DNA from: a virus
Virus record (IMG/VR): IMGVR_UViG_3300027763_002006
Span: 1-64,000 of that record
Reading direction: 5' to 3' (one strand)
DNA: 64,000 nucleotides
Part shown: piece after piece, positions 1 through 64,000 of the stretch
How the letters are laid out: every line of letters starts with the position of its first letter
Position numbering within the stretch: the stretch's first letter is position 1
Translations under genes and position numbers: made by a program
Notes under the pieces: model-generated
The model's database searches: none
What the model was told of the DNA's origin: nothing
What the model saw: only the letters and a program-made list of their open reading frames with translations

Positions 1-2522
1 GGCATGTCCTTGAACCATTCTGGCAGTCTCATTTCGTCAATTGGATAAGCAATGCTTGTAATACCCATTGGATTGGATTTAAGTTTACAGACAATAACTT
101 TCATACCATCTGTAATATCCAAACTTGCTTGGTCACCGTGCGCTTTCTTAAACCTATTCCAATTGATAGCCGCCATGGCATGTCCGACTCCGCACTTACC
201 AGTTTTCTCAAAAACTTCTGTGTGCTTGGTCAAGTTGTTGACACGCTTGGGTGTACCTTTCTCCCAACCTGGACGTTCTTTAAATGCTGTTCTGAATTCA
301 TTGATAGCATCAACAACGTCTTGCTTGTCCTGTCCATTAAGAACCATAAGCAAAATCTTTTCTAAGAACCGTTGCATGAACTCTGGTGTATCAGCTCGTT
401 TCAAATCAAGACCCATGGCTTTGATCTCGCCAAGGCTTCCATCTTTATCTTTGCGCTTACCTTCTTTATCATAGATAAGAACAGCATAACGCTTTTTAGT
501 AATGAACAGGCCTTTGCTGGCAACTACTTCTCGACCAGCTTTGATAATCTCGCCCAAATTAGTTGGGCAGTTAAAAGCTGTGTTCATAAACTGCGGAAAA
601 GTAGCATTGACTTCATCGGCAACCATGTCATAGAGTTCAATGATCTTATCACGACTCCAATCAATTTCACCTCGATCAATTTGACCTTTGAACACTGGAT
701 ACGCACTGAAGTAACAACTGTCAGTGTCACCGTAGATAATAGTTCGACCTTTGTGATTGTAGTCGCCATCGAATACCGCATTGACCTGTGCTGCCATGTG
801 TCGAGCAACACAACGACCTAGTAATGTTGTACTTTGTCCAAGACGAATATCAAAGAATCTACTACCTGCATTAAGCAACGCACCATACAAGCTGTTCAAA
901 TTAATCTTCTTGACCAACTGTCGTTTGTCCCAGTACTCAAACATGTCAGTGCCATATGCTTCTTTGGCCTTTGCCTGTAGCTCTTTACGTTCGGCATACC
1001 ACCGAGTCAACAAGCCAGGAATTACACCTTGATTCTCATAGGTAAAGATTGTACCATTGGCAGTTAGCATCCAAGGATTACCCTGCAAGTAAATCAAGTC
1101 ATATGCCTCTGCCGCACTGAGTTCTGTGCTAGTACCATTCTCCCAGTCTATGACAAGATTATAACCTTTGTTCTTAGCAGAGATTTCATTGTACTCATGA
1201 ACAGCAAACTTACCATCCCAGTAGTCAGCAAAACTATTACCACTGTCTAACCACGCTTTAATTTCCGGTTTAGTTTGTTGTTGTCGAACCTGTCCAATAA
1301 TTGTCTCTGGGCTCATATTAAGAGCACGGATCAAACTTGGATACAGACTGTTCAAGTCCATGCTGCCAATCCAATCATGAACGCCTTTCTCTGGATAAGC
1401 AACATAAGCACCAGCGGCCTGTGTTTCAATTCCATCGCCACGCTTACGATCCATTACCATTACTCCTCTGCCATGAGCTTCGTTGATAATAGCTTGGTCA
1501 GTCATTGCAACCGCACCCATTGTAGTAAGGAACGTAACGGTATTTGCATGTGCCAAAACATTAACTAGATCAATGTATTGTAGCTTGGCATCCATCTTGA
1601 ACAACAACATAGTATCTTGTCTATTATAAGCAATGAACTTTTCAAAGTCATTGTTGTACAGTTGATCCAATGTGCCTTCATACTGTATTTTATTTTCGCC
1701 TAATTCAATCTCACCTACATAGTCAAGACGATATGTATGAAGTTCGTGGTATGTAAACTTGCGATATAAGTCGAGGTAGTCCAAATGAACACGACCAATG
1801 AGATCGTATGTAGCACTGATTTTGCCATAGCGTTCATATTCACGCTTTTTAGGTTTGGCATTCCACAGACAAAATCTACGACTATGATCCGCACCCATTA
1901 GTTTGATAACACGATTCACTGTGTAAGGAATGTCATATCCGCCACTGTTCCAACCACTGACAATGTCAGCGTCTTCAATCAGACTCAGGAACATGTCTAA
2001 CATTTCTTCTTCAGTGTCGCAAAGAATAGTGTCATCAAATCTAGCAACGATTGCTTCCGCTTGATCCTGCGCCATCTTGTCTGGCTTAATTGCCAACGTA
2101 ATTAATTTATCCAGCCAGCCGCAATGTACAGAAATAGCAGTAATAGGATTAAAAGGATCACTGGGATCAGCAAAGCCTTTGATCTTATTGTAAGCAACCT
2201 CAATGTCGAAGAATGCCTTGTTGACTTTTGGAGCATCACTGTTTAGATAGTTTGTTTCCAAACAACGATTAACGGGTTTGATATCACTTTCATAAAGTTG
2301 TTTATGTCCATAGATACGCTTTTCTTTTTCAAAGGCCTTGTGATTATTCACAGCAACCTTGGTCAATCTTTTACCATCGATGCCCGTGTACTGACCTTTA
2401 TTATCTTGATAGTAAAACAAATAATGAGCCGGGAAACTTTTAAACTTCCTAACTCCATCAACTCGTTCTACAACATTGATAAGGTCTTTATCTTTTACAT
2501 AAACTGCGTCGACATAACTCAT
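1..2522 (-). CDS. Family B DNA polymerase (T4 gp43-like), runs off the window start
   Basis: Absent from the ORF track; translated by hand from ATG 2522 (MSYVDAVYVK). PolB motifs DLNSLYPS, KINLNSLYG and IIYGDTDS are present, as is the exonuclease motif FFDIEV. Confidence 0.96.
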   Translation of the reverse strand, partial: MSYVDAVYVKDKDLINVVERVDGVRKFKSFPAHYLFYYQDNKGQYTGIDGKRLTKVAVNNHKAFEKEKRIYGHKQLYESDIKPVNRCLETNYLNSDAPKVNKAFFDIEVAYNKIKGFADPSDPFNPITAISVHCGWLDKLITLAIKPDKMAQDQAEAIVARFDDTILCDTEEEMLDMFLSLIEDADIVSGWNSGGYDIPYTVNRVIKLMGADHSRRFCLWNAKPKKREYERYGKISATYDLIGRVHLDYLDLYRKFTYHELHTYRLDYVGEIELGENKIQYEGTLDQLYNNDFEKFIAYNRQDTMLLFKMDAKLQYIDLVNVLAHANTVTFLTTMGAVAMTDQAIINEAHGRGVMVMDRKRGDGIETQAAGAYVAYPEKGVHDWIGSMDLNSLYPSLIRALNMSPETIIGQVRQQQTKPEIKAWLDSGNSFADYWDGKFAVHEYNEISAKNKGYNLVIDWENGTSTELSAAEAYDLIYLQGNPWMLTANGTIFTYENQGVIPGLLTRWYAERKELQAKAKEAYGTDMFEYWDKRQLVKKINLNSLYGALLNAGSRFFDIRLGQSTTLLGRCVARHMAAQVNAVFDGDYNHKGRTIIYGDTDSCYFSAYPVFKGQIDRGEIDWSRDKIIELYDMVADEVNATFPQFMNTAFNCPTNLGEIIKAGREVVASKGLFITKKRYAVLIYDKEGKRKDKDGSLGEIKAMGLDLKRADTPEFMQRFLEKILLMVLNGQDKQDVVDAINEFRTAFKERPGWEKGTPKRVNNLTKHTEVFEKTGKCGVGHAMAAINWNRFKKAHGDQASLDITDGMKVIVCKLKSNPMGITSIAYPIDEMRLPEWFKDM

Positions 2523-2758
2523 AGTATATTATATATTCCTGCAACATAGATTATTGTAACTATAAGTTGAACAATAATCAAACTCCATTTGCGCCATAGT
2601 ATACCAAGAATAAACCAGCCTAGATTGCCTAAGCCGCTGATCCAAATGTTTAGTGGATAAACATTATAACTGGTCAGAGCAACTCCCCAGATTAGAGTGG
2701 CGGTACATAACCACTCAAACCAGAATTGCCAAGTTTGTTCTTTTAGGAATTTAATCAA
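2519..2758 (-). CDS. Small membrane protein (about 3 TM), paralogue of 29561..29791
   Basis: Hydrophobic 79 aa with YPLN...W...G..WR motif; ATGA overlaps on both sides. Confidence 0.7.
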   Translation of the reverse strand: MIKFLKEQTWQFWFEWLCTATLIWGVALTSYNVYPLNIWISGLGNLGWFILGILWRKWSLIIVQLIVTIIYVAGIYNIL

Positions 2759-3012
2759 AGATGACCTGCAACTTGCAATACTTCTTCTACTTCAGTGAAT
2801 GCATCTTGTTCTTTTGCAAACTCATTTTTGTAAGCGATACGCAATGCTTTTTTAAGTACACTGGGTTTCATATCAAGTTCTTCAGCAATGGCTTTGATAG
2901 TTTCAGTTAGTCCTTCGTTGAGTGCATTAACTTCACTCAAGACTTGAATGCCTTCAGCAAATAGTTTTTTAATTTTGGCTTTTTCATCGCCAGAAAACAT
3001 ACGCGGTTCCAT
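2755..3012 (-). CDS. T4 DsbA-like double-stranded DNA-binding protein
   Basis: Helical ~85 aa protein, IKAIAEELDMKPSVLKKALRIAYK; AAGGAG RBS; upstream of polymerase. Confidence 0.65.
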   Translation of the reverse strand: MEPRMFSGDEKAKIKKLFAEGIQVLSEVNALNEGLTETIKAIAEELDMKPSVLKKALRIAYKNEFAKEQDAFTEVEEVLQVAGHL

Positions 3013-3041
3013 AAACACTCCTTAATAAAATGTGTTATACT

Positions 3042-3070
3042 ATTATATAGTATCACGCATCATCAGTCAA
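3042..3070 (-). promoter_or_regulatory. Sigma70-type promoter for dsbA-polymerase operon
   Basis: TTGACT-17 nt-TATAAT on minus strand. Confidence 0.8.
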
Positions 3071-3073
3071 GCA

Positions 3074-3319
3074 TTATTTGGTAAACAAGGATATTTCTTT
3101 TTGCCTAAGTTCGGCAAGTTCTGGACAGCGTCTTCCGTTGTCTACGATCCATTTTGCCAATTCGTTGGGCACAGCATCAAAATCACCGCGATTGATAACT
3201 TTGAGTAAGTTGCTGTTTTTGAAAATTTCCTCGCCCCGATCTGAGATAAAAGACTCAAGGGCAAGGATTTGATTTTTAGTTAGCTCAGTCCGAACTAACT
3301 CTTTGATTGTAGGATTCAT
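3074..3319 (-). CDS. Lysozyme (GH24)-like C-terminal fragment
   Basis: LTKNQILALESF...NSNLLKVIN.GDFDAVPNELAKW...LAELRQKEISLF matches the C-terminal lobe of phage lysozymes; no catalytic N-lobe. Confidence 0.6.
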   Translation of the reverse strand: MNPTIKELVRTELTKNQILALESFISDRGEEIFKNSNLLKVINRGDFDAVPNELAKWIVDNGRRCPELAELRQKEISLFTK

Positions 3320-3760
3320 TTATCTTTGTTTTAGTGTAGCTCTCAACATCCAACCATGTTTGGCATGTGCATCTTGGCGTTCTGCCAAGAAGTTGCTTAG
3401 ACCATGATTACCGGCTGCTTCGGCTAATGCGTATGCTTGTTCAACACTAGCTAAAACAACGGAGTTATCTGCTAGTAATTTCTCGAACATACCCTGGGCA
3501 TTAAGAATTTTAACTTCGTCTTCAATGCTAGTTAGTTCACTGAAGCGAACAAAACTGGCAGGAGCATATGCATCCATTGCACGAATTTCTTCAGCGAACC
3601 GATCAATACTACCATATACTTCTTCATATATTGAGCCAAACAATTCGTGATCTTGTGCAAATGTACGACCTTCTACATTCCAGTGAAAGCCGTGTGCTTT
3701 TAAATAAAAGGCAAATGTATCTGCCAGTGCCTTTTTCATTGATTGTACTAATTCATCCAT
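3320..3760 (-). CDS. dps: Dps / ferritin-like DNA protection protein
   Basis: KAHGFHWNVEG..F...HELF..IYEE...DRFAEEIR, HAKHGWML. Confidence 0.93.
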   Translation of the reverse strand: MDELVQSMKKALADTFAFYLKAHGFHWNVEGRTFAQDHELFGSIYEEVYGSIDRFAEEIRAMDAYAPASFVRFSELTSIEDEVKILNAQGMFEKLLADNSVVLASVEQAYALAEAAGNHGLSNFLAERQDAHAKHGWMLRATLKQR

Positions 3761-3847
3761 GATATGTTATCCTATAAGTATATTTAGTTCTATTGACTAA
3801 TACTTAAATACTTAAAGGCTTTTATATAAAATTGACTCATACTATAG

Positions 3848-4258
3848 TTAGACTTGTTTAATAGTATTAGATAAAATCCTACTACACATATCAAAGCTAA
3901 GTTCTAACTGACTGTATACATTATCATTGCTGGCAACATAGGCCATGCCATACGCAGTAGTACCCATGTCTTTGTAGTATTTAGGTGTGGGCCATTTACG
4001 TTGTTTTATTTTAAAGCTATCATAGAATAAACAAATATCTGCTACTTCTGATAAATTTTCTTTTCTAGGATTTTGCATGGCAGTAAGCATTAGTATTGCC
4101 ACAGGAGTGTCAGGGGGGATATTAGGCTTGTCAAACCATCTAGCCATTAAGCTGACTAGATAGTATTCTAGTGGTTCATTTAAGTAAGTAGCAGTCTTAC
4201 CTTCTGCGTCAAGAATCAATTCATAACTACTGCGAATGTATTCTTGCCAATGTGTCAT
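3848..4258 (-). CDS. Hypothetical protein
   Basis: 136 aa ORF in the minus-strand gene run. Confidence 0.65.
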   Translation of the reverse strand: MTHWQEYIRSSYELILDAEGKTATYLNEPLEYYLVSLMARWFDKPNIPPDTPVAILMLTAMQNPRKENLSEVADICLFYDSFKIKQRKWPTPKYYKDMGTTAYGMAYVASNDNVYSQLELSFDMCSRILSNTIKQV

Positions 4259-4265
4259 TGTTTAG

Positions 4266-4514
4266 TTATTCACCAACCAAGCGGCCTTTGAAAGGATGTT
4301 GCTTAGTAGGTTTGGCAAGTACTTGGCCTATGCTCTTTGCTTTTTCTTCACCGCCAACTTGGCCTACACGCTTTTGATCATCATCTAATTCTTCTTTGAT
4401 CTTTTCGCAGTCGTTGACACGCTTGCCTTTATTCTTGCCAGTGCCAGGTTGTGTGCCGACTTTTCGATGGCCGGGCCAACATTTCATTTCACTAAGAATT
4501 TCAGAGATACGCAT
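4266..4514 (-). CDS. Small protein with capsid-targeting-like leader and CWPG...NDC module
   Basis: MRISEILSE leader; TAATG coupling to the upstream gene. Confidence 0.7.
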   Translation of the reverse strand: MRISEILSEMKCWPGHRKVGTQPGTGKNKGKRVNDCEKIKEELDDDQKRVGQVGGEEKAKSIGQVLAKPTKQHPFKGRLVGE

Positions 4515-5947
4515 TACTTTTTGCTCTCGTAACCATCATCAGGGTGTGCGCCTGATTTAAGCACTTCGAAGTTATCGTCGTCGTAGCCCTTGTCTGCGAG
4601 TTTTTTGATGTATGCATCAGCGTCGGCTTTGTTGTTAAACGTGCTTTTTTTGTCCCATTTGTTGTCGTCAACCATATACCATACAACAAACTTGTCTGTA
4701 CCTGTAGATTCAACTTTAATGCCACCGCCCCATTTCTTTTCGCGATCCCACTTAACACCCATAGCTTTTTCTCTACGGTTAGTGCCTGCTTTATCTAGTT
4801 GCTCATTATCATCTGGTTTGTTTTCGTCTGCACCATATTTGCCTTTAGCACTATGTTTAATACCAGTTGCTGTTTTAGTTGTTTCGCCTTCAGAAACAAA
4901 ACGCAGAGTTTCGATCCATTCACGAACTTTCTTTGGACGGCCTTTACCGCTTTTGTAAGATTTCAATGCATCCAAAGTAACAAGTTCACTGGGTTTATCA
5001 AACATGACACCTTCGTCGTTTTCCCACTTACCTACTACTAGATATTTTTTACCTTTTTCAATAACTGCCATAGCACCAGTTCTGCCGCCAACAATTTTAC
5101 GATCGCCGTGTGTGCGTTTAGATTTATGATACCAGCTTGAATAATCACCAAATTTAGTTCCTGCTTCATCTGAGCCTGTAACTCCAGCATTAGGACGGCC
5201 TACGCTACGTTTGACCGGAGATTTGCCTTCTGGATCTTTAGTTGGCTCAATGGAGTAGCCCGTGTCTGCATTATATTTGCGGCTATAAACTGTTCCGCCC
5301 GAGTCAGGATTCTTTGATCTGGAAAACTTACCAGTAGCACCTCTTTCATCTTGAGCACTGGCTCGAACGGCGGCCATCATCTCGTCCCATCCTTCTTTCA
5401 TCTTTGTTTTCTTAGATTCGTACATACTTTCTTGACGTGGCATCATTGACATGTTTGCTTGTGGTAATGCAGGAACATCTGGATTGTTGCCGCCAACGTA
5501 ATCATGTACATCACGATCGAATCTCATGTGAACCCATTCATAGGGATCGCCATCTCGGCCTTTCATAGTACCATATGGCATTTCGCCGTGGTCGCTGTAG
5601 TAATCATACAATGCATGATATAAGTCATCGCTCATATCACCACCAGCTACAAAGTTTTTAACTTCGTGCTTGAACTTGCCGACAATGTGACGCATTGTGT
5701 TATCGTTTTCCATGACCATTGTTGGATTTAGATTGGCCAGGCCTTCTAAGAATTGTTCGCTGGTGCCATTGGCAACTGCGGTTTCATATAAACCAAGAAC
5801 GTACCTAGCACTGTTAATGCCCAGTTTAACTTGAGTGTTACCTACAGTAATAACTGCACCAGTCTTATTAGCCACAGCTTCAGAGATCTGTTTTAAGTTA
5901 TTAGTACCTTGTAGGGTATTTTGTTGATATAGTTCAAATAGTTTCAT
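4514..5947 (-). CDS. Modular hypothetical protein (putative internal head polyprotein)
   Basis: MKLFEL leader; multiple xxE-delimited segments. Confidence 0.65.
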   Translation of the reverse strand: MKLFELYQQNTLQGTNNLKQISEAVANKTGAVITVGNTQVKLGINSARYVLGLYETAVANGTSEQFLEGLANLNPTMVMENDNTMRHIVGKFKHEVKNFVAGGDMSDDLYHALYDYYSDHGEMPYGTMKGRDGDPYEWVHMRFDRDVHDYVGGNNPDVPALPQANMSMMPRQESMYESKKTKMKEGWDEMMAAVRASAQDERGATGKFSRSKNPDSGGTVYSRKYNADTGYSIEPTKDPEGKSPVKRSVGRPNAGVTGSDEAGTKFGDYSSWYHKSKRTHGDRKIVGGRTGAMAVIEKGKKYLVVGKWENDEGVMFDKPSELVTLDALKSYKSGKGRPKKVREWIETLRFVSEGETTKTATGIKHSAKGKYGADENKPDDNEQLDKAGTNRREKAMGVKWDREKKWGGGIKVESTGTDKFVVWYMVDDNKWDKKSTFNNKADADAYIKKLADKGYDDDNFEVLKSGAHPDDGYESKK

Positions 5948-5949
5948 AA

Positions 5950-6858
5950 TTAACTTTCGTAATTCTTAAATGCGAAAACCTTTTGTAGTCTTTCGTATGC
6001 TTCTGTATTTATTTCTTCGCTGACTTGGTCAGATTTTTTAATATTAACCGGCGTAAGTTTTGGACTTGGCTTTTTAGTTTCAGTTACACCTTGTTGGTTA
6101 TGCATGTCCATGATTTGTCTAACATAGAAATTATAATGGCCGCGACGGCCATTGTATTCTCTGTCTCCAAGCACAGTCTTTAATGCTTTGACAGCATCAT
6201 TTAATTCTGGACCTTGCATTATGCGTAATGCGTCAGTGACCAGTGAATCAACTCGCTGTGAAGCTTCTGTTACATCTTGATCTTTGCTTTTCATATAATC
6301 ACGAACAGTATCTAAATAGTCAACTGCTTTAGTAATCTTTGATTGAACCCATTCTGGCAAGTTCTCATCGCTGTCTAAAATACTGCGTAATTCTTCTGCG
6401 GCATTAGCGGCAGTGGCAAGATCTTGTCGAGCCATATCGCCTTCTTGATCATATTCGCCAGGATCGTTGGCAGTATCAGCAACACCTTCTGTCAAGTCAG
6501 CGACTGCAAAGCCAATATAACTATTGCCATTTTCGTCACCCGTTTGTACAACAAAAGCGCCACCCTCTTCTGATTCTATTTCGCCGATTCCCCAACCCAT
6601 ACGATCTAGGATTTGTTCTACTTGTTGTTGTGTGGCATCATTACCATTATACCACATACGAGCATATTTGTGTAATGTATCTTCTTCACCACCTGAACTA
6701 TCGTCAGGAGCAAACTCTTTAATTGTTTTAACTTCTTCTTGCAACTTAGCAATCATAGCACTACGTTGTTGACGTTGTTGTTCAGATAGAGTATTGACGT
6801 CTAACTTACTTAAACGATCTGCTAGTTCATATAGTTGGCGTGCTCTTTGTTTATCCAT
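5950..6858 (-). CDS. Modular hypothetical protein (putative internal head polyprotein)
   Basis: Modules separated by KEFAP, LTEGVAD, QDVTEA and QGVTET; contains NLPEWVQSKITKAVDYL module. Confidence 0.65.
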   Translation of the reverse strand: MDKQRARQLYELADRLSKLDVNTLSEQQRQQRSAMIAKLQEEVKTIKEFAPDDSSGGEEDTLHKYARMWYNGNDATQQQVEQILDRMGWGIGEIESEEGGAFVVQTGDENGNSYIGFAVADLTEGVADTANDPGEYDQEGDMARQDLATAANAAEELRSILDSDENLPEWVQSKITKAVDYLDTVRDYMKSKDQDVTEASQRVDSLVTDALRIMQGPELNDAVKALKTVLGDREYNGRRGHYNFYVRQIMDMHNQQGVTETKKPSPKLTPVNIKKSDQVSEEINTEAYERLQKVFAFKNYES

Positions 6859-7060
6859 TATTAGTTCCATTTTCTAAAACATTAGACTTATCTTTTTTAG
6901 TTTTTAACTCTTCGGCTTCCTTTTTAGGACGCTTGCGAGTCATTGCCATGTTGCGTTTCATTGGCACAGCAAACAAATTGCTGGCTGGAGCAGAAGCTAT
7001 GGCGCCACTGCTAATGCCGCCTACGCTGCCGTCTTCACTGATAAGTTCTTTTATTTTCAT
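6851..7060 (-). CDS. Small protein with MKIKELISE leader
   Basis: TAAATA directly precedes ATG 7060. Confidence 0.6.
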   Translation of the reverse strand: MKIKELISEDGSVGGISSGAIASAPASNLFAVPMKRNMAMTRKRPKKEAEELKTKKDKSNVLENGTNNG

Positions 7061-7096
7061 ATGTTTATTTATGCCAATTTGTGTCAATATAACGTA

Positions 7097-8452
7097 TTAT
7101 CTTTTGATGCTGGTCAACTCTTTTAACAAAGGACCTTTTTCAATATAATTACGGACATAAATACCGCCGCCTTTTTTAGTTTCACGTTTTGTTCTAATTC
7201 TAAATAATTGAGTGCCGCTGTTTTTATCAAATATTTCTATTTGTGGAGTAGCAGAGTTTTCGTTATAACTAGCATCTAAATCAATGTTCGTTAATTGTTT
7301 TTCTAAGTTAGCAAAACTCATTACTTCATAAGTTCCGCGCTCTAGACTAACTAAAATGACTGTGGGGTCGTTTAATGTAGCAAAGTAGTCAATGCCTTTT
7401 ACCAAGTCTTTTAAGAACAAGTATTCGGCATCATCGAAGCTGCCTGCTAACAAGTCTTGAAGGAATGTAGCGGCATCGCGATAGATAGATTCTATGGCTG
7501 CTATTAAACCTTTTTTCTCTAATACTTTATTAAATTCAGCTCTGCTTGATTCAATGTCAATGCCAAAAGAGTTCCATAGTTTCTTCTGAGCATCAAATTC
7601 TTCGCCAACATCACCTTGACCAACTTGTCCCATTTGATCACTGCCTGCTTTAAGACTAATGTTAAGTTGTTGATGTGTTTGTTTTCCAGTTTTTGGATCT
7701 GTGACAACAACTTCGATGTCAGATTTCTTAGTAGTGCTTCCGCTGATACCGTCTGTAATAACGTGAATAATATCCGGCTTGCCATTTAAGTAAAAATATT
7801 CACAGTATGCTTGAGCATCTGCACTATTAGCATAAGCCACTGCACTGTTAATTACATCACTTAACAATGCTCGTTTTGCTTCGTCCATTAAGTCTGCATA
7901 TGGACCAGGTTTTAATTTTAATGTATATTGAATACTATCATTAACAGCAGATTTACTAGCATCTTTAACTTTAACACCGTAATGATCTTCCTGTGTTTGA
8001 TTTAGCATGTCAATAACATTCCAAATGTCATCACCACCGATAATATCAATCTTACCACGAGTCCTTGCTATAAGTTTAGCAAATAAACTAGCACCTAGAA
8101 TACCCTCACTGACTTCACCTTTGTTAGACAAACCGGCGCCGCCAGCACCCTTGCCTCCCAGTTCTGCTGATTTAAAAAACTTACTTAAACCCAATGGGCC
8201 TTTGTCTGTGTCAACTTTAAAATTACTTGGCACAGTTCCTAAATTAAAAATATCTGCTATACGTTTGTATTCAGATGTATTAACTAATGCTGTGCTGCCA
8301 TCTACTAATTCGAATGGTTCTTTTTGTAGAACTTTGTTTAAGAAAACATTAAGACGTTTCCACTTTGTTGGCTCTGTTTCAGAGTCAAAGTATTTTGTCA
8401 GTTCGCCTGCACTAAGTGCCGCTTCTGTAAGTTTAAGATCTAATAATCGCAT
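7097..8452 (-). CDS. Putative PD-(D/E)XK-type nuclease-like protein
   Basis: NKGEVSEGI...KSDIEV...NISLKAG resembles a restriction-endonuclease core; MRLLDLKLTE leader; TATAAATA upstream. Confidence 0.5.
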   Translation of the reverse strand: MRLLDLKLTEAALSAGELTKYFDSETEPTKWKRLNVFLNKVLQKEPFELVDGSTALVNTSEYKRIADIFNLGTVPSNFKVDTDKGPLGLSKFFKSAELGGKGAGGAGLSNKGEVSEGILGASLFAKLIARTRGKIDIIGGDDIWNVIDMLNQTQEDHYGVKVKDASKSAVNDSIQYTLKLKPGPYADLMDEAKRALLSDVINSAVAYANSADAQAYCEYFYLNGKPDIIHVITDGISGSTTKKSDIEVVVTDPKTGKQTHQQLNISLKAGSDQMGQVGQGDVGEEFDAQKKLWNSFGIDIESSRAEFNKVLEKKGLIAAIESIYRDAATFLQDLLAGSFDDAEYLFLKDLVKGIDYFATLNDPTVILVSLERGTYEVMSFANLEKQLTNIDLDASYNENSATPQIEIFDKNSGTQLFRIRTKRETKKGGGIYVRNYIEKGPLLKELTSIKR

Positions 8453-8469
8453 AATAGTATATTTATATG

Positions 8470-9846
8470 TTATTCTTGTTCATCGGTATGCGCTAGACAG
8501 CCTTCCCAGAAACTGTTATTACTGTAAGGACATTGATTAGGGTCAGTTATATTTCTAGCATCTGCCCAACGATCGCCTGCGGCATGTCCGCTACAGTCTT
8601 TAGTACAGGGATAACCTTTATACACGCCAGCTTCCAATACATCTTTCCATATAACGTTTAAATCTTCTAACATTTCAGATTCGTTTTTAGCACGGCCGCT
8701 TTTCATGTTAGCACACCAGTGATACATTTTGGCACGTTCGCCACTGGCATCTTTTGCTTTTGATCTTAGGTCAGAGACACTTCCGTCACAGCTTGCACCA
8801 CTGCGTTTAACACGTCCAGGACGACTTTTGCCTTTGACCTTACCATCTGCAAAATTCTCTGCTACATCCTGCTGACCTTCCACAGTAAGCCTGTCTAATG
8901 CTATTGGATTTAATACAACATTCGGTTTCAAGCCTTTGGTGTTAGCATAGGCCACATACACTTGATCTGTGGGTTCTATAACAAAACTCACACAATGTTT
9001 ACCGGGCCAGTCTGGTTTGCCCACACTAAACCAAATGCCTATCACAGGAATAAATGGATGTTCATCTGTGCTCAACCGACCATATTCCCGTTCGCCTGTG
9101 GCGTCACGCAGAGGTTTTAGTCCTCCACTTTTCTTAATTGCTTCTAGCCTATTGGTACAATGATAAACCCTTTGCCCCACTATGTCTTGTCCAGGAAATA
9201 AGTTCGTACCGGGAACATTCTTAGGTGGTCTAAGTCCTTGGTAGTTGACAAAGTTTTCTTTTACTGGTGGTATTGGTTTGATTCTGCTCAACTCATATCT
9301 AACTATGCTACCAGTGTCTGCACGGAAAGGCCTGTAGCCCCAAGTGCGAGCGTAACGCTGTACCAGTCGGTCGTATAATTTGGCACGACTTTCACGGTTT
9401 TGGTCAGGCTCCACTTCTTTGCTGGCTGAAAATGTCAATCGTTTTGGATTGTGTTCTTTAATGTATTGCTGGATAGCGGCCAATACTGTGGCAAATACTC
9501 GTTGAGCATCACCGTCGCCAGTGACTTCTTGGCTGTTGTTTCTATGGAACTCTACTTGTATGACTTCTTCACCTTCTTCATCATACTCCATGTTGAACAT
9601 AATACTTAGAAAGGTGTTGTCATCTAATCGTGCTATTGCGTCTACATCACCATAATGCTCACTGTTTTCCCATCGAAGTATTTTATAGGGTTGGTCAAAT
9701 GCTTCGGTGACTGCTTGATGCAATGCACTTTTAGGTTTATCTAAACTGAGGCCGCCCTCCATGACAGCAAGTTCGTAGTCAGTGAATTTACTTTCTACTT
9801 TTACATCTTGGCTGACATAGCCTGTAACAAATTGATCAGCTCTCAT
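8470..9846 (-). CDS. Multi-module protein: GNAT-like + ADP-ribosyltransferase-like + two small Cys modules
   Basis: TGDGDAQRVFATV...SRAKLY; VYHCT...GGLKP...GIWFS; CTKDCSGH...SFWEGC. Confidence 0.55.
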   Translation of the reverse strand: MRADQFVTGYVSQDVKVESKFTDYELAVMEGGLSLDKPKSALHQAVTEAFDQPYKILRWENSEHYGDVDAIARLDDNTFLSIMFNMEYDEEGEEVIQVEFHRNNSQEVTGDGDAQRVFATVLAAIQQYIKEHNPKRLTFSASKEVEPDQNRESRAKLYDRLVQRYARTWGYRPFRADTGSIVRYELSRIKPIPPVKENFVNYQGLRPPKNVPGTNLFPGQDIVGQRVYHCTNRLEAIKKSGGLKPLRDATGEREYGRLSTDEHPFIPVIGIWFSVGKPDWPGKHCVSFVIEPTDQVYVAYANTKGLKPNVVLNPIALDRLTVEGQQDVAENFADGKVKGKSRPGRVKRSGASCDGSVSDLRSKAKDASGERAKMYHWCANMKSGRAKNESEMLEDLNVIWKDVLEAGVYKGYPCTKDCSGHAAGDRWADARNITDPNQCPYSNNSFWEGCLAHTDEQE

Positions 9847-9847
9847 A

Positions 9848-19349: not shown

Positions 19350-19790
19350 TATTACAAGCATTTTAGTATGTGCTACGCACATTGTTTCTTCATACTACGT
19401 ATTCGAAACAATTTTCTATTCTCTTTATTGTTTTGGATTGTAATTTAACACTGGTTTAATATTTCGTAGATTCGAGTCATAATTTGCCGTTGCCCGGCAA
19501 AAAATAAAAACATTTCGTGAGTTCTGTTTTCATACTGTATTGATGAGATTTGCTAGTGCAACAGAGGCGGTTGACCTGTACCCCTTACTCAAGATTTGAC
19601 TGTCAGCGGTGATTTCACAATCCCATACAGCGAAATTGTAAATATCTGCGGATGTATCTTTTTCACAGAGCCGCAATCTTTTAGAACCTTTCGTTAGTTC
19701 CTGACGTACACAACCTAAGAATCCAACGGCACAGCACAACCTGTACAGCCTCAATAGGGATTAGCCCGCGCTAATCAAACATATGTGTAT
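19350..19790 (-). ncRNA. Candidate large structured non-coding RNA (~440 nt)
   Basis: Own consensus promoter, upstream terminator, many stems with strand-specific G-U pairs, and two pseudoknot-type complementarities. Confidence 0.65.
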
Positions 19791-19796
19791 ACTAGA

Positions 19797-19825
19797 ATTA
19801 TACATTAACATCATAACAATGTCAA
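19797..19825 (-). promoter_or_regulatory. Consensus sigma70 promoter driving the intergenic RNA
   Basis: TTGACA-17 nt-TATAAT. Confidence 0.85.
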
Positions 19826-19840
19826 CAAATTTAAGTGGTG

Positions 19841-19862
19841 AAAAAGCCCACTTAGTGGGCTT
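19841..19862 (-). terminator. Rho-independent terminator
   Basis: AAGCCCAC-TAA-GTGGGCTTTTT on minus strand, after the fibre gene. Confidence 0.8.
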
Positions 19863-19876
19863 GTTGTTTAATTATA

Positions 19877-20752
19877 TTAAACGTTTAACCATGTACTACC
19901 ATTCCATACTTGTAATATGCTGTTGCTTAATACCATCATTCCTTGTGCAGGACTAGGTATTGCGGCATTTCTTACAGTATCATCGGCGTATACTGGAATA
20001 CGTGGAACACCACTTAAATCAGCATAAGCACCACTTGTGGCTACGGTTGCCAAAGTAGGACGGCCAGTTAGGCTAGTGTATTGTCCATTGAACAATGTTG
20101 GCTTGTGTGTCAAGTCATCATAGTCACCACTGAATAGTGTAGGCTTGCCAGTTAAGTCGTCATAGTCACCACTGAATAGTGTAGGCTTATTTGACAAACT
20201 ATCGTAATCGCTGTCAAATAACACAGGTTTGTTTGACAAGTCGTCATAGTCACCACTGAATAGCGTTGGCTTGCCGGTTAAGCTGTTATAAGCACCGTCA
20301 AACAATACTGGCTTGTTTAATAAGTCACTGTATGCGCCGCTGGTAGCAACCACAGATAAAGATGAACTATTTGCTTTTAAAGCTAATTGTGTAGTCATTG
20401 TTGCACTAAAATTAGCGTCATTACCCAATGCTGTTGCAAGTTCGTTTAATGTATCTAATGCACTTCCTGCACCTGCTTTTAATGCTGTGATAGCATTGTT
20501 AACATATGTTTCACTGGCAGCGTTGGCAATGTCGCTGACGTTTGGTGGATCGGAGAAAGGCAAGTCACGCAAATCATTGTAACTACCATTTTGATCATCA
20601 AAGTAATCTAAATCTACCCAAGCATCGACACCGTTGCCGATTTTAAGTTTACCAGTGTTCAATTCATAGCCCATTTCGCCTTGACTCAGTGTTGGATTTG
20701 TACTAGTCCAGTTTGCCCCTGTGTCTCTTCTAATTTGCATTTTATTAGCCAT
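19877..20752 (-). CDS. Tail fibre-like protein with Mtd_N/hyaluronidase-type N-terminus and 14-aa repeats
   Basis: [36 protein letters not shown]; [14 protein letters not shown] repeats. Confidence 0.8.
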
Positions 20753-20972
20753 TTGCGTTGCCCCCATCTAATTGTATATCACTTGTTGAGAATATTGATG
20801 ATGCTGAACCACCGTCTGTCTCTATAACAGCTCCTTGAAATCCTCTAGGTCCACGTGGACCTACTTGGCCTGAATGTCCAGGAATTCCCTGCGGTCCTCT
20901 TGAACCTTGAGAGCCTCTTGGTCCTGTAGGGCCTTGTAAGCCTCTGGGTCCTGCAATGTATTGTATAGTCAT
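20745..20972 (-). CDS. Short collagen-like (Gly-X-Y) protein
   Basis: [16 protein letters not shown]...; GGAG RBS; TAAATA upstream. Confidence 0.75.
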
Positions 20973-20995
20973 ACTTGTCTCCAAACTTTATATTA

Positions 20996-21541
20996 CTATT
21001 TAGCAAATTTGGAATTTTTAAACCAGTGGATGAATTCTGTTTGTCCTGCTAGAAGAGAATCTTCCCAGGTAGCGCCAGCTTCTCCGTCAGCATTATCGCT
21101 GACCCATTTACGGCTGATCCATGGTATTTTAACATGTTCGCAGACTTTGGCAATACTCCATAATTCCATGTCAACTAAGTCACAATGATCTAGTGTCCAT
21201 TGATCTGGATCTGTGACAAAGTTATTTCCCGAGCCTACTCTTACGCCAACTTCTTGGCTGTGATAGTAAAGTACATTCTCACCCAGCATATATCCACGTT
21301 CCCGCAGTGGACTACAATCAGCGTCCCGTTGACAAACACTAGTGACACTGTTTAATCCTGTGATACCTTTTAAACTGCCAGCACTGCCGTAGTTGATAAC
21401 TAAGTTAGGTCTATGTTGCATTATCGCCAGTGTGGCATGCATGGCGGCATTTGATACACCAACACCTGTATAAACAACAGGGCAGTCTACTAAATTTTTA
21501 TCTAATTCCTCTGGGAGGGCTACTAATATCAATGTTTTCAT
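20996..21541 (-). CDS. mtnN: MTA/SAH nucleosidase (purine phosphorylase family)
   Basis: VALPEE, TGVGVSNAA, INYGSAG, VDME, VSDNAD. Confidence 0.85.
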   Translation of the reverse strand: MKTLILVALPEELDKNLVDCPVVYTGVGVSNAAMHATLAIMQHRPNLVINYGSAGSLKGITGLNSVTSVCQRDADCSPLRERGYMLGENVLYYHSQEVGVRVGSGNNFVTDPDQWTLDHCDLVDMELWSIAKVCEHVKIPWISRKWVSDNADGEAGATWEDSLLAGQTEFIHWFKNSKFAK

Positions 21542-22386
21542 TGTTTCCTTAATTTCAAAATTCCACCAGTGTCTTGTGATATTTTAATTTTATCCATGTC
21601 GGGTCTTTGAATTACTATCTTATTGAATTGATTCCAAAATTTACCTATACCTTTTAAATCTTTATTAATATATACTTCTATAAAAATATCTGCAATTTTA
21701 TCAAAATCTATGTTGTTATGTTGAATATAGTAATTTTCTGCTTCTTTTCTAACTAATGCGGATTTCATTTTTGTTATAGGTTCTACTTTAGTTGCCAATG
21801 AAGTAAAGAAATGATATGTAAATTTGTGTATATCACCTGAATATTTAAATTTTCTATCCATATCTTTTACAAAATCTAAATTAGCATATTTTTCAAAAAT
21901 ATGAATTGGCATTGCAAAAAATAAATCATCTGATTTTTGTTTTCTTATACTGTAATAGTCGTCCGGAGCATGTGATCCTAAAATTTTAACAGTATTATTA
22001 CTGACGTCGAAATCACTGTCATCTAATATTTCCAGTGCTTGTAAATATAGATCAGGCCGGAATACTATAACACGTTCATAACCCTGCGATAAAATAGTAT
22101 TTCTAATAGAATCTAATAATTTAAAACTTCGAAACATTGGATTAACACGCCCACTAAGTATACACGTTGTGAAGTATTCTTCATAGTCGTTTATTTCTAT
22201 ATGTTTAAATAAATGTCTAATATTATCAATTTCTTTTTTGCTTAAAGTAACTTCTGGAAAATATGTTTCTTGCGTATAATCCCAAGTACTAAGATACCAA
22301 TCGGTTTCAAAAGGAAATATGTCCCATGACATCGAAGCTACTAATGTCTGCCTACAAATTCCATTAACTACGATTGCTGTCTTCAT
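21538..22386 (-). CDS. Hypothetical protein, possibly glycosyltransferase-like
   Basis: KTAIVVNG..R, YLSTWD, VFRPDL, DDLFF; AT-rich. Confidence 0.5.
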   Translation of the reverse strand: MKTAIVVNGICRQTLVASMSWDIFPFETDWYLSTWDYTQETYFPEVTLSKKEIDNIRHLFKHIEINDYEEYFTTCILSGRVNPMFRSFKLLDSIRNTILSQGYERVIVFRPDLYLQALEILDDSDFDVSNNTVKILGSHAPDDYYSIRKQKSDDLFFAMPIHIFEKYANLDFVKDMDRKFKYSGDIHKFTYHFFTSLATKVEPITKMKSALVRKEAENYYIQHNNIDFDKIADIFIEVYINKDLKGIGKFWNQFNKIVIQRPDMDKIKISQDTGGILKLRKQ

Positions 22387-23126
22387 TTTTCTACAAATGC
22401 TCTTTCTACTACAAATGTTCCTGGCTCACGGAGACTTCCTTCTGTCATACCCCGAGCTTTGCACCAATCACTAACTTGATGATTAAATTCTAAATTGCCG
22501 CATAACATTATTTTGTCTATGTCAGTGTTAATCTTTAGCATGCCTGTGGCTAGTTGATAGCCGATTCTGGGTTCACTCTGCCCTGTAAGTATAGGATGAT
22601 ATTCTAACACAGAATCAACCAAGTCATGCAATTCGCCGTCCTGAGGGTGATCTTTAAATGCTGTTACTAAGTCTGCGTTATACGCTAAATCTGAGGAATG
22701 TCTAGTACTATGGACAATATGAATCTTCGTCCACGATTCTAGTGTTTCTAAATCTCTGATCAAACTCATGAAAGGAGCAAGCCCTGTGCCTGTGGCCAGC
22801 ATCCATAATTCTCCTCCCTGTGTTAATGCGCTGTTGACTAATGTACCAGTGCATTTGGGCATGACAACAACTTCACTGCCAACTTCTATGTGCTGTAGTT
22901 TGCTGGTTAATTCACCGTCTTGTATTTTAATACTAAGAAATTCCAGTTCCTCACTCCAAGGAGGACTAACAATACTATAAGCCCTGACAACTCTCTTGCC
23001 ATCGATGATTAAACCAATCATGGCAAATTCTCCGGCAACAAATCTAAATGCTGTACTGCGAGTGCATTTAAAACTAAATGTGCGATCACTCCAGTGATGC
23101 ACCCAAGTAACTTTTTCTGTAAACAT
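22383..23126 (-). CDS. fpr: Ferredoxin-NADP+ reductase
   Basis: RAYSIVS, GELTSKL, ATGTGLAPF, MLCGN, VERAF. Confidence 0.92.
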   Translation of the reverse strand: MFTEKVTWVHHWSDRTFSFKCTRSTAFRFVAGEFAMIGLIIDGKRVVRAYSIVSPPWSEELEFLSIKIQDGELTSKLQHIEVGSEVVVMPKCTGTLVNSALTQGGELWMLATGTGLAPFMSLIRDLETLESWTKIHIVHSTRHSSDLAYNADLVTAFKDHPQDGELHDLVDSVLEYHPILTGQSEPRIGYQLATGMLKINTDIDKIMLCGNLEFNHQVSDWCKARGMTEGSLREPGTFVVERAFVEK

Positions 23127-23140
23127 AATATCCAAAATTA

Positions 23141-23232
23141 ATGCTCACTTTAAATGAAGTCTGGCGTAACTTACATTTTAGGCAGCAGCCGCCTACACTC
23201 TTATAACGCAAAGGTCCTAAGGTAGAGTGTTC
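23141..23232 (-). promoter_or_regulatory. Candidate structured cis-regulatory RNA in the fpr 5' leader
   Basis: Three stems (ACACTCT/AGAGTGT, AGGC/GCCT, AAATG.AAGT/ACTTCATTT) plus possible TGCT/AGCA pseudoknot. Confidence 0.55.
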
Positions 23233-23259
23233 ATTGAAATCTTTACACAGACTATTCTG

Positions 23260-23898
23260 TTATTTTTTCCATATCCAAAATAGTCTATGAGGAGTTCTTT
23301 TTTCAGTGTTACTACGTTTTGCCGCTCGATCAGTCCAATCAAGATCTTTTTCACCTTGACGATTTGTTCTTGTAATCTGCACAGGTCCTTCATGTAATGT
23401 CATATTTAGTTCTTCAGTCCAAGCTGCAATTTTTTCTGCATTCCATCCATAATACATATCTTTGATGTCATTGTGATCTTTCATGTTTCCACGAAATATA
23501 GCATACCCACCTTGTTTAAGAACTCTAGTTACTTCTAGTAATTGTTTTTGTATAACAGATCTATCACCAAAATTAATACTTCCAAAACATAGAACAACAT
23601 CAGCAGAGTTATCATCAAACGGAATTACAGAAATGTCTGTCTTAATGTCGGCTGCGTCATTTACTAAATCAATTCCAATTAAATTTTTTATAAAATTTTT
23701 ATATTGATTATCGCCACAGCCCAGATCCAATACTAATAAAGGATTGAGGCTGTTTACAAATTCTATAGTTTCCGTGCCACATTTTTCATACTTGTGTATT
23801 TTTCCTTTTGAAAATTCTTTGCCCTGTAGTTCTTTTCTTTTTCTTTTTTCTTCATCTACATGAAAGAAATTAGAAATATCATTGTTTAATGTTGACAT
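23260..23898 (-). CDS. Class I SAM-dependent methyltransferase
   Basis: VLDLGCG, GIDL, FGSINFG. Confidence 0.85.
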   Translation of the reverse strand: MSTLNNDISNFFHVDEEKRKRKELQGKEFSKGKIHKYEKCGTETIEFVNSLNPLLVLDLGCGDNQYKNFIKNLIGIDLVNDAADIKTDISVIPFDDNSADVVLCFGSINFGDRSVIQKQLLEVTRVLKQGGYAIFRGNMKDHNDIKDMYYGWNAEKIAAWTEELNMTLHEGPVQITRTNRQGEKDLDWTDRAAKRSNTEKRTPHRLFWIWKK

Positions 23899-24723
23899 TT
23901 AAACCTCAATAATCTTCGGACAAGTTTTTAAAAACTCGAGAGTTTCTTCGGTAACTCTGCCAGTAACGTTAAGCGTTGGTCTATTACCGTGACTGAAATT
24001 TGCTGTTCCGTGTGGAATATCTCGCCATGGCCAAGTGATACAATCGCCCTTTTTCCAAGTAAGAAACTCGTCGCCCTGTTTCCATACTTGACCTTCTTGT
24101 TGATCTTCTAAAAAAATAATAACACGCATTAATTTTCTTTGATCGTAGTCACATTCAGCAAATTTGTTGTAGTCATCTCTTTGTTGTTTTAAAATTCCGC
24201 CAAAGTTGTCCAAGTGCCAGTAAAACATTTGTCCTGGCTTTTGTACGTCAAATTTAATATTAGGACCTGCTCCGCCATATTCTGGCAGTGCTGCTCGGCC
24301 AGTGTGTGCAGGATGAGTAAATTTAAAAACATCTGCCATTTTTTGCAAGGTTGGTGTTAATTTAGCATGTCGAGTTCTGTTTAATATAGTATATGATCCT
24401 TCGCCGTCAACATTGTAACCCCATCGTTTAAAATCATTGTACTCCATGGTGTTATTATTATCTCTGCGAGATTCAGAACGATAGTCAAAAGTAGCAGGAA
24501 ATGTCTGCTCAGTCATTGTTCGAATCTCTTCGATCCAGTCACCGCGAAATTGACATATAGGAACAACCAAAGGTGGCTCATACTCCACAGGTACACTCTT
24601 GTCAAAATTGTATAAACTTGTTGCTTTACAAAATTCATAGAGACCGTTAAATCCATTATAAGGAACCGGATCGGCGGTTTTCAAACTATTCCATAACTCG
24701 TAGGAATTTTTATCAAAGTTCAT
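23899..24723 (-). CDS. 2OG-Fe(II) dioxygenase-like protein
   Basis: WHLD (HxD)...PHGTAN...R; GGAG RBS before ATG 24723. Confidence 0.75.
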   Translation of the reverse strand: MNFDKNSYELWNSLKTADPVPYNGFNGLYEFCKATSLYNFDKSVPVEYEPPLVVPICQFRGDWIEEIRTMTEQTFPATFDYRSESRRDNNNTMEYNDFKRWGYNVDGEGSYTILNRTRHAKLTPTLQKMADVFKFTHPAHTGRAALPEYGGAGPNIKFDVQKPGQMFYWHLDNFGGILKQQRDDYNKFAECDYDQRKLMRVIIFLEDQQEGQVWKQGDEFLTWKKGDCITWPWRDIPHGTANFSHGNRPTLNVTGRVTEETLEFLKTCPKIIEV

Positions 24724-24751
24724 TAATTTTTCTCCGTATTCAGTATATTGA

Positions 24752-25612
24752 TCAGTCAAGTCCGAGTTCTTTGCGTATTTTAGTGGCACTGATATCAGTT
24801 ATGCTTTTGTCAAAAGTCTCTTCACCGGCAGTGTAACCCACACCACGACCCCAGCCAATGTGTACGATATTAGGAACAACTTGTATTTCATATTGCCCTT
24901 GATACAGTGGATCTAAATCACGACGGATAAAGCCTTTGACTTTTTCTACTTCAAAGGGATTGCTGCCCTGCCAACCTTGTACATCACGCACTTGAATAAT
25001 TACTTGTCCGGTCTTAGCCAACAAACGTTCAAACAGCGCACGATGTCCATCATGCCATGGTTGCCAACGGCCCAGCATTTGTACAGTTTCTTTTTTCCAA
25101 TCAAACTCAGGACGTCTACGATTAGATAAAATGTGCTCTCCGATAAACTCTGCCCACTTTTCAGCGTTTTGTTCAGTTATACGAAAGTCATATACTTCGG
25201 GCGGCGTAAATGCTTTGTTGGTATCTTCGTAACGGCCTTTGTCAATTGTATCGACCCAGATAGTCCAGTCTGCTTTAAAGTTATTACGCATTTCAACCAA
25301 TGGTGCAACAAAATCACAGATAACAAACTCGCCTGTGCATTCTATGGCAAATTGGAACATACGTAAACTTTGACGTATGCGACCTTCTTTACTAAAGTCC
25401 CAGTCGTTGTATTTTTTACGAATATCATCAGCATTAAACCAATCTACTCCCACTCGCATAAAATTAGGATCCGGTATCCCTTCGTAGTTCATTACTCGAC
25501 CGGGATTAACTTTTAATAAATCACCGTTGGTTTCGAGGTATTGTTTAAGTGCTTGAGCCAAATAAGTTTTACCTGCGCCAGGCAAACCCATGATTAATAT
25601 ACGTTGTGTCAT
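24752..25612 (-). CDS. Adenylylsulfate kinase-like domain fused to HxGH nucleotidyltransferase
   Basis: GLPGAGKT, NADDIR, DFSKEGR, DFVAP; then GRWQPWHDGH and ISATKIR. Confidence 0.8.
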   Translation of the reverse strand: MTQRILIMGLPGAGKTYLAQALKQYLETNGDLLKVNPGRVMNYEGIPDPNFMRVGVDWFNADDIRKKYNDWDFSKEGRIRQSLRMFQFAIECTGEFVICDFVAPLVEMRNNFKADWTIWVDTIDKGRYEDTNKAFTPPEVYDFRITEQNAEKWAEFIGEHILSNRRRPEFDWKKETVQMLGRWQPWHDGHRALFERLLAKTGQVIIQVRDVQGWQGSNPFEVEKVKGFIRRDLDPLYQGQYEIQVVPNIVHIGWGRGVGYTAGEETFDKSITDISATKIRKELGLD

Positions 25613-26277
25613 AATTTATATTCTTGTTGTTTTAATATATTTAAAAATTCTTCAGTTTTAACAGTTTTTACACCTGTTAGTTGAAATGTTACTCTAGGAC
25701 TATGTCCTGAATTTGCTGTGCCATGCGGAACATTTGCCCAGTCGAATGTAGTAACTTCACCGGCACGCCATTTGTTATGATGATAGTTTCCGTATTCCCA
25801 GAACTGCCCTGGTTGCCAATCAGTTAATTGAATCATAACTCGCAATATTTTGCTGGGATCTTCTGGGCACCATTTTTGCAATTTGTCTAAATGTCGATTC
25901 CAAACTTCGCCGGGCATTTGTACGTGAATACGTTCCATGACATCATCTAATGCAAACAATTCTGTAATTTGACGTAACACAGGAGGTATAGCCCAATTTA
26001 AGTGTGTAATAGTTACGTCTGCATCCATGCCTATTCGAGTTAAATCATATTCTTCGGCAATTTGATCTTCACGTGGAGCTTCTACACCCTCGCCTTTATA
26101 TCCTCGAGTGCGCCATGTTGCAGGTTTTGCTGTGGCAATAATCTCTTGGAGTTCTAGATCCCAACAAGGCTTGATCTGTCCTAAATTTATTACTGTATCA
26201 AAGCGTTCGTCATGTGCGAATTGATCGTCAAAGTGATAACTACTTTTTTCTTTGGTTGTGTCCCAGCTACTTTTCAT
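25609..26277 (-). CDS. 2OG-Fe(II) dioxygenase-like protein
   Basis: QMPG...RHLD...PHGTAN...PRVTFQLTG; paralogue of 23899. Confidence 0.75.
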   Translation of the reverse strand: MKSSWDTTKEKSSYHFDDQFAHDERFDTVINLGQIKPCWDLELQEIIATAKPATWRTRGYKGEGVEAPREDQIAEEYDLTRIGMDADVTITHLNWAIPPVLRQITELFALDDVMERIHVQMPGEVWNRHLDKLQKWCPEDPSKILRVMIQLTDWQPGQFWEYGNYHHNKWRAGEVTTFDWANVPHGTANSGHSPRVTFQLTGVKTVKTEEFLNILKQQEYKL

Positions 26278-26900
26278 TTTATAAAACTGACCTTTCTGAC
26301 AAATTTATCCAGTTCTTGAATTTCAATGTCGTTAATGTATTTACTATTTGCATCAGATTTAAGTATCTCTGCAATCCTTGAATCATTGCCATTTACGGGG
26401 AACGCTAATAATTTAGCCATGTTAGTAACATAATGTTCTTTGTACAAGTACAATAATTCTTGACTTAGATATATAGGATCTAAAGTGTTAAGATAATTTA
26501 ATTGATCTAGAAAATCATTTAATGACACTCTATTTCTAATTCTCTGTTGTTGACTTTTAAGTATATTTTGATCACGTCCGATGATTGCTATTTTTACTTC
26601 TATGTTTAGTTCTTGTAAACCGGCAATAAATTGTTGGTAATTGGGAATTGTAGGAATATCTATATTGTGATATGGACAGCTAATACTTGTCACGTAATAA
26701 TCACTTTGACTCCAATCAAAAGTTTTCAACAATTCAGGATTATTCCAGTGTTCAGCAAATGGTTCATCTTTGTGCGCTATCCAATAAGTGTCTAATAATT
26801 TATTCCAACCATAGACGTCTTTGTGTAGTGCAAATATTTTGCTGAACAAGTGATTGCCTGAACCCTGCGGTCCTGTTATAATTAACATAGTCTTTGACAT
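26274..26900 (-). CDS. Sulfotransferase-like P-loop protein
   Basis: IITGPQGSGNHL; IIGRD. Confidence 0.55.
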   Translation of the reverse strand: MSKTMLIITGPQGSGNHLFSKIFALHKDVYGWNKLLDTYWIAHKDEPFAEHWNNPELLKTFDWSQSDYYVTSISCPYHNIDIPTIPNYQQFIAGLQELNIEVKIAIIGRDQNILKSQQQRIRNRVSLNDFLDQLNYLNTLDPIYLSQELLYLYKEHYVTNMAKLLAFPVNGNDSRIAEILKSDANSKYINDIEIQELDKFVRKVSFIK

Positions 26901-26905
26901 TTTAA

Positions 26906-27130
26906 TTAATCCTTTCCAGTTACAATAACAGCAACTTGATCAACCCATACCATTCTGCCACGACAACTGATATTCCATTTAGTTTCACCATGCTCTTGTG
27001 TACACTCAGTGTATGTTTCTCCGATGATGCGAACATCTGAAGCCAAATGTTCTACACCATTTTCAAATATGCGCCAGACTAATACCCCATCAGTGTGCTT
27101 GGTATTGAATCTAACATGATACTTGTTCAT
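26906..27130 (-). CDS. Hypothetical protein
   Basis: 74 aa ORF, ATGA-coupled. Confidence 0.65.
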   Translation of the reverse strand: MNKYHVRFNTKHTDGVLVWRIFENGVEHLASDVRIIGETYTECTQEHGETKWNISCRGRMVWVDQVAVIVTGKD

Positions 27131-27753
27131 ATTACCATAACACGCACATCTGACACTGCATAGTCTTGTGCGTATTCTTTAGGTGGCGCAGTGATGTTTA
27201 ATGCTTGTGCTAACTGTAAATTATCTACAACGACTCGGCCACGATATTTCCACCATGCAGATAGAATATCTGCATTTTGTCTTTTAATAATTTGAGCCAT
27301 GTTCTTTAAATCTTTGTAATATTCAAAGTAGTCGGGATAAGTGATATCAAAGTGACCACATTTAACCCACCAGCCCAAGCAACTATCATCACTGCGATGT
27401 ACAATTACAATGGGAGTTTCAGGAAACAATTTTCGCAGATGTTCAATGTGATTGCAGAACACATGACTTTTAATAATTCGCGTACCCTTGGATTCTTTAA
27501 ATTGAAATGGTTGTTCAAATATAGATTCTAATTGTTCGCGATTTAATGTTGTTAAATCTTCTGGCAGTGAACTTACCATGCCAGGATCAAAATATGCACC
27601 CAAGTGCATGAGTTCTGTTTTACCGCTGGCATCATGATAATAAGTCCACTCATCGCGATAATCACTGCGATCGATGTCTGCACTGTAGTAAATGTTTTTA
27701 ACTACGGAGCTCCATTTACTTCCTGGAGCCCCGGCTACGAAAATATATTTCAA
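27127..27753 (-). CDS. Sulfotransferase-like protein
   Basis: FVAGAPGSKWS, HLGAYFDPGM, IIKSH, VHR; paralogue of 29788. Confidence 0.55.
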   Translation of the reverse strand: MKYIFVAGAPGSKWSSVVKNIYYSADIDRSDYRDEWTYYHDASGKTELMHLGAYFDPGMVSSLPEDLTTLNREQLESIFEQPFQFKESKGTRIIKSHVFCNHIEHLRKLFPETPIVIVHRSDDSCLGWWVKCGHFDITYPDYFEYYKDLKNMAQIIKRQNADILSAWWKYRGRVVVDNLQLAQALNITAPPKEYAQDYAVSDVRVMVI

Positions 27754-27755
27754 AG

Positions 27756-28733
27756 TTATTCCTTGCTTAAATCAATTTTACTTAGTACAGGAATAAATGC
27801 TGAACGTAGTTCATCCATGTGCTTTTTCAATCCTGCAGGAGTCAATTCATCTTCAGCATAAAATACCACTTGTGCTTCACGCCATTCTGCATATTCTTTA
27901 CTACGAACAGCGGCTGCAAAAGTCTTTTGATACCATGCAGTAATTTCTTTCTCCGTGTTGGGTGGCAACTGTATTGACCATGCCGCATATACGTTAATGC
28001 CAGGCGCTACATCACGTAGTAATGGAACGCTGGGAAATTGTGCCATACGCTGTGTGCCTGTGAATCCAATGGCTTTTACCTTGCCTGCGTCTACCAGTGG
28101 TTTGGCCACTGCAATGGGCATGATACCAAACTCTGTGCCTGCTTGTCCAGGTTGAAATGATGCCACGCTGGTCACTGTTGGCAGTGGGCCATTGAATTTG
28201 ATTGGCTTGACTAGATCACGATTACCACGGCCTTTTTCCATTAAGAATTCATAGGCAGTACGATGTGCGCCACCGCCTGTGCCCACATTGATAGGCTTGG
28301 TAGTTGTGGAGATCAGCTTGACAAAATCCTGCGGAGTGTTAACTGCGCTACTAGGATGTGCTACCAATACTAGTGGACTTTTGCCCATGGTCAGAACATC
28401 TACAAAGCTGTCGTAGTTGTATTTTTTAATGTCTTTTTGCCAGATATCATTGGTTACATAACTGCTCATGTGGCTTGGTAGATTGATTGTGTAGCCGTCA
28501 GCGGCAGCTTCTAGTACCTTGTTGTTGGCAATGACACTGTCTGCGCCAGGAATGTTTTGTACAACATAAACAAACTTTGGGTTGGTCTTTTGTACAATTT
28601 CTGCCAGCTTGCGGAAAGCCATTTCGTTGCCAGCGCCTGGAGTATTACCGACAATAACGGTAACTGGTTTAGTTGGTTCCCAGGCAAATGCCAGTGCTGG
28701 AACAAGAGCTAATATCGCTAATATTTTTTTCAT
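27756..28733 (-). CDS. tctC: Bug/TctC tripartite tricarboxylate transporter substrate-binding protein
   Basis: Signal peptide; WEPTKPVTVIVG..PG, NIPGA, DGYT, GKVKAIG, FPSVP. Confidence 0.85.
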   Translation of the reverse strand: MKKILAILALVPALAFAWEPTKPVTVIVGNTPGAGNEMAFRKLAEIVQKTNPKFVYVVQNIPGADSVIANNKVLEAAADGYTINLPSHMSSYVTNDIWQKDIKKYNYDSFVDVLTMGKSPLVLVAHPSSAVNTPQDFVKLISTTTKPINVGTGGGAHRTAYEFLMEKGRGNRDLVKPIKFNGPLPTVTSVASFQPGQAGTEFGIMPIAVAKPLVDAGKVKAIGFTGTQRMAQFPSVPLLRDVAPGINVYAAWSIQLPPNTEKEITAWYQKTFAAAVRSKEYAEWREAQVVFYAEDELTPAGLKKHMDELRSAFIPVLSKIDLSKE

Positions 28734-28825
28734 AAAATATGTCCTTTAATTATTAAAATAGTGAATCTCGACACTATATACTGTATTACAACTTTTATTT
28801 ATCAAGGATAATCAAAAAATTTACT

Positions 28826-29560
28826 ATGAATACAAAAATTTTTAACCTTTTGCAAAAAAATCTGCAACTAGCATTTAATTTACCCAAGTATCAGAAAATT
28901 TCTGATAGTATCGGTGAAAATACCATTGTTCAGGACTTGCCCTGGACGCCAGCTCGCTACCGAAAATTCAAAGACACAGTGGACATTGAATTAGGTCTAC
29001 CCTGTGATTATATCGGTACATTAAAAGCAATTACCGCAGATTTAAATGAACGTTATACACATCGTTTCTTTGCTGAGATTTGGAAACCACGTACAGGTGA
29101 CTATGAGCACACTGGCTGGGAATTAGCAGAAGAAATCAACAAACTAAATCCAGAAAAAGTGTTGGATGTGGGTTGTGGATATCATCCGTTCAAGGGACGT
29201 ATTCAGAATTTGATTGGTATCGATCCCTACAATAATTGTGCTGACTATGAAGTAGATATCTTAGACTATAAAGTAAAACCAGAGAGTCATGATGTCATCA
29301 TGGCCCTGGGTAGTATTAACTTTAACAGCAAAGATGAAATTGAATCACGATTTAGTCACTGTGTGAGTTTGTTAAAACAGGGCGGAAAATTTTATCTACG
29401 TGCCAATCCCGGTATTACTCACAAAACAGGTCCATACGTTGACATATTTGATTGGAGTTTTGAAATCGCCAGTGAATTTGCTGAAAAGTACAATTTAAAT
29501 CTAGACGCTTTCAAGAAAGACGCCAACGACAGACTGTACTTTGTTTATACAAAAAAATAA
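28826..29560 (+). CDS. Class I SAM-dependent methyltransferase
   Basis: VLDVGCG, GIDP, LGSINF; paralogue of 23260. Confidence 0.85.
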   Translation: MNTKIFNLLQKNLQLAFNLPKYQKISDSIGENTIVQDLPWTPARYRKFKDTVDIELGLPCDYIGTLKAITADLNERYTHRFFAEIWKPRTGDYEHTGWELAEEINKLNPEKVLDVGCGYHPFKGRIQNLIGIDPYNNCADYEVDILDYKVKPESHDVIMALGSINFNSKDEIESRFSHCVSLLKQGGKFYLRANPGITHKTGPYVDIFDWSFEIASEFAEKYNLNLDAFKKDANDRLYFVYTKK

Positions 29561-29791
29561 TTATTTGTAATAAAGATAGAATAGGCCAGGAATAATAATA
29601 AAAAATTGCGGGATAAAATTAAGCATAAGTGCTTTTTCCCGCCATTTATAGCCTACATATATCCAGCCTGTGGCGCCTATCATTTGCACTAGGCTGTTCC
29701 AGGGTGTGATTCCCAAGACGTGCAATACCATTGCACAGAGAATAACAATGGCGCTGGCATACTTGATATACCAGACATGATCCCTTTTCAT
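29561..29791 (-). CDS. Small membrane protein
   Basis: Hydrophobic; PWN...GW.YVG.KWRE.AL; paralogue of 2519. Confidence 0.65.
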   Translation of the reverse strand: MKRDHVWYIKYASAIVILCAMVLHVLGITPWNSLVQMIGATGWIYVGYKWREKALMLNFIPQFFIIIPGLFYLYYK

Positions 29792-30411
29792 TTTAATATT
29801 GCTATTGTGGAATCAAATACTTTAGTACCGACGTCTCCCACACTACGGCCTAAATTTTCTTTTACCCATGCAGTAGAAAATGGTTCAAGGGTCAATGAAT
29901 GTTCTTGGACAAAATCTAAAATAGCTTTGTTCTGTGCGTCAATTTCTTTTCGCATGGTTTCGTCGTCTTTATAAGCATCATAACAGGGATATTTAATTTC
30001 GAAACCACCGGTGGTTTTCCACCAGTCAAAGCTTTCGGTGCTGTCTCTAAAAACTACTATAATCCAATCATCGGGAAATGCTTTTTTAATATCATTGAGT
30101 TGATATGCCCAGTGATGACTCTTGACTAATTTAACACCTTTACTGTCTTTTTCCCAGGCTCGATCTATATAGTCGGCATCTAATTTTGCATCAAATTCCA
30201 TGCCAGGACCAAAATATGCACCTTTGTGTGATCCCTTGTGGTTCTTATTCTCGAGAAAACCATTGGTCACAGCAAAACTAACATGTTCATATGATCTTTC
30301 AGGTGTGCGATCCGTTTTATTAAAAGAGTCTAGTCGTTCAATAATTTGTGATACACCGCTCCAGCGACTTCCTGGTACGCCAGTAAAAAATATTCGTTTA
30401 GGTAATTTCAT
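29788..30411 (-). CDS. Sulfotransferase-like protein
   Basis: FFTGVPGSRWS, HKGAYFGPGM, VKSH, WW..GGF.I.YP.Y. Confidence 0.55.
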   Translation of the reverse strand: MKLPKRIFFTGVPGSRWSGVSQIIERLDSFNKTDRTPERSYEHVSFAVTNGFLENKNHKGSHKGAYFGPGMEFDAKLDADYIDRAWEKDSKGVKLVKSHHWAYQLNDIKKAFPDDWIIVVFRDSTESFDWWKTTGGFEIKYPCYDAYKDDETMRKEIDAQNKAILDFVQEHSLTLEPFSTAWVKENLGRSVGDVGTKVFDSTIAILK

Positions 30412-30453
30412 GATATTATTTAATAACTTTATTCTTTATTCTATGACAAACAA

Positions 30454-31416
30454 TTAAACCACAAATTCTTTAAAATCAAAACCATGGGCAGACATTAATT
30501 CTAAGTTTTTTTCGTGCCATATTCTAAAGTAGTAGTAAAATTGATTTGAATTTATTTCAAATATATCTTCCAAATAGCCCTTGTTAAAACATTTTGAAAA
30601 ATCAATTTGTTTATAATTATAAAATTCATTGCAAACAAAATTACATTGTAATACGTGACTTTCGTAGTCGCCATATAATTTATTTTCATATTTGTTGAAT
30701 AAATCTTTAACACTTGAATTAATTAATTCACGGGGAGAATTAAATTCTTTGGAAATATACCGGTTAAAAATAGACATAACGGTTAGTAAAGGTATTCTGC
30801 TGACATTTAATTTATCGATCTCTTCTAAATAAGCATCGATATTAAATATTTCTATACTATTGCGGTGTTTCTCTGTTTCTTGATGATGTTTAATCATATC
30901 AACAGCCATTGTATTTTTTAATGAACACAGTATATTTGCATACTTAAACCATACTTGTTTATCTTGAAACAAATAATAAGTTTTGTTATTAAAATATTGA
31001 TTTATAATTGTGTGCGATCTAAATAATGGATTTTTACAGTTCTTTAAATATTCATCAACTTCAGTGAGTATGTCATTTAATTGTTGCTTATTATAGCGTT
31101 GATTAAAAATTGTAGCCAGCGAACTTTCTATATCAATTTTATTATATTCTTTGGGATTATAACTGGGTGTATCGGAAGGACACGAACTAATTATTATATT
31201 ATAAAATTCGGGGTATTTTAGTACAGTTCTATTAATTTCCTGGTTTATAATTAGATCGTATTTTTGATTTTTAAATTTATTGGAAAAAATATCAAGTTGA
31301 TGAGTTAAAAATTCTCCGCCACTTCCGCCTTTAAACATAAAGAAACTCTGTGGCACTGACAGAGTTTCTCTTATTTTAGCTTCTAAATTTGTAATGCCAC
31401 GATGGATTATTGCCAT
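30454..31416 (-). CDS. Hypothetical AT-rich protein (GGSGGEF motif)
   Basis: 320 aa ORF, markedly low GC. Confidence 0.55.
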   Translation of the reverse strand: MAIIHRGITNLEAKIRETLSVPQSFFMFKGGSGGEFLTHQLDIFSNKFKNQKYDLIINQEINRTVLKYPEFYNIIISSCPSDTPSYNPKEYNKIDIESSLATIFNQRYNKQQLNDILTEVDEYLKNCKNPLFRSHTIINQYFNNKTYYLFQDKQVWFKYANILCSLKNTMAVDMIKHHQETEKHRNSIEIFNIDAYLEEIDKLNVSRIPLLTVMSIFNRYISKEFNSPRELINSSVKDLFNKYENKLYGDYESHVLQCNFVCNEFYNYKQIDFSKCFNKGYLEDIFEINSNQFYYYFRIWHEKNLELMSAHGFDFKEFVV

Positions 31417-31439
31417 ATAGTATTATCAAAGCAAGCCCT

Positions 31440-31517
31440 TCATACAGGACTGTAAGGATTTCTTTTAGTGTCCGTTCCATCATCTTCGGGCCACACTGGA
31501 TAGTCATTGGGGTTCAT
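31440..31517 (-). CDS. 25-aa peptide MNPNDYPVWPEDDGTDTKRNPYSPV
   Basis: Translated by hand; TAATG-coupled to the thermonuclease stop; fills the gap. Confidence 0.5.
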   Translation of the reverse strand: MNPNDYPVWPEDDGTDTKRNPYSPV

Positions 31518-31966
31518 TAGTTGCACCAGCTTTGTTTGGCCTCACCGTAGTATTCACGGGCAAAGCCGTTCTTGATCAACAAACCACGTAGGCTAACATT
31601 ATTATCTAAAATAATATCGCCCAGCATACGGCCACCGTATTTGTCCCAGCTTAATACTGCTACACGGGCTGTTTTACTTTCAGTGATAACTTTCTTAGTA
31701 AATGCTGTGGCAGCTTCGCCTCGTTGTGCTTCACTAGGGCATAACGCTCTGTGACCTTTTTCTGGAGTGTCAACGCCGAATACACGAATGCTCATTTTCT
31801 TGGCCAATGGATCCGGTACCCAAGGTGTGGCAACTTCCACAGTGTCGCCATCTACAACACGGTTTATTTTCCAGTCATATATGACCATTGGCTTTTCTTT
31901 AGGTGCAGTTTGAGCACTTGCTACTGTGCATATAGACAGTAATAGTATTGATATAATTCTTTTCAT
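31517..31966 (-). CDS. Thermonuclease (SNase-like) with signal peptide
   Basis: VVDGDTV, IRVFGVDTPE, DKYGGRML. Confidence 0.9.
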   Translation of the reverse strand: MKRIISILLLSICTVASAQTAPKEKPMVIYDWKINRVVDGDTVEVATPWVPDPLAKKMSIRVFGVDTPEKGHRALCPSEAQRGEAATAFTKKVITESKTARVAVLSWDKYGGRMLGDIILDNNVSLRGLLIKNGFAREYYGEAKQSWCN

Positions 31967-31967
31967 T

Positions 31968-32603
31968 TTATTTCCATATAACCATTTTGAATCGTTCTTT
32001 CGGTACTCCGAAATAATTGCACTTCCAATCGCTTTGTGCAAAGAAATCTAAATGGTGCCATTTCTCTTTGTATTTAATCAATTTATTCGCGGCATCTTCC
32101 CAATTGATATTTTGTAATATAGGTTCTATTTCTTGTTTGATTGCAGATATTTCATCGTAGTTAAAACTATCCCATTCCCAGTGTAATATTTCAAAAGCAT
32201 TACCCTGCCTATCTACATAGTCCATAGAGAAGTCTAATCCCCATTTTGGTCTCATTGATATAACTTTATATATTAGTGGAAGTTTTTCTGCCCAGTGTTG
32301 TAATTGTTCCAATGCGGCATCAGCATAGGCTTTGCGTTCAAATAAACTGCTGTGATTTAGAACTGCGCCTTCTAGTTTAGTAAACTGTGTGTGCCAGTCT
32401 TTTTTAATTGCAAATCTATGTTCACGTTGCTTTTTAGGTTTAACATAATTGCCATAGGCAAAGAGCTGTTCTAATTTAGTTAAATCGTAGCCATTTTGAT
32501 CAAACAATTCAATATCTTCGTATGTGGGTTCATAAAGTAATTTGGCCACTGGATTTCTCCAATAGCCATCTTGTTCAAACACATTATCTGACAAAGTTAC
32601 CAC
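31968..32603 (-). CDS. Hypothetical protein
   Basis: FDQNGYDLT, PKWGLDFSMDY; 211 aa. Confidence 0.7.
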   Translation of the reverse strand: MVTLSDNVFEQDGYWRNPVAKLLYEPTYEDIELFDQNGYDLTKLEQLFAYGNYVKPKKQREHRFAIKKDWHTQFTKLEGAVLNHSSLFERKAYADAALEQLQHWAEKLPLIYKVISMRPKWGLDFSMDYVDRQGNAFEILHWEWDSFNYDEISAIKQEIEPILQNINWEDAANKLIKYKEKWHHLDFFAQSDWKCNYFGVPKERFKMVIWK

Positions 32604-32995
32604 TTACGGCAACTCCAATAACGTGCTTTAGTTCTTGGTCCGGGATTGGCACAGTTATGTCTTGCTCTGAAACTACGTCTACGTGCAGGATTACTTTTCT
32701 TAATACGCATATTAGGATCGCCAAAGTTTACTTTAACAGTTTTACCTGTTTTGGGATTTTTAACATAAACTTTAAACTTCTTAACATCGCCTTGCATTGG
32801 CTTGCCTAGCTTAACTGGGCGACCATGATACTCTGCTTCTAACAATGACATACCTGAGTCATTGTCTGTTTCACAGATATAATCGCCATTGTCTATGGCA
32901 GTGATCACAGTTTCGACAACTTCGTCACCTATTTCTACTTCTAAGATGTCTCCGACTTCTGGAACATCATTGTCTAAGAATTCATCTAAACGCAT
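32597..32995 (-). CDS. Basic viral protein with MRLDEFLD leader
   Basis: KVNFGDPNM...RRRSFRARHNC...ARYWSC domain after an LLE-AE linker. Confidence 0.7.
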   Translation of the reverse strand: MRLDEFLDNDVPEVGDILEVEIGDEVVETVITAIDNGDYICETDNDSGMSLLEAEYHGRPVKLGKPMQGDVKKFKVYVKNPKTGKTVKVNFGDPNMRIKKSNPARRRSFRARHNCANPGPRTKARYWSCRKW

Positions 32996-32996
32996 T

Positions 32997-33827
32997 TTAT
33001 TGTTCCCTCATTGTAAGCATAACAAGTTTATTTTCGTTGCCTGGCTGCTTTTTAAATTCCAAGGCCGCTGCATTGGCAGCAGATTTTCCTGTGTAAGATT
33101 TTGGAATAACTCGCCCGTCTACTCTCACATACCAAGTGCCCTGCGTATTTTGACGTTCACGCTCTTGTTCCATTCTACGATCAATTTCATGATGCTCGTC
33201 GTCTTCGCGTTCTCTGCGCCCCCAGTTTTCAGCACCGCCGTAGTCGCCTTGATATCCTGGCATATTGCTGTCCCATGAATCTCGTCCACTGCCTTCCGCC
33301 ACACCTTCTGTGGGACGAGCCGACTGTTGCGCTTGTTCTTGATTGTAAGTATCCAACCAATATTTGTCATGCTTTTCTAAATAACTTTCAGCGGCTTTCT
33401 TGTCCATTGTCACTGGCCATTCTTCTGCCCTCCAACGAAATTTTGTTTCACTTTTATAAGCTGTTTGTGCGTGTAGTTTTTCAAATTCTTGAACGTCAGA
33501 CTGGTCGCCTACATATTTGTAAATTAACTTTTTAATATAACCTTCTGCTTGACTGGGATTTTGTTGAATTAACTCTTTAAGTTTATCTAAACTATATAAA
33601 CCTAATGCGCCTTGGCCTGCATTAATAGAAGTAACAGCAGCCATTAATGGACCCAGTGCGGCTGTGCCACTGGTCAATGCCAATGCACCACCTCCAGCGG
33701 CAATACCTAATGCCGCTAGCACAGCTGGATTTTCAACACTCCATCGAATAATGCTGGCCAATACACCAGTTGGATTCAATTGGAATTCGTCTAATGTTTG
33801 TTGTTCTGTAAGTTCGCTAAATCTCAT
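32997..33827 (-). CDS. Modular hypothetical protein with MRFSELTE leader and EGVAEG linker
   Basis: AAGGA RBS and TAAATA upstream. Confidence 0.65.
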   Translation of the reverse strand: MRFSELTEQQTLDEFQLNPTGVLASIIRWSVENPAVLAALGIAAGGGALALTSGTAALGPLMAAVTSINAGQGALGLYSLDKLKELIQQNPSQAEGYIKKLIYKYVGDQSDVQEFEKLHAQTAYKSETKFRWRAEEWPVTMDKKAAESYLEKHDKYWLDTYNQEQAQQSARPTEGVAEGSGRDSWDSNMPGYQGDYGGAENWGRREREDDEHHEIDRRMEQERERQNTQGTWYVRVDGRVIPKSYTGKSAANAAALEFKKQPGNENKLVMLTMREQ

Positions 33828-33862
33828 AAAAAAATCCTTGCTAATATGTTATTTAGCAAGGA
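33828..33862 (-). terminator. Terminator-like hairpin overlapping late promoter and RBS
   Basis: TCCTTGCTAA-ATAACATA-TTAGCAAGGA-T7-ATG. Confidence 0.75.
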
Positions 33863-33884
33863 CTAGTCACGAAGTGAAATCTAA

Positions 33885-34160
33885 TTATTTCTTATTTGTG
33901 TTAGCTGTGTAAGCCTTCATAATGCCTTCACCGAACTTGTTGTAGTCAAATTTCATGGCATTTTGCATGGCTTTAGTTGTTTCGCTGGCCAATACTGTGA
34001 ATGTATCAATGCCAACTTTGGCAGCTTTCTTTGTGTATTCGGCTTGAGCATCAATGAACTCATTCATTGCTGTGGCCGCTGTTTCGTTTTGTACAAAAGT
34101 CTTAACGAATTGTTTCTTTGCACCTTGGACGGTGTCTATTGTTGCATCTACTGTAAACAT
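33885..34160 (-). CDS. Phasin-like protein
   Basis: Ala/Lys/Thr-rich amphipathic helix, IDTVQGAKKQFV...FIDAQAEYTK; AAGGAG RBS. Confidence 0.55.
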   Translation of the reverse strand: MFTVDATIDTVQGAKKQFVKTFVQNETAATAMNEFIDAQAEYTKKAAKVGIDTFTVLASETTKAMQNAMKFDYNKFGEGIMKAYTANTNKK

Positions 34161-34282
34161 AATTTTCTCCTTAATGTAAGCAAGTAATAATATGACTCTT
34201 CTTAGACGTCATTGTTTATTATAACATTATTTATGCGGCAGTGCAACATTTTTCTCATACTTTATTAGTGGTTGGTCACTAA

Positions 34283-34675
34283 TTAGCTGTGCAATGTAAC
34301 CAAAATTTGTTTAACAGATTCTTTGGGCAATTCCATAACGTCGCCTTTAATTGCTGTGCAAAGTTTATTAAACCAAATTCTTGCTTCTTTGGCAGCATCG
34401 CGAGTATCTTCAAACCAAATATCAATGAAGTAATCACTGTTTTTGATAGAATCAAATCTATTTGAATATCTTTCAAATGTTGCCATTTTAACACCGTCAC
34501 TGACTGGCACAAAATTGTAAACTTTTAACAAAGCCACAACTGCTGTGGCACGATCTAAGACTTTGCCGTTCCAAGCAAATATATCGTCAAACACTAATGC
34601 AGGTCGACCGCTGAGTTTACTGATCAGTGCGGCTTGACCAAGTTCAGTATCCAAGAGCCGTTGGGTCAAATTCAT
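34283..34675 (-). CDS. Hypothetical protein
   Basis: 130 aa ORF in the operon. Confidence 0.6.
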   Translation of the reverse strand: MNLTQRLLDTELGQAALISKLSGRPALVFDDIFAWNGKVLDRATAVVALLKVYNFVPVSDGVKMATFERYSNRFDSIKNSDYFIDIWFEDTRDAAKEARIWFNKLCTAIKGDVMELPKESVKQILVTLHS

Positions 34676-35231
34676 AGTTGATTTCCTCGTTGTTGATAAT
34701 ATCTAAAAATTCGTCTGCGGGCATGACATAGCTGTAGCCCGCATATTTTGCGTATCTAGCTAGAAAGCCATGACGGTCTAATTTGTTTAATTTAAGCACG
34801 TAATTTTTAGCATCTTCAATTCCAGGCCCATAGGCTTTTAAATTCTCATCTACTGCAATTTGACAGCAGGTAAAGTCAAAGTTAGCAAATACATCGTCCA
34901 CACTAGTATAATACGCTCTACGAATCAATTGTACTTTATAATCATCTATTGTATACGTTTTAGCATTGTCACTGCTAAATGTTTCGTAGATATAATTACC
35001 AAATGTATCATTTAACCTAAGCATACATTGTTCATAGCTCTTGGGATTACTAAACCATATATCTATATCAGCAAAATTACTTTCACCTAATGCAATTTGT
35101 CTACCCATGCCTCCGGCGATCCAAGGTCCCTGAGCCGGCGTGCTGTCTTTGTAGATTGTATCTACAATATTTTGCAATGTAGGTTTTATCCCAGATTTAG
35201 GAGTTTGAAAAATATCAAATAGGCTTTGCAT
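34644..35231 (-). CDS. tRNA nucleotidyltransferase/poly(A) polymerase head-like nucleotidyltransferase
   Basis: WIAGG..R, DIDIWF, VQLI, FDFTCCQIA. Confidence 0.75.
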   Translation of the reverse strand: MQSLFDIFQTPKSGIKPTLQNIVDTIYKDSTPAQGPWIAGGMGRQIALGESNFADIDIWFSNPKSYEQCMLRLNDTFGNYIYETFSSDNAKTYTIDDYKVQLIRRAYYTSVDDVFANFDFTCCQIAVDENLKAYGPGIEDAKNYVLKLNKLDRHGFLARYAKYAGYSYVMPADEFLDIINNEEINYEFDPTALGY

Positions 35232-35358
35232 TTTTTTGAATTAATTTGAAAAGTTTGTAATAGTAAATGAATTGTCGTGGATAATGTTCAAAGTTGGGCA
35301 ATTCACCGAACTCCGACTCCATTGCACGATATAATGCCAATGCTTGTTCATCAGTCAT
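35215..35358 (-). CDS. 47-aa hypothetical protein (MTDEQALALYRAMESEFGELPNFEHYPRQF...)
   Basis: Translated by hand; overlaps both neighbours and fills the gap. Confidence 0.6.
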   Translation of the reverse strand: MTDEQALALYRAMESEFGELPNFEHYPRQFIYYYKLFKLIQKNAKPI

Positions 35359-36367
35359 TTAACAAGCTCGCAAGTTTAAAGCTGGCAATGTTTTTGCCCT
35401 TGGCTTCACACATGATATCGGCCCACGAATTATGGGTCAGTGCCCAAGTATTCACAGCATCATTCCAATAGAAGTCGCTGTGTGCTCTAAGTTTGCCACG
35501 CTTATAGCCACTATCCATTAGCGCATGGTAGGCGGGACGTTCATGTGGGGTGTGTTCGACAAGATAATCTTCCCTACTGAGACTATAGTGAATAACAGGG
35601 CGAACGCCGCGCCAACTATCACTAATCTTTTTAATACGATCATCAGTATTTTCAATGTATTCTCCTGTTTTAATCCAATGGTGATGGACGTCAAGTACTA
35701 ATGCACAAGTATCCACTAATTCTAAACTATCCTCTATGCCCCAAGAAATTTCATCATTCTCGATGGTAAGGCAATTACGTGCTTCTACACTAAGACGCTT
35801 ATATGCCTGCCTAATGCCTGCAGGCCCACGTCTTCCGGCGATGTGTACATTAATCTTAAAGTCCTGGAACGACTTTCCGTATCCCATCCAGCGTACCATA
35901 TCTGCATGATATTCAAACTCCTCTATACTACGATCAACAATGTCAGGAGTTTCACTAGCAAGTACACAAAACTGGCCAGGATGAAAAGACAAGCGTACAT
36001 TATTAGTCCTAGCAACATTGCCAATGTTCGAAAAAACTCTACTACAGTAGTCCATAACATCTCTACGCCGCCAGAAGTAACTCCAGCTGGGTTCAGTATA
36101 AGCAGGAAGCTGATCACTGCCAAGGCGCACCATCCTAAGATTTTCTTCAAGTTGTCCTACTCTTTCTACCAATAATTTTGTAGCTTCTAAGTTTTGAACC
36201 ATCAAGTCCCATAACTTTTGTTCCGCTACTTCACGAGTTTGGCGGTTAAGCCAACTTATAGTAGTTGTTCCAGTGTTATATCTTTTAGCATTGTCTTTGG
36301 GTTTAATCCCATCGACTTGTTCTGGGTGGTCAATCCATTTGCAAGCAAAACCAATTCGTTTAGTCAT
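35351..36367 (-). CDS. uvsE: UV damage endonuclease UvsE/UVDE
   Basis: RIGFAC, RLSFHPGQF, INVH, IENDE, LDVHHHW, HYS, AHSD, IMCEAKGK. Confidence 0.93.
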   Translation of the reverse strand: MTKRIGFACKWIDHPEQVDGIKPKDNAKRYNTGTTTISWLNRQTREVAEQKLWDLMVQNLEATKLLVERVGQLEENLRMVRLGSDQLPAYTEPSWSYFWRRRDVMDYCSRVFSNIGNVARTNNVRLSFHPGQFCVLASETPDIVDRSIEEFEYHADMVRWMGYGKSFQDFKINVHIAGRRGPAGIRQAYKRLSVEARNCLTIENDEISWGIEDSLELVDTCALVLDVHHHWIKTGEYIENTDDRIKKISDSWRGVRPVIHYSLSREDYLVEHTPHERPAYHALMDSGYKRGKLRAHSDFYWNDAVNTWALTHNSWADIMCEAKGKNIASFKLASLLND

Positions 36368-36372
36368 AGTAT

Positions 36373-36401
36373 ATTATATACTAAACTTTAATTTAAGTCA
36401 A
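36373..36401 (-). promoter_or_regulatory. Sigma70 promoter for uvsE (leaderless)
   Basis: TTGACT-17-TATAAT, 5 nt before ATG. Confidence 0.75.
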
Positions 36402-36760
36402 GATTTATGAATTATCCAAGTTCCGCTACAATATTCTCGTTCAACGTCATAAACTTTCCAATTGATTTTGGTAAATTTTGCATTGGGAGTATATGTGAAT
36501 TGTACAAAGGCAGGTTGGTCTGCTTTTAATTTATTTCTAAATTTAACATCTAACATTATGCTCACAGCTTGTTTCGAACCTTTGATAAATTGCTGTCCAT
36601 CACTGGTATCTTTTAACCATTGCGGTAGCATACTCAAAATAAAGCCACCTTGTACAACACCATCGATACTATGTACGGGTCCATTATCTCCGGTTAATTC
36701 GCCGAATTTTAAAACTCGATCAAATGTAAAAGAAATTGGAAGTTCGCAGACTCGTTGCAT
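36398..36760 (-). CDS. Hotdog-fold (MaoC dehydratase-like) protein
   Basis: FGELTGDNGPVH...VVQGGF...VKFRN. Confidence 0.7.
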   Translation of the reverse strand: MQRVCELPISFTFDRVLKFGELTGDNGPVHSIDGVVQGGFILSMLPQWLKDTSDGQQFIKGSKQAVSIMLDVKFRNKLKADQPAFVQFTYTPNAKFTKINWKVYDVEREYCSGTWIIHKS

Positions 36761-36787
36761 CTACTATTTAAAAGGCATGCTCGTTAT

Positions 36788-37144
36788 TTAGAATAATTTT
36801 TTACTTAATTGTTCCAAGACGGCATTATGTAAGTAACTTTGTTCTTCAATTGTTTCCATACTGCTTTCACAGTCAAAGTCATCATTGGGGAACATTTCTT
36901 CTAGACTGGCAAGGATTTGGTCTCCCTGCTCTGCGTCTATGCTTGTGGCTAATCTAACATCATAGCAATGTGGATTGCCATCACCTTCGTTGTCGTCCAA
37001 ATGATAGACCATTACAGTGTCGTTATCATCTGGTTCGACATCAGCAAGTTCATTGACCACCATTAGATATGCTCGGGCTTCTTCACTTGAGAGTTTTCTA
37101 TCCAAGCATAATCTAAAGTAGTGGTCAAATTCATCTATAATCAT
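36788..37144 (-). CDS. Acidic hypothetical protein
   Basis: 118 aa ORF. Confidence 0.65.
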   Translation of the reverse strand: MIIDEFDHYFRLCLDRKLSSEEARAYLMVVNELADVEPDDNDTVMVYHLDDNEGDGNPHCYDVRLATSIDAEQGDQILASLEEMFPNDDFDCESSMETIEEQSYLHNAVLEQLSKKLF

Positions 37145-37154
37145 AGTTAACTAC

Positions 37155-37658
37155 TTACGCTTTGCCTTCGACTTTTTCTTTGGTACGACCGTAGGCCGCA
37201 ATACCAAGAACAGCACCCATGGCAATGTGATATAATCCAGCACCTTGTAGTGTTAATGGTTGCCATTGACTTGTTACACTACCTTTGCTTAGAGCTTGTA
37301 ACAAACTCCATAAGATTGGAAATATAACAAAGTCCATGGTACATGTCAGCATATAGATCCAGCCCATGACTGGACGCCATTTTTTGTTGATCCAATCTTG
37401 TGCATCTTTGTCTAGCTTTACTGTGGATTCACCACCGGCATGCATTGCACCTGCGGCCTGTCCGCTGGTATTGTTAACTGGTGCTGATGCAAAGTTACTT
37501 GGTGCTGCCGGACCAAATGAACCACCGCTTGATGAAAAGTTAGAGCCACTTGAGTATCCTCCGCCAAATGAACTCTCTGGTCCGGGCGGGCTTCTAGTTG
37601 CGGCAATTTGCGGCAATCTACCCGTGTCAATAATATCGTCTTCTTCCATTTTTGGCAT
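37155..37658 (-). CDS. Holin-like protein (GTA 3TM holin family)
   Basis: KWRPVMGW.Y...DF...P, MGAVLGIAAYGRTKEK. Confidence 0.7.
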   Translation of the reverse strand: MPKMEEDDIIDTGRLPQIAATRSPPGPESSFGGGYSSGSNFSSSGGSFGPAAPSNFASAPVNNTSGQAAGAMHAGGESTVKLDKDAQDWINKKWRPVMGWIYMLTCTMDFVIFPILWSLLQALSKGSVTSQWQPLTLQGAGLYHIAMGAVLGIAAYGRTKEKVEGKA

Positions 37659-37668
37659 AATTAAATCC

Positions 37669-39669
37669 TTATACGTATGTTAATATAATTGTAAACTGTC
37701 CAGCACCTGGTGTTGGATTAGTAATTTCTGCTACGACTTCTGTGTAGGCTGTTGTTCTGTAATCTGGGTTAGTAGTATACTGACCAATTTCTGATAATAT
37801 ACTATCTCTTGGCTGTGCAAATGCCGAAGTGTTCGCTCTAGTTCCTACAGTAACTTCTGCATCTGAAAGAGCAGTGGTAGTTACCAATACTCTAACACCA
37901 ATAACAGTTCTGTCTGCTGTGATAAACCCAATACTCTGTGTGCCTGTTGTTGTACTTAAATCTACATCTAATACTAATGTTCTTGCATCTGTTGCAACAC
38001 TTCGCTCGCCACCGACTTTAATCCATTGTTGTCCATCATAGGTAAATGTAGCCCAGTCACCATTGCCATCGTCTATGACATAGCAATTATCTCCGACCAA
38101 TGCATTTAATGCATTACGTGCCATGATATTTGCAACCACCGCAGTGCCACTAGAACGTAGACCTTGTTCAATGTTTAAGCCCAGTGCATAACGACCGTTT
38201 TGTCCGCTTAACACACCTGCTGTGTCTAAAAATGAACCAGCAAAGTCTCGTATAGTTAACGGACCGCCATCCAAGCGCATTAATCGCAGTGCAGAAGTTG
38301 TTGTGTTTGCAGGTGTGCTTTCTGGCAAACTAGATAAAGAATTTGTACCAGCAAAGTTATTACCATTTACATCTGGTGTAATATTTACAATAGTAATTGC
38401 GCCACCTGCATTGTGGCGTAGTTTAATATCGCTGCCGTTGACTACACTGGCAACAATGTCTGTGATCTTGGCAGCATTAATGTCAAAGACCATGTCGTTG
38501 GTATCAGCTACAACTGGATCGCCGTAGGCTGCACTACCACTGGTAGTTGTTGTGAAGTTAACTGTTACACCGTTGATACTTGCGCTGAAAGGAGTGTAGC
38601 CGGCAATAATACCATAGGCACTGCCTTGACCAGCTATGTCACTGACAACTTCAGTGGCAGCACCAACTTTAACTGCGGTAACTTTATGTTCGGCTGTTTG
38701 TGCATTAATTAACGTAACAGCATCTTCTACATTATATGTTCCACTGCCGCTGGACAATGTAACTTGAACTCTATTAATTTCAACTATGTCACCATCTGCA
38801 CCAGTAGGGTCTATGCCTGAACCAGTTGTCGATGTTGTAATAGCATCAGCAATCTTCATGTAAATTGGACGTCGACTGTTATCGTTGGTTGTTAAATCGC
38901 CTGTGCCATTTAAACTAGGATAGATATAATCTCCCACGTTGCCAGGAAGCCCTGGAACAAAGTCAATGATACCATTGGCTGGTCGTAGAATAAATTGATC
39001 TGGTCCTGGGCCAGGAAACACTACAGTACCAATAAATCTGCCAATGTTGTCTTCATTGCTTAATGAAAATACACCATCTTCGATACAGATTGCATCACCT
39101 TGTTCAAAATTATGATTAGCCTGTTCCAACAAGTAATTAGTTAATGGGTTCATGTATTGGAACCTACTCATTACGTTGGTAAAGAAGTCAGCGGCTGCAT
39201 CTCCTGGAATAGGATCCAACATTGGGAATCCTAGTTCATTGATTTGGAAGAAGATTACAGGACCTGGTGCGTTAAAAATGCCTAGACCGTTTGGATCTCT
39301 AAATGTGTTATAACGAAGTCTATCCTCGACAATAGCAACAACTTCGCTGTTTGTTTTGGATATAACACTCATAATTTGCAGAACTTTACCGTCCGAGGCT
39401 CCTGCAACAAAGTCACCTACTTCGATGTCTTGAGCATCAAATCTAAAAGGTGTACGAGTTAAATTACTACCGTGCGTTCTTTCTGCAACAGTGAAAGAAA
39501 CTTGCCAGCGGTAGTATTGTGGGTTAGCACCACCGCTCCAATAAGGATCGTCACTGCTGTTAGCATATGGCCATGAACTCAGTGATACTACAGAATCCGC
39601 AGTACCCGAAAGTACTTTAGCTGGCTTGTTTAATCCTATAAAATTAGTTTTCCAAGCATTAATTGTCAT
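37669..39669 (-). CDS. Virion structural protein (putative)
   Basis: 666 aa, G/T/S/N-rich beta protein within a fibre operon. Confidence 0.6.
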   Translation of the reverse strand: MTINAWKTNFIGLNKPAKVLSGTADSVVSLSSWPYANSSDDPYWSGGANPQYYRWQVSFTVAERTHGSNLTRTPFRFDAQDIEVGDFVAGASDGKVLQIMSVISKTNSEVVAIVEDRLRYNTFRDPNGLGIFNAPGPVIFFQINELGFPMLDPIPGDAAADFFTNVMSRFQYMNPLTNYLLEQANHNFEQGDAICIEDGVFSLSNEDNIGRFIGTVVFPGPGPDQFILRPANGIIDFVPGLPGNVGDYIYPSLNGTGDLTTNDNSRRPIYMKIADAITTSTTGSGIDPTGADGDIVEINRVQVTLSSGSGTYNVEDAVTLINAQTAEHKVTAVKVGAATEVVSDIAGQGSAYGIIAGYTPFSASINGVTVNFTTTTSGSAAYGDPVVADTNDMVFDINAAKITDIVASVVNGSDIKLRHNAGGAITIVNITPDVNGNNFAGTNSLSSLPESTPANTTTSALRLMRLDGGPLTIRDFAGSFLDTAGVLSGQNGRYALGLNIEQGLRSSGTAVVANIMARNALNALVGDNCYVIDDGNGDWATFTYDGQQWIKVGGERSVATDARTLVLDVDLSTTTGTQSIGFITADRTVIGVRVLVTTTALSDAEVTVGTRANTSAFAQPRDSILSEIGQYTTNPDYRTTAYTEVVAEITNPTPGAGQFTIILTYV

Positions 39670-39678
39670 TTTTTACCC

Positions 39679-42600
39679 TTATACACTGCTCAGCAAGAAT
39701 TGTACCACGCAATGAGTTGTTTGTCCTACGCCTGCGCTAGCGCCAGTAATACCTTTAGTCAATCCAATGGTCATTGTGTTAACTGCTGGATCAAATGCAC
39801 TGAATGCACTTGGGCTACCACTTGTTCCACCGCCAGCAAGTGTTCTACCTGCCGTAAAGCTACTAGTCACCGCAGTTGCAACATACGTATTAGTGGACCT
39901 TTGATAAGCATATACTTGTGTATTTAATGGAGCACACACACTGCCTGTGAATGTAAATGTAACTGTGGCCACAGTGGAAGTTGCAGTAGCAATAACAGCA
40001 CTGATGCCACCATTTAATACGCTGACACTTGCCAAGTTACCACTTGCATCATATTCAACTTGCACGGCAGCTCTGAATACGCCAGAACTACTACTTCCGC
40101 CGCCTCCGCCGCCAGAACTAATAGTTGTTGGAGCCCATGCGCTGCCATTCCAAGCAAGTGCTTGTCCTGTAGTAGGCGTTGTATTAGCAACGTCAGCAAA
40201 TGCATTTAAGTTACTTTGTCCTAGTCGTGTATCAAAACGTGCAGTTGTATAGTATAAGTTTGAGCTACCTTCTGTGACATTGTCGGTGCTGGTGTTTAAA
40301 CTAAATGTACCAGTACTACTATTATAACTTAAACCTGCGCCAGCTGCCAGTGCATTACGTGCAAGTGCATCAGTAAAATATTTGTTTGTTGTACCTTGAT
40401 TTAAGTTATCGGTTGTTTTTGCCGCTAATCTGTTATCCCAGCGTGTGTTAGTAAAGTACTGATTAGTTGAACCTTCACTGACATCGTCTGTGTTTAATAC
40501 AACAACTCCAGTTTTTGCGTTAACGCTGGATACAGCACCTGATCCACCTGCAACACTACTCGGAGTCCATGCACTGCCTGTCCATGTTAATACTTGTCCA
40601 TTTGTTGGAGCAGTTGTAGCTGTGTCAACGTCTAATAATGCATTGATACTGCTTGCCCCAATACGAACATCTGCACGAGCATCTGCACGAGTATTAGTAA
40701 AGTATAAGTTACTGCCTTCAGTGATATAACTCGTATTAGCACGATATTTAATTTGACCAGTTGTATCATCATAGCTGATCAAGCTGGTAATATTACTGTC
40801 ACTGATAGAACTTAATGCCGTTCTTGCTCTGGCATCAGTATAATATAATCTAGTTCCTTCACCGATATCACTGGATGTTACAGCATTTAGTGCCGTTGTC
40901 ATGGTAATGTTGCCACTACCATCGAAACTTGTTAAACCAGTAACTTTACCGCTTAGTGTAAGTGTACGGGCTGTTGTCCATTTATTTGCTTTGTTAGCTA
41001 AATCAACTTCTAAATCATAACCAGGTTGAGTGGTGTTGCCTATACCATAAATTTGTACACTACCTGATTTATTATTAACACTATAGCTTGTTCCTGTGTC
41101 GCCTTTGGCGCCCGTGTTGCCTGTATCGCCTTTGGCGCCCGTAGAACCAGTGTCGCCTTTTGGTCCTGTACTACCTTGTGGGCCGACTATATAACCTGCA
41201 TTAATTGTTGTACCGTCTGTTAATGTAACCTGTAAATAACCACTGGCATCAACAACTACACCACCATCAGCTACACTCCGACCTGCGGGTCCCTGACTGC
41301 CTTGCGGTCCCTGTGGTCCAACTACACTACCAGCATTAAGTTGACTGGCATCATCTAATGTAATAATTAAATTGCCACTGTCAACTACTGCCTGTGCTAC
41401 ACTTATACCCTGATCGCCTTTTGCGCCCGGAGCACCTGTGTTACCAGTGGTACCTTGTTGTCCTTGTGGTCCAACTACACTACCTGCGTCGACAGTCGAG
41501 CTATCTGTTTTTGTAATAATTAGTCGGCCGCTGCCATTTACTACGGCTGAGCTAATGCCAACTCCATCAGCCCCAGTGGTACCTGTATCGCCTTTGGCAC
41601 CCGTGTCACCAGTAGTGCCTGTATCGCCTTTGGGACCAATTACGGCGCCAGCATCGATAATCGAACTATCTGAACGTGTAATTATTAGTCTGCCACTGCC
41701 ATTGACAGCGGCTCCAGTAACTGCAAGACCGGCAGGACCTTGACTACCCGTATCACCTTTGGCACCTGTATTACCTATAACACCCTGTGGACCCTGTGGA
41801 CCAACTACGCTACCAGCGTTGACAGTTGTGTTATCTTGTTTTGTTAAAATTAATTCGCCGCTGCCATTTACTGCGGCACTTTTGATACCAGACACATTGC
41901 CAGCATCAACTACTGTGTTATCACTTAGTGTTAACTGTAAACGACCTGCTAGAGTTACTGTGGCAGCACTGATTGATAAACCTGCTGGTCCAGCTGGACC
42001 TTGACTACCTGTATCACCTTTGGCCCCACTATTAGCAACTGGTACAAAATTTGTACCATCAAAACCTAAAATCTGTCCAGCACTTATGCTACTTAAATTT
42101 ACATTGGATAGTTGGCCCAATGATACTTGATTAGCAACTGTTTGGGCAAAGCTAGGACTAACTGATGTAGACGCATTTACTGTAAATTTGTCATCAACAT
42201 ATTTCTTAGTTGCGGCATGTAAGTCTACTGTAGGAGCACCCGATAATGTCAATGCGCCGGTCATTGTTCCGCCAGTTTTCAATAATACATCTGCGGCAAA
42301 GTTTGGATTATTAGCAAGTGCCTCTGCTAATTCGTTTAATGTGTTTAATAATGTCGGAGCACCATCAACGATGTTGCTGATTTGATTGTTTACATAAGTT
42401 TGGGTAGCATAACCGTTTGTAGTTAAGTATGCACCTAACGCTGTTACATCAATACCATTGCCACCGCCAACCGCAGTAATGACACCATTGCTGATGGTAA
42501 TAGTTGAACCGTCAACTTTTACACCGCCCAGTATACTTGTTGTTGCTGTTGGTAATGTATATGAGCCGCCACCAGAACCTATATTACCTGGTTGCCATCT

Positions 42601-43194
42601 TAAATTTGTTTGATTCCAAACAAGTGCTTGACCGTCTGTAACACCAGTTACATACGTGTCTGCTAAATCTTCTAAATTATATGAACTTAAACGCTGATTG
42701 ACATAGTTTTCTGTTGCATATCCAAATGGATTAGGAGTTAGGTATGCAGTAATGATATTGTTGATAAATTCAGGAGTTGTAACATCGCCAGTATCACCTG
42801 TAATTGTTGCTGTCGAACCAGCCAATGTTACCGTTGAGTTTACAAAGTTTAGTATCGATGCAGAACCAATAGTAGTGCCATTTTCTTTGACCACCAGTGA
42901 GGATGAACTGCCGCCGCCATTGCCACCCGAGCCGTCTGCAACAACGTTGAATACTAATTTACCTGTTGCATCATCATAGTTAGTGACTAGACGCAGATTC
43001 ACTTGACTGCCATCTGGATCAACTTCTAGCATATCTGCCACAGTGTCTTGTATCTGCTCAGTACTGGCTCCTCCACCGGGTGCGTTAATATAAGCGCCAA
43101 GTTCTTCACTCCATATTAGGCTTTCACCGTCCTGTGGATTGTTAATTTGTAAGGGAAGTTCGCCTTGCCCAATATCATCGATATATATTGCCAT
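39679..43194 (-). CDS. Long tail fibre with collagen-like repeats
   Basis: GAKGDTG repeats, AVNGSGRLIIT..D...DAG repeats, EGS.NLYFT repeats. Confidence 0.8.
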   Translation of the reverse strand: MAIYIDDIGQGELPLQINNPQDGESLIWSEELGAYINAPGGGASTEQIQDTVADMLEVDPDGSQVNLRLVTNYDDATGKLVFNVVADGSGGNGGGSSSSLVVKENGTTIGSASILNFVNSTVTLAGSTATITGDTGDVTTPEFINNIITAYLTPNPFGYATENYVNQRLSSYNLEDLADTYVTGVTDGQALVWNQTNLRWQPGNIGSGGGSYTLPTATTSILGGVKVDGSTITISNGVITAVGGGNGIDVTALGAYLTTNGYATQTYVNNQISNIVDGAPTLLNTLNELAEALANNPNFAADVLLKTGGTMTGALTLSGAPTVDLHAATKKYVDDKFTVNASTSVSPSFAQTVANQVSLGQLSNVNLSSISAGQILGFDGTNFVPVANSGAKGDTGSQGPAGPAGLSISAATVTLAGRLQLTLSDNTVVDAGNVSGIKSAAVNGSGELILTKQDNTTVNAGSVVGPQGPQGVIGNTGAKGDTGSQGPAGLAVTGAAVNGSGRLIITRSDSSIIDAGAVIGPKGDTGTTGDTGAKGDTGTTGADGVGISSAVVNGSGRLIITKTDSSTVDAGSVVGPQGQQGTTGNTGAPGAKGDQGISVAQAVVDSGNLIITLDDASQLNAGSVVGPQGPQGSQGPAGRSVADGGVVVDASGYLQVTLTDGTTINAGYIVGPQGSTGPKGDTGSTGAKGDTGNTGAKGDTGTSYSVNNKSGSVQIYGIGNTTQPGYDLEVDLANKANKWTTARTLTLSGKVTGLTSFDGSGNITMTTALNAVTSSDIGEGTRLYYTDARARTALSSISDSNITSLISYDDTTGQIKYRANTSYITEGSNLYFTNTRADARADVRIGASSINALLDVDTATTAPTNGQVLTWTGSAWTPSSVAGGSGAVSSVNAKTGVVVLNTDDVSEGSTNQYFTNTRWDNRLAAKTTDNLNQGTTNKYFTDALARNALAAGAGLSYNSSTGTFSLNTSTDNVTEGSSNLYYTTARFDTRLGQSNLNAFADVANTTPTTGQALAWNGSAWAPTTISSGGGGGGSSSSGVFRAAVQVEYDASGNLASVSVLNGGISAVIATATSTVATVTFTFTGSVCAPLNTQVYAYQRSTNTYVATAVTSSFTAGRTLAGGGTSGSPSAFSAFDPAVNTMTIGLTKGITGASAGVGQTTHCVVQFLLSSV

Positions 43195-43197
43195 ATT

Positions 43198-43566
43198 TTA
43201 AATACTCAACATTACTTTAGTAATATCACCTACTGATGACGTGCCGCTTAAATAACTACGCATTTTTCTAAATCGTATCAAAACAAAATTACCTCGAACA
43301 CTGAAGCTTTCAGTTCCGTTGGTAGCGGCTGAATATTGTTTGTATGGAGTTGCGCGATTCATCCAAACTGGGAACCAATCTTGTTCAGTTGGATTAATCT
43401 CCAATGTTGCTTCGATTTGAATTCTACCTATAAAATTATTAAAAGTAACTGCTATTGTTTGACTGCCGTCCCTATAGCCATAATAACCATCGCCACGCAG
43501 TGGATCGCTGAGTTGATCGACTTCTTCGTCGCCCAACATTAATGTTGCTACAGTGGTATTATTCAT
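43198..43566 (-). CDS. Hypothetical structural protein
   Basis: GDGYYG, F.GRIQIEATL, GNFV.IR. Confidence 0.65.
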   Translation of the reverse strand: MNNTTVATLMLGDEEVDQLSDPLRGDGYYGYRDGSQTIAVTFNNFIGRIQIEATLEINPTEQDWFPVWMNRATPYKQYSAATNGTESFSVRGNFVLIRFRKMRSYLSGTSSVGDITKVMLSI

Positions 43567-43732
43567 TGTCTTGTATAACCTCTACAATTACATCTGTGCC
43601 CACCAATTCCTGTACAACCGCTTCTAATCCGATAACAACATCGTCGCCGGCTAGGTTAGAAGTCTGTGTTTGACTATCTTTGTGTAGTTTGCTAAGTTTA
43701 ATAACAATTAGTTCTTCTTGGATCTTTGCCAT
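43559..43732 (-). CDS. 57-aa hypothetical protein (MAKIQEELIVIKLSKLHKD...)
   Basis: Translated by hand; GGAG RBS and TAAATA upstream. Confidence 0.7.
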   Translation of the reverse strand: MAKIQEELIVIKLSKLHKDSQTQTSNLAGDDVVIGLEAVVQELVGTDVIVEVIQDNE

Positions 43733-43763
43733 TTTATTCTCCGTTACAGTATTTAGTCAAAAG

Positions 43764-43791
43764 AAAAGGTGTAACCGAAATTACACCTTTT
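43764..43791 (-). terminator. Rho-independent terminator
   Basis: AAAAGGTGTAA-CCGAAA-TTACACCTTTT. Confidence 0.8.
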
Positions 43792-43812
43792 GGTATTTCT
43801 ACGAAAATCAGC

Positions 43813-44478
43813 TTACAAACTGCCAATAAGCACGGCTTCTTCGATGTATTGAATCTCGCTGTGAAAGCGCATTTGACACACCATCAAGTCTTCTGATTCA
43901 TTTAAATAAATTGCTGCCGTATAACCCTTATATCCCGGAATACTATCAAAATATTGTCTTAGTGTTTTATTGACTTCCCAACGAACACCATTAGTATTAT
44001 CTAATCCATACAACCAATTTTTAACATCAACGTACCCGTCTGTTCTGTACTTCCAGTCTTGAGTAAAATAAACTTTATATTTGAAGTCATTTTCGAATAG
44101 CCGTTTTCTAACTCGAATCCGTCGATTTTGATCTATAACATTTTTATGAACATCACTGACAGGTCTATGGTATTCAGCGATACGATGTCCCAAGTCCTTA
44201 AATAATAATTCAATGAATTCAGTGTCATTGGTAAACACGCTGACCCATTTACTTTCACTGCGAATTTTACAATCAGCATCTTGAATTGGCAATGCGGTAA
44301 TTTCTTTTAAAAGATCTAAACGTGCGGCATATAATGCAGTAAATCCGTACGGACGACTTATCCTAGGAACTCTGGATTTACTTTCGTCAACTTTGAGAAC
44401 TATTTTATAGAAGTACTTTTTATAGTATTTCCTTTCAATAGAAAATTGCTTGACGAATTTAGGTATTGATAAGTTCAT
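43813..44478 (-). CDS. Hypothetical protein
   Basis: ~221 aa ORF downstream of clpA. Confidence 0.65.
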   Translation of the reverse strand: MNLSIPKFVKQFSIERKYYKKYFYKIVLKVDESKSRVPRISRPYGFTALYAARLDLLKEITALPIQDADCKIRSESKWVSVFTNDTEFIELLFKDLGHRIAEYHRPVSDVHKNVIDQNRRIRVRKRLFENDFKYKVYFTQDWKYRTDGYVDVKNWLYGLDNTNGVRWEVNKTLRQYFDSIPGYKGYTAAIYLNESEDLMVCQMRFHSEIQYIEEAVLIGSL

Positions 44479-46660
44479 AATCAACACCATTGTGCGAAAC
44501 TACCAAGCTACAGTTGCTGAGATTTTCAAAGACAATGCGCTTACTTAAAGGCTTTTTAATTTTATCTGCAATTAAACGCTTCATAGGACGAGCACCCATT
44601 TTTTCGTCAAAGCCTTCTGCTACTAAACGATCCAATGCTGAATTATTCAATGTAAGTGTGATATTTTTAGCAGCCAATAGATCGTTGAGCTCATTGACAA
44701 ACTTAATGGCGATTGGTGTAATTTGTTCAGTTGTGAGTCTGTTAAATTCTATAATAGCATCTAAACGATTACGGAATTCTGGAGTAAAGTGTTTATTAAC
44801 TGCTTCGAGGCTGGCTGTGCCATTGATGCTGTTATTGAAACCAATTTTATTTCGTTCTCCATCTCTGGCACCTAAGTTACTGGTCATGATAAGAATCAAA
44901 TTACGGCAACTCACAGTTTTACCGCCACTACTGGTAAGCATGCCATTGTCCATGACGCCCAACAAAATATTAAGAACATCTGGATGAGCCTTTTCAACTT
45001 CGTCTAATAACAGCACTGAACTGGGATGTTCTTCTAAATCATTGATGAGTTTACCTGCACCTGTTCCACCTTCGCCATAGCCAACATAGCCCGGCGGCGC
45101 CCCGATTAAACTGGCAACCTTATGACTTTCCATGTACTCGCTCATGTCATAGCGAAGAAGATGCATACCCAAGCTGGATGCAAGTTGATTTGCAAGTTCT
45201 GTTTTACCAACACCGGTTGGTCCCACAAACAAATAACTGCCCATTGGTTTAGTCAAGTCTTTCAAACCAGCCTTGGCAATATATACACTGTCCAGTAATT
45301 TTTCCACAGCTTGATCTTGTCCGAACACAAACCGTTTAATCTGTGATTCATAATCCAAGTTCATTGGTTCAATTTGAGTATTAAGTTGTTCCATGGGAAC
45401 TTTGGCTTGAGCACTGATTTCTTGTTTGACATGAAATAATGTTACCAAAGTTTCTCTACTGTCGACTTTTATTTTAGCCATGGCACTGTCTAAAATATCA
45501 ATGGCTTTATCGGGTAAGAACTTGTCATGCATGTGTTCAACAGTTAAATCGACCACTGCATCAATGGCATCACTTTCAACATCAATGTCGTGATATTTTT
45601 CATATTCGGGCATGATGCAGTGAAGCATGTTCTTGCAATCTTCAGCTGACATTTCTTCAACATCTAGTTTAGTGAAGCGACGAGCAAGAGCACGTTCTGG
45701 TTCAATTGTTTCGCGATATTCTTCGTAGGTAGTTGCACCAACAATCTGTACTTTGCCGCGAGTTAATGCTGGTTTAAGCAAGTTAGCCATGTCTGTGTTA
45801 CTATTTCCTGCGGCACCAGCGCCTACCATTGAGTGAATTTCATCAATGAATAAGATTACATCTGTGCGGGCTTCTAATGCATCGATAACTTGTTTAACAC
45901 GTTCTTCAAAATCACCTCGATATTTTGTGCCCGCCATTAATGCGCCCATGTCCAGGCTGTAAATTATACAATCTTTGAGTGTGTGCGGCACAGTTTTCTC
46001 ATGAATCTTACGAGCAAGACCTTCTACAATAGCAGTCTTACCCACGCCGGGTTCGCCTACTAGAATAGCATTTCTCTTTTTACGACGAGCAAGAATCTGT
46101 GTAAGTTTTTCAACTTCACGATTACGTCCAATTAATGGATCAATCTTTAGATTTTTTGCTTCCTCATTTAAGTTAATGCAAAAATCATTTAAAACCTTTT
46201 CAGCACTATTTTTAACTTTGGTTTCTTGCTTTGCATTTTTTCCTAGTACTTCTAAGAATGCTTCTTTACTAACATTATGCTGTGCCAAGTAATAGCAGGC
46301 ATGGCTATTACGTTCACTGAGAATACTCAATAACATGTCTTGGGGAGCAATACCTGCACGACCATTAAAGATGGCCTGTGTAAATGCACGATTAAATGCT
46401 CGCTCTAATGTCTGTGTTTTACGTGGGCGAGTTAAACCGGCGACTACTAGATAATCTTGCCCACTTAAAAATTCTGTTAGGTCATCGATAATTAAATCCG
46501 CTTTCGAATTCATTATCTTACAGTATTCTCGAATTTCTTCGTTTTCTAGAAGTACAATAGTCAAATGCTCTAGTGTAACGTATTCATGTTCACGATGTAG
46601 AGCAAGTTTAAATGCTTGTTCTAAAATCTCATTGATTGAGTGGTGTTGATTGTCTTCCAT
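44459..46660 (-). CDS. clpA: ATP-dependent Clp protease ATP-binding subunit ClpA
   Basis: Clp N-domain, GEPGVGKT, FIDEIH, GPTGVGKT, LLDEVEKAH, IGF loop; no ClpB M-domain. Confidence 0.92.
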   Translation of the reverse strand: MEDNQHHSINEILEQAFKLALHREHEYVTLEHLTIVLLENEEIREYCKIMNSKADLIIDDLTEFLSGQDYLVVAGLTRPRKTQTLERAFNRAFTQAIFNGRAGIAPQDMLLSILSERNSHACYYLAQHNVSKEAFLEVLGKNAKQETKVKNSAEKVLNDFCINLNEEAKNLKIDPLIGRNREVEKLTQILARRKKRNAILVGEPGVGKTAIVEGLARKIHEKTVPHTLKDCIIYSLDMGALMAGTKYRGDFEERVKQVIDALEARTDVILFIDEIHSMVGAGAAGNSNTDMANLLKPALTRGKVQIVGATTYEEYRETIEPERALARRFTKLDVEEMSAEDCKNMLHCIMPEYEKYHDIDVESDAIDAVVDLTVEHMHDKFLPDKAIDILDSAMAKIKVDSRETLVTLFHVKQEISAQAKVPMEQLNTQIEPMNLDYESQIKRFVFGQDQAVEKLLDSVYIAKAGLKDLTKPMGSYLFVGPTGVGKTELANQLASSLGMHLLRYDMSEYMESHKVASLIGAPPGYVGYGEGGTGAGKLINDLEEHPSSVLLLDEVEKAHPDVLNILLGVMDNGMLTSSGGKTVSCRNLILIMTSNLGARDGERNKIGFNNSINGTASLEAVNKHFTPEFRNRLDAIIEFNRLTTEQITPIAIKFVNELNDLLAAKNITLTLNNSALDRLVAEGFDEKMGARPMKRLIADKIKKPLSKRIVFENLSNCSLVVSHNGVDYELINT

Positions 46661-46699
46661 AATAATCCTTAAATAGCACAGAAAAGTAGTGTTACGATT

Positions 46700-46728
46700 A
46701 GTATAACAAATAGTTAATGCATTGTCAA
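46700..46728 (-). promoter_or_regulatory. Sigma70 promoter for clpA
   Basis: TTGACA-17-TATACT with TG extension. Confidence 0.75.
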
Positions 46729-46762
46729 CTATTTAATACATCGAAACGTTAATTCAGTGCTA

Positions 46763-47032
46763 TTATTTGGCAGCTTGATCGGAAATAATCTTTTGTATTT
46801 GATACCATTCCTGCCAACCGTCTGTGACAACTGCACATTGGTAATATGTAGAATAGTTTTCGACTACTACTTTGAGCATGTCGGTGATTGACACTTTATC
46901 ACCTTCAACTGTTTTTAGATTTGGGCATTTGGTCATTAGTTTTGCCGGAGCTTCTGGAAACTTTTGCTTGACCGGAACCACGGTTGAACAAGCAGATAAT
47001 AAAATAGCTAAACTTAATACTAGGTATTTCAT
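46763..47032 (-). CDS. Outer-membrane spanin-like lipoprotein (Rz1-like)
   Basis: Lipobox LLSAC; Pro-rich; NY..Y..C...W. Confidence 0.75.
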   Translation of the reverse strand: MKYLVLSLAILLSACSTVVPVKQKFPEAPAKLMTKCPNLKTVEGDKVSITDMLKVVVENYSTYYQCAVVTDGWQEWYQIQKIISDQAAK

Positions 47033-47487
47033 TTTCTGTCTCCTTGATTCATTGTAGCGGCTTGATTGTGAGCGTCAATGATTGATTTTGGAACAGGGCA
47101 GTTCTCGACATATTTGACAACATCGTTGTTTTTAACAACTTCTCTGTCAATATATTGAATAATGTCCTTGCCCTTTTGTTTGACGATTTGAGTTTTTGTA
47201 ACAATCTTTTCTTCGACAACAACATTGGCAGTTTTGCTTTTCTCTTCAGCAACTGCAATTTTTAATTCTAATTCTTTGACTTTTGCAGTCCATTCTTTGT
47301 TGTCGGCCAATCCGCCTTCCAAGTAAACACCTAGAGCAAATATAAAGATACTGGCAATTTGTATTGCTATTTTGTATTGCTTAACAAACGGAATGAATGT
47401 TAAAACAAAGCCAGCAAATACGCCAACTGCTCCTACTAAAAATATAGTATGAGTTACTGCATCTGGCAACCATTCAAATATCCACAT
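47029..47487 (-). CDS. Inner-membrane spanin-like protein (Rz-like)
   Basis: N-terminal TM helices, coiled coil, C-terminal Cys; ATGA overlap with the lipoprotein. Confidence 0.7.
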   Translation of the reverse strand: MWIFEWLPDAVTHTIFLVGAVGVFAGFVLTFIPFVKQYKIAIQIASIFIFALGVYLEGGLADNKEWTAKVKELELKIAVAEEKSKTANVVVEEKIVTKTQIVKQKGKDIIQYIDREVVKNNDVVKYVENCPVPKSIIDAHNQAATMNQGDRK

Positions 47488-47491
47488 AAAT

Positions 47492-47716
47492 TTATCCTTT
47501 GAATCTAAAGGTAATTCTGCCTTTAGTTAAATCGTAGGGGCTCATTTCTACTTCCACTCTATCAAGATTTAAAATATTGATATTATGTTTTCTAATCTTG
47601 CCACTGATCACTGCTGTGATAACTGTCTGTGTGTTGTTTAACTTAACTCTGAATGTTGCGTTTGGCAAACATTCTATAACTTGTCCTTCAAGTTTAATTG
47701 TTTCTTCTTTGCTCAT
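47492..47716 (-). CDS. infA: Translation initiation factor IF-1
   Basis: MSKEE.I..EG.V.E.LPNA.F.V...ISGKIR...[13 protein letters not shown]. Confidence 0.95.
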
Positions 47717-47719
47717 TAA

Positions 47720-48283
47720 TTAATAACTCATTAAAAATTTTAATCTATTTTTGATAGATTCTCTTACTGCTTCTTGTTCGATTTCTTCTTCGCTGGGTTC
47801 AGCTTCTGTGCTTGGTTCTTCTTCGGCAGTTTCTTCAACTTCGGGATGAAGTCGATCATATTCAATGGGGTCAACTATGATAGAAGAATTAAAAGTTTCT
47901 TCATCAAAGGGAACCATGTTAGACATTCCCATGCCTTTAAATTTCCAATCTTCAATGCCTGTTAATTTTTTACTGTCATTTAATATACCGTTGATAGTTT
48001 TAAATGCACCAGAATCTCTATTCAATTCGACATAGATCAAATAACGACCTTTTGTATCAGTGGCACTACTGACTTCTACATCTTCAAAATCGTAGACAGA
48101 GTTTTCAATAAAACTTGCTAGATCATGTGCAGGAGTTCTGTCATTGACGATAATGGCCAATACGATATAATCTTTGTTGGCACCTAATTTAGTTTTGTGC
48201 ATGTCAATGAGAACACTATCGTCGACTAACCATTTAAGGTCGTCTTCGAATAGGCTTTCACTGAGGGGCTTGTTGTGTTTCAT
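47720..48283 (-). CDS. Acidic hypothetical protein
   Basis: ORF in a late-promoter operon. Confidence 0.65.
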   Translation of the reverse strand: MKHNKPLSESLFEDDLKWLVDDSVLIDMHKTKLGANKDYIVLAIIVNDRTPAHDLASFIENSVYDFEDVEVSSATDTKGRYLIYVELNRDSGAFKTINGILNDSKKLTGIEDWKFKGMGMSNMVPFDEETFNSSIIVDPIEYDRLHPEVEETAEEEPSTEAEPSEEEIEQEAVRESIKNRLKFLMSY

Positions 48284-48800
48284 CTGCGGCATTACCTTTT
48301 GCTACTTCGGCATCATTTAAGTTTTCGTCGTAGGCACTGGTTACTTCATCCATGTCAATGGTCTGATCACCTGCTTCGACTTTGTTTGTTTGGATCTCAT
48401 CGACAAAGTGTCGTGGCATAGTTACTTTAACTGTCCATACTGGACTCTTAATTAACTTTGGCTCTAACTGTCCTTCTTCATCTGTTTCGTAGCTTTCTGG
48501 ACCTTTAATATTAGCAACGTGTTGTAGTGTATCTTGTCCGTACCAAACTTTACAGCCACGATCCATTAAGCGTTCTGCACCAGCGGGATCCGGCATCATT
48601 TTGTAGGGATACATTAGTGTTACTGTGATCCAGTAGCGGTCAATTTTCGGACCTTCAACGATTTCACCCTTGATCCAGTTCTTGAATACATAGAGGTCAA
48701 GTTGGTCAAAGATACGTTCAAATTCAACGAGAATGTCTAGCACGTTTTCGCTGCCGTAAACATCGTCTAAAGTTGTGTATATTGTGTCGATATCAATCAT
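48258..48800 (-). CDS. Hypothetical protein
   Basis: LYVFKNWIKGEIVEGP...MPDPAG; TAAATA directly upstream. Confidence 0.7.
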   Translation of the reverse strand: MIDIDTIYTTLDDVYGSENVLDILVEFERIFDQLDLYVFKNWIKGEIVEGPKIDRYWITVTLMYPYKMMPDPAGAERLMDRGCKVWYGQDTLQHVANIKGPESYETDEEGQLEPKLIKSPVWTVKVTMPRHFVDEIQTNKVEAGDQTIDMDEVTSAYDENLNDAEVAKGNAADETQQAPQ

Positions 48801-48855
48801 AGTAGTATTTAGCTTAAATTCCGTGTTTCATTAAATCAGTCTCTCGATACTGATA

Positions 48856-50943
48856 TTAAAGAGTTGTATAACCCCAATTTACAATTTGACTGGCTCCGCT
48901 ATTGTTAGTAATACCAAATGTAAATACATTGGCAGTCGTAGTACTAACTACAGCATTACTAATAGTGTTCACAGTTCCAACAAACTGCGTAGGTATTGCT
49001 GTAAGCACCAATGCATTACCGGCTGCATAATACCAACCATAACTACTGCCTATTACTGGTACATTGGTATTTGTAACAACCGCTGTAGCAGTATATGTAA
49101 CAATACCATTTGGAATATTTCCTCTAACCCATATTGAGTAAGTACCATTTATCGGTACTGTAAGACTCACTGTGTTAGCGCCAGGTGATAATGTCCAAGA
49201 CCCTGTTGTTTGTGTAGCGACTTTCGAAAGTTGGCTACCATCACCTACAAATTTAACTGTTGATGCCGTTTGCGTAATACTACCAATGTTTGTGCCAGCC
49301 GCATTAAGGAAGTTAATGGCAGTAGTGTTATCATTGGTCGGTTGCAGAGTTATACCATGTTGGGTACCGGCACCCAAATATTTGACCCCCAATTCTGAGT
49401 AATAATTGGTCACTTGTGAATATCCGCCTAATAGACTAACACCGCTCACGGCCAAGGATGACAGTGTGCCTACTGAAGTTAAACTACTGGCAGTTACACC
49501 GCTGGCCAATGTTGTACCAGTTAAATTTGCGGCTGCAACTGGTCCAGTGTCTCCTGTGTCGCCTTTTACACCTTGAATACCTTGTGCGCCTGTATCGCCA
49601 GTATCACCCTTTGCTCCGGCAGGTCCTTGAATGCCTTGCGGCCCTTGAGCACCAGCAGGCCCAGTATCGCCTTTGGCTCCGGGTATGCCTTGTGCGCCAT
49701 CTGCTCCAGGAAGTCCTTGTGCGCCTGTATCACCCTTGGGGCCTTGCTCGCCGGTATCACCTGTGTCGCCTTTGGCTCCTGTATCGCCAGTATCCCCTTT
49801 AGGGCCTTGTGCGCCATCTGCTCCAGGAAGTCCTTGTTCGCCGGTATCTCCCTTATCGCCTTTTGGTCCAGCAGGTCCTTGTTCACCCGTAGTTCCAGTG
49901 CCGACGGGATCTCCGTCAAATTCACCACCAGCTGTTATTAATTCAGAGCTACCATAATCTTCAGAATCGGATCCACTGCTTTCGAAATCAGTGCCACCAT
50001 CAAAATCGATATCACTCCAGTTACTTGCGCCTAAATTTAATAAGTCATCTATATCATTTAGTTGATTAATATCAGATGGAATTACAGGTTTATTTGTTAA
50101 GTCAGTATAACTACCACTAGTTGCTACAGTGGCCAATATTGGTTTATTTAACAAATTATTATAGTCTGTTGTACCTTCTGGACCCGTATCGCCTTTTAAT
50201 CCTCGTTCTCCAGTGTCACCTTTGGCTCCAGGAAGTCCTCTATCACCGGTATCTCCCTTTAATCCTCTTTCGCCAATATCCCCTTTAGGTCCGGCAGGCC
50301 CTTGTTCGCCAGTATCCCCTTTGTCGCCTTTTGGACCACTAAACAATGTTGGTTTGTTCTTGATATAATCTAATGCCGCAGTATTTGCTTGGGTCCAATC
50401 ACTTTGTACTTGTGCGGCTGGTATAATCGGCGGGTTAGTTAAGTCAGCGTAACTACCCGAAAATAGTGTCGGCTTATCAGTTAAATCATTATAACTAGTA
50501 ACAATGTTACTTGTTGCTTGATCTACATATTGTTTTGTAGCGGCACCTAAATTGCTGGTCGGATCAGCATTTAATATCAATGAACCGGTCATTGTGCCGC
50601 CTGCAATAGACAATTTTCCTGCTATACTAGTTACAACTGTGCTGCCGAAATTTGAATCATTGTTTAAAGCAGCGGCCAATTCATTCAATGTGTCTAATGA
50701 ATTAGGAGCACTATTAATTAAATTATTAATACCAAGCGTGACTCTAGCATCTGTTCTTTGGTTGGTAAAAAATAGATTATTAAAGCCTTCTAATATATCG
50801 TCGGTGCTAGCGGGCGCGGCTGTTTCCCCCTGTGGGCCTTGTGGACCTGGGACACCGGATAAACCACGTTCACCCCTTGGACCTTGTAATCCGATATCAC
50901 CCTTTGGGCCTCTTAGATAAGTGCTTTTTGTTATTAATGACAT
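48856..50943 (-). CDS. Collagen-like tail fibre protein
   Basis: Extensive G-X-Y (GPKGDTG) repeats; [11 protein letters not shown] module. Confidence 0.8.
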   Translation of the reverse strand: MSLITKSTYLRGPKGDIGLQGPRGERGLSGVPGPQGPQGETAAPASTDDILEGFNNLFFTNQRTDARVTLGINNLINSAPNSLDTLNELAAALNNDSNFGSTVVTSIAGKLSIAGGTMTGSLILNADPTSNLGAATKQYVDQATSNIVTSYNDLTDKPTLFSGSYADLTNPPIIPAAQVQSDWTQANTAALDYIKNKPTLFSGPKGDKGDTGEQGPAGPKGDIGERGLKGDTGDRGLPGAKGDTGERGLKGDTGPEGTTDYNNLLNKPILATVATSGSYTDLTNKPVIPSDINQLNDIDDLLNLGASNWSDIDFDGGTDFESSGSDSEDYGSSELITAGGEFDGDPVGTGTTGEQGPAGPKGDKGDTGEQGLPGADGAQGPKGDTGDTGAKGDTGDTGEQGPKGDTGAQGLPGADGAQGIPGAKGDTGPAGAQGPQGIQGPAGAKGDTGDTGAQGIQGVKGDTGDTGPVAAANLTGTTLASGVTASSLTSVGTLSSLAVSGVSLLGGYSQVTNYYSELGVKYLGAGTQHGITLQPTNDNTTAINFLNAAGTNIGSITQTASTVKFVGDGSQLSKVATQTTGSWTLSPGANTVSLTVPINGTYSIWVRGNIPNGIVTYTATAVVTNTNVPVIGSSYGWYYAAGNALVLTAIPTQFVGTVNTISNAVVSTTTANVFTFGITNNSGASQIVNWGYTTL

Positions 50944-51074
50944 AAGTATTCCTAGTTCTAGTATTTACCGTTTTTAAACATATAAACCAACCAAAACTAT
51001 GATATAGGTTAAATACTTTTGTGGACAAACTAACCCCAAGTCTAACTAATCAAATCCAAATTGGAGGTATTAGA

Positions 51075-51800
51075 ATGACGAAACAAAGACAAAAACGTGT
51101 TCAACCACAAGAACACGCATCTGTTCTGCACATTGAAAAGTTCCGCAAGGAACGTAGTAGACAAGTAGAAATCCTGCCTAAGAATATTAGACAAGAAGAC
51201 TACCTTGCGCTGTTAGAAGATCAACGAAAAAGTATTGTATTTGCAGTGGGTCCTGCCGGAACGGGTAAGACTCTATTAGCTTGTATGATGGCTATTCGCG
51301 AACTAAAAGCTGGCAGAATTGAAAAGATTATTATTACAAGACCAGCAGTCAGCGTTGACGAACAACACGGCTTTTTGCCTGGCACATTAATCGAAAAGAT
51401 GGCTCCGTGGACTCGACCTATATTCGACGTATTCGAAGAATATTGGGCTCCGAAATACATAGAGAATATGATCGAGGAGAATGTAATCGAGGTAGCTCCT
51501 TTAGCCTACATGAGGGGAAGAACATTTAAAAAATCAATCATTCTAGCAGACGAAATGCAGAACGCTACACCAAGTCAAATGAAAATGCTTTTGACACGTA
51601 TTGGCAATGAAAGTAGAATCTTTGCAACGGGCGACTTGGCCCAGCACGATCGCGGTTTTGAAGAAAACGGATTAAGAGATTTTACTGCTCGCCTAAAGAA
51701 ATCATCGAGTAAGATGATTGGTGTAGTAGAATTCGAGCGATGTGACGTAGAACGTCACGCCGCAGTAGCTGAGGTATTAAAGATTTACGGTGAAGAGTAA
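51075..51800 (+). CDS. phoH: PhoH-family ATPase
   Basis: GPAGTGKT, ITRPAV, GFLPG, YMRGRT, DEMQN, TGD..QHD; GGAGG RBS. Confidence 0.95.
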   Translation: MTKQRQKRVQPQEHASVLHIEKFRKERSRQVEILPKNIRQEDYLALLEDQRKSIVFAVGPAGTGKTLLACMMAIRELKAGRIEKIIITRPAVSVDEQHGFLPGTLIEKMAPWTRPIFDVFEEYWAPKYIENMIEENVIEVAPLAYMRGRTFKKSIILADEMQNATPSQMKMLLTRIGNESRIFATGDLAQHDRGFEENGLRDFTARLKKSSSKMIGVVEFERCDVERHAAVAEVLKIYGEE

Positions 51801-51839
51801 ATTGTAAGTAATAGTTAACTTGGGGTAGTCCACTTTACT

Positions 51840-52781
51840 TTATAATCCGCGGCGCATTCGGTCTAGTTTGACAATAGTAGCACTTAAATTGATTTCAGGG
51901 TCAGCACACAAACTATGATTCACCATGCCTTCTTTAATGATGATAATGGCAGCGTCTTGTGTGTCTTCATCATCACCCCAGAACGCTAAATTACGATACA
52001 AGAACTTGTAAACTTCTTCGTATTCTTCCAACGTAATCTTTTTACAGATCATTTCACGTGCTTGTCTAACTTTTCCGTTTTGGAACAGCGCAATGGCTTC
52101 CAACTTCCATTCACTGCTATCTGTGCCCTGTCCAGCCACTGGCATTTCCAATTTACCACTTCTGCTGTATTGTTGTGCTGTGTTAATTGCTTTACGCAGA
52201 TCCGGATATGTTGCTTTGACAAAACTTGTCAATGTATCAACATCAAAGTCACAGCCTTCATCAGCAAGAATCTGTCCCAGTCGTACTGTAAAGTCTGTTT
52301 CATCCAAGTTGTTAAAACTAAACCCTTGACAACGACTGTGCAACGCTGGCATGATCTTGTGTGGCAAATTGCAAGTTAGAATGAAACGTGCCACATTACT
52401 GTACTGCTCTAACATACCACGCAACACACCCTGAGCACTAGGACTTAGATAGTCTGCTTCGTCAAGAATAATAACACGGAAGTCGCCAAAGCTCATACTA
52501 CGACAAAAGTTACCAACTTTATCACGCAGGTTATCAACACCAGTTTCGTGACTGGCATTAATAAACATAATATCTGCTTTTTGTACTTCTAGTTCATTGC
52601 ATAGAACTTTGGCCAGTGTAGTTTTACCTGTGCCTGGAGGTCCGCTTAATAGCAAATGCGGAATGCTTTTGTCTTTAACCCAGCCTTCGACCATGAGTTT
52701 TTGGCTGGGATTAATCCAAACATAGTCTTTAATGGAGGCAGGTCTATATTTCTCAACCCAGAGATAGTTTTGTGTAGTCAT
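51840..52781 (-). CDS. Clamp loader AAA+ subunit (T4 gp44/RFC-like)
   Basis: WVEKYRP, GPPGTGKT, LDEAD, SRC. Confidence 0.93.
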   Translation of the reverse strand: MTTQNYLWVEKYRPASIKDYVWINPSQKLMVEGWVKDKSIPHLLLSGPPGTGKTTLAKVLCNELEVQKADIMFINASHETGVDNLRDKVGNFCRSMSFGDFRVIILDEADYLSPSAQGVLRGMLEQYSNVARFILTCNLPHKIMPALHSRCQGFSFNNLDETDFTVRLGQILADEGCDFDVDTLTSFVKATYPDLRKAINTAQQYSRSGKLEMPVAGQGTDSSEWKLEAIALFQNGKVRQAREMICKKITLEEYEEVYKFLYRNLAFWGDDEDTQDAAIIIIKEGMVNHSLCADPEINLSATIVKLDRMRRGL

Positions 52782-52787
52782 AGTATT

Positions 52788-52816
52788 ATTATATACTAAG
52801 CCCTGACGAATGTCAA
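52788..52816 (-). promoter_or_regulatory. Sigma70 promoter for clamp loader (leaderless)
   Basis: TTGACA-17-TATAAT, 6 nt before ATG. Confidence 0.8.
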
Positions 52817-52819
52817 GAC

Positions 52820-53191
52820 TTATCTTGCGCCAAAGTCTTCGGCTCGGTGAGCAGGACTGCTCGTATCAAATCCTTCACCAAACATCATGTCATCAGGCTT
52901 ATGATCTGATACCATAAGGATGCCGTTTGGATCAATCTTTTGGAATTTAAACTTTTCACCATGCTCATCTTTAATTTCAATGGTCATAGTCCAACGTCCG
53001 TGTTCGCAGAGAATCCAGTCATCGACTTTGACGTCTGTGATGTCTTCTGCTACTTGCCATACTCGGCCCCAGCGAGGGCGAATACCTTCCATTTTACCGT
53101 TATCGTCTTTGAGTACGATACCGCCTTTAGTCACACGTTCGCCCTGTTCTAGTACGGCAAAAATATTACCTGGTAATGGTCTAACCTTCAT
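52820..53191 (-). CDS. groES: GroES-like co-chaperonin
   Basis: MKVRPL...ERVTKGGIVL...DVKVDDWIL. Confidence 0.8.
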   Translation of the reverse strand: MKVRPLPGNIFAVLEQGERVTKGGIVLKDDNGKMEGIRPRWGRVWQVAEDITDVKVDDWILCEHGRWTMTIEIKDEHGEKFKFQKIDPNGILMVSDHKPDDMMFGEGFDTSSPAHRAEDFGAR

Positions 53192-53571
53192 TATAGTTCC
53201 TTGCTAATATTGTTAAAATCAAAATCTAATGGCTTAGAAGGCGCAACAGCATCTTCTTTAGTTTGAATCTCTACACTGCCGTCTGCATATGTTATTTCAA
53301 CACGGCCAACACCATCAGCGCCTACGATATCCTTGCGGCTGATTTCCTGCTCCATGGGATTAATCTTCACTGTTTTACTGGCCGGTCTTTTGTTATTATT
53401 ATAAACAGCGTTTGTTATTTCTTTCGAATTGGCAACAATTTTGCCTCCTCGGCCTAGTAAATCTCCCTGAGCATTTCTATTAGAGTTCCCAACAGCAGTT
53501 GTCTGTCCTTTATCTGAGACAAAACCTTGCATATTAAATTCTCTACCTCTGGCTGTTCTATGATTACTCAT
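53191..53571 (-). CDS. Hypothetical protein
   Basis: HRTARG, AVGN...NAQGD.LG.GG. Confidence 0.65.
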   Translation of the reverse strand: MSNHRTARGREFNMQGFVSDKGQTTAVGNSNRNAQGDLLGRGGKIVANSKEITNAVYNNNKRPASKTVKINPMEQEISRKDIVGADGVGRVEITYADGSVEIQTKEDAVAPSKPLDFDFNNISKEL

Positions 53572-54047
53572 TTTAAAAATTCCTTGATATCTAAATTATA
53601 TTTAATGCTATCTATACGATGCACTTTAAGTAAATATAATACATAACTTGCAATACTACTACCTCGGCCGACACCATAGACAATATTGTTTTTTCTTACT
53701 GTGTCGATAAAATAAACTAAAAATCTTAATAGATCAGTTAAGTTTCTTTTTTCAAATTCATCTAATTCTAAATTAACTCTTGCCAACTGCATATTACTCA
53801 ACGTATAGTTAGATTCTATATGTTGTCTAATATCGAGTCTGCGATACTCTTCGGGCATATTCCAAGTTATATCTTCTGTGGAACTGTCTAACTCGAATGG
53901 ATTTTTAATTCCATACGATTTACAAGTTGATTCAAATATTTTAAAACTTTGAACATTTCGAGGAAGAATTTTTGCTTGTCTATTCAACAGCATTAATTCA
54001 ATGATGTCATCTTCTTCAACGTACATATTACCTTTATTGTCTAACAT
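53568..54047 (-). CDS. Stand-alone DNA polymerase III alpha (DnaE) subdomain
   Basis: RVNLEL...YGVGRGSSIASYVLYLL.VH.IDSIKYNL. Confidence 0.75.
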   Translation of the reverse strand: MLDNKGNMYVEEDDIIELMLLNRQAKILPRNVQSFKIFESTCKSYGIKNPFELDSSTEDITWNMPEEYRRLDIRQHIESNYTLSNMQLARVNLELDEFEKRNLTDLLRFLVYFIDTVRKNNIVYGVGRGSSIASYVLYLLKVHRIDSIKYNLDIKEFLK

Positions 54048-54274
54048 TATCCGATGCTGATAAAACTACCAAAATCATTGTCTTTGCCTGTGCCAGCAGC
54101 CTGCTTGGCTCTAATGTCTTGTTGTGCAAATTGCACTTCGTCTAACATATATGTCAGCTGACTGATGATACCTTCACTGGCACCTGCACGGCGTGCAACG
54201 TTCATCTTTTTAAGAATCTCACGTTCACGTTCAATCAAATCATTTAATTGTTTGTTTAAATCAGGTTCAGTCAT
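54047..54274 (-). CDS. Hypothetical coiled-coil protein
   Basis: 75 aa, coupled ORF. Confidence 0.6.
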   Translation of the reverse strand: MTEPDLNKQLNDLIEREREILKKMNVARRAGASEGIISQLTYMLDEVQFAQQDIRAKQAAGTGKDNDFGSFISIG

Positions 54275-54596
54275 TTTTAAAGTTCACGCTTTCGCCGCAA
54301 CCACATGCATAAGCAACGTTGGGATTGTTCAAAACTAATCTAGAATTAAATCCAGTTTTTTCAATCTCTACTACGCTGTCTATGATATGCGGCACAATAG
54401 ACTTATTGTACACTATACTATGAGTGTCGTCAAGCTCTATTACTTCACCGTAGGCATCAGAAATAGGTGTCCAGGTATACATGTATCCGTTACAACCCTG
54501 AGCCTCTAAACCAAGCCGAACTGCGGGCATGTTGGACCGATCCAACATGTCAATAATATGCTTCTTGGCTTCGTCGGTGACAGTAAGAACTATCAT
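54267..54596 (-). CDS. A-type Fe-S carrier (IscA/SufA/HesB)
   Basis: VTDEA, GCNG..Y, NPN...CGCGES. Confidence 0.9.
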   Translation of the reverse strand: MIVLTVTDEAKKHIIDMLDRSNMPAVRLGLEAQGCNGYMYTWTPISDAYGEVIELDDTHSIVYNKSIVPHIIDSVVEIEKTGFNSRLVLNNPNVAYACGCGESVNFKND

Positions 54597-54922
54597 ACTT
54601 TTGCTAGTACTGTTACTAATTCTTCTTTAGTGCTACGTGCTTTAACTTCGACACCATGCTTAGTAATAAGTTCCATTAGTTCAGCTTTGGTCATTTTAGT
54701 CAAGTCGGCTTTTTTATATTTTGCTTTAACTGTAACTGGAGCAGTTTCAATTGCCATTTGTACTACTTCGGCTGGAGCAACTGCTTCTGGAGCAACATAC
54801 ACGGCTTCAGTGCCAATAGCAACATTTGTCATTGCAGGTTGTGCTTCGACCTTATAAGGAGCGGCTTCTGCCACTGCTGTATCACTCTTGCCAGTGATCC
54901 AGGCTAGAATTTTCTTGATCAT
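54593..54922 (-). CDS. Hypothetical protein with Rho-N/HeH-like C-terminus
   Basis: LTKMTKAELMEL...G...TKEELV. Confidence 0.6.
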   Translation of the reverse strand: MIKKILAWITGKSDTAVAEAAPYKVEAQPAMTNVAIGTEAVYVAPEAVAPAEVVQMAIETAPVTVKAKYKKADLTKMTKAELMELITKHGVEVKARSTKEELVTVLAKV

Positions 54923-55241
54923 AATCGTACATTCCCATTTCTAATCTTGCCTCTTCGGATACTCTGTCAGGAGTCCACGGAGGATCAAACACTACTTCTA
55001 CTGAAATAGTTCTCGTAGTATTTAACTCTTCGAGAGCATTTTCTACTACAACCTGCACCTGTGCTGGAATTTCTTCTGCACTGGGACAAAATGCTGATGT
55101 CAGTGTCATTAAAATTTCAACACTGACATCATCAACATCAATTTTATAAATCAATCCCAAATCATAGATATTCACTGGGATTTCTGGATCATATACTGTT
55201 TTTAAACCAGCGATAATACCTTGTTCAATTTGTTCGTTCAT
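54882..55241 (-). CDS. sufT: SufT/DUF59 Fe-S assembly protein
   Basis: VYDPEIPVNIYDLGLIY, MTLTSAFCP, FDPPW. Confidence 0.9.
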   Translation of the reverse strand: MNEQIEQGIIAGLKTVYDPEIPVNIYDLGLIYKIDVDDVSVEILMTLTSAFCPSAEEIPAQVQVVVENALEELNTTRTISVEVVFDPPWTPDRVSEEARLEMGMYDYDQENSSLDHWQE

Positions 55242-55615
55242 AATGTTTTAATCTTTGCTATTAAGTTAGCAACACCATTTTGTCGTCCCATACTCAGTAG
55301 TGGCGCAAGTCCGATGTCTGTAAGAGTATTTAAACTAAAATCCAGTTGTTGTCGTTCACTGGCTTGATTATACCAATCACAGATCATACAAGCCATGCCA
55401 TTAACAATACTACTCTTACCCCATGCGGCAATACGTCCCGATTCTTCCCTGGCTAACCATAACGGACTAGTACAGCCTTTTACCAATGTTTGGTCTGTGT
55501 GATATTTGTGTGCTAGACCCACAGTGCCTGCGCCGTAGTCGATGATCCATTCGTACTTGTCCATGGCATCATCTAATTCAAATAAATCTTTAAACATGTT
55601 TTGAAAGTCTTGCAT
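55238..55615 (-). CDS. sufE: SufE sulfur acceptor
   Basis: KYEWIIDYG, VKGCTS, LLSMGRQNG. Confidence 0.85.
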   Translation of the reverse strand: MQDFQNMFKDLFELDDAMDKYEWIIDYGAGTVGLAHKYHTDQTLVKGCTSPLWLAREESGRIAAWGKSSIVNGMACMICDWYNQASERQQLDFSLNTLTDIGLAPLLSMGRQNGVANLIAKIKTL

Positions 55616-56774
55616 GTATCTCCCCTAGGCTGTCAAATGCTTGTTCTATTTCTTGTCTGGTAGTATAACAAGCCCAACTAAGTCTTAACAGGCCATTGTT
55701 ACTAATTTGTGCTATCAGTGGTTCTGCACACAATTTTCCACTGCGAATCATAATGTTCTTGGCATCCAGCATCATTGTATAATCTTCTACTTCGCCAACA
55801 ACCGGATCTAAGCAGATTAGTCCGGAGTCTGTTCGACTAGCCGGAGTAAATTGTGCCAAGGATATGTGGTCGTTGGTAATTCTAGCAAGTCCGATATCAT
55901 GAGATTCTATTTCATCGTGATGTTCGATTAACCAATTAACGAGTTTAGGCAGTGTGCAAATAGCCGCAAGATTCTGTGTACCACTTTCAAACTTGCCGGC
56001 ATTGGTTTGCCAAGTCACTGAATCCACGCTTACACTGGTAACTGTGCCGCCGCCCGGACGTACTGGATTGAAATTTAGCCACACTGGATCTATCAGCAAA
56101 CATCCCAGGCCCATAGGTCCGTAAACTTTGTGCCAACTCCAAGCAACAAAGTCGAATCCACTGATGTCTATTCTACGCTTACTAACGATTTGACTAGCGT
56201 CAATTACACTCACTGCCGCAACATCCAGGGCAATCTTTTTAATTCCATCTAAATCGTTGACCAGTCCAAGGACATTGCTAACAGCATTTACAGCAATGAC
56301 TTTTGCCACGGCCATTGGTTCTGCTTTAATTTTTGTTTTTAAATCATTTAAATCTAAACGGCCATCTTTGTCTAACTCAATGAAAACAACTCGCCATTTA
56401 GCATTACCAGACTGTGTCCAGGGCAAGATTAAACTGTGATGACTATCAATGCCAACAAATACTACACCGGATGACATTGCACTCATAATCATTGACGCGG
56501 CATCATTCAATCCCTGTGTCGTGCCACTGTTAAACACAATACGCTGTTCGGGTTTGTTAATGTTTAACCATTTACCTATGAGTTCTTTGCTAGATTGATA
56601 TTGTTGGTCAACATAAGTGCCCATGCTATTGCCGCTTCGATGTGCATTGCTTTTATTACTCAACATAAAGTCTTGCATATCTTCGACAACGGTGTACAAT
56701 GTTTGACTTGTGGCTGCACTGTCAAGATAAATTATATCTTGTCTACGTTTGAAGAAAGGAAAATATTCACGCAT
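55590..56774 (-). CDS. sufS: Cysteine desulfurase SufS
   Basis: YLDSAATSQ, DASQ, SWHKVYGP, FESGT, RSGKLCA. Confidence 0.9.
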   Translation of the reverse strand: MREYFPFFKRRQDIIYLDSAATSQTLYTVVEDMQDFMLSNKSNAHRSGNSMGTYVDQQYQSSKELIGKWLNINKPEQRIVFNSGTTQGLNDAASMIMSAMSSGVVFVGIDSHHSLILPWTQSGNAKWRVVFIELDKDGRLDLNDLKTKIKAEPMAVAKVIAVNAVSNVLGLVNDLDGIKKIALDVAAVSVIDASQIVSKRRIDISGFDFVAWSWHKVYGPMGLGCLLIDPVWLNFNPVRPGGGTVTSVSVDSVTWQTNAGKFESGTQNLAAICTLPKLVNWLIEHHDEIESHDIGLARITNDHISLAQFTPASRTDSGLICLDPVVGEVEDYTMMLDAKNIMIRSGKLCAEPLIAQISNNGLLRLSWACYTTRQEIEQAFDSLGEIHARLSKHV

Positions 56775-57198
56775 TTAATAAACTTTGTTTAACTAATTCT
56801 TTGTAATCAGTGATACCTCTACTGGCAAGATAATAATTATCCTCGGGTTTTAATGTTCCTAGAGCATTTCCATGATTAGCAATAATATTACTATTAGCAA
56901 TAAACATTTCAGGACGAGCTTTAATTTTACTCTTATCAAAAGGCCAACTGCGAATTTGAATATCTGTTTCAACTCCGCTGACATCTTTAGGTACATCTAA
57001 TGTACAAACACAATCTACTTCACTGACGCCTTCTGCGTAGATATAAATCTTAACTTTAAATTTTGTATCGGGAAAAGGTTTTAGTTTGATGTTAGCAATA
57101 CATTTACCTTCAGTCTGAATGAATACAAATTCATACTCGGGTCGTGTAGGAACTAATACTAAATCCAAATTGTCGGCATCTAAATATACTTTACGCAT
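56767..57198 (-). CDS. sufD: Minimal SufD-like protein
   Basis: ARPEMFI....ANHG...YYLASRGI matches the SufBD C-terminus; lies between sufC and sufS. Confidence 0.7.
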   Translation of the reverse strand: MRKVYLDADNLDLVLVPTRPEYEFVFIQTEGKCIANIKLKPFPDTKFKVKIYIYAEGVSEVDCVCTLDVPKDVSGVETDIQIRSWPFDKSKIKARPEMFIANSNIIANHGNALGTLKPEDNYYLASRGITDYKELVKQSLLNA

Positions 57199-57844
57199 TA
57201 CTTAAATCCAATTTGTTAGCACCATATAATTCTTGTAGTTCTTTATCATGTGTGACTAACAATACACATCCACGTCGATTTTTAGTTTCTTGAATTAAAT
57301 CAATTATTTTTTGACGGCTGCTTTGTTCTAATCCGCTGTCGGGTTCGTCCAATAGTAAGACTTGTGTTTTGCCTTGTAGATATACGGCCTGTGTGAGTTC
57401 ATTCTTTTTACGCTCGCCACCGCTGGCACCATTATTGAACTGTCTTTTCTCCCAACCTTCGGGCAAGCCAATCCATTTAAATAATGACTTAGTAAGTTTG
57501 ATTAATTCACCGGTACTACCTGCAACGTTTTGCACTTTTTGTATTTCTTTAAACAATGTCATAGTATTAATGCCATCAATGGCAGGAGGACTTTGATGCG
57601 CCATGAATACTCCTGCTTGACTACGATCATGACAAAGCATGTCAATTATTTCTCCACTGAGAATTTTAATACTGCCTGTGGCATTAATATCTGGTCTACC
57701 CATAATAGTATGTAGCAAGGTCGATTTACCACTGCCGTTTGGTCCTGTGATCAACAAACATTCCCCTGGCTCTACTGTAAAACTAATATTGTTTAAAATT
57801 TGTTTATCGCTGATACTTGCTGATAGATTGCTTACTTTAATCAT
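57191..57844 (-). CDS. sufC: SufC ABC ATPase
   Basis: GPNGSGKST, SGGERKKNE, LDEPDSGL, VTH. Confidence 0.9.
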   Translation of the reverse strand: MIKVSNLSASISDKQILNNISFTVEPGECLLITGPNGSGKSTLLHTIMGRPDINATGSIKILSGEIIDMLCHDRSQAGVFMAHQSPPAIDGINTMTLFKEIQKVQNVAGSTGELIKLTKSLFKWIGLPEGWEKRQFNNGASGGERKKNELTQAVYLQGKTQVLLLDEPDSGLEQSSRQKIIDLIQETKNRRGCVLLVTHDKELQELYGANKLDLSNA

Positions 57845-58142
57845 TTAATAAAACTTCCAGTTCGCCAGCTTGGTACATTTCCATCATAATATCACTACCG
57901 CCAATGAATTCGCCCTTGATATATAATTGTGGAACAGTGGGCCAATTGCTGAATTGTTTGATGTTTGATCTCAAAGCATTGTCGGCTAAAACATTGCGAC
58001 TTTCAAATTGTTCAACATTACAAGCTCGTAAAATTTTTGTGGCCTGCTGACTGAATCCGCATTCTGGAAATTGTGGCGTACCTTTCATAAACAGTACTAC
58101 CTTGTTTGTTTCTACCAATTGTTTAATCTCTTCTAAGTTCAT
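57837..58142 (-). CDS. grxD: Monothiol glutaredoxin Grx4
   Basis: [28 protein letters not shown]. Confidence 0.95.
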
Positions 58143-59554
58143 CCTATGCTTCCTTCCATGGTTACTGCTAGTAATTTATTCGCTTCCGCCGCAAATTCTA
58201 AAGGCAATGTGTTTAATACACTACGGCAAAAGCCGTTGACAATGGCACTTGCTGCCTGCTCAGGATCTAATCCTCTAGTGGCTAGATAATATAATTCTTC
58301 ATCACTTACTCTGCCTGTTGTTGCTTCATGCTCAATTTGCGCCGAATCGTTTCTGCAATCTGTGTAAGGAACAGTATTGCTACGACTGTTGTCGCCAATC
58401 ATCAAACTATCGCATTGCGTGTAGTTACGAGCATTTTTAGCACCTGGATTCATTCGCACAAGTCCACGATAAGTCATGGTGCTGTTACCTATGCTAATAC
58501 CTTTGCTGATAATTTTACTGCGAGTATTAGCACCGATGTGAATCATTTTTGTACCAGTGTCAGCTTGTTGATGACCTTTGGTAACGGCCACTGAGTAAAA
58601 CTCTCCGGTACTCCCTTCCCCTTGCAGTATGCAACTTGGGTACTTCCAGGTAATGGCTGATCCTGTTTCCACCTGAGTCCAACTAACTCTACTTTTAACT
58701 CCACGACAGTGGGCACGTTTTGTGACAAAGTTGTAAACGCCACCGACCCCGTGTTCGTTGCCTGGGTACCAATTTTGTACAGTTGAATATTTAATCTCTG
58801 CCCTATCAAGGGTAATAAGTTCGACGACTGCGGCATGTAACTGATTCTCGTCACGTTGGGGTGCTGTACATCCTTCCAAGTAAGATACATAACTATCCTT
58901 GTCTGCTATAATTAAGGTGCGTTCGAACTGACCGCTACCTGCACTATTAATTCTAAAATAAGTGCTTAACTCCAAAGGGCATCGTTTACCTTCTGGAATA
59001 TATACAAAACTGCCATCACTGAACACTGCGGAGTTGATACAGGCAAACCAATTGTCACCTTGAGGTACAACTGAGCCTAAATATTCTTTAACTAGTTCTG
59101 GATGATCTTGTACTGCTTCTGTAAAACTGCAAAAGATAATTCCTTCTTCTGCTAGTTTAGCTTTGTATGTTGTGCCAATACTGACACTGTCAAACACAGC
59201 ATCAACTGCTACACCTGCAAGTTTAGCACGTTCATGTAATGGGATACCTAGACGTTCAAAGTCATCTAAAATCTCCTGCGGGACTTCATCTAAACTTTTA
59301 AATTGTTTCTTAGGACGACTGTGATAGTAAATGTTATCATAGTCTGGGCGTGTGTATTTTAACTCGGCCCAATCTGGCTCCTTCATAGAACTAAGTTTAT
59401 CTAACGCACCGAGTCTAAACTCTAGTAGCCAATTAGGTTCATTGTTCTTAGCACTGATAAGTCTGACAGTGTTTTCATTCAAGCCTTTGCCTGTCAATTC
59501 ACTTTCGACATTAGTAGTAAACCCTGCGGTGTATTCTTGCTCTAATTCATTCAT
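58139..59554 (-). CDS. sufB: Fe-S cluster assembly protein SufB
   Basis: [39 protein letters not shown]. Confidence 0.96.
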
Positions 59555-59754
59555 CGTTTTAATATATCGAACATGTTGCCATATTCGTATCGTGACCAAT
59601 CATCGTGATCAACATAGGTGTTGATTTTTCTGCGATAAATCCGCTTACCCCAAACACGTTCATTATCGACGGTGTAAACTGGATGCCAAGCAAACCAAAT
59701 CGTCCAAGGTGCCATTTTTATCTTTCTAGCAACATTGCCAATGGGATCAAACAT
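59551..59754 (-). CDS. Hypothetical protein
   Basis: WFAWHPV motif; coupled start and stop. Confidence 0.6.
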
Positions 59755-60089
59755 TAACTCCACCGCAACATAAACATCATCTTTTCTTCTTTGCTACCAA
59801 ATTCCAGAATCATACCAGTATTATTAAATCGAATATTACTTTCTCTGCACCACTCTATCATATCTGATTCGTTGTCTACATAATACTCGTAGTCGGTGAT
59901 CAAAAGTATAGGCATATCCATGACACCTAATTTTGCATCTACAAATCTATAACCTTGTTCTTTCAACATTCTATGTGCCGTGTTAGCTGATTTGAGCACC
60001 TTAGCAACGCGGTCGCCCTGTGCTTCTTCTATCCATACTTCCCAACATAGCTTAGAACTGTTATAATGTGCAGTGGGATTACTTGACAT
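59754..60089 (-). CDS. Hypothetical protein
   Basis: Ends in the F.LRW phage small-protein motif. Confidence 0.6.
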   Translation of the reverse strand: MSSNPTAHYNSSKLCWEVWIEEAQGDRVAKVLKSANTAHRMLKEQGYRFVDAKLGVMDMPILLITDYEYYVDNESDMIEWCRESNIRFNNTGMILEFGSKEEKMMFMLRWS

Positions 60090-60330
60090 CGCCAAATTTT
60101 AATTTATATATCACTGCTTCTTCATCTTCAAACACTGCTGTAATATTATATTGATATCCATAATAGTAGTCAGCACCAGGAAGCATTTGGTGGTACGTCA
60201 AATCTTTTGCTTTCTCTTTAACATACTTACCATGATCGGTCTGTAACCAGTCGTGTGCAACTGCACCCAGATATATGTCCGGGTCTTCTACATCCCCTAC
60301 TCTCAGTGTCTTGACAACCAACTTGATCAT
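60079..60330 (-). CDS. Hypothetical protein
   Basis: GDVEDPDIY...W..T..G. Confidence 0.65.
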   Translation of the reverse strand: MIKLVVKTLRVGDVEDPDIYLGAVAHDWLQTDHGKYVKEKAKDLTYHQMLPGADYYYGYQYNITAVFEDEEAVIYKLKFGDVK

Positions 60331-60647
60331 TTAAAAATGATAAGTGCCATTATACATGCTTGAATAAAAAATCCAAAGCCAATTGTAACAATATTTAAAA
60401 TATCTTTGCTGATAGTTGCTTTAACAAAAAACAAAAACAATCCTGCCCAGGCTAATAATACCAAATCAACTGGTGGAGTCTTTTCAGTAAGCCCCGTTAA
60501 AATAGCAATTAACGTGGGAATGGTAGCCAAGTGTATAAGGATAACAGCCACCCATCCTAATGTTTCTGCACTAACAGTTACTAATTGTTCTTTCAGCGTT
60601 TTAGCTGAGTTATTTGTAAACTCGTTGATTTTTTCGATAAAGTTCAT
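60327..60647 (-). CDS. Membrane protein (3 TM)
   Basis: Hydrophobic helices; ATG 60647. Confidence 0.7.
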   Translation of the reverse strand: MNFIEKINEFTNNSAKTLKEQLVTVSAETLGWVAVILIHLATIPTLIAILTGLTEKTPPVDLVLLAWAGLFLFFVKATISKDILNIVTIGFGFFIQACIMALIIFK

Positions 60648-60658
60648 TTCAGTCTTTC

Positions 60659-61183
60659 TTACTTGTAAAATATATGATTGCCGATAGTGGCTACTTTTTC
60701 TTTCTTCCATCCCGGATTGATATATGTTCCGTGAAAGTAAAGAGCGTGTTTTAGACTGGGTAGTCTAAATTTTTCCAGTAAAACTTGTTTTGCAACAATC
60801 TCGCTTTCACGATAAGCGGCCATGTTTTTAGGTTTTCTTACATCGCCATTGCAGTACCAACTAAATTGGCACAGTCCCATGGCATTGTCTTTTTGGTAAA
60901 CAACTTTGCAGATATCACTGGGAAATTTTCCACTTTCAGCACGATTAATAGTAACCTGTGCCACTGCAACTTTACCTTCAAAAGGTTCGTGTCCTGCTTC
61001 GTAGTAAATGTTTCTAGTCAAACAGTCGAGTTGAGTATTGCGAACTTCGGCAGTGATCTCACTGGGATTTAAATTTTGGGCTGCTTTCAGTGACGTTACT
61101 TTGTAGTCATATGCATATCTTGCTACAAAAACTACCAGCATCAGTCCTACAAAAGTAGCAATGATTTTCATGATGCGTATCAT
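60659..61183 (-). CDS. SleB-like cell wall hydrolase (Hydrolase_2)
   Basis: CL..NIYYEA..E...GKVAVAQVTINR, CQFSW, IGNHIFY; N-terminal TM. Confidence 0.9.
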   Translation of the reverse strand: MIRIMKIIATFVGLMLVVFVARYAYDYKVTSLKAAQNLNPSEITAEVRNTQLDCLTRNIYYEAGHEPFEGKVAVAQVTINRAESGKFPSDICKVVYQKDNAMGLCQFSWYCNGDVRKPKNMAAYRESEIVAKQVLLEKFRLPSLKHALYFHGTYINPGWKKEKVATIGNHIFYK

Positions 61184-61239
61184 AAGTCTCCTCCTTTTAC
61201 GCGGTTAGTTAATTACGTACCTATTACGATACATTCGTT

Positions 61240-61268
61240 ATAATAGCACTTAATGGCTTAACTGTCAA
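61240..61268 (-). promoter_or_regulatory. Sigma70 promoter upstream of the sleB-SUF run
   Basis: TTGACA-17-TATTAT. Confidence 0.7.
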
Positions 61269-61277
61269 GTTAAATGG

Positions 61278-61583
61278 TTAAGTGTATGATTTTTTGGAAG
61301 GCATGCTGAAACCTTCTCCGGCGCCAAGAACACAGGCTGTTTCTTTGTTGAATTGGATTATAGTCCAAGTTTTGGTTTCTTGATTAACAAACAATGAATA
61401 GTTTGATGCTTTACTATCCTTTTCTGTGCCGAACCAAATGGGCGATTCTTCATAGTCTCGTCCTTTTAAAACTGAAATCATTGTTTCAGTTTTATCGCAG
61501 TAAACTTCTTTTTTTGTGGTTGCCAGTTGCGCCGATGCTGTAACAGCCACCATAGAAGTTAGAAAAATTAAAATATGTTTCAT
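61278..61583 (-). CDS. Secreted hypothetical protein
   Basis: Signal peptide MKHILIF...ASA; TATAAATA upstream. Confidence 0.65.
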   Translation of the reverse strand: MKHILIFLTSMVAVTASAQLATTKKEVYCDKTETMISVLKGRDYEESPIWFGTEKDSKASNYSLFVNQETKTWTIIQFNKETACVLGAGEGFSMPSKKSYT

Positions 61584-61702
61584 AATGTATTTATAAAATA
61601 AGTCAGTATAACCATTATACGCAATTAGTTTTAATAGTACTTTACTCGACCGCATATTGTTTTAAATACTAAAAAGCCATTAAATGGTATAGGAGTAATA
61701 TC

Positions 61703-62992
61703 ATGAAAAGAACACTTGTTACCTTTGCTTTGATAGCCATTGCAATTTCTGTATCAGCACAAACAACCAGTACATCAAGCACTGCTGGCGGTACAACCAC
61801 TGGTACCACTGGAGTTATTAATCAAGGCAGTTACGATTCAAAAACATTAGTTGACACTAATAGTACTAGTAACAGCGTTAGTACAGTGAACACTAATAAC
61901 AATAATACTGGTACAATTACCAATATTAATCAAACCACTGTTGGTAGTACCAGTACAAATACCAACAATAATAACAATGTTACCACTGGTACATTAACCA
62001 ATAACAACAACAACGTCAACAGTGGCACAATGACCAATAACAACAACAACGTCAACAGTGGCACAATGACTTATAACAATAACAACGTTAACACAGGTAC
62101 GATGACCAACAATAACAACAATGTATCTACAAGTACAAATACCAACAATAACATCAACACTGGTGACATGACTAATCGTAACATTAATACTAGCACATCG
62201 ACAAGTAACAACACCAATAGCAACACAAACTATAATTATGGTGATCAGACTGTTCGTAATATCAATTCTAATACAAGCACCAGTACAAATACAAATAACA
62301 ACATTAACACAGGTGACATGACTAATCGTAACATTAATACTAGCACTAGTACAAGTACAAATGCCAATACAAATACTAACGTTAACACAGGTGACATGAC
62401 TAATCGTAATATCCAAACTGGTGATATGACGAACAGAAATATCAACAATAGTACCAGTGCAAGTACAAGTAATAATACTAACACTAACATCAACAGTGGT
62501 ACAATGGTTAATCAAAACATTCAAAGCGGTGAGATGACTAATCGTAATATCAATGAAACAACCATAACTCAAAAGGTAATTCAACCTCCTCCAACTGCGG
62601 TTGCTCCTGCAATGATGAGTGGTGGTAATGCCGACTTATGTAGCACAGGTACTAGTGGTAGTGTACAAACACAGATCTTTGGTGTTGGTGCAGGTGGTGT
62701 TACTCGCGATTTAAATTGCGAACGTTTAAAATTATCTAAAACACTGTATGACATGGGTATGAAAGTTGCCGCTGTAGCTACTATGTGTCAAGACCGTAGA
62801 GTATTTGATGCTATGTTAGCCGCAGGTACTCCTTGCCCATATGAAGGCAAGATTGGTGAACAGGCCAAGGCAGCTTGGGAAGCAAATCCAGAAAAGTTAC
62901 CAAAACTTCAAGAGGAAAAAATAGATGAAACTTACAAGAAAGTTGGCATTGGCGCTTTGCTTGGCATTCTCGTTCACAACGCTTTCAAGTAA
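61703..62992 (+). CDS. Secreted Asn/Thr-rich repeat protein with Cys-rich C-terminal domain
   Basis: Signal peptide, TGDMTNRNI repeats, PPPTAVAP...CERLKL...TPCP; AGGAG RBS. Confidence 0.8.
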   Translation: MKRTLVTFALIAIAISVSAQTTSTSSTAGGTTTGTTGVINQGSYDSKTLVDTNSTSNSVSTVNTNNNNTGTITNINQTTVGSTSTNTNNNNNVTTGTLTNNNNNVNSGTMTNNNNNVNSGTMTYNNNNVNTGTMTNNNNNVSTSTNTNNNINTGDMTNRNINTSTSTSNNTNSNTNYNYGDQTVRNINSNTSTSTNTNNNINTGDMTNRNINTSTSTSTNANTNTNVNTGDMTNRNIQTGDMTNRNINNSTSASTSNNTNTNINSGTMVNQNIQSGEMTNRNINETTITQKVIQPPPTAVAPAMMSGGNADLCSTGTSGSVQTQIFGVGAGGVTRDLNCERLKLSKTLYDMGMKVAAVATMCQDRRVFDAMLAAGTPCPYEGKIGEQAKAAWEANPEKLPKLQEEKIDETYKKVGIGALLGILVHNAFK

Positions 62993-64000
62993 TGCTCAAA
63001 CAGATACCACTACAGGGAATCTAATTAATTCTACTGGCACAGCTACGGATACAACAAGTAAATGGAATAATGGGGTATATGTTAATTCATTGACTTGTTG
63101 GCAACCAGGTGGCCCTGGCAATTGTGGACCAAATCCTAATGTGCTACCCAACGGGCAGATTCATTTCTCGTATGGTCAAGTAGACTTAAATCAAGTCATT
63201 AACATTAATCGAGCCCTGGCCGCAGGCGGCACAGGATTACAACTCAGCGGATTCAATTTTGGTTTTACTGCTAAGAACGGCAACGGTTGGGACAATGGAC
63301 AACAAGACTATCTTGCCGCTTATGTAAAATTAAAAGATTCTGCTGGCAATCAAATTGCCAACTATGATTATAGTAGCCAAACAAATAGAAGATATAACTG
63401 GACTAACTTTAACTTCAGTGAAACATTTGCTACACCATATGTTGCTTCAGCACTGAGCACAGCGCAAGTGGGTTTCGTAGGACGCGACACTAATGGATGG
63501 GCAGGTCCTTATGGTCCGGAAATCTTCGGTGTTAGTTTTAGTTTAAAATATCGCATCGATCCTTGTGCCAATAACCCTGCATACAGTTCGAATTGTTCCG
63601 GGTTTAACAGCATAGTGACCAGCAACAATGTATTGCCTAATCCCGATGCTTGGGGCACTTCAATGAACCAAATGGTTGCTATTAATACTGCATTAAAAAA
63701 TGGCGGCTCGGGTGCAATGGTACACGGCTTTAACTATGGCTTTGATTATAATGTAGGGCAAAGTTGGTCGGGCTGTACTGCTACTAATCAAGATGGATCT
63801 TGTAGTTGGTACATGAACATTCCTGCCAGTGTAAATGCAACCGCACTATTGACTAATAGCAATAACCAAACAATAGTTTCAAAGAATCATAATTTAACAG
63901 GTGATGGCACCAGCGGATCAGTAAATGGTCAATACCTACTGCCCAGCAGTTTAAATCAGACTGCCCTTGGCAATCTAAGACTTTATGGTAATGCTTCAGG
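62925..64000 (+). CDS. Secreted protein, runs off the window end
   Basis: Translated by hand from ATG 62925 (MKLTRKLALALCLAFSFTTLSSNAQ); GAGG RBS; DPCANNPAYSSNC motif. Confidence 0.8.
   Translation, partial: MKLTRKLALALCLAFSFTTLSSNAQTDTTTGNLINSTGTATDTTSKWNNGVYVNSLTCWQPGGPGNCGPNPNVLPNGQIHFSYGQVDLNQVININRALAAGGTGLQLSGFNFGFTAKNGNGWDNGQQDYLAAYVKLKDSAGNQIANYDYSSQTNRRYNWTNFNFSETFATPYVASALSTAQVGFVGRDTNGWAGPYGPEIFGVSFSLKYRIDPCANNPAYSSNCSGFNSIVTSNNVLPNPDAWGTSMNQMVAINTALKNGGSGAMVHGFNYGFDYNVGQSWSGCTATNQDGSCSWYMNIPASVNATALLTNSNNQTIVSKNHNLTGDGTSGSVNGQYLLPSSLNQTALGNLRLYGNAS

Follow-up and report, generated by a model that had tools for sequence, protein, structure and literature searches.

In bacterial polymorphic toxins, short peptides mark the points at which variable modules are exchanged by recombination: VENN in CdiA and DPxGL in Rhs proteins, the Rhs junction motif also being a site of proteolytic release. 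These toxins are secreted, are accompanied by immunity genes, and vary at a single tip. In phage T4, the capsid-targeting sequence is MKTYQEFIAE (PMC8442874), and gp21 cuts after L/I-x-E (PMC9026906). Phages and conjugative elements encode polyvalent proteins, which are believed to travel with the DNA and to be split into separate units; a zincin-like peptidase domain embedded in them is proposed to bring about the release (Iyer et al. 2017, PMC5512222). Finally, promoter/stem-loop (PeSL) cassettes shuffle ORFans in T4-type genomes, for which homologous recombination has been proposed (Arbiol et al. 2010, PMC2839356).

The DNA analysed here (hereafter, the window) is a 64,000-nucleotide stretch of an IMG/VR virus record, and belongs to an uncultured, T4-related jumbo phage of fresh water, roughly 350 kb in size. 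Only two sites in the window, 13590–13608 and 33291–33309, carry the exact 19-mer GCCTTCCGCCACACCTTCT. Read on the minus strand, both copies encode EGVAEG in frame, within unrelated genes. The first, preceded by Lys, forms residues 203–208 of a 525-aa protein (ORF 12636–14213), where it connects a nucleotidyltransferase module with module 2; the second, preceded by Thr, forms residues 174–179 of a 276-aa protein (ORF 32997–33827). No DNA similarity flanks the two copies, and the original prediction of an identical 19 bp encoding EGVAEG in unrelated genes is exact.

Across the clade, the linker reads CAA GGT GTG GCG GAA GGC, encoding the six residues Q/E-G-V-A-E-G. At least 120 IMG/VR stretches contain this 18-mer. 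Of its 154 copies, 153 lie in frame and in one orientation inside ORFs; these have a median length of 563 aa, and the flanks are unrelated. Close relatives carry 4–8 GVAE linkers per 11–22 kb. The motif is absent from five cultured relatives, and no published description of it was found in the literature. Within the 92-kb source contig, [EQ][GD]V[AT]E is found only in the linker genes (5950–6870, 8470–9846, 12636–14213 and 32997–33827). That the window holds only two exact copies is the one point in favour of chance or plain paralogy, an explanation of negligible probability: it is ruled out by the failure of all 100 shuffles to reproduce the repeat, the dissimilar flanks, the hundreds of copies in other contigs, and their near-universal shared frame.

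The canonical linker, CAAGGTGTGGCGGAAGGC, is fixed at the DNA level, silent positions included, across more than 100 phage contigs. In 28 independent linkers, Val is encoded by GTG in about 23 and Ala by GCG in about 21, against genome usages of 13.7% and 5.7%, respectively; the probability of this coding given GVAEG is 9e-4 (for an orthologue-based comparison of codon identity, the motif-unbiased set is small). The silent-site check proposed with the original prediction thus shows silent positions kept against genome codon usage. Such conservation, which extends to all three codon positions of the core AAGGTGTGGCGGAAG, fits an explanation in which the 18-mer serves first of all as a signal in the nucleic acid, with another role, and module boundaries are secondary: (i) a target of a phage homing or other site-specific endonuclease, (ii) a Chi-like hotspot, or (iii) a Shine-Dalgarno-like (AAGG...AAGG) ribosome-pausing element at domain boundaries. 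The 18-mer core does contain two AAGG tetramers, and homing endonuclease genes occur in or near such loci (an HNH gene at 14222–14632 in the window; a GIY-YIG-like ORF in contigs L281 and L289). We consider this explanation improbable. A pure DNA site needs neither the shared frame nor the shared orientation of the copies; since only two of the five linker codons are rare, a general rare-codon pause is not indicated; and the HNH gene is missing from most linker-rich relatives. This homing-type gene has a leader-like start, MKINEL, and encodes no obvious head cargo, a point against the head-cargo model favoured below.

The linkers join modules, the clearest example being the 525-aa protein, which consists of five: M1 (13593–14213), an HxGH cytidylyltransferase-like domain with the leader MKINQVLVE; M2 (13161–13592); M3 (13023–13160), a widespread module of ~46 aa (HIVKV..QVQYFKHM); M4 (12882–13022); and M5 (12639–12881), all on the minus strand, as are the array genes described below. 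Every junction falls after Glu: VAE↓G, LDE↓H, EDE↓Q and TDE↓A (↓ marks the joint). The 276-aa protein has two modules behind the leader MRFSELTE, the N-terminal one with a Gly/Ala-rich hydrophobic stretch; residues 1–179 match L164 at 85%, while residues 175–274 match another protein in L004/L005.

Two further genes carry the degenerate linkers that had been placed at apparent domain boundaries, and these do sit at similarity breakpoints. In the 306-aa protein of ORF 5950–6870, LTEGVAD (6475–6495), QDVTEA (6262–6279) and QQGVTET (6076–6096) delimit widely distributed modules (residues 126–198 and 197–270). The 458-aa protein of ORF 8470–9846 has a decayed leader (MRADQFVTG), a DUF6934-like module, an ADP-ribosyltransferase (ART)-fold module and basic C-terminal modules, with a HQAVTE↓AFDQPY junction at 9700–9720; from its diverged linker QQDVAE↓NF (8851–8874) on, it matches the C-terminus of a 791-aa protein of contig L002. 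In L002, the sites orthologous to the window's degenerate linkers are canonical QGVAE (QQGVAEAKRPSP, EQGVAENFADGR). Diverged copies in general (GMAE, SVAE, DVTE, GVTE, VKE, LDE) retain hydrophobic-x-Glu despite non-synonymous change. The EFAP..GG motif begins modules in two genes, as predicted (6688–6720 in ORF 5950–6870; 13554–13586 in ORF 12636–14213), and recurs in relatives as an extended joint, GVAEG(S)LNEFAPG.GG, ahead of differing modules.

The remaining genes of the array belong to the same leader class. They encode proteins of 82 aa (4266–4514, strict 9-residue leader MRISEILSE), 477 aa (4514–5947, MKLFELYQQ), 451 aa (7097–8452, MRLLDLKLTE, phrog_3560), 927 aa (9848–12631, MKYLELKE, with an Amidoligase_2 domain and variable C-terminal modules), 382 aa (14617–15765, MRLLELKE, DUF6267) and 132 aa (32597–32995, MRLDEFLDN), the last with a basic C-terminal module of ~80 aa that many phage contigs carry, either on its own or fused. 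Several polypeptides thus combine at least two unrelated effector-type domains: cytidylyltransferase-like plus four modules, DUF6934-like plus ART-fold plus basic, and amidoligase plus variable tails. Pfam and PHROGs reveal no peptidase family in the window's array proteins; a relative, P0122, bears an HExxH segment.

The module of ORF 8470–9846 at about 8872–9240 (residues ~210–325) is predicted to be an ART beta-sandwich. Its AF2 model (pLDDT 87.4) is disordered at both junction ends. The best 50 rows of a VIA search are all ART-fold proteins, with Tpt1 at Z 7.3 and an rmsd of 3.4 over 89 residues; since Z is below 8, the assignment is at fold level only. The top Foldseek matches come from the same families and are weak, and Pfam gives no match. 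The His and Thr of a YHCT motif (9154–9168) are invariant among 24 homologues. The module recurs, 93–96% identical, in seven contexts, behind either MKIQELIE↓ or x-x-E↓NF.

This last observation is one instance of a general equivalence between linker and gene start. The leader, of consensus M(K/R)xx(E/D)(F/I/L)(I/V)xE↓, spans 8–10 residues (typically nine), and joints inside genes are either the linker (K/E)(E/Q)GVAE↓G or a weaker hydrophobic-x-Glu. Modules that stand behind ...GVAE↓ in one phage follow an N-terminal leader in free-standing genes elsewhere: they align from residue 1 with ORFs behind leaders of modal length nine (MRATEFITE, MRANEFVTE, MNLNDLFTE and others). Alignment therefore places leader and linker at the same position relative to the module's first residue. 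The strict leader is found at 2, 7 and 4 N-termini in genomes G000, G008 and G007, where 0.03–0.06 are expected (at least a 60-fold excess); in the 92-kb contig it is confined to array genes. The window's leaders (MRISEILSE, MKINQVLVE, MRLLDLKLTE, MRFSELTE and MRLLELKE) resemble the T4 capsid-targeting sequence, and leaders and joints together conform, as sequences, to V/I/L/M-x-E↓.

Mapping of breakpoints, the first check proposed with the original prediction, shows that modules are gained, lost and replaced at the linker. Similarity between homologous proteins begins and ends there: relative to the linker Glu, HSP starts peak at -6 to -5 and HSP ends at 0 to +2. Homologues of the nucleotidyltransferase domain, aligned from the N-terminus, cease to align at residues 184–220 in about 100 of the 112 listed, these 112 coming from the best 120 of 676 found. 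The 68 close orthologues of the 525-aa protein bear 41 unrelated kinds of next module, and contigs from three other freshwater metagenomes (runs X2, X3 and X5) match to position 13606, inside the linker, before diverging; further contig breaks, each after Glu, fall at 13161, 13025/6 and 12884/8. Among 25 recurrent module families, 15 have at least two different neighbours on the left and 18 on the right. At the 82-aa gene, similarity of the adjacent 477-aa protein to its orthologues stops at RFVSE↓G (4886–4903), and in L002 the body of the 82-aa gene is fused in frame behind ...RFVSE↓G of the upstream gene's orthologue. Taken together, these comparisons demonstrate modules whose gain, loss and replacement breakpoints fall at leader and linker joints. 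The original prediction went further, casting the linker as a recombination homology for swapping cassettes. The breakpoints agree with this; that the 18-mer itself causes the swaps, as a crossover site for in-frame exchange via homologous recombination, is what we infer from their position. Alternatively, the 18-mer may merely mark the only junctions that survive selection, 18 bp being short for homologous recombination.

The linker had also been proposed as a protease site. This proposal is strengthened by the hydrophobic-x-Glu ending (compare the gp21 rule, L/I-x-E; PMC9026906), by exchangeability with a T4-like leader, and by the presence of a Peptidase_S77 prohead protease in linker-bearing, related near-complete genomes; on these resemblances, the linker is a candidate cleavage site. 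The genomes concerned, G006, G008 and G009, share the gene order portal/gp67-like/protease/scaffold/major capsid protein. The source contig (CheckV about 26% complete) contains no prohead protease or capsid gene, and a gp21-type protease and scaffold core were not found in G010.

We favour, with somewhat better than even confidence, a model in which the array encodes head-packaged cargo. About ten co-oriented genes (4266–15765 and 32597–33827) would encode cargo proteins and polyproteins built from unrelated modules of ~45–200 residues. The leader would act like the T4 capsid-targeting sequence, loading the chain onto the scaffold core, and a gp21-type prohead protease would cleave behind the leader's Glu and behind that of every linker. 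In this way, several modules could share a single address tag and end up free (a cytidylyltransferase-like enzyme, an ART-fold domain, an amidoligase and small basic domains); they would be ejected into the host along with the DNA. The GC-rich 18-mer would supply the microhomology for crossovers that keep the reading frame, whether between genes or between co-infecting phages, and these would shuffle modules while holding linker copies identical. A bolder version, which we regard as rather unlikely, makes the 18-nt linker a dedicated, dual-coded recombination signal of an intragenic, integron-like cassette system. A phage-encoded or hijacked recombination function would exchange domain cassettes, with the frame kept, from gene to gene and among co-infecting phages, and the same six residues would direct the head protease to free each product: a purpose-built machine for evolving injected arsenals.

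Cleavage is the step that a second explanation denies. Here, the linker is a flexible interdomain joint in intact multidomain (polyvalent) enzymes, and the 18-mer only a recombination or junction signal, its peptide a tolerated by-product. DNA-level fixation beyond what a peptide constraint needs, and breakpoints that match the 18-mer to the nucleotide, are both in keeping with this, as is the P3 residue: Val in the canonical linker, versus Leu at the inferred capsid maturation site of this phage group (always L-x-E↓N) and Leu/Ile in the T4 rule. Yet the diverged copies preserve hydrophobic-x-Glu through non-synonymous change; the linker is exchangeable with a T4-like leader that also places Glu directly before the module; and E(E/S)GVAE is found in gp67-like core proteins, the T4 counterpart of which is processed by gp21. 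We judge an uncleaved joint to be unlikely.

A third explanation accepts true polyproteins but places their processing in the cytoplasm, by another phage or host protease. The leader would then signal translation initiation or something else, and the products would act in the producing cell. The array adjoins replication genes (PolB at 3–2522), enzymes are among its products, and the HNH endonuclease gene shares the start. Array genes have no Shine-Dalgarno sequences and are stop-start coupled; the A/U-rich leader could therefore partly serve translation initiation. In addition, linkers are present in G007 (343 kb, rated 99% complete), a genome in which neither a capsid protein nor a protease of T4 type could be detected. 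Against this, the leader closely matches the experimentally defined capsid-targeting sequence (PMC8442874), the array yielded no other protease family, and in L281 and L289 a linker-bearing gene lies inside the head-gene cluster, two genes from the capsid gene. A late-promoter-like ATAAATA is, moreover, common to structural and leader genes. Three copies occur in the window's array: at 16528–16534 (minus strand; 22 nt upstream of the first array gene, 15762–16505, and after a terminator-like hairpin), at 8460–8467 (as TATAAATA, ahead of the 451-aa gene), and at 12650–12656 (near the 927-aa gene). Cytoplasmic processing is, in our view, quite unlikely.

If the head-cargo model is true, one tag lets giant T4-type phages deliver many effectors made in advance, which are re-dealt in frame at a fixed joint, and the fast diversification of injected arsenals is explained. 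Its rule, a cut behind the leader and behind every hydrophobic-x-Glu joint, would resolve the long hypothetical ORFs of freshwater viromes, which number in the thousands, into defined mature modules ready for expression and testing. The linker also offers a clear example from nature of a single short sequence under constraint as protein and as DNA alike, and it is a ready-made in-frame connector and a candidate for T4 packaging vectors.

The locus resembles, and departs from, each of the systems described above. Like CdiA and Rhs toxins, it has a short conserved peptide where modules are exchanged; unlike them, it has joints in series within phage proteins, immunity genes were not noted, and the presumed protease differs. 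As in T4 IPI, IPII, IPIII and Alt (PMC9026906, PMC8442874, PMC3012670, PMC12373910), a short MKTYQEFIAE-type leader ends in hydrophobic-x-Glu, otherwise unrelated, fast-changing proteins have just this leader in common, and related genomes encode a gp21-type protease; the ART-fold module may, by analogy, parallel Alt. In contrast to the T4 internal proteins, one leader heads several modules joined by internal copies of the cut-site motif, the joint is DNA-fixed, the linker's P3 is Val, and cleavage and packaging are predictions from sequence. The many unrelated effector-type domains per polypeptide and the extensive mosaicism recall polyvalent proteins (Iyer et al. 2017, PMC5512222), but here the punctuation mark is six residues and 18 nt long, the window's proteins carry no peptidase domain, and the word "linker" is absent from that paper. 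Finally, as with PeSLs, repeated conserved DNA flanks cassettes in T4-type phages, and breakpoints of gain, loss and replacement lie within the repeat. While the PeSL is an intergenic regulatory element of ~100 bp that moves whole genes, the joint described here is 18–19 nt long, coding, and in frame inside ORFs, and it moves domains.

The 19-mer GCCTTCCGCCACACCTTCT is present in exactly two copies in the window (13590–13608 and 33291–33309), a result obtained in 0 of 100 dinucleotide-preserving shuffles. Both copies lie on the minus strand, the coding strand of long ORFs, and both are used in frame as EGVAEG: the first at residues 203–208 of a 525-aa protein (ORF 12636–14213) with an N-terminal HxGH nucleotidyltransferase (NTase) domain, the second at residues 174–179 of a 276-aa protein (ORF 32997–33827). 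The DNA flanking the two copies shows no mutual similarity, bearing out the original observation of an exact 19 bp repeat in unrelated genes. Hereafter, "linker" refers to the Q/E-G-V-A-E-G joint between protein modules, and "18-mer" to its coding DNA. The 92,215 bp contig as a whole has five occurrences of [EQ][GD]V[AT]E, spread over four genes that belong to a single class. Ten of its ORFs open with the pattern M[KR]xx[EDQ][LFIV]; they fall into two blocks only (4266–15765 and 32597–33827; together, the array), and the remaining ~125 ORFs lack the pattern.

Junctions are also visible in the window's own genes. LTEGVAD, QDVTEA and QQGVTET delimit modules of ORF 5950–6870, and only from QQDVAE onward is ORF 8470–9846 alignable, to the C-terminal end of a 791-aa protein of the related IMG/VR stretch L002. 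These degenerate linkers are thus diverged copies, sitting at the domain boundaries where they were first noticed; in L002 their orthologues read QGVAE. In the 276-aa protein, residues 1–179 match stretch L164, and residues 175–274 match a different protein, found in L004/L005. The N-terminal module of the 276-aa protein (33600–33780, minus strand) contains a long Gly/Ala-rich hydrophobic stretch, glycine-zipper-like in character, and may be membrane-active. Seven contigs from three other public freshwater runs (X2, X3 and X5) match the module downstream of the 525-aa linker as far as position 13606, and then continue into three different, unlike sequences. Further contig breaks in this gene, at 13161, 13025/13026 and 12884/12888, split the protein into five modules, with every junction after Glu: VAE↓G, LDE↓H, EDE↓Q and TDE↓A (arrows mark the junction). 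One stretch of this gene (13023–13160, minus strand) encodes a ~46-aa module, HIVKV.GGW...KRE.QVQYFKHM, that recurs in >40 viral contigs, in some as a gene of its own and in others as part of a fusion, at varied positions.

The 525-aa protein has 676 homologues in a 5.8-billion-protein collection, and alignment stops at residues 184–220 in ~100 of the 112 listed homologues that align from the N-terminus. The NTase domain is 73–90% identical in close orthologues; beyond ...KKVKE(Q)GVAEG the sequences differ, the next 80 residues falling into 41 unrelated classes among 68 close orthologues (≥72% identity). Linker-bearing ORFs (174 in number) contain 1–7 linkers each, with internal modules of median length 77 aa. 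Relative to the Glu of GVAE, internal BLAST HSPs have their starts clustered at -6 to -5 and their ends at 0 to +2, with 196 ends in the peak 5-residue bin versus ~10–30 in other bins. Neighbour counts cover 25 recurrent module families: two or more different neighbours stand on the left in 15 families and on the right in 18. Single-linkage clustering chained 192 modules into one cluster, and these counts are taken from the smaller clusters only. HSP ends, neighbour changes and the contig divergence at 13606 thus place module breakpoints at the linker, as anticipated, and the alignments show a modular architecture with breakpoints at the joint.

Orthologous IMG/VR loci were picked via the 525-aa protein, using peptide patterns that exclude the linker. 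These loci contain 4–8 GVAE sites per 11–22 kb, with the consensus (K/E)(E/Q)QGVAE(G/A) and the near-universal coding CAA GGT GTG GCG GAA GGC. GTG is used in ~23 and GCG in ~21 of 28 independent linkers, against a genome usage of 13.7% of Val and 5.7% of Ala codons, respectively; from genome codon usage, the probability of the linker coding given GVAEG is 9e-4. Two non-linker GVAE peptides elsewhere in the contig use different codons. The exact 18-mer is present in at least 120 IMG/VR stretches, and 153 of 154 copies are in the QGVAEG frame (median ORF length 563 aa), with wholly diverse flanks. Near-matches, an ascertainment-biased set, keep the core AAGGTGTGGCGGAAG at all three codon positions, and the motif is found in genomes of both 39% and 47% GC. 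An orthologue codon-identity test was not used as evidence, being biased in motif-ascertained loci and limited to n = 6–12 per residue in unbiased loci. The predicted conservation of silent sites is upheld by the preference for GTG and GCG against genome codon usage, and codon counts show the silent sites of the linker to be fixed.

For modules lying behind ...GVAE↓, alignment with free-standing ORFs of other phages begins at the modules' first residue and, in those ORFs, just past a short N-terminal leader, M(K/R)xx(E/D)(F/I/L)(I/V)xE. Leader length has a mode of nine residues (MRATEFITE, MRANEFVTE, MRAKEFVSE, MRSSEFVFE, MNLNDLFTE, MKLSEIIIE), and the strict leader occurs at two N-termini in our contig, seven in G008 and four in G007 (both linker-bearing genomes), where 0.03–0.06 are expected. 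The AFDQPY...SIMFN module is found in three contexts: in the window it follows HQAVTE↓, in L140 it follows MRATEFITE↓, and in L080 it follows TQGVAE↓. Likewise, the 82-aa gene 4266–4514, with leader MRISEILSE, is an in-frame fusion behind RFVSE↓G in L002. An ART-fold module (residues ~205–325 of ORF 8470–9846) has only 24 representatives in 1.84 billion clusters; seven of these are 93–96% identical and occur in seven different architectures, behind MKIQELIE↓ or x-x-E↓NF joints. On the basis of these alignments, leader and linker are equivalent.

AF2 modelled the ART-fold module with confidence (pLDDT 87.4) and left both junction ends disordered, and a structure search returned ART folds for 50 of the 50 best matches (Tpt1, Z 7.3). 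Pfam searches up to E = 5 gave nothing for the ART-like module or for the 276-aa, 477-aa and 82-aa proteins. T4 Alt is a packaged ADP-ribosyltransferase, which the ART-fold module echoes. In one architecture, that of P0122, a relative of ORF 8470–9846, an HExxH (zincin-like) segment lies upstream of the ART-fold module and is the sole peptidase-like element seen in these chains.

The leader resembles the T4 capsid-targeting sequence. That sequence, MKTYQEFIAE, is removed by one cut (PMC8442874), and gp21 cleaves after L/I-x-E (PMC9026906); the internal proteins of T-even phages are highly variable, with the leader their sole common part (PMC3012670, PMC12373910). In the linker-bearing genomes G006, G008 and G009, Peptidase_S77 (in G008, L185 9277–9915) lies inside a block of portal, gp67-like, protease, scaffold and major capsid protein genes. 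At the site aligned with what we take to be the position of the T4 gp23 maturation cut, all of 80 related capsid loci read L-x-E↓N. E(E/S)GVAE occurs within gp67-like core proteins of three loci, and L281 and L289 each carry a linker-bearing gene two positions downstream of the capsid gene. In these two stretches a GIY-YIG-like ORF (L281 1446–2168, L289 7337–8059) directly follows the major capsid gene, and the linker-bearing multi-module gene comes next.

We infer from these parallels that the leader would direct the chains to the capsid, that the prohead protease would cut after Glu, and that the modules would be ejected into the host. Cassettes may be exchanged by homologous crossover inside the 18-mer.

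Several observations count against this reading. Firstly, our contig has no head genes, and G007 (L207–L224) has linkers and no detectable T4-type head module. This 343 kb genome (47% GC, rated 99% complete) carries linkers, leader genes and a 4790-aa ORF, and tblastn detected neither a portal nor a capsid protein or protease of T4 type in it. A contig can lack part of its genome, and the failure to find head genes in these two does not show that they are absent. Secondly, P3 of the linker is Val, not Leu. Thirdly, a homing HNH endonuclease gene has a leader-like start. This HNH/endonuclease VII-like gene (14222–14632, minus strand) lies between the DUF6267 and 525-aa genes, is also in L001 (94% identity) and is missing from L002–L007; it opens with ATGAAAATAAA, exactly as the downstream gene does, a pattern that would fit insertion at the start-codon junction. 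Fourthly, the array genes are without Shine-Dalgarno sequences. Those at 4266–15765 (minus strand) are stop-start coupled (TAAnnATG, ATGA overlaps), and neighbouring non-array genes have GGAG-type sites.

ATAAATA, which resembles the T4 late promoter TATAAATA, is strongly concentrated 4–45 nt upstream of ORF starts (8460, 12650, 16528 and 18729 in the window; genome-wide in G008). In G008 an ORF starts ≤45 nt downstream of 37 of the 59 copies, large structural and leader genes among them; in our contig the same holds for 8 of 17 copies, three of them in the array (8460, 12650, 16528). The motif probably serves this phage group as its late promoter. TATAAATA itself was rejected for this role, having only two window copies, below chance; the shorter ATAAATA is position-enriched. 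A sigma-70 scan gave no excess over shuffles.

The contig (CheckV completeness 26%) encodes a clamp loader, a ClpA-like ATPase and a T4-type family-B DNA polymerase truncated by the contig end. The polymerase is nearest (42–48% identity) to those of jumbo T4-related phages such as Phosso, Atu_ph07, Vibrio phage 2.275.O and the RaK2/GAP32-like phages. Linker-sharing relatives include IMG/VR contigs of 300–374 kb. The public runs in which pieces of the locus occur come from freshwater or lakes, with small shares only in runs X6–X24. Megablast of 5950–14213 against a phage collection gave no match; tblastn with the 525-aa protein matched the N-terminal domain alone, in Melnitz and S-H9-1. No QGVAEG-coding pattern turned up in any of five cultured relatives, namely Phosso, Atu_ph07, Vibrio phage 2.275.O, PA5oct and GAP32. 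Elsewhere, L225 1–2203 (genome G002) and window 59754–60330 contain a series of short paralogous genes that overlap one another and all end ...F(M)LRWS; one of them holds a fragment similar (E 7.7e-5) to the major capsid protein's N-arm. At 39679–43194, 48856–50943 and 20058–20323 lie collagen-like G-x-y repeats, in two large ORFs, and 42-nt tandem units common to several tail-fibre-like genes.

A literature search for the GVAEG motif in phages found no paper on it, text searching returning unrelated papers only. The paper describing polyvalent proteins invokes embedded peptidases, and the word "linker" is absent from its text (PMC5512222). PeSL cassettes are intergenic (PMC2839356), unlike the in-frame linker. 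The finding belongs with systems that are already known: T4 capsid-targeted internal proteins, polyvalent proteins, and repeat-mediated cassette shuffling.

What the first reader, a model, noticed from the sequence alone, without database searches (positions are those of the whole stretch)
19350..19825. Independently transcribed ~440 nt highly structured ncRNA candidate with pseudoknots
Seen: the largest intergenic gap is insulated by a terminator (19841-19862) and has a perfect TTGACA-17-TATAAT promoter, but no credible ORF. Minus-strand pairings are: GAUUAGC/GCUAAUC (19759-19776); long-range GAGGC+GGUUG (19737-19752) with CAACC+GCCUC (19564-19573), whose bulged UGUAC can pair with GUACA (19577-19581); a GAAC/GUUC stem around GAAA; UGCGG/CCGCA (19647-19675); a G-U-rich stem (19614-19642) whose loop GCUGUAU complements AUACAGU (19534-19540); and UUUGCCG/CGGCAAA (19483-19501). 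The G-U pairs work only on the promoter's strand. Inference: a large phage RNA comparable in kind to GOLLD/ROOL, or a new ribozyme or scaffold class.
Basis: partly seen in the sequence, partly recalled or inferred. Interest (0 to 1): 0.85.

Follow-up and report, generated by a model that had tools for sequence, protein, structure and literature searches.

The report
Orphan twin-box phage RNA gene
The gene-free gap encodes a real, about 440-base, doubly knotted non-coding RNA with its own promoter. It is a divergent extra copy of a large RNA family of uncultured T4-like freshwater phages, of which only the first third is catalogued (Rfam Polynucleobacter-1), and its function is still unknown.

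Summary
The observation largely holds. The gap 19349-19876 has a 12/12 sigma-70 promoter just after a terminator. Its 74-aa ORF is broken in relatives. About 440 nt on the minus strand are kept at about 91% identity in nine other IMG/VR contigs, although the downstream gene differs.

It is not a new class. Profile searches and shared motifs tie it to a family of at least 119 phage contigs. In that family a roughly 450-nt RNA follows a small GIY-YIG gene, and its first 141 nt are Rfam RF01718 (Polynucleobacter-1, Weinberg 2010).

The window copy is an orphan paralogue. It has no GIY-YIG neighbour and no RF01718 match. A close relative's 235-kb contig carries both types.

It adds a second pseudoknot (CUGA:UCAA). 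It argues against the proposed long-range GAGGC+GGUUG / CAACC+GCCUC helix.

The RNA carries the family's hallmark: one 7-nt word twice (here ACGAAAU), flanking a hairpin. The two copies were identical in all 93 distinct copies compared there, across nine different words.

Function is unknown. My best guess is a trans-acting scaffold whose two boxes are read by one partner. This scan has described the same family before on other DNA.

The parts
19844..19862 (-). Terminator-like hairpin closing the upstream tail-fibre-like gene (19877-20767)
   Evidence: Also present in L004. Absent in relatives where the MtnN-like gene abuts the RNA.
19797..19825 (-). Sigma-70-type promoter TTGACA-17-TATAAT. 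Predicted start near A19790.
   Evidence: 12 of 12. The identical site is in L004. Weaker 9-of-12 sites lie at the same place in L017 and before the G001 orphan copy. Sequence conservation among relatives begins at about 19787-19790.
19349..19790 (-). Predicted ~440-nt non-coding RNA, an orphan twin-box paralogue. The 3' end is not defined and conservation runs on to about 19325.
   Evidence: About 91% identity in 9 IMG/VR contigs. ORF broken in relatives. RNA-library contigs of 4 studies cover 19367-19415 and 19517-19789 but no flank.
19759..19776 (-). 5' hairpin GAUUAGC/GCUAAUC, followed by CCCUA as in the canonical P1
   Evidence: Stem invariant; loop varies (GCGG, GUUG, GAUC, GAUG).
19684..19701 (-). 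Hairpin GGAAC-UAACGAAAG-GUUC. Its loop holds a third, imperfect box-like copy (GAACUAACGAAAG).
   Evidence: Aligns to the P4a region of canonical RNAs. Invariant, so untested.
19647..19675 (-). Hairpin UGCGG/CCGCA
   Evidence: changes only in the loop (CUC to AAA, A to C, U to A).
19611..19646 (-). P6, a long G-U-rich hairpin
   Evidence: C-G to U-A compensatory change, plus U-G to C-G, A-U to G-U and U-A to U-G changes in L003, L017, L002 and L152. Homologous to canonical P6, which shows 5-6 pair types per position.
19625..19631 (-). Pseudoknot PK2, 5' strand: P6 loop GCUGUAU
   Evidence: Pairs with 19534-19540. Family covariation.
19534..19540 (-). Pseudoknot PK2, 3' strand: AUACAGU
19603..19606 (-). 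Pseudoknot PK1, 5' strand: CUGA
   Evidence: Pairs with UCAA at 19571-19574. The last pair covaries U:A, G:C and A:U in 64 of 64 distinct segments. A further G-C to A-U swap occurs in the G004 canonical copy.
19564..19584 (-). P8: GGGG (19581-19584) pairs with CCUC (19564-19567). The near-invariant loop UACAGGUCAACCG (19568-19580) carries the PK1 3' strand UCAA (19571-19574).
   Evidence: Homology alignment A3 and pair counts.
19550..19561 (-). Variable hairpin inserted in the P8 linker (UUGC-ACUA-GCAA)
   Evidence: Fully compensatory replacement in relatives: UUGUU/AACAA, UUCUUAU/AUAAGAA, UUCG/CGAA.
19512..19518 (-). Twin box R1: ACGAAAU, preceded by ACUC
19483..19501 (-). P11 hairpin UUUGCCG-GGCAA-CGGCAAA between the two boxes
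   Evidence: 96% of cells paired; C-G to G-C swap between subfamilies.
19461..19467 (-). Twin box R2: ACGAAAU, preceded by AUCU
19384..19409 (-). P12: GUUUC/GAAAC enclosing AUAC-GUA-GUAU
   Evidence: U-A to C-G change (L003, L004, L012, L016) and U-A to A-U change (L152).
19368..19382 (-). P13 hairpin AUGUGC-GUA-GCACAU
   Evidence: Canonical homologue covaries with 3-5 pair types. No U-tract follows on the RNA strand. It reads as terminator-like on the opposite strand.
19325..19367 (-). Conserved 3' tail and old junction sequence. A second copy lies after the 188-aa gene at about 18735-18785.

Best explanation
Identity (well supported, about 0.9). Window 19349-19790, minus strand, is a non-coding RNA gene with its own sigma-70-type promoter. 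It is an orphan, divergent paralogue of the roughly 450-nt 'extended Polynucleobacter-1' or 'twin-box' RNA of uncultured T4-like, often jumbo, freshwater and marine phages.

It shares the family's 3' two-thirds:
- the P6 hairpin, whose loop forms a 7-bp pseudoknot with a downstream strand;
- a second pseudoknot between YUGN and the NCAA of the near-invariant P8 loop (GGUAC..CAACCGCCUCUG);
- the P11 hairpin flanked by two identical 7-nt boxes;
- helices P12 and P13.

Its 5' third has diverged beyond what the Rfam model recognises.

Mechanism (inferred, about 0.3). It acts in trans as a folded scaffold, probably within a ribonucleoprotein. The scaffold displays two single-stranded copies of one 7-nt word (here ACGAAAU, after ACUC and AUCU) to a single reader. 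The word sets the specificity, and the phage keeps several such RNAs with different words.

Shown: conservation, non-coding nature, helices, both pseudoknots, box identity, paralogy, and independence from the neighbouring genes.
For: - Promoter and terminator. The same 12/12 promoter is in L004.
- Conservation: about 91% in 9 contigs, with three different downstream genes (188-aa gene, tail-fibre gene, 247-aa gene).
- Non-coding.
- Homology to the large family: the motif scan finds at least 119 contigs. nhmmer aligns the window-type profile to 95 canonical copies at E 0.03 to 1e-10, about 30 of them at 1e-5 or better.
- All 12 canonical copies scanned match RF01718. 95 of 105 follow a 141-146-aa GIY-YIG gene, and 89 of 112 are followed by a convergent gene.
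- Structure: 13 helices with heavy covariation. In the shared core 92% of cells are paired, against 38-50% in slid controls. PK1 has 64 of 64 distinct segments paired with 3 pair types. PK2 has 19 combinations.
- Twin boxes: R1 equals R2 in 86 of 86 canonical and 7 of 7 window-type copies, with 9 words. They are also identical (AGAUGAA) in a very divergent orphan copy in G001.
- Paralogy: G004 holds the window-type RNA at 92.5 kb. It also holds a GIY-YIG gene plus RF01718 RNA at 216.5-217.4 kb.
- Expression hint: contigs from 4 metatranscriptome studies lie only on the RNA.
Against: - No transcript ends were measured. There is no intrinsic terminator after P13, so in this window the RNA could run on into the 188-aa and tail-fibre genes and also serve as their leader.
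- The RNA-library contigs may be DNA carry-over. They may also map only because the RNA is the most conserved stretch.
- No partner for the boxes was found in the RNA, within 1.5 kb, in the paralogue, or in the window.
- If the boxes paired with a target, mixed G/A states tolerated by wobble would be expected. None is seen among the 93 copies compared. The one exception is the G004 canonical copy, CGACAGG against UGACAAG.
- The window-type 5' third is too invariant to test its helices.
Confidence: 0.62

Rival explanations
1. The two boxes are not read from outside. Lying antiparallel, they form a two-fold symmetric, purine-rich non-canonical duplex (tandem sheared G.A or A.A pairs around a central U.U or A.A). 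This duplex closes the P11 arm. The RNA is then an architectural or self-assembling scaffold like ROOL or GOLLD, or it is bound there by a homodimer.
For: All words are purine-rich, and their positions 2/6 and 3/5 give G.A with A.G or A.A combinations. Strict identity, with no mixed G/A state, fits symmetry better than base pairing with a target. The G004 pair CGACAGG/UGACAAG keeps C-G and G.U at the ends of such a duplex.
Against: Pairs i/8-i and 8-i/i are physically independent, so symmetry alone does not force identity. The window word ACGAAAU gives C.A and G.A pairs of uncertain stability. RNAalifold's alternative register (UCGGAU/AUCUGG) fails in 25 of 86 copies and in the window type. 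There is no structural data.
Confidence: 0.2
2. It is mainly a cis-acting 5' leader (attenuator, thermosensor or riboswitch-like) that controls the downstream 188-aa gene and the tail-fibre genes.
For: In the window and its closest relatives the element lies upstream of co-oriented genes. No terminator separates them, and conservation runs up to the next gene.
Against: The downstream gene differs among near-identical copies. Canonical copies are mostly followed by a convergent gene (89 of 112). The G001 orphan copy lies antisense to both neighbours. The 188-aa gene is a later insertion into the RNA's 3' tail.
Confidence: 0.08
3. It is a guide or partner RNA of the small GIY-YIG nuclease that neighbours the canonical copies. 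It would act here in trans with the protein encoded elsewhere in the genome.
For: The nuclease gene and the RNA are tightly adjacent (95 of 105). The protein is a bare 123-position GIY-YIG domain with no DNA-binding part. A kin genome has one nuclease gene and two RNAs with different boxes.
Against: The module sits at a fixed syntenic place (gp46-like gene upstream, baseplate genes downstream), so adjacency may be inherited. Orphan copies lack the 5' third. No target was found. A 7-nt word is very short for a guide. The 92-kb record here has no GIY-YIG gene, but it is only 26% complete.
Confidence: 0.07
4. It is a ribozyme whose two identical boxes mark two equivalent reaction sites, so that the P11 segment is excised or exchanged.
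For: The size, the two pseudoknots and the near-invariant core loop (GGUAC..CAACCGCCUCUG) are ribozyme-like. The repeated ACUC|box and AUCU|box junctions would give a seamless product.
Against: No match to any Rfam ribozyme. No joined form appears in RNA contigs (table 5: none). There is no biochemical data.
Confidence: 0.03

Closest known systems
Polynucleobacter-1 RNA motif (Rfam RF01718; Weinberg et al. 2010, Genome Biol 11:R31, PMC2864571)
   Same: It belongs to the same RNA superfamily. In canonical relatives RF01718 is the first 141 nt of the roughly 450-nt RNA. The window RNA shares the uncatalogued 3' two-thirds and a P4-like region. Habitat also agrees (fresh water). The function is unknown in both.
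   Different: The window copy does not match the RF01718 model even at E up to 10. It does not follow a GIY-YIG (GOS11034-like) gene, it has its own consensus promoter, and it carries a box word (ACGAAAU) unlike any canonical one. The published motif does not include the pseudoknots, the twin boxes or the 3' 300 nt.
GOLLD and ROOL large phage-associated RNAs (Rfam RF01998, RF03087)
   Same: These are also large, intricately folded non-coding RNAs encoded by phages, with no known biochemical function.
   Different: There is no sequence or structure match. The size (about 440 nt) and architecture differ, as do the hosts and habitats. Nothing here tests self-assembly.
Guide RNAs of OMEGA/TnpB/IscB nucleases and IS110 bridge RNAs
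   Same: In canonical loci a structured RNA lies next to a small nuclease gene. Short variable words sit within a conserved scaffold.
   Different: The words are only 7 nt and are duplicated identically. No target was found. Orphan copies lack the nuclease gene. The locus is syntenic rather than mobile. The resemblance is a lead only.

Membership tests
Polynucleobacter-1 RNA (Rfam RF01718) as defined by its covariance model | Match to the RF01718 model at or above its gathering score (37 bits) | tested here: not met
   No hit in the window at gathering scores, none in 19250-19950 at E up to 10, and none in the 92-kb record. Canonical relatives score 77-119 bits.
Polynucleobacter-1 RNA (Rfam RF01718) as defined by its covariance model | Location directly downstream of a GOS11034/GIY-YIG-type gene (Weinberg 2010 supplement) | tested here: not met
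   The upstream gene here is a tail-fibre-like gene; in close relatives it is an MtnN-like gene. There is no PF19835 match in the record.
Polynucleobacter-1 RNA (Rfam RF01718) as defined by its covariance model | P1-P4 helix set of the model | tested here: inconclusive
   A P1-like hairpin followed by CCCUA, and a P4-like region (GUCAGGAAC..AAAGAUUGCGG), align loosely. The window-type copies are too alike to test these helices.
Extended Polynucleobacter-1 / twin-box phage RNA (uncatalogued superfamily, defined here from 86 canonical copies) | Significant sequence-profile similarity to canonical members | tested here: met
   nhmmer with the window-type profile against 95 canonical copies gives E 0.03 to 1e-10, about 30 of them at 1e-5 or better, over profile positions of about 100-445.
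Extended Polynucleobacter-1 / twin-box phage RNA (uncatalogued superfamily, defined here from 86 canonical copies) | P8 with the loop GGUAC..CAACCG and the pseudoknot YUGN:NCAA | tested here: met
   Window: GGGG-UACAGGUCAACCG-CCUC, and CUGA:UCAA. The covarying pair is A:U here, as in L096.
Extended Polynucleobacter-1 / twin-box phage RNA (uncatalogued superfamily, defined here from 86 canonical copies) | Loop of the long hairpin P6 complementary to a 7-mer downstream of P8 | tested here: met
   GCUGUAU:AUACAGU, 6 Watson-Crick pairs plus 1 G.U. The family shows 19 covarying combinations.
Extended Polynucleobacter-1 / twin-box phage RNA (uncatalogued superfamily, defined here from 86 canonical copies) | Two identical 7-nt boxes after ACUC and AUCU, flanking hairpin P11 (UUUGCC..GGCAAA) | tested here: met
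   ACUC-ACGAAAU at 19512-19522, P11 at 19483-19501, and AUCU-ACGAAAU at 19461-19471.
Extended Polynucleobacter-1 / twin-box phage RNA (uncatalogued superfamily, defined here from 86 canonical copies) | 3' hairpins P12 and P13 (GAUGUGC-GUA-GCACAUC type) | tested here: met
   19384-19409 and 19368-19382. Compensatory changes occur in relatives.
GOLLD / ROOL | Match to Rfam models RF01998 / RF03087 | tested here: not met
Cis-regulatory leader or riboswitch | Constant association with a downstream co-oriented gene or gene class | tested here: not met
   Three different downstream genes follow near-identical copies. Convergent genes follow 89 of 112 canonical copies. The G001 orphan copy is antisense to both neighbours.

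The most novel reading that the evidence does not exclude
The twin 7-nt boxes are programmable specifiers. Each RNA of this family reads one short nucleic-acid word twice, for example on both strands of a palindromic site or on two molecules. T4-like phages then keep several such RNAs, canonical plus orphans like this one, with different words. That would be a new kind of RNA-directed recognition system, possibly working with the small GIY-YIG nuclease.
Probability: 0.08. Interest if true: 0.9.

Novelty: new variant of a known kind. Interest (0 to 1): 0.6.

Why it matters
Polynucleobacter-1 has been an orphan Rfam motif since 2010. The data here show that it is only the first third of a roughly 450-nt, doubly pseudoknotted RNA that is common in uncultured T4-like phages.

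This window adds three things.
- The RNA can exist as a free-standing gene with a textbook promoter, which gives a testable transcription start. It sits away from the GIY-YIG gene, so the two are separable.
- One phage lineage keeps at least two paralogues with different box words.
- The hallmark of two always-identical boxes survives even when the word and the 5' third are completely replaced. That points to the boxes as the functional core.

Together these make the family a tractable target for structure determination and partner hunting.

Tried and rejected
- **Diversity-generating retroelement.** The upstream gene has an Mtd_N domain. No template/variable repeat pair and no reverse transcriptase were found. 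Rejected.
- **tRNA or tmRNA.** ARAGORN finds none in the window or in canonical loci.
- **Known phage records.** blastn and tblastn against GenBank phages gave no match.
- **Coding.** The 74-aa ORF is broken in relatives.
- **Partner for the boxes.** I looked for a complement inside the RNA, an exact reverse complement within 3 kb, a G-U-tolerant complement within 1.5 kb, complementarity between paralogues of one genome, inverted copies in the window, and an extended box-plus-flank complement in the window. None was consistent.
- **Third co-varying box at the P4a site of canonical RNAs.** It does not covary.
- **RNAalifold helices P9 and P10.** P9 is better explained by the PK2 pseudoknot. P10 breaks in 25 of 86 copies and in the window type.
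- **Single-sequence folding.** The z-score of about -2.3 on the minus strand and -2.0 on the plus strand does not discriminate.
- **Metatranscriptome contigs.** They cover only the RNA. They cannot show ends, strand or level, and flanks without cover prove nothing.
- **PDB sequence search with the GIY-YIG protein.** No match.
- **Literature.** Searches for an RNA-guided GIY-YIG system or for later work on Polynucleobacter-1 found nothing beyond Weinberg 2010.

Full report
**1. What is in the window**

All genes around the finding lie on the minus strand.
- The gap 19349-19876 separates a 296-aa tail-fibre-like gene from a 188-aa ORF. The tail-fibre-like gene (19877-20767) has an Mtd_N domain and 14-residue repeats. 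The 188-aa ORF (18782-19348) has no family match.
- A terminator-like hairpin (19844-19862) is followed by TTGACA-17-TATAAT, 12 of 12, at 19825..19797 on the minus strand.
- Rfam 15 gives no match at gathering scores in the whole window. It gives nothing relevant at E up to 10 in 19250-19950.
- ARAGORN finds no tRNA or tmRNA.
- The single-sequence fold is only marginally better than shuffles, and about equally so on both strands (z -2.3 and -2.0). Folding energy alone therefore proves nothing.
- The window is part of a 92-kb IMG/VR record that CheckV estimates to be 26% complete. This suggests a very large phage.

**2. Close relatives: a conserved, non-coding element**

The 188-aa protein and a 20-mer from the gap led to nine further IMG/VR contigs that carry the element at about 90-93% identity.
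- Conservation starts at about 19787-19790, which is where the promoter predicts the start. It runs to about 19325.
- Only the window and L004 have the tail-fibre gene, terminator and perfect promoter upstream. In the others an MtnN-like gene abuts the element, with a weaker promoter-like site.
- The downstream gene is the 188-aa gene, a tail-fibre gene or a 247-aa gene, depending on the contig.
- The 188-aa gene is an insertion into the element's 3' tail, because about 45 bp of that tail are repeated after it. Distant homologues of the protein align only from residue 11. Its real start is therefore probably the ATG at 19318.
- Substitutions fall in loops or keep pairing. Examples are P6 (C-G to U-A and several wobble-compatible changes), the variable hairpin at 19550-19561 (fully replaced but always paired), and P12 (U-A to C-G or A-U).

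**3. The wider family**

A weak collinear match in a 300-kb contig (G001, locus L022) revealed a diverged homologue in a 443-nt gap between convergent genes.
- A pattern built from motifs shared by both (CAACCGCCTCTG .. TTTGCC ..
- In all 12 such loci scanned, Rfam RF01718 (Polynucleobacter-1) matches at 77-119 bits. The match lies just upstream on the same strand, as the first 141 nt of the same gap.
- In 95 of 105 loci, a 141-146-aa protein consisting only of a GIY-YIG domain precedes the RNA (PF19835, E 4e-33). This fits Weinberg's note that the motif lies downstream of GOS11034 genes.
- The gene after the RNA is convergent in 89 of 112 loci.
- The neighbourhood is syntenic and T4-like, with a gp46/SbcC-like gene upstream and DUF6165, DUF6614 and T4 baseplate genes downstream.

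**4. Structure of the family**

RNAalifold on 86 distinct canonical copies gives about 13 helices. Many pairs show 3-6 pair types at 95% pairing or better. Two tertiary pairings stand out.
- **PK1.** YUGN before P8 pairs with NCAA in the near-invariant P8 loop. The variable pair is U:A 54, G:C 6 and A:U 4 among 64 distinct segments, with no exception. A further G-C to A-U swap occurs in G004.
- **PK2.** The loop of the long hairpin P6 pairs with a 7-mer after P8. There are 19 different combinations. 77 of 86 score at least 6.5 of 7, against 19% in mismatched controls. This replaces RNAalifold's small hairpin 'P9'.

On the shared core alignment, which includes the window-type copies, 92% of cells are paired against 38-50% in slid controls. 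The covariation score is 0.19 against 0.08 or less.

**5. Twin boxes**

P11 (UUUGCCC..GGGCAAA) is flanked by ACUC+7 nt and AUCU+7 nt.
- The two 7-mers are identical in 86 of 86 canonical and 7 of 7 window-type copies. There are nine words: GGAUGAA, AGAUGAA, GGAUAAU, GGAUGAU, AGAUAAU, AGAUGAU, AGAUGAG, GAAUAAU, and ACGAAAU in the window type.
- Close relatives flip G and A in both copies together.
- No complementary partner was found in the RNA, nearby, in a paralogue or in the window.
- RNAalifold's P10, which would pair the box regions in a shifted register, fails in 25 of 86 copies and in the window type.
- The only non-identical pair seen is in the G004 canonical copy (CGACAGG against UGACAAG). 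It differs by two transitions.

**6. Where the window copy fits**

A profile of the window-type copies aligns to canonical RNAs over its positions of about 100-445 (95 copies, E 0.03 to 1e-10). Alignment A3 shows the homology from PK1 to R2 directly.

Threaded on the family, the window RNA has these elements (coordinates):
- P6 at 19611-19646
- PK2: 19625-19631 with 19534-19540
- PK1: 19603-19606 with 19571-19574
- P8: 19581-19584 with 19564-19567
- box R1 at 19512-19518
- P11 at 19483-19501
- box R2 at 19461-19467
- P12 at 19384-19409
- P13 at 19368-19382

The 5' third (19650-19790) keeps a first hairpin followed by CCCUA and a P4-like stretch. It no longer matches RF01718, and its helices cannot be tested because the copies are too alike.

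It is also broken without compensation in L003, L004 (GAGAU) and L017, L018 (GAUUG).

**7. Paralogy**

- G004 is a 235-kb contig closely related to the window's phage. It carries the window-type RNA at 92.5 kb. It also carries a GIY-YIG gene plus an RF01718-positive RNA at 216.5-217.4 kb.
- A covariance model of the shared core found a second, very divergent orphan copy in G001 at about 238 kb. It is roughly 455 nt long, lies antisense to both neighbours, and has a 9/12 promoter-like site upstream. It has no RF01718 match, and its boxes are AGAUGAA twice.
- The family therefore includes free-standing paralogues without the nuclease gene, and the window element is one of them.
- The 92-kb record of the window has no GIY-YIG gene and no RF01718 match, but it is only a quarter of a genome.

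**8. Expression**

Fourteen freshwater or lake DNA runs hold a fifth or more of the stretch's sampled words, and six metatranscriptomic runs hold small shares. I laid the contigs of four RNA libraries from four studies on 18700-20300. They cover 19367-19415 and 19517-19789 and none of the flanks. Two of them run on upstream into sequence like that of the relatives without the tail-fibre insertion. This is a weak hint of expression. Contigs cannot show ends or strand, DNA carry-over is possible, and the flanks are less conserved.

**9. Function**

Nothing tested here shows what the RNA does.
- The leader reading is disfavoured by the changing, convergent or antisense neighbours.
- The nuclease-guide reading is weakened by the orphans, by the fixed synteny, and by the absence of any target.
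- I favour a trans-acting scaffold that presents two copies of one word to a single reader, which could be a nucleic acid or a symmetric protein. I put this at about 0.3.
- The main rival is a box-box non-canonical duplex.
- A third, imperfect box-like copy sits in the loop at 19686-19700. It may be chance.

**10. Novelty**

In the literature held here, only Weinberg 2010 mentions the motif. It covers 141 nt and 16 examples, with no pseudoknots, no boxes and no 3' part.

Earlier agents of this scan reached the same description ('twin-box', extended Polynucleobacter-1) on other genomes, and once for a 'second copy'. I read those notes after reaching my own conclusions, and they agree.

The window element is best filed as a new variant of a known, partly catalogued kind: an orphan, promoter-bearing paralogue that escapes the Rfam model.

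Noticed in passing
window 18735-18785 and 19325-19385: The 188-aa gene is bracketed by a roughly 45-bp direct repeat of the RNA's 3' tail. The second copy matches the RNA-to-tail-fibre junction of relatives that lack the gene. The gene is therefore a cassette inserted into the RNA's tail, and its likely true start is the ATG at 19318.
   Followed up: yes
window 16611-18707 and 19877-20767: Two tail-fibre-like genes share 42-bp (14-residue) repeats. They flank the RNA and the 188-aa unit only in this contig and in L004. Relatives have different cassettes here, so this is a variable tail-fibre hot spot around a conserved RNA.
   Followed up: partly
L159:1276-1733 (G001 at about 238 kb): A second, very divergent orphan twin-box RNA lies in the 300-kb contig. 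It is antisense to both neighbouring genes, has boxes AGAUGAA twice, and has no RF01718 match.
   Followed up: partly
L158:1284-1670 (G004 at 216997-217383): The canonical copy in the window's close relative has non-identical boxes (CGACAGG and UGACAAG, two transitions). This is the only exception to box identity seen.
   Followed up: partly
window 19686-19700: The hairpin loop GAACUAACGAAAG is a third, imperfect copy of the box unit (compare GAACUCACGAAAU and GAAUCUACGAAAU). It may be chance: 15 of 100 shuffles reach the same number of matches.
   Followed up: partly
window 19368-19382; also L004 and L017: The P13 hairpin scores as terminator-like on the opposite strand. In canonical loci a convergent gene ends right there, so P13 may double as that gene's terminator.
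   Followed up: no
L103:13146-13222: A freshwater-2 RNA (RF02980) match at 51.8 bits lies about 10 kb from the twin-box RNA in a 103-kb phage contig.
   Followed up: no
L022:819-1247 and homologues: The GIY-YIG protein next to canonical copies is only the catalytic domain (141-146 aa). It has no sequence match in the PDB, and PHROG 447 labels it 'NAD synthetase', probably a mis-annotation.
   Followed up: partly
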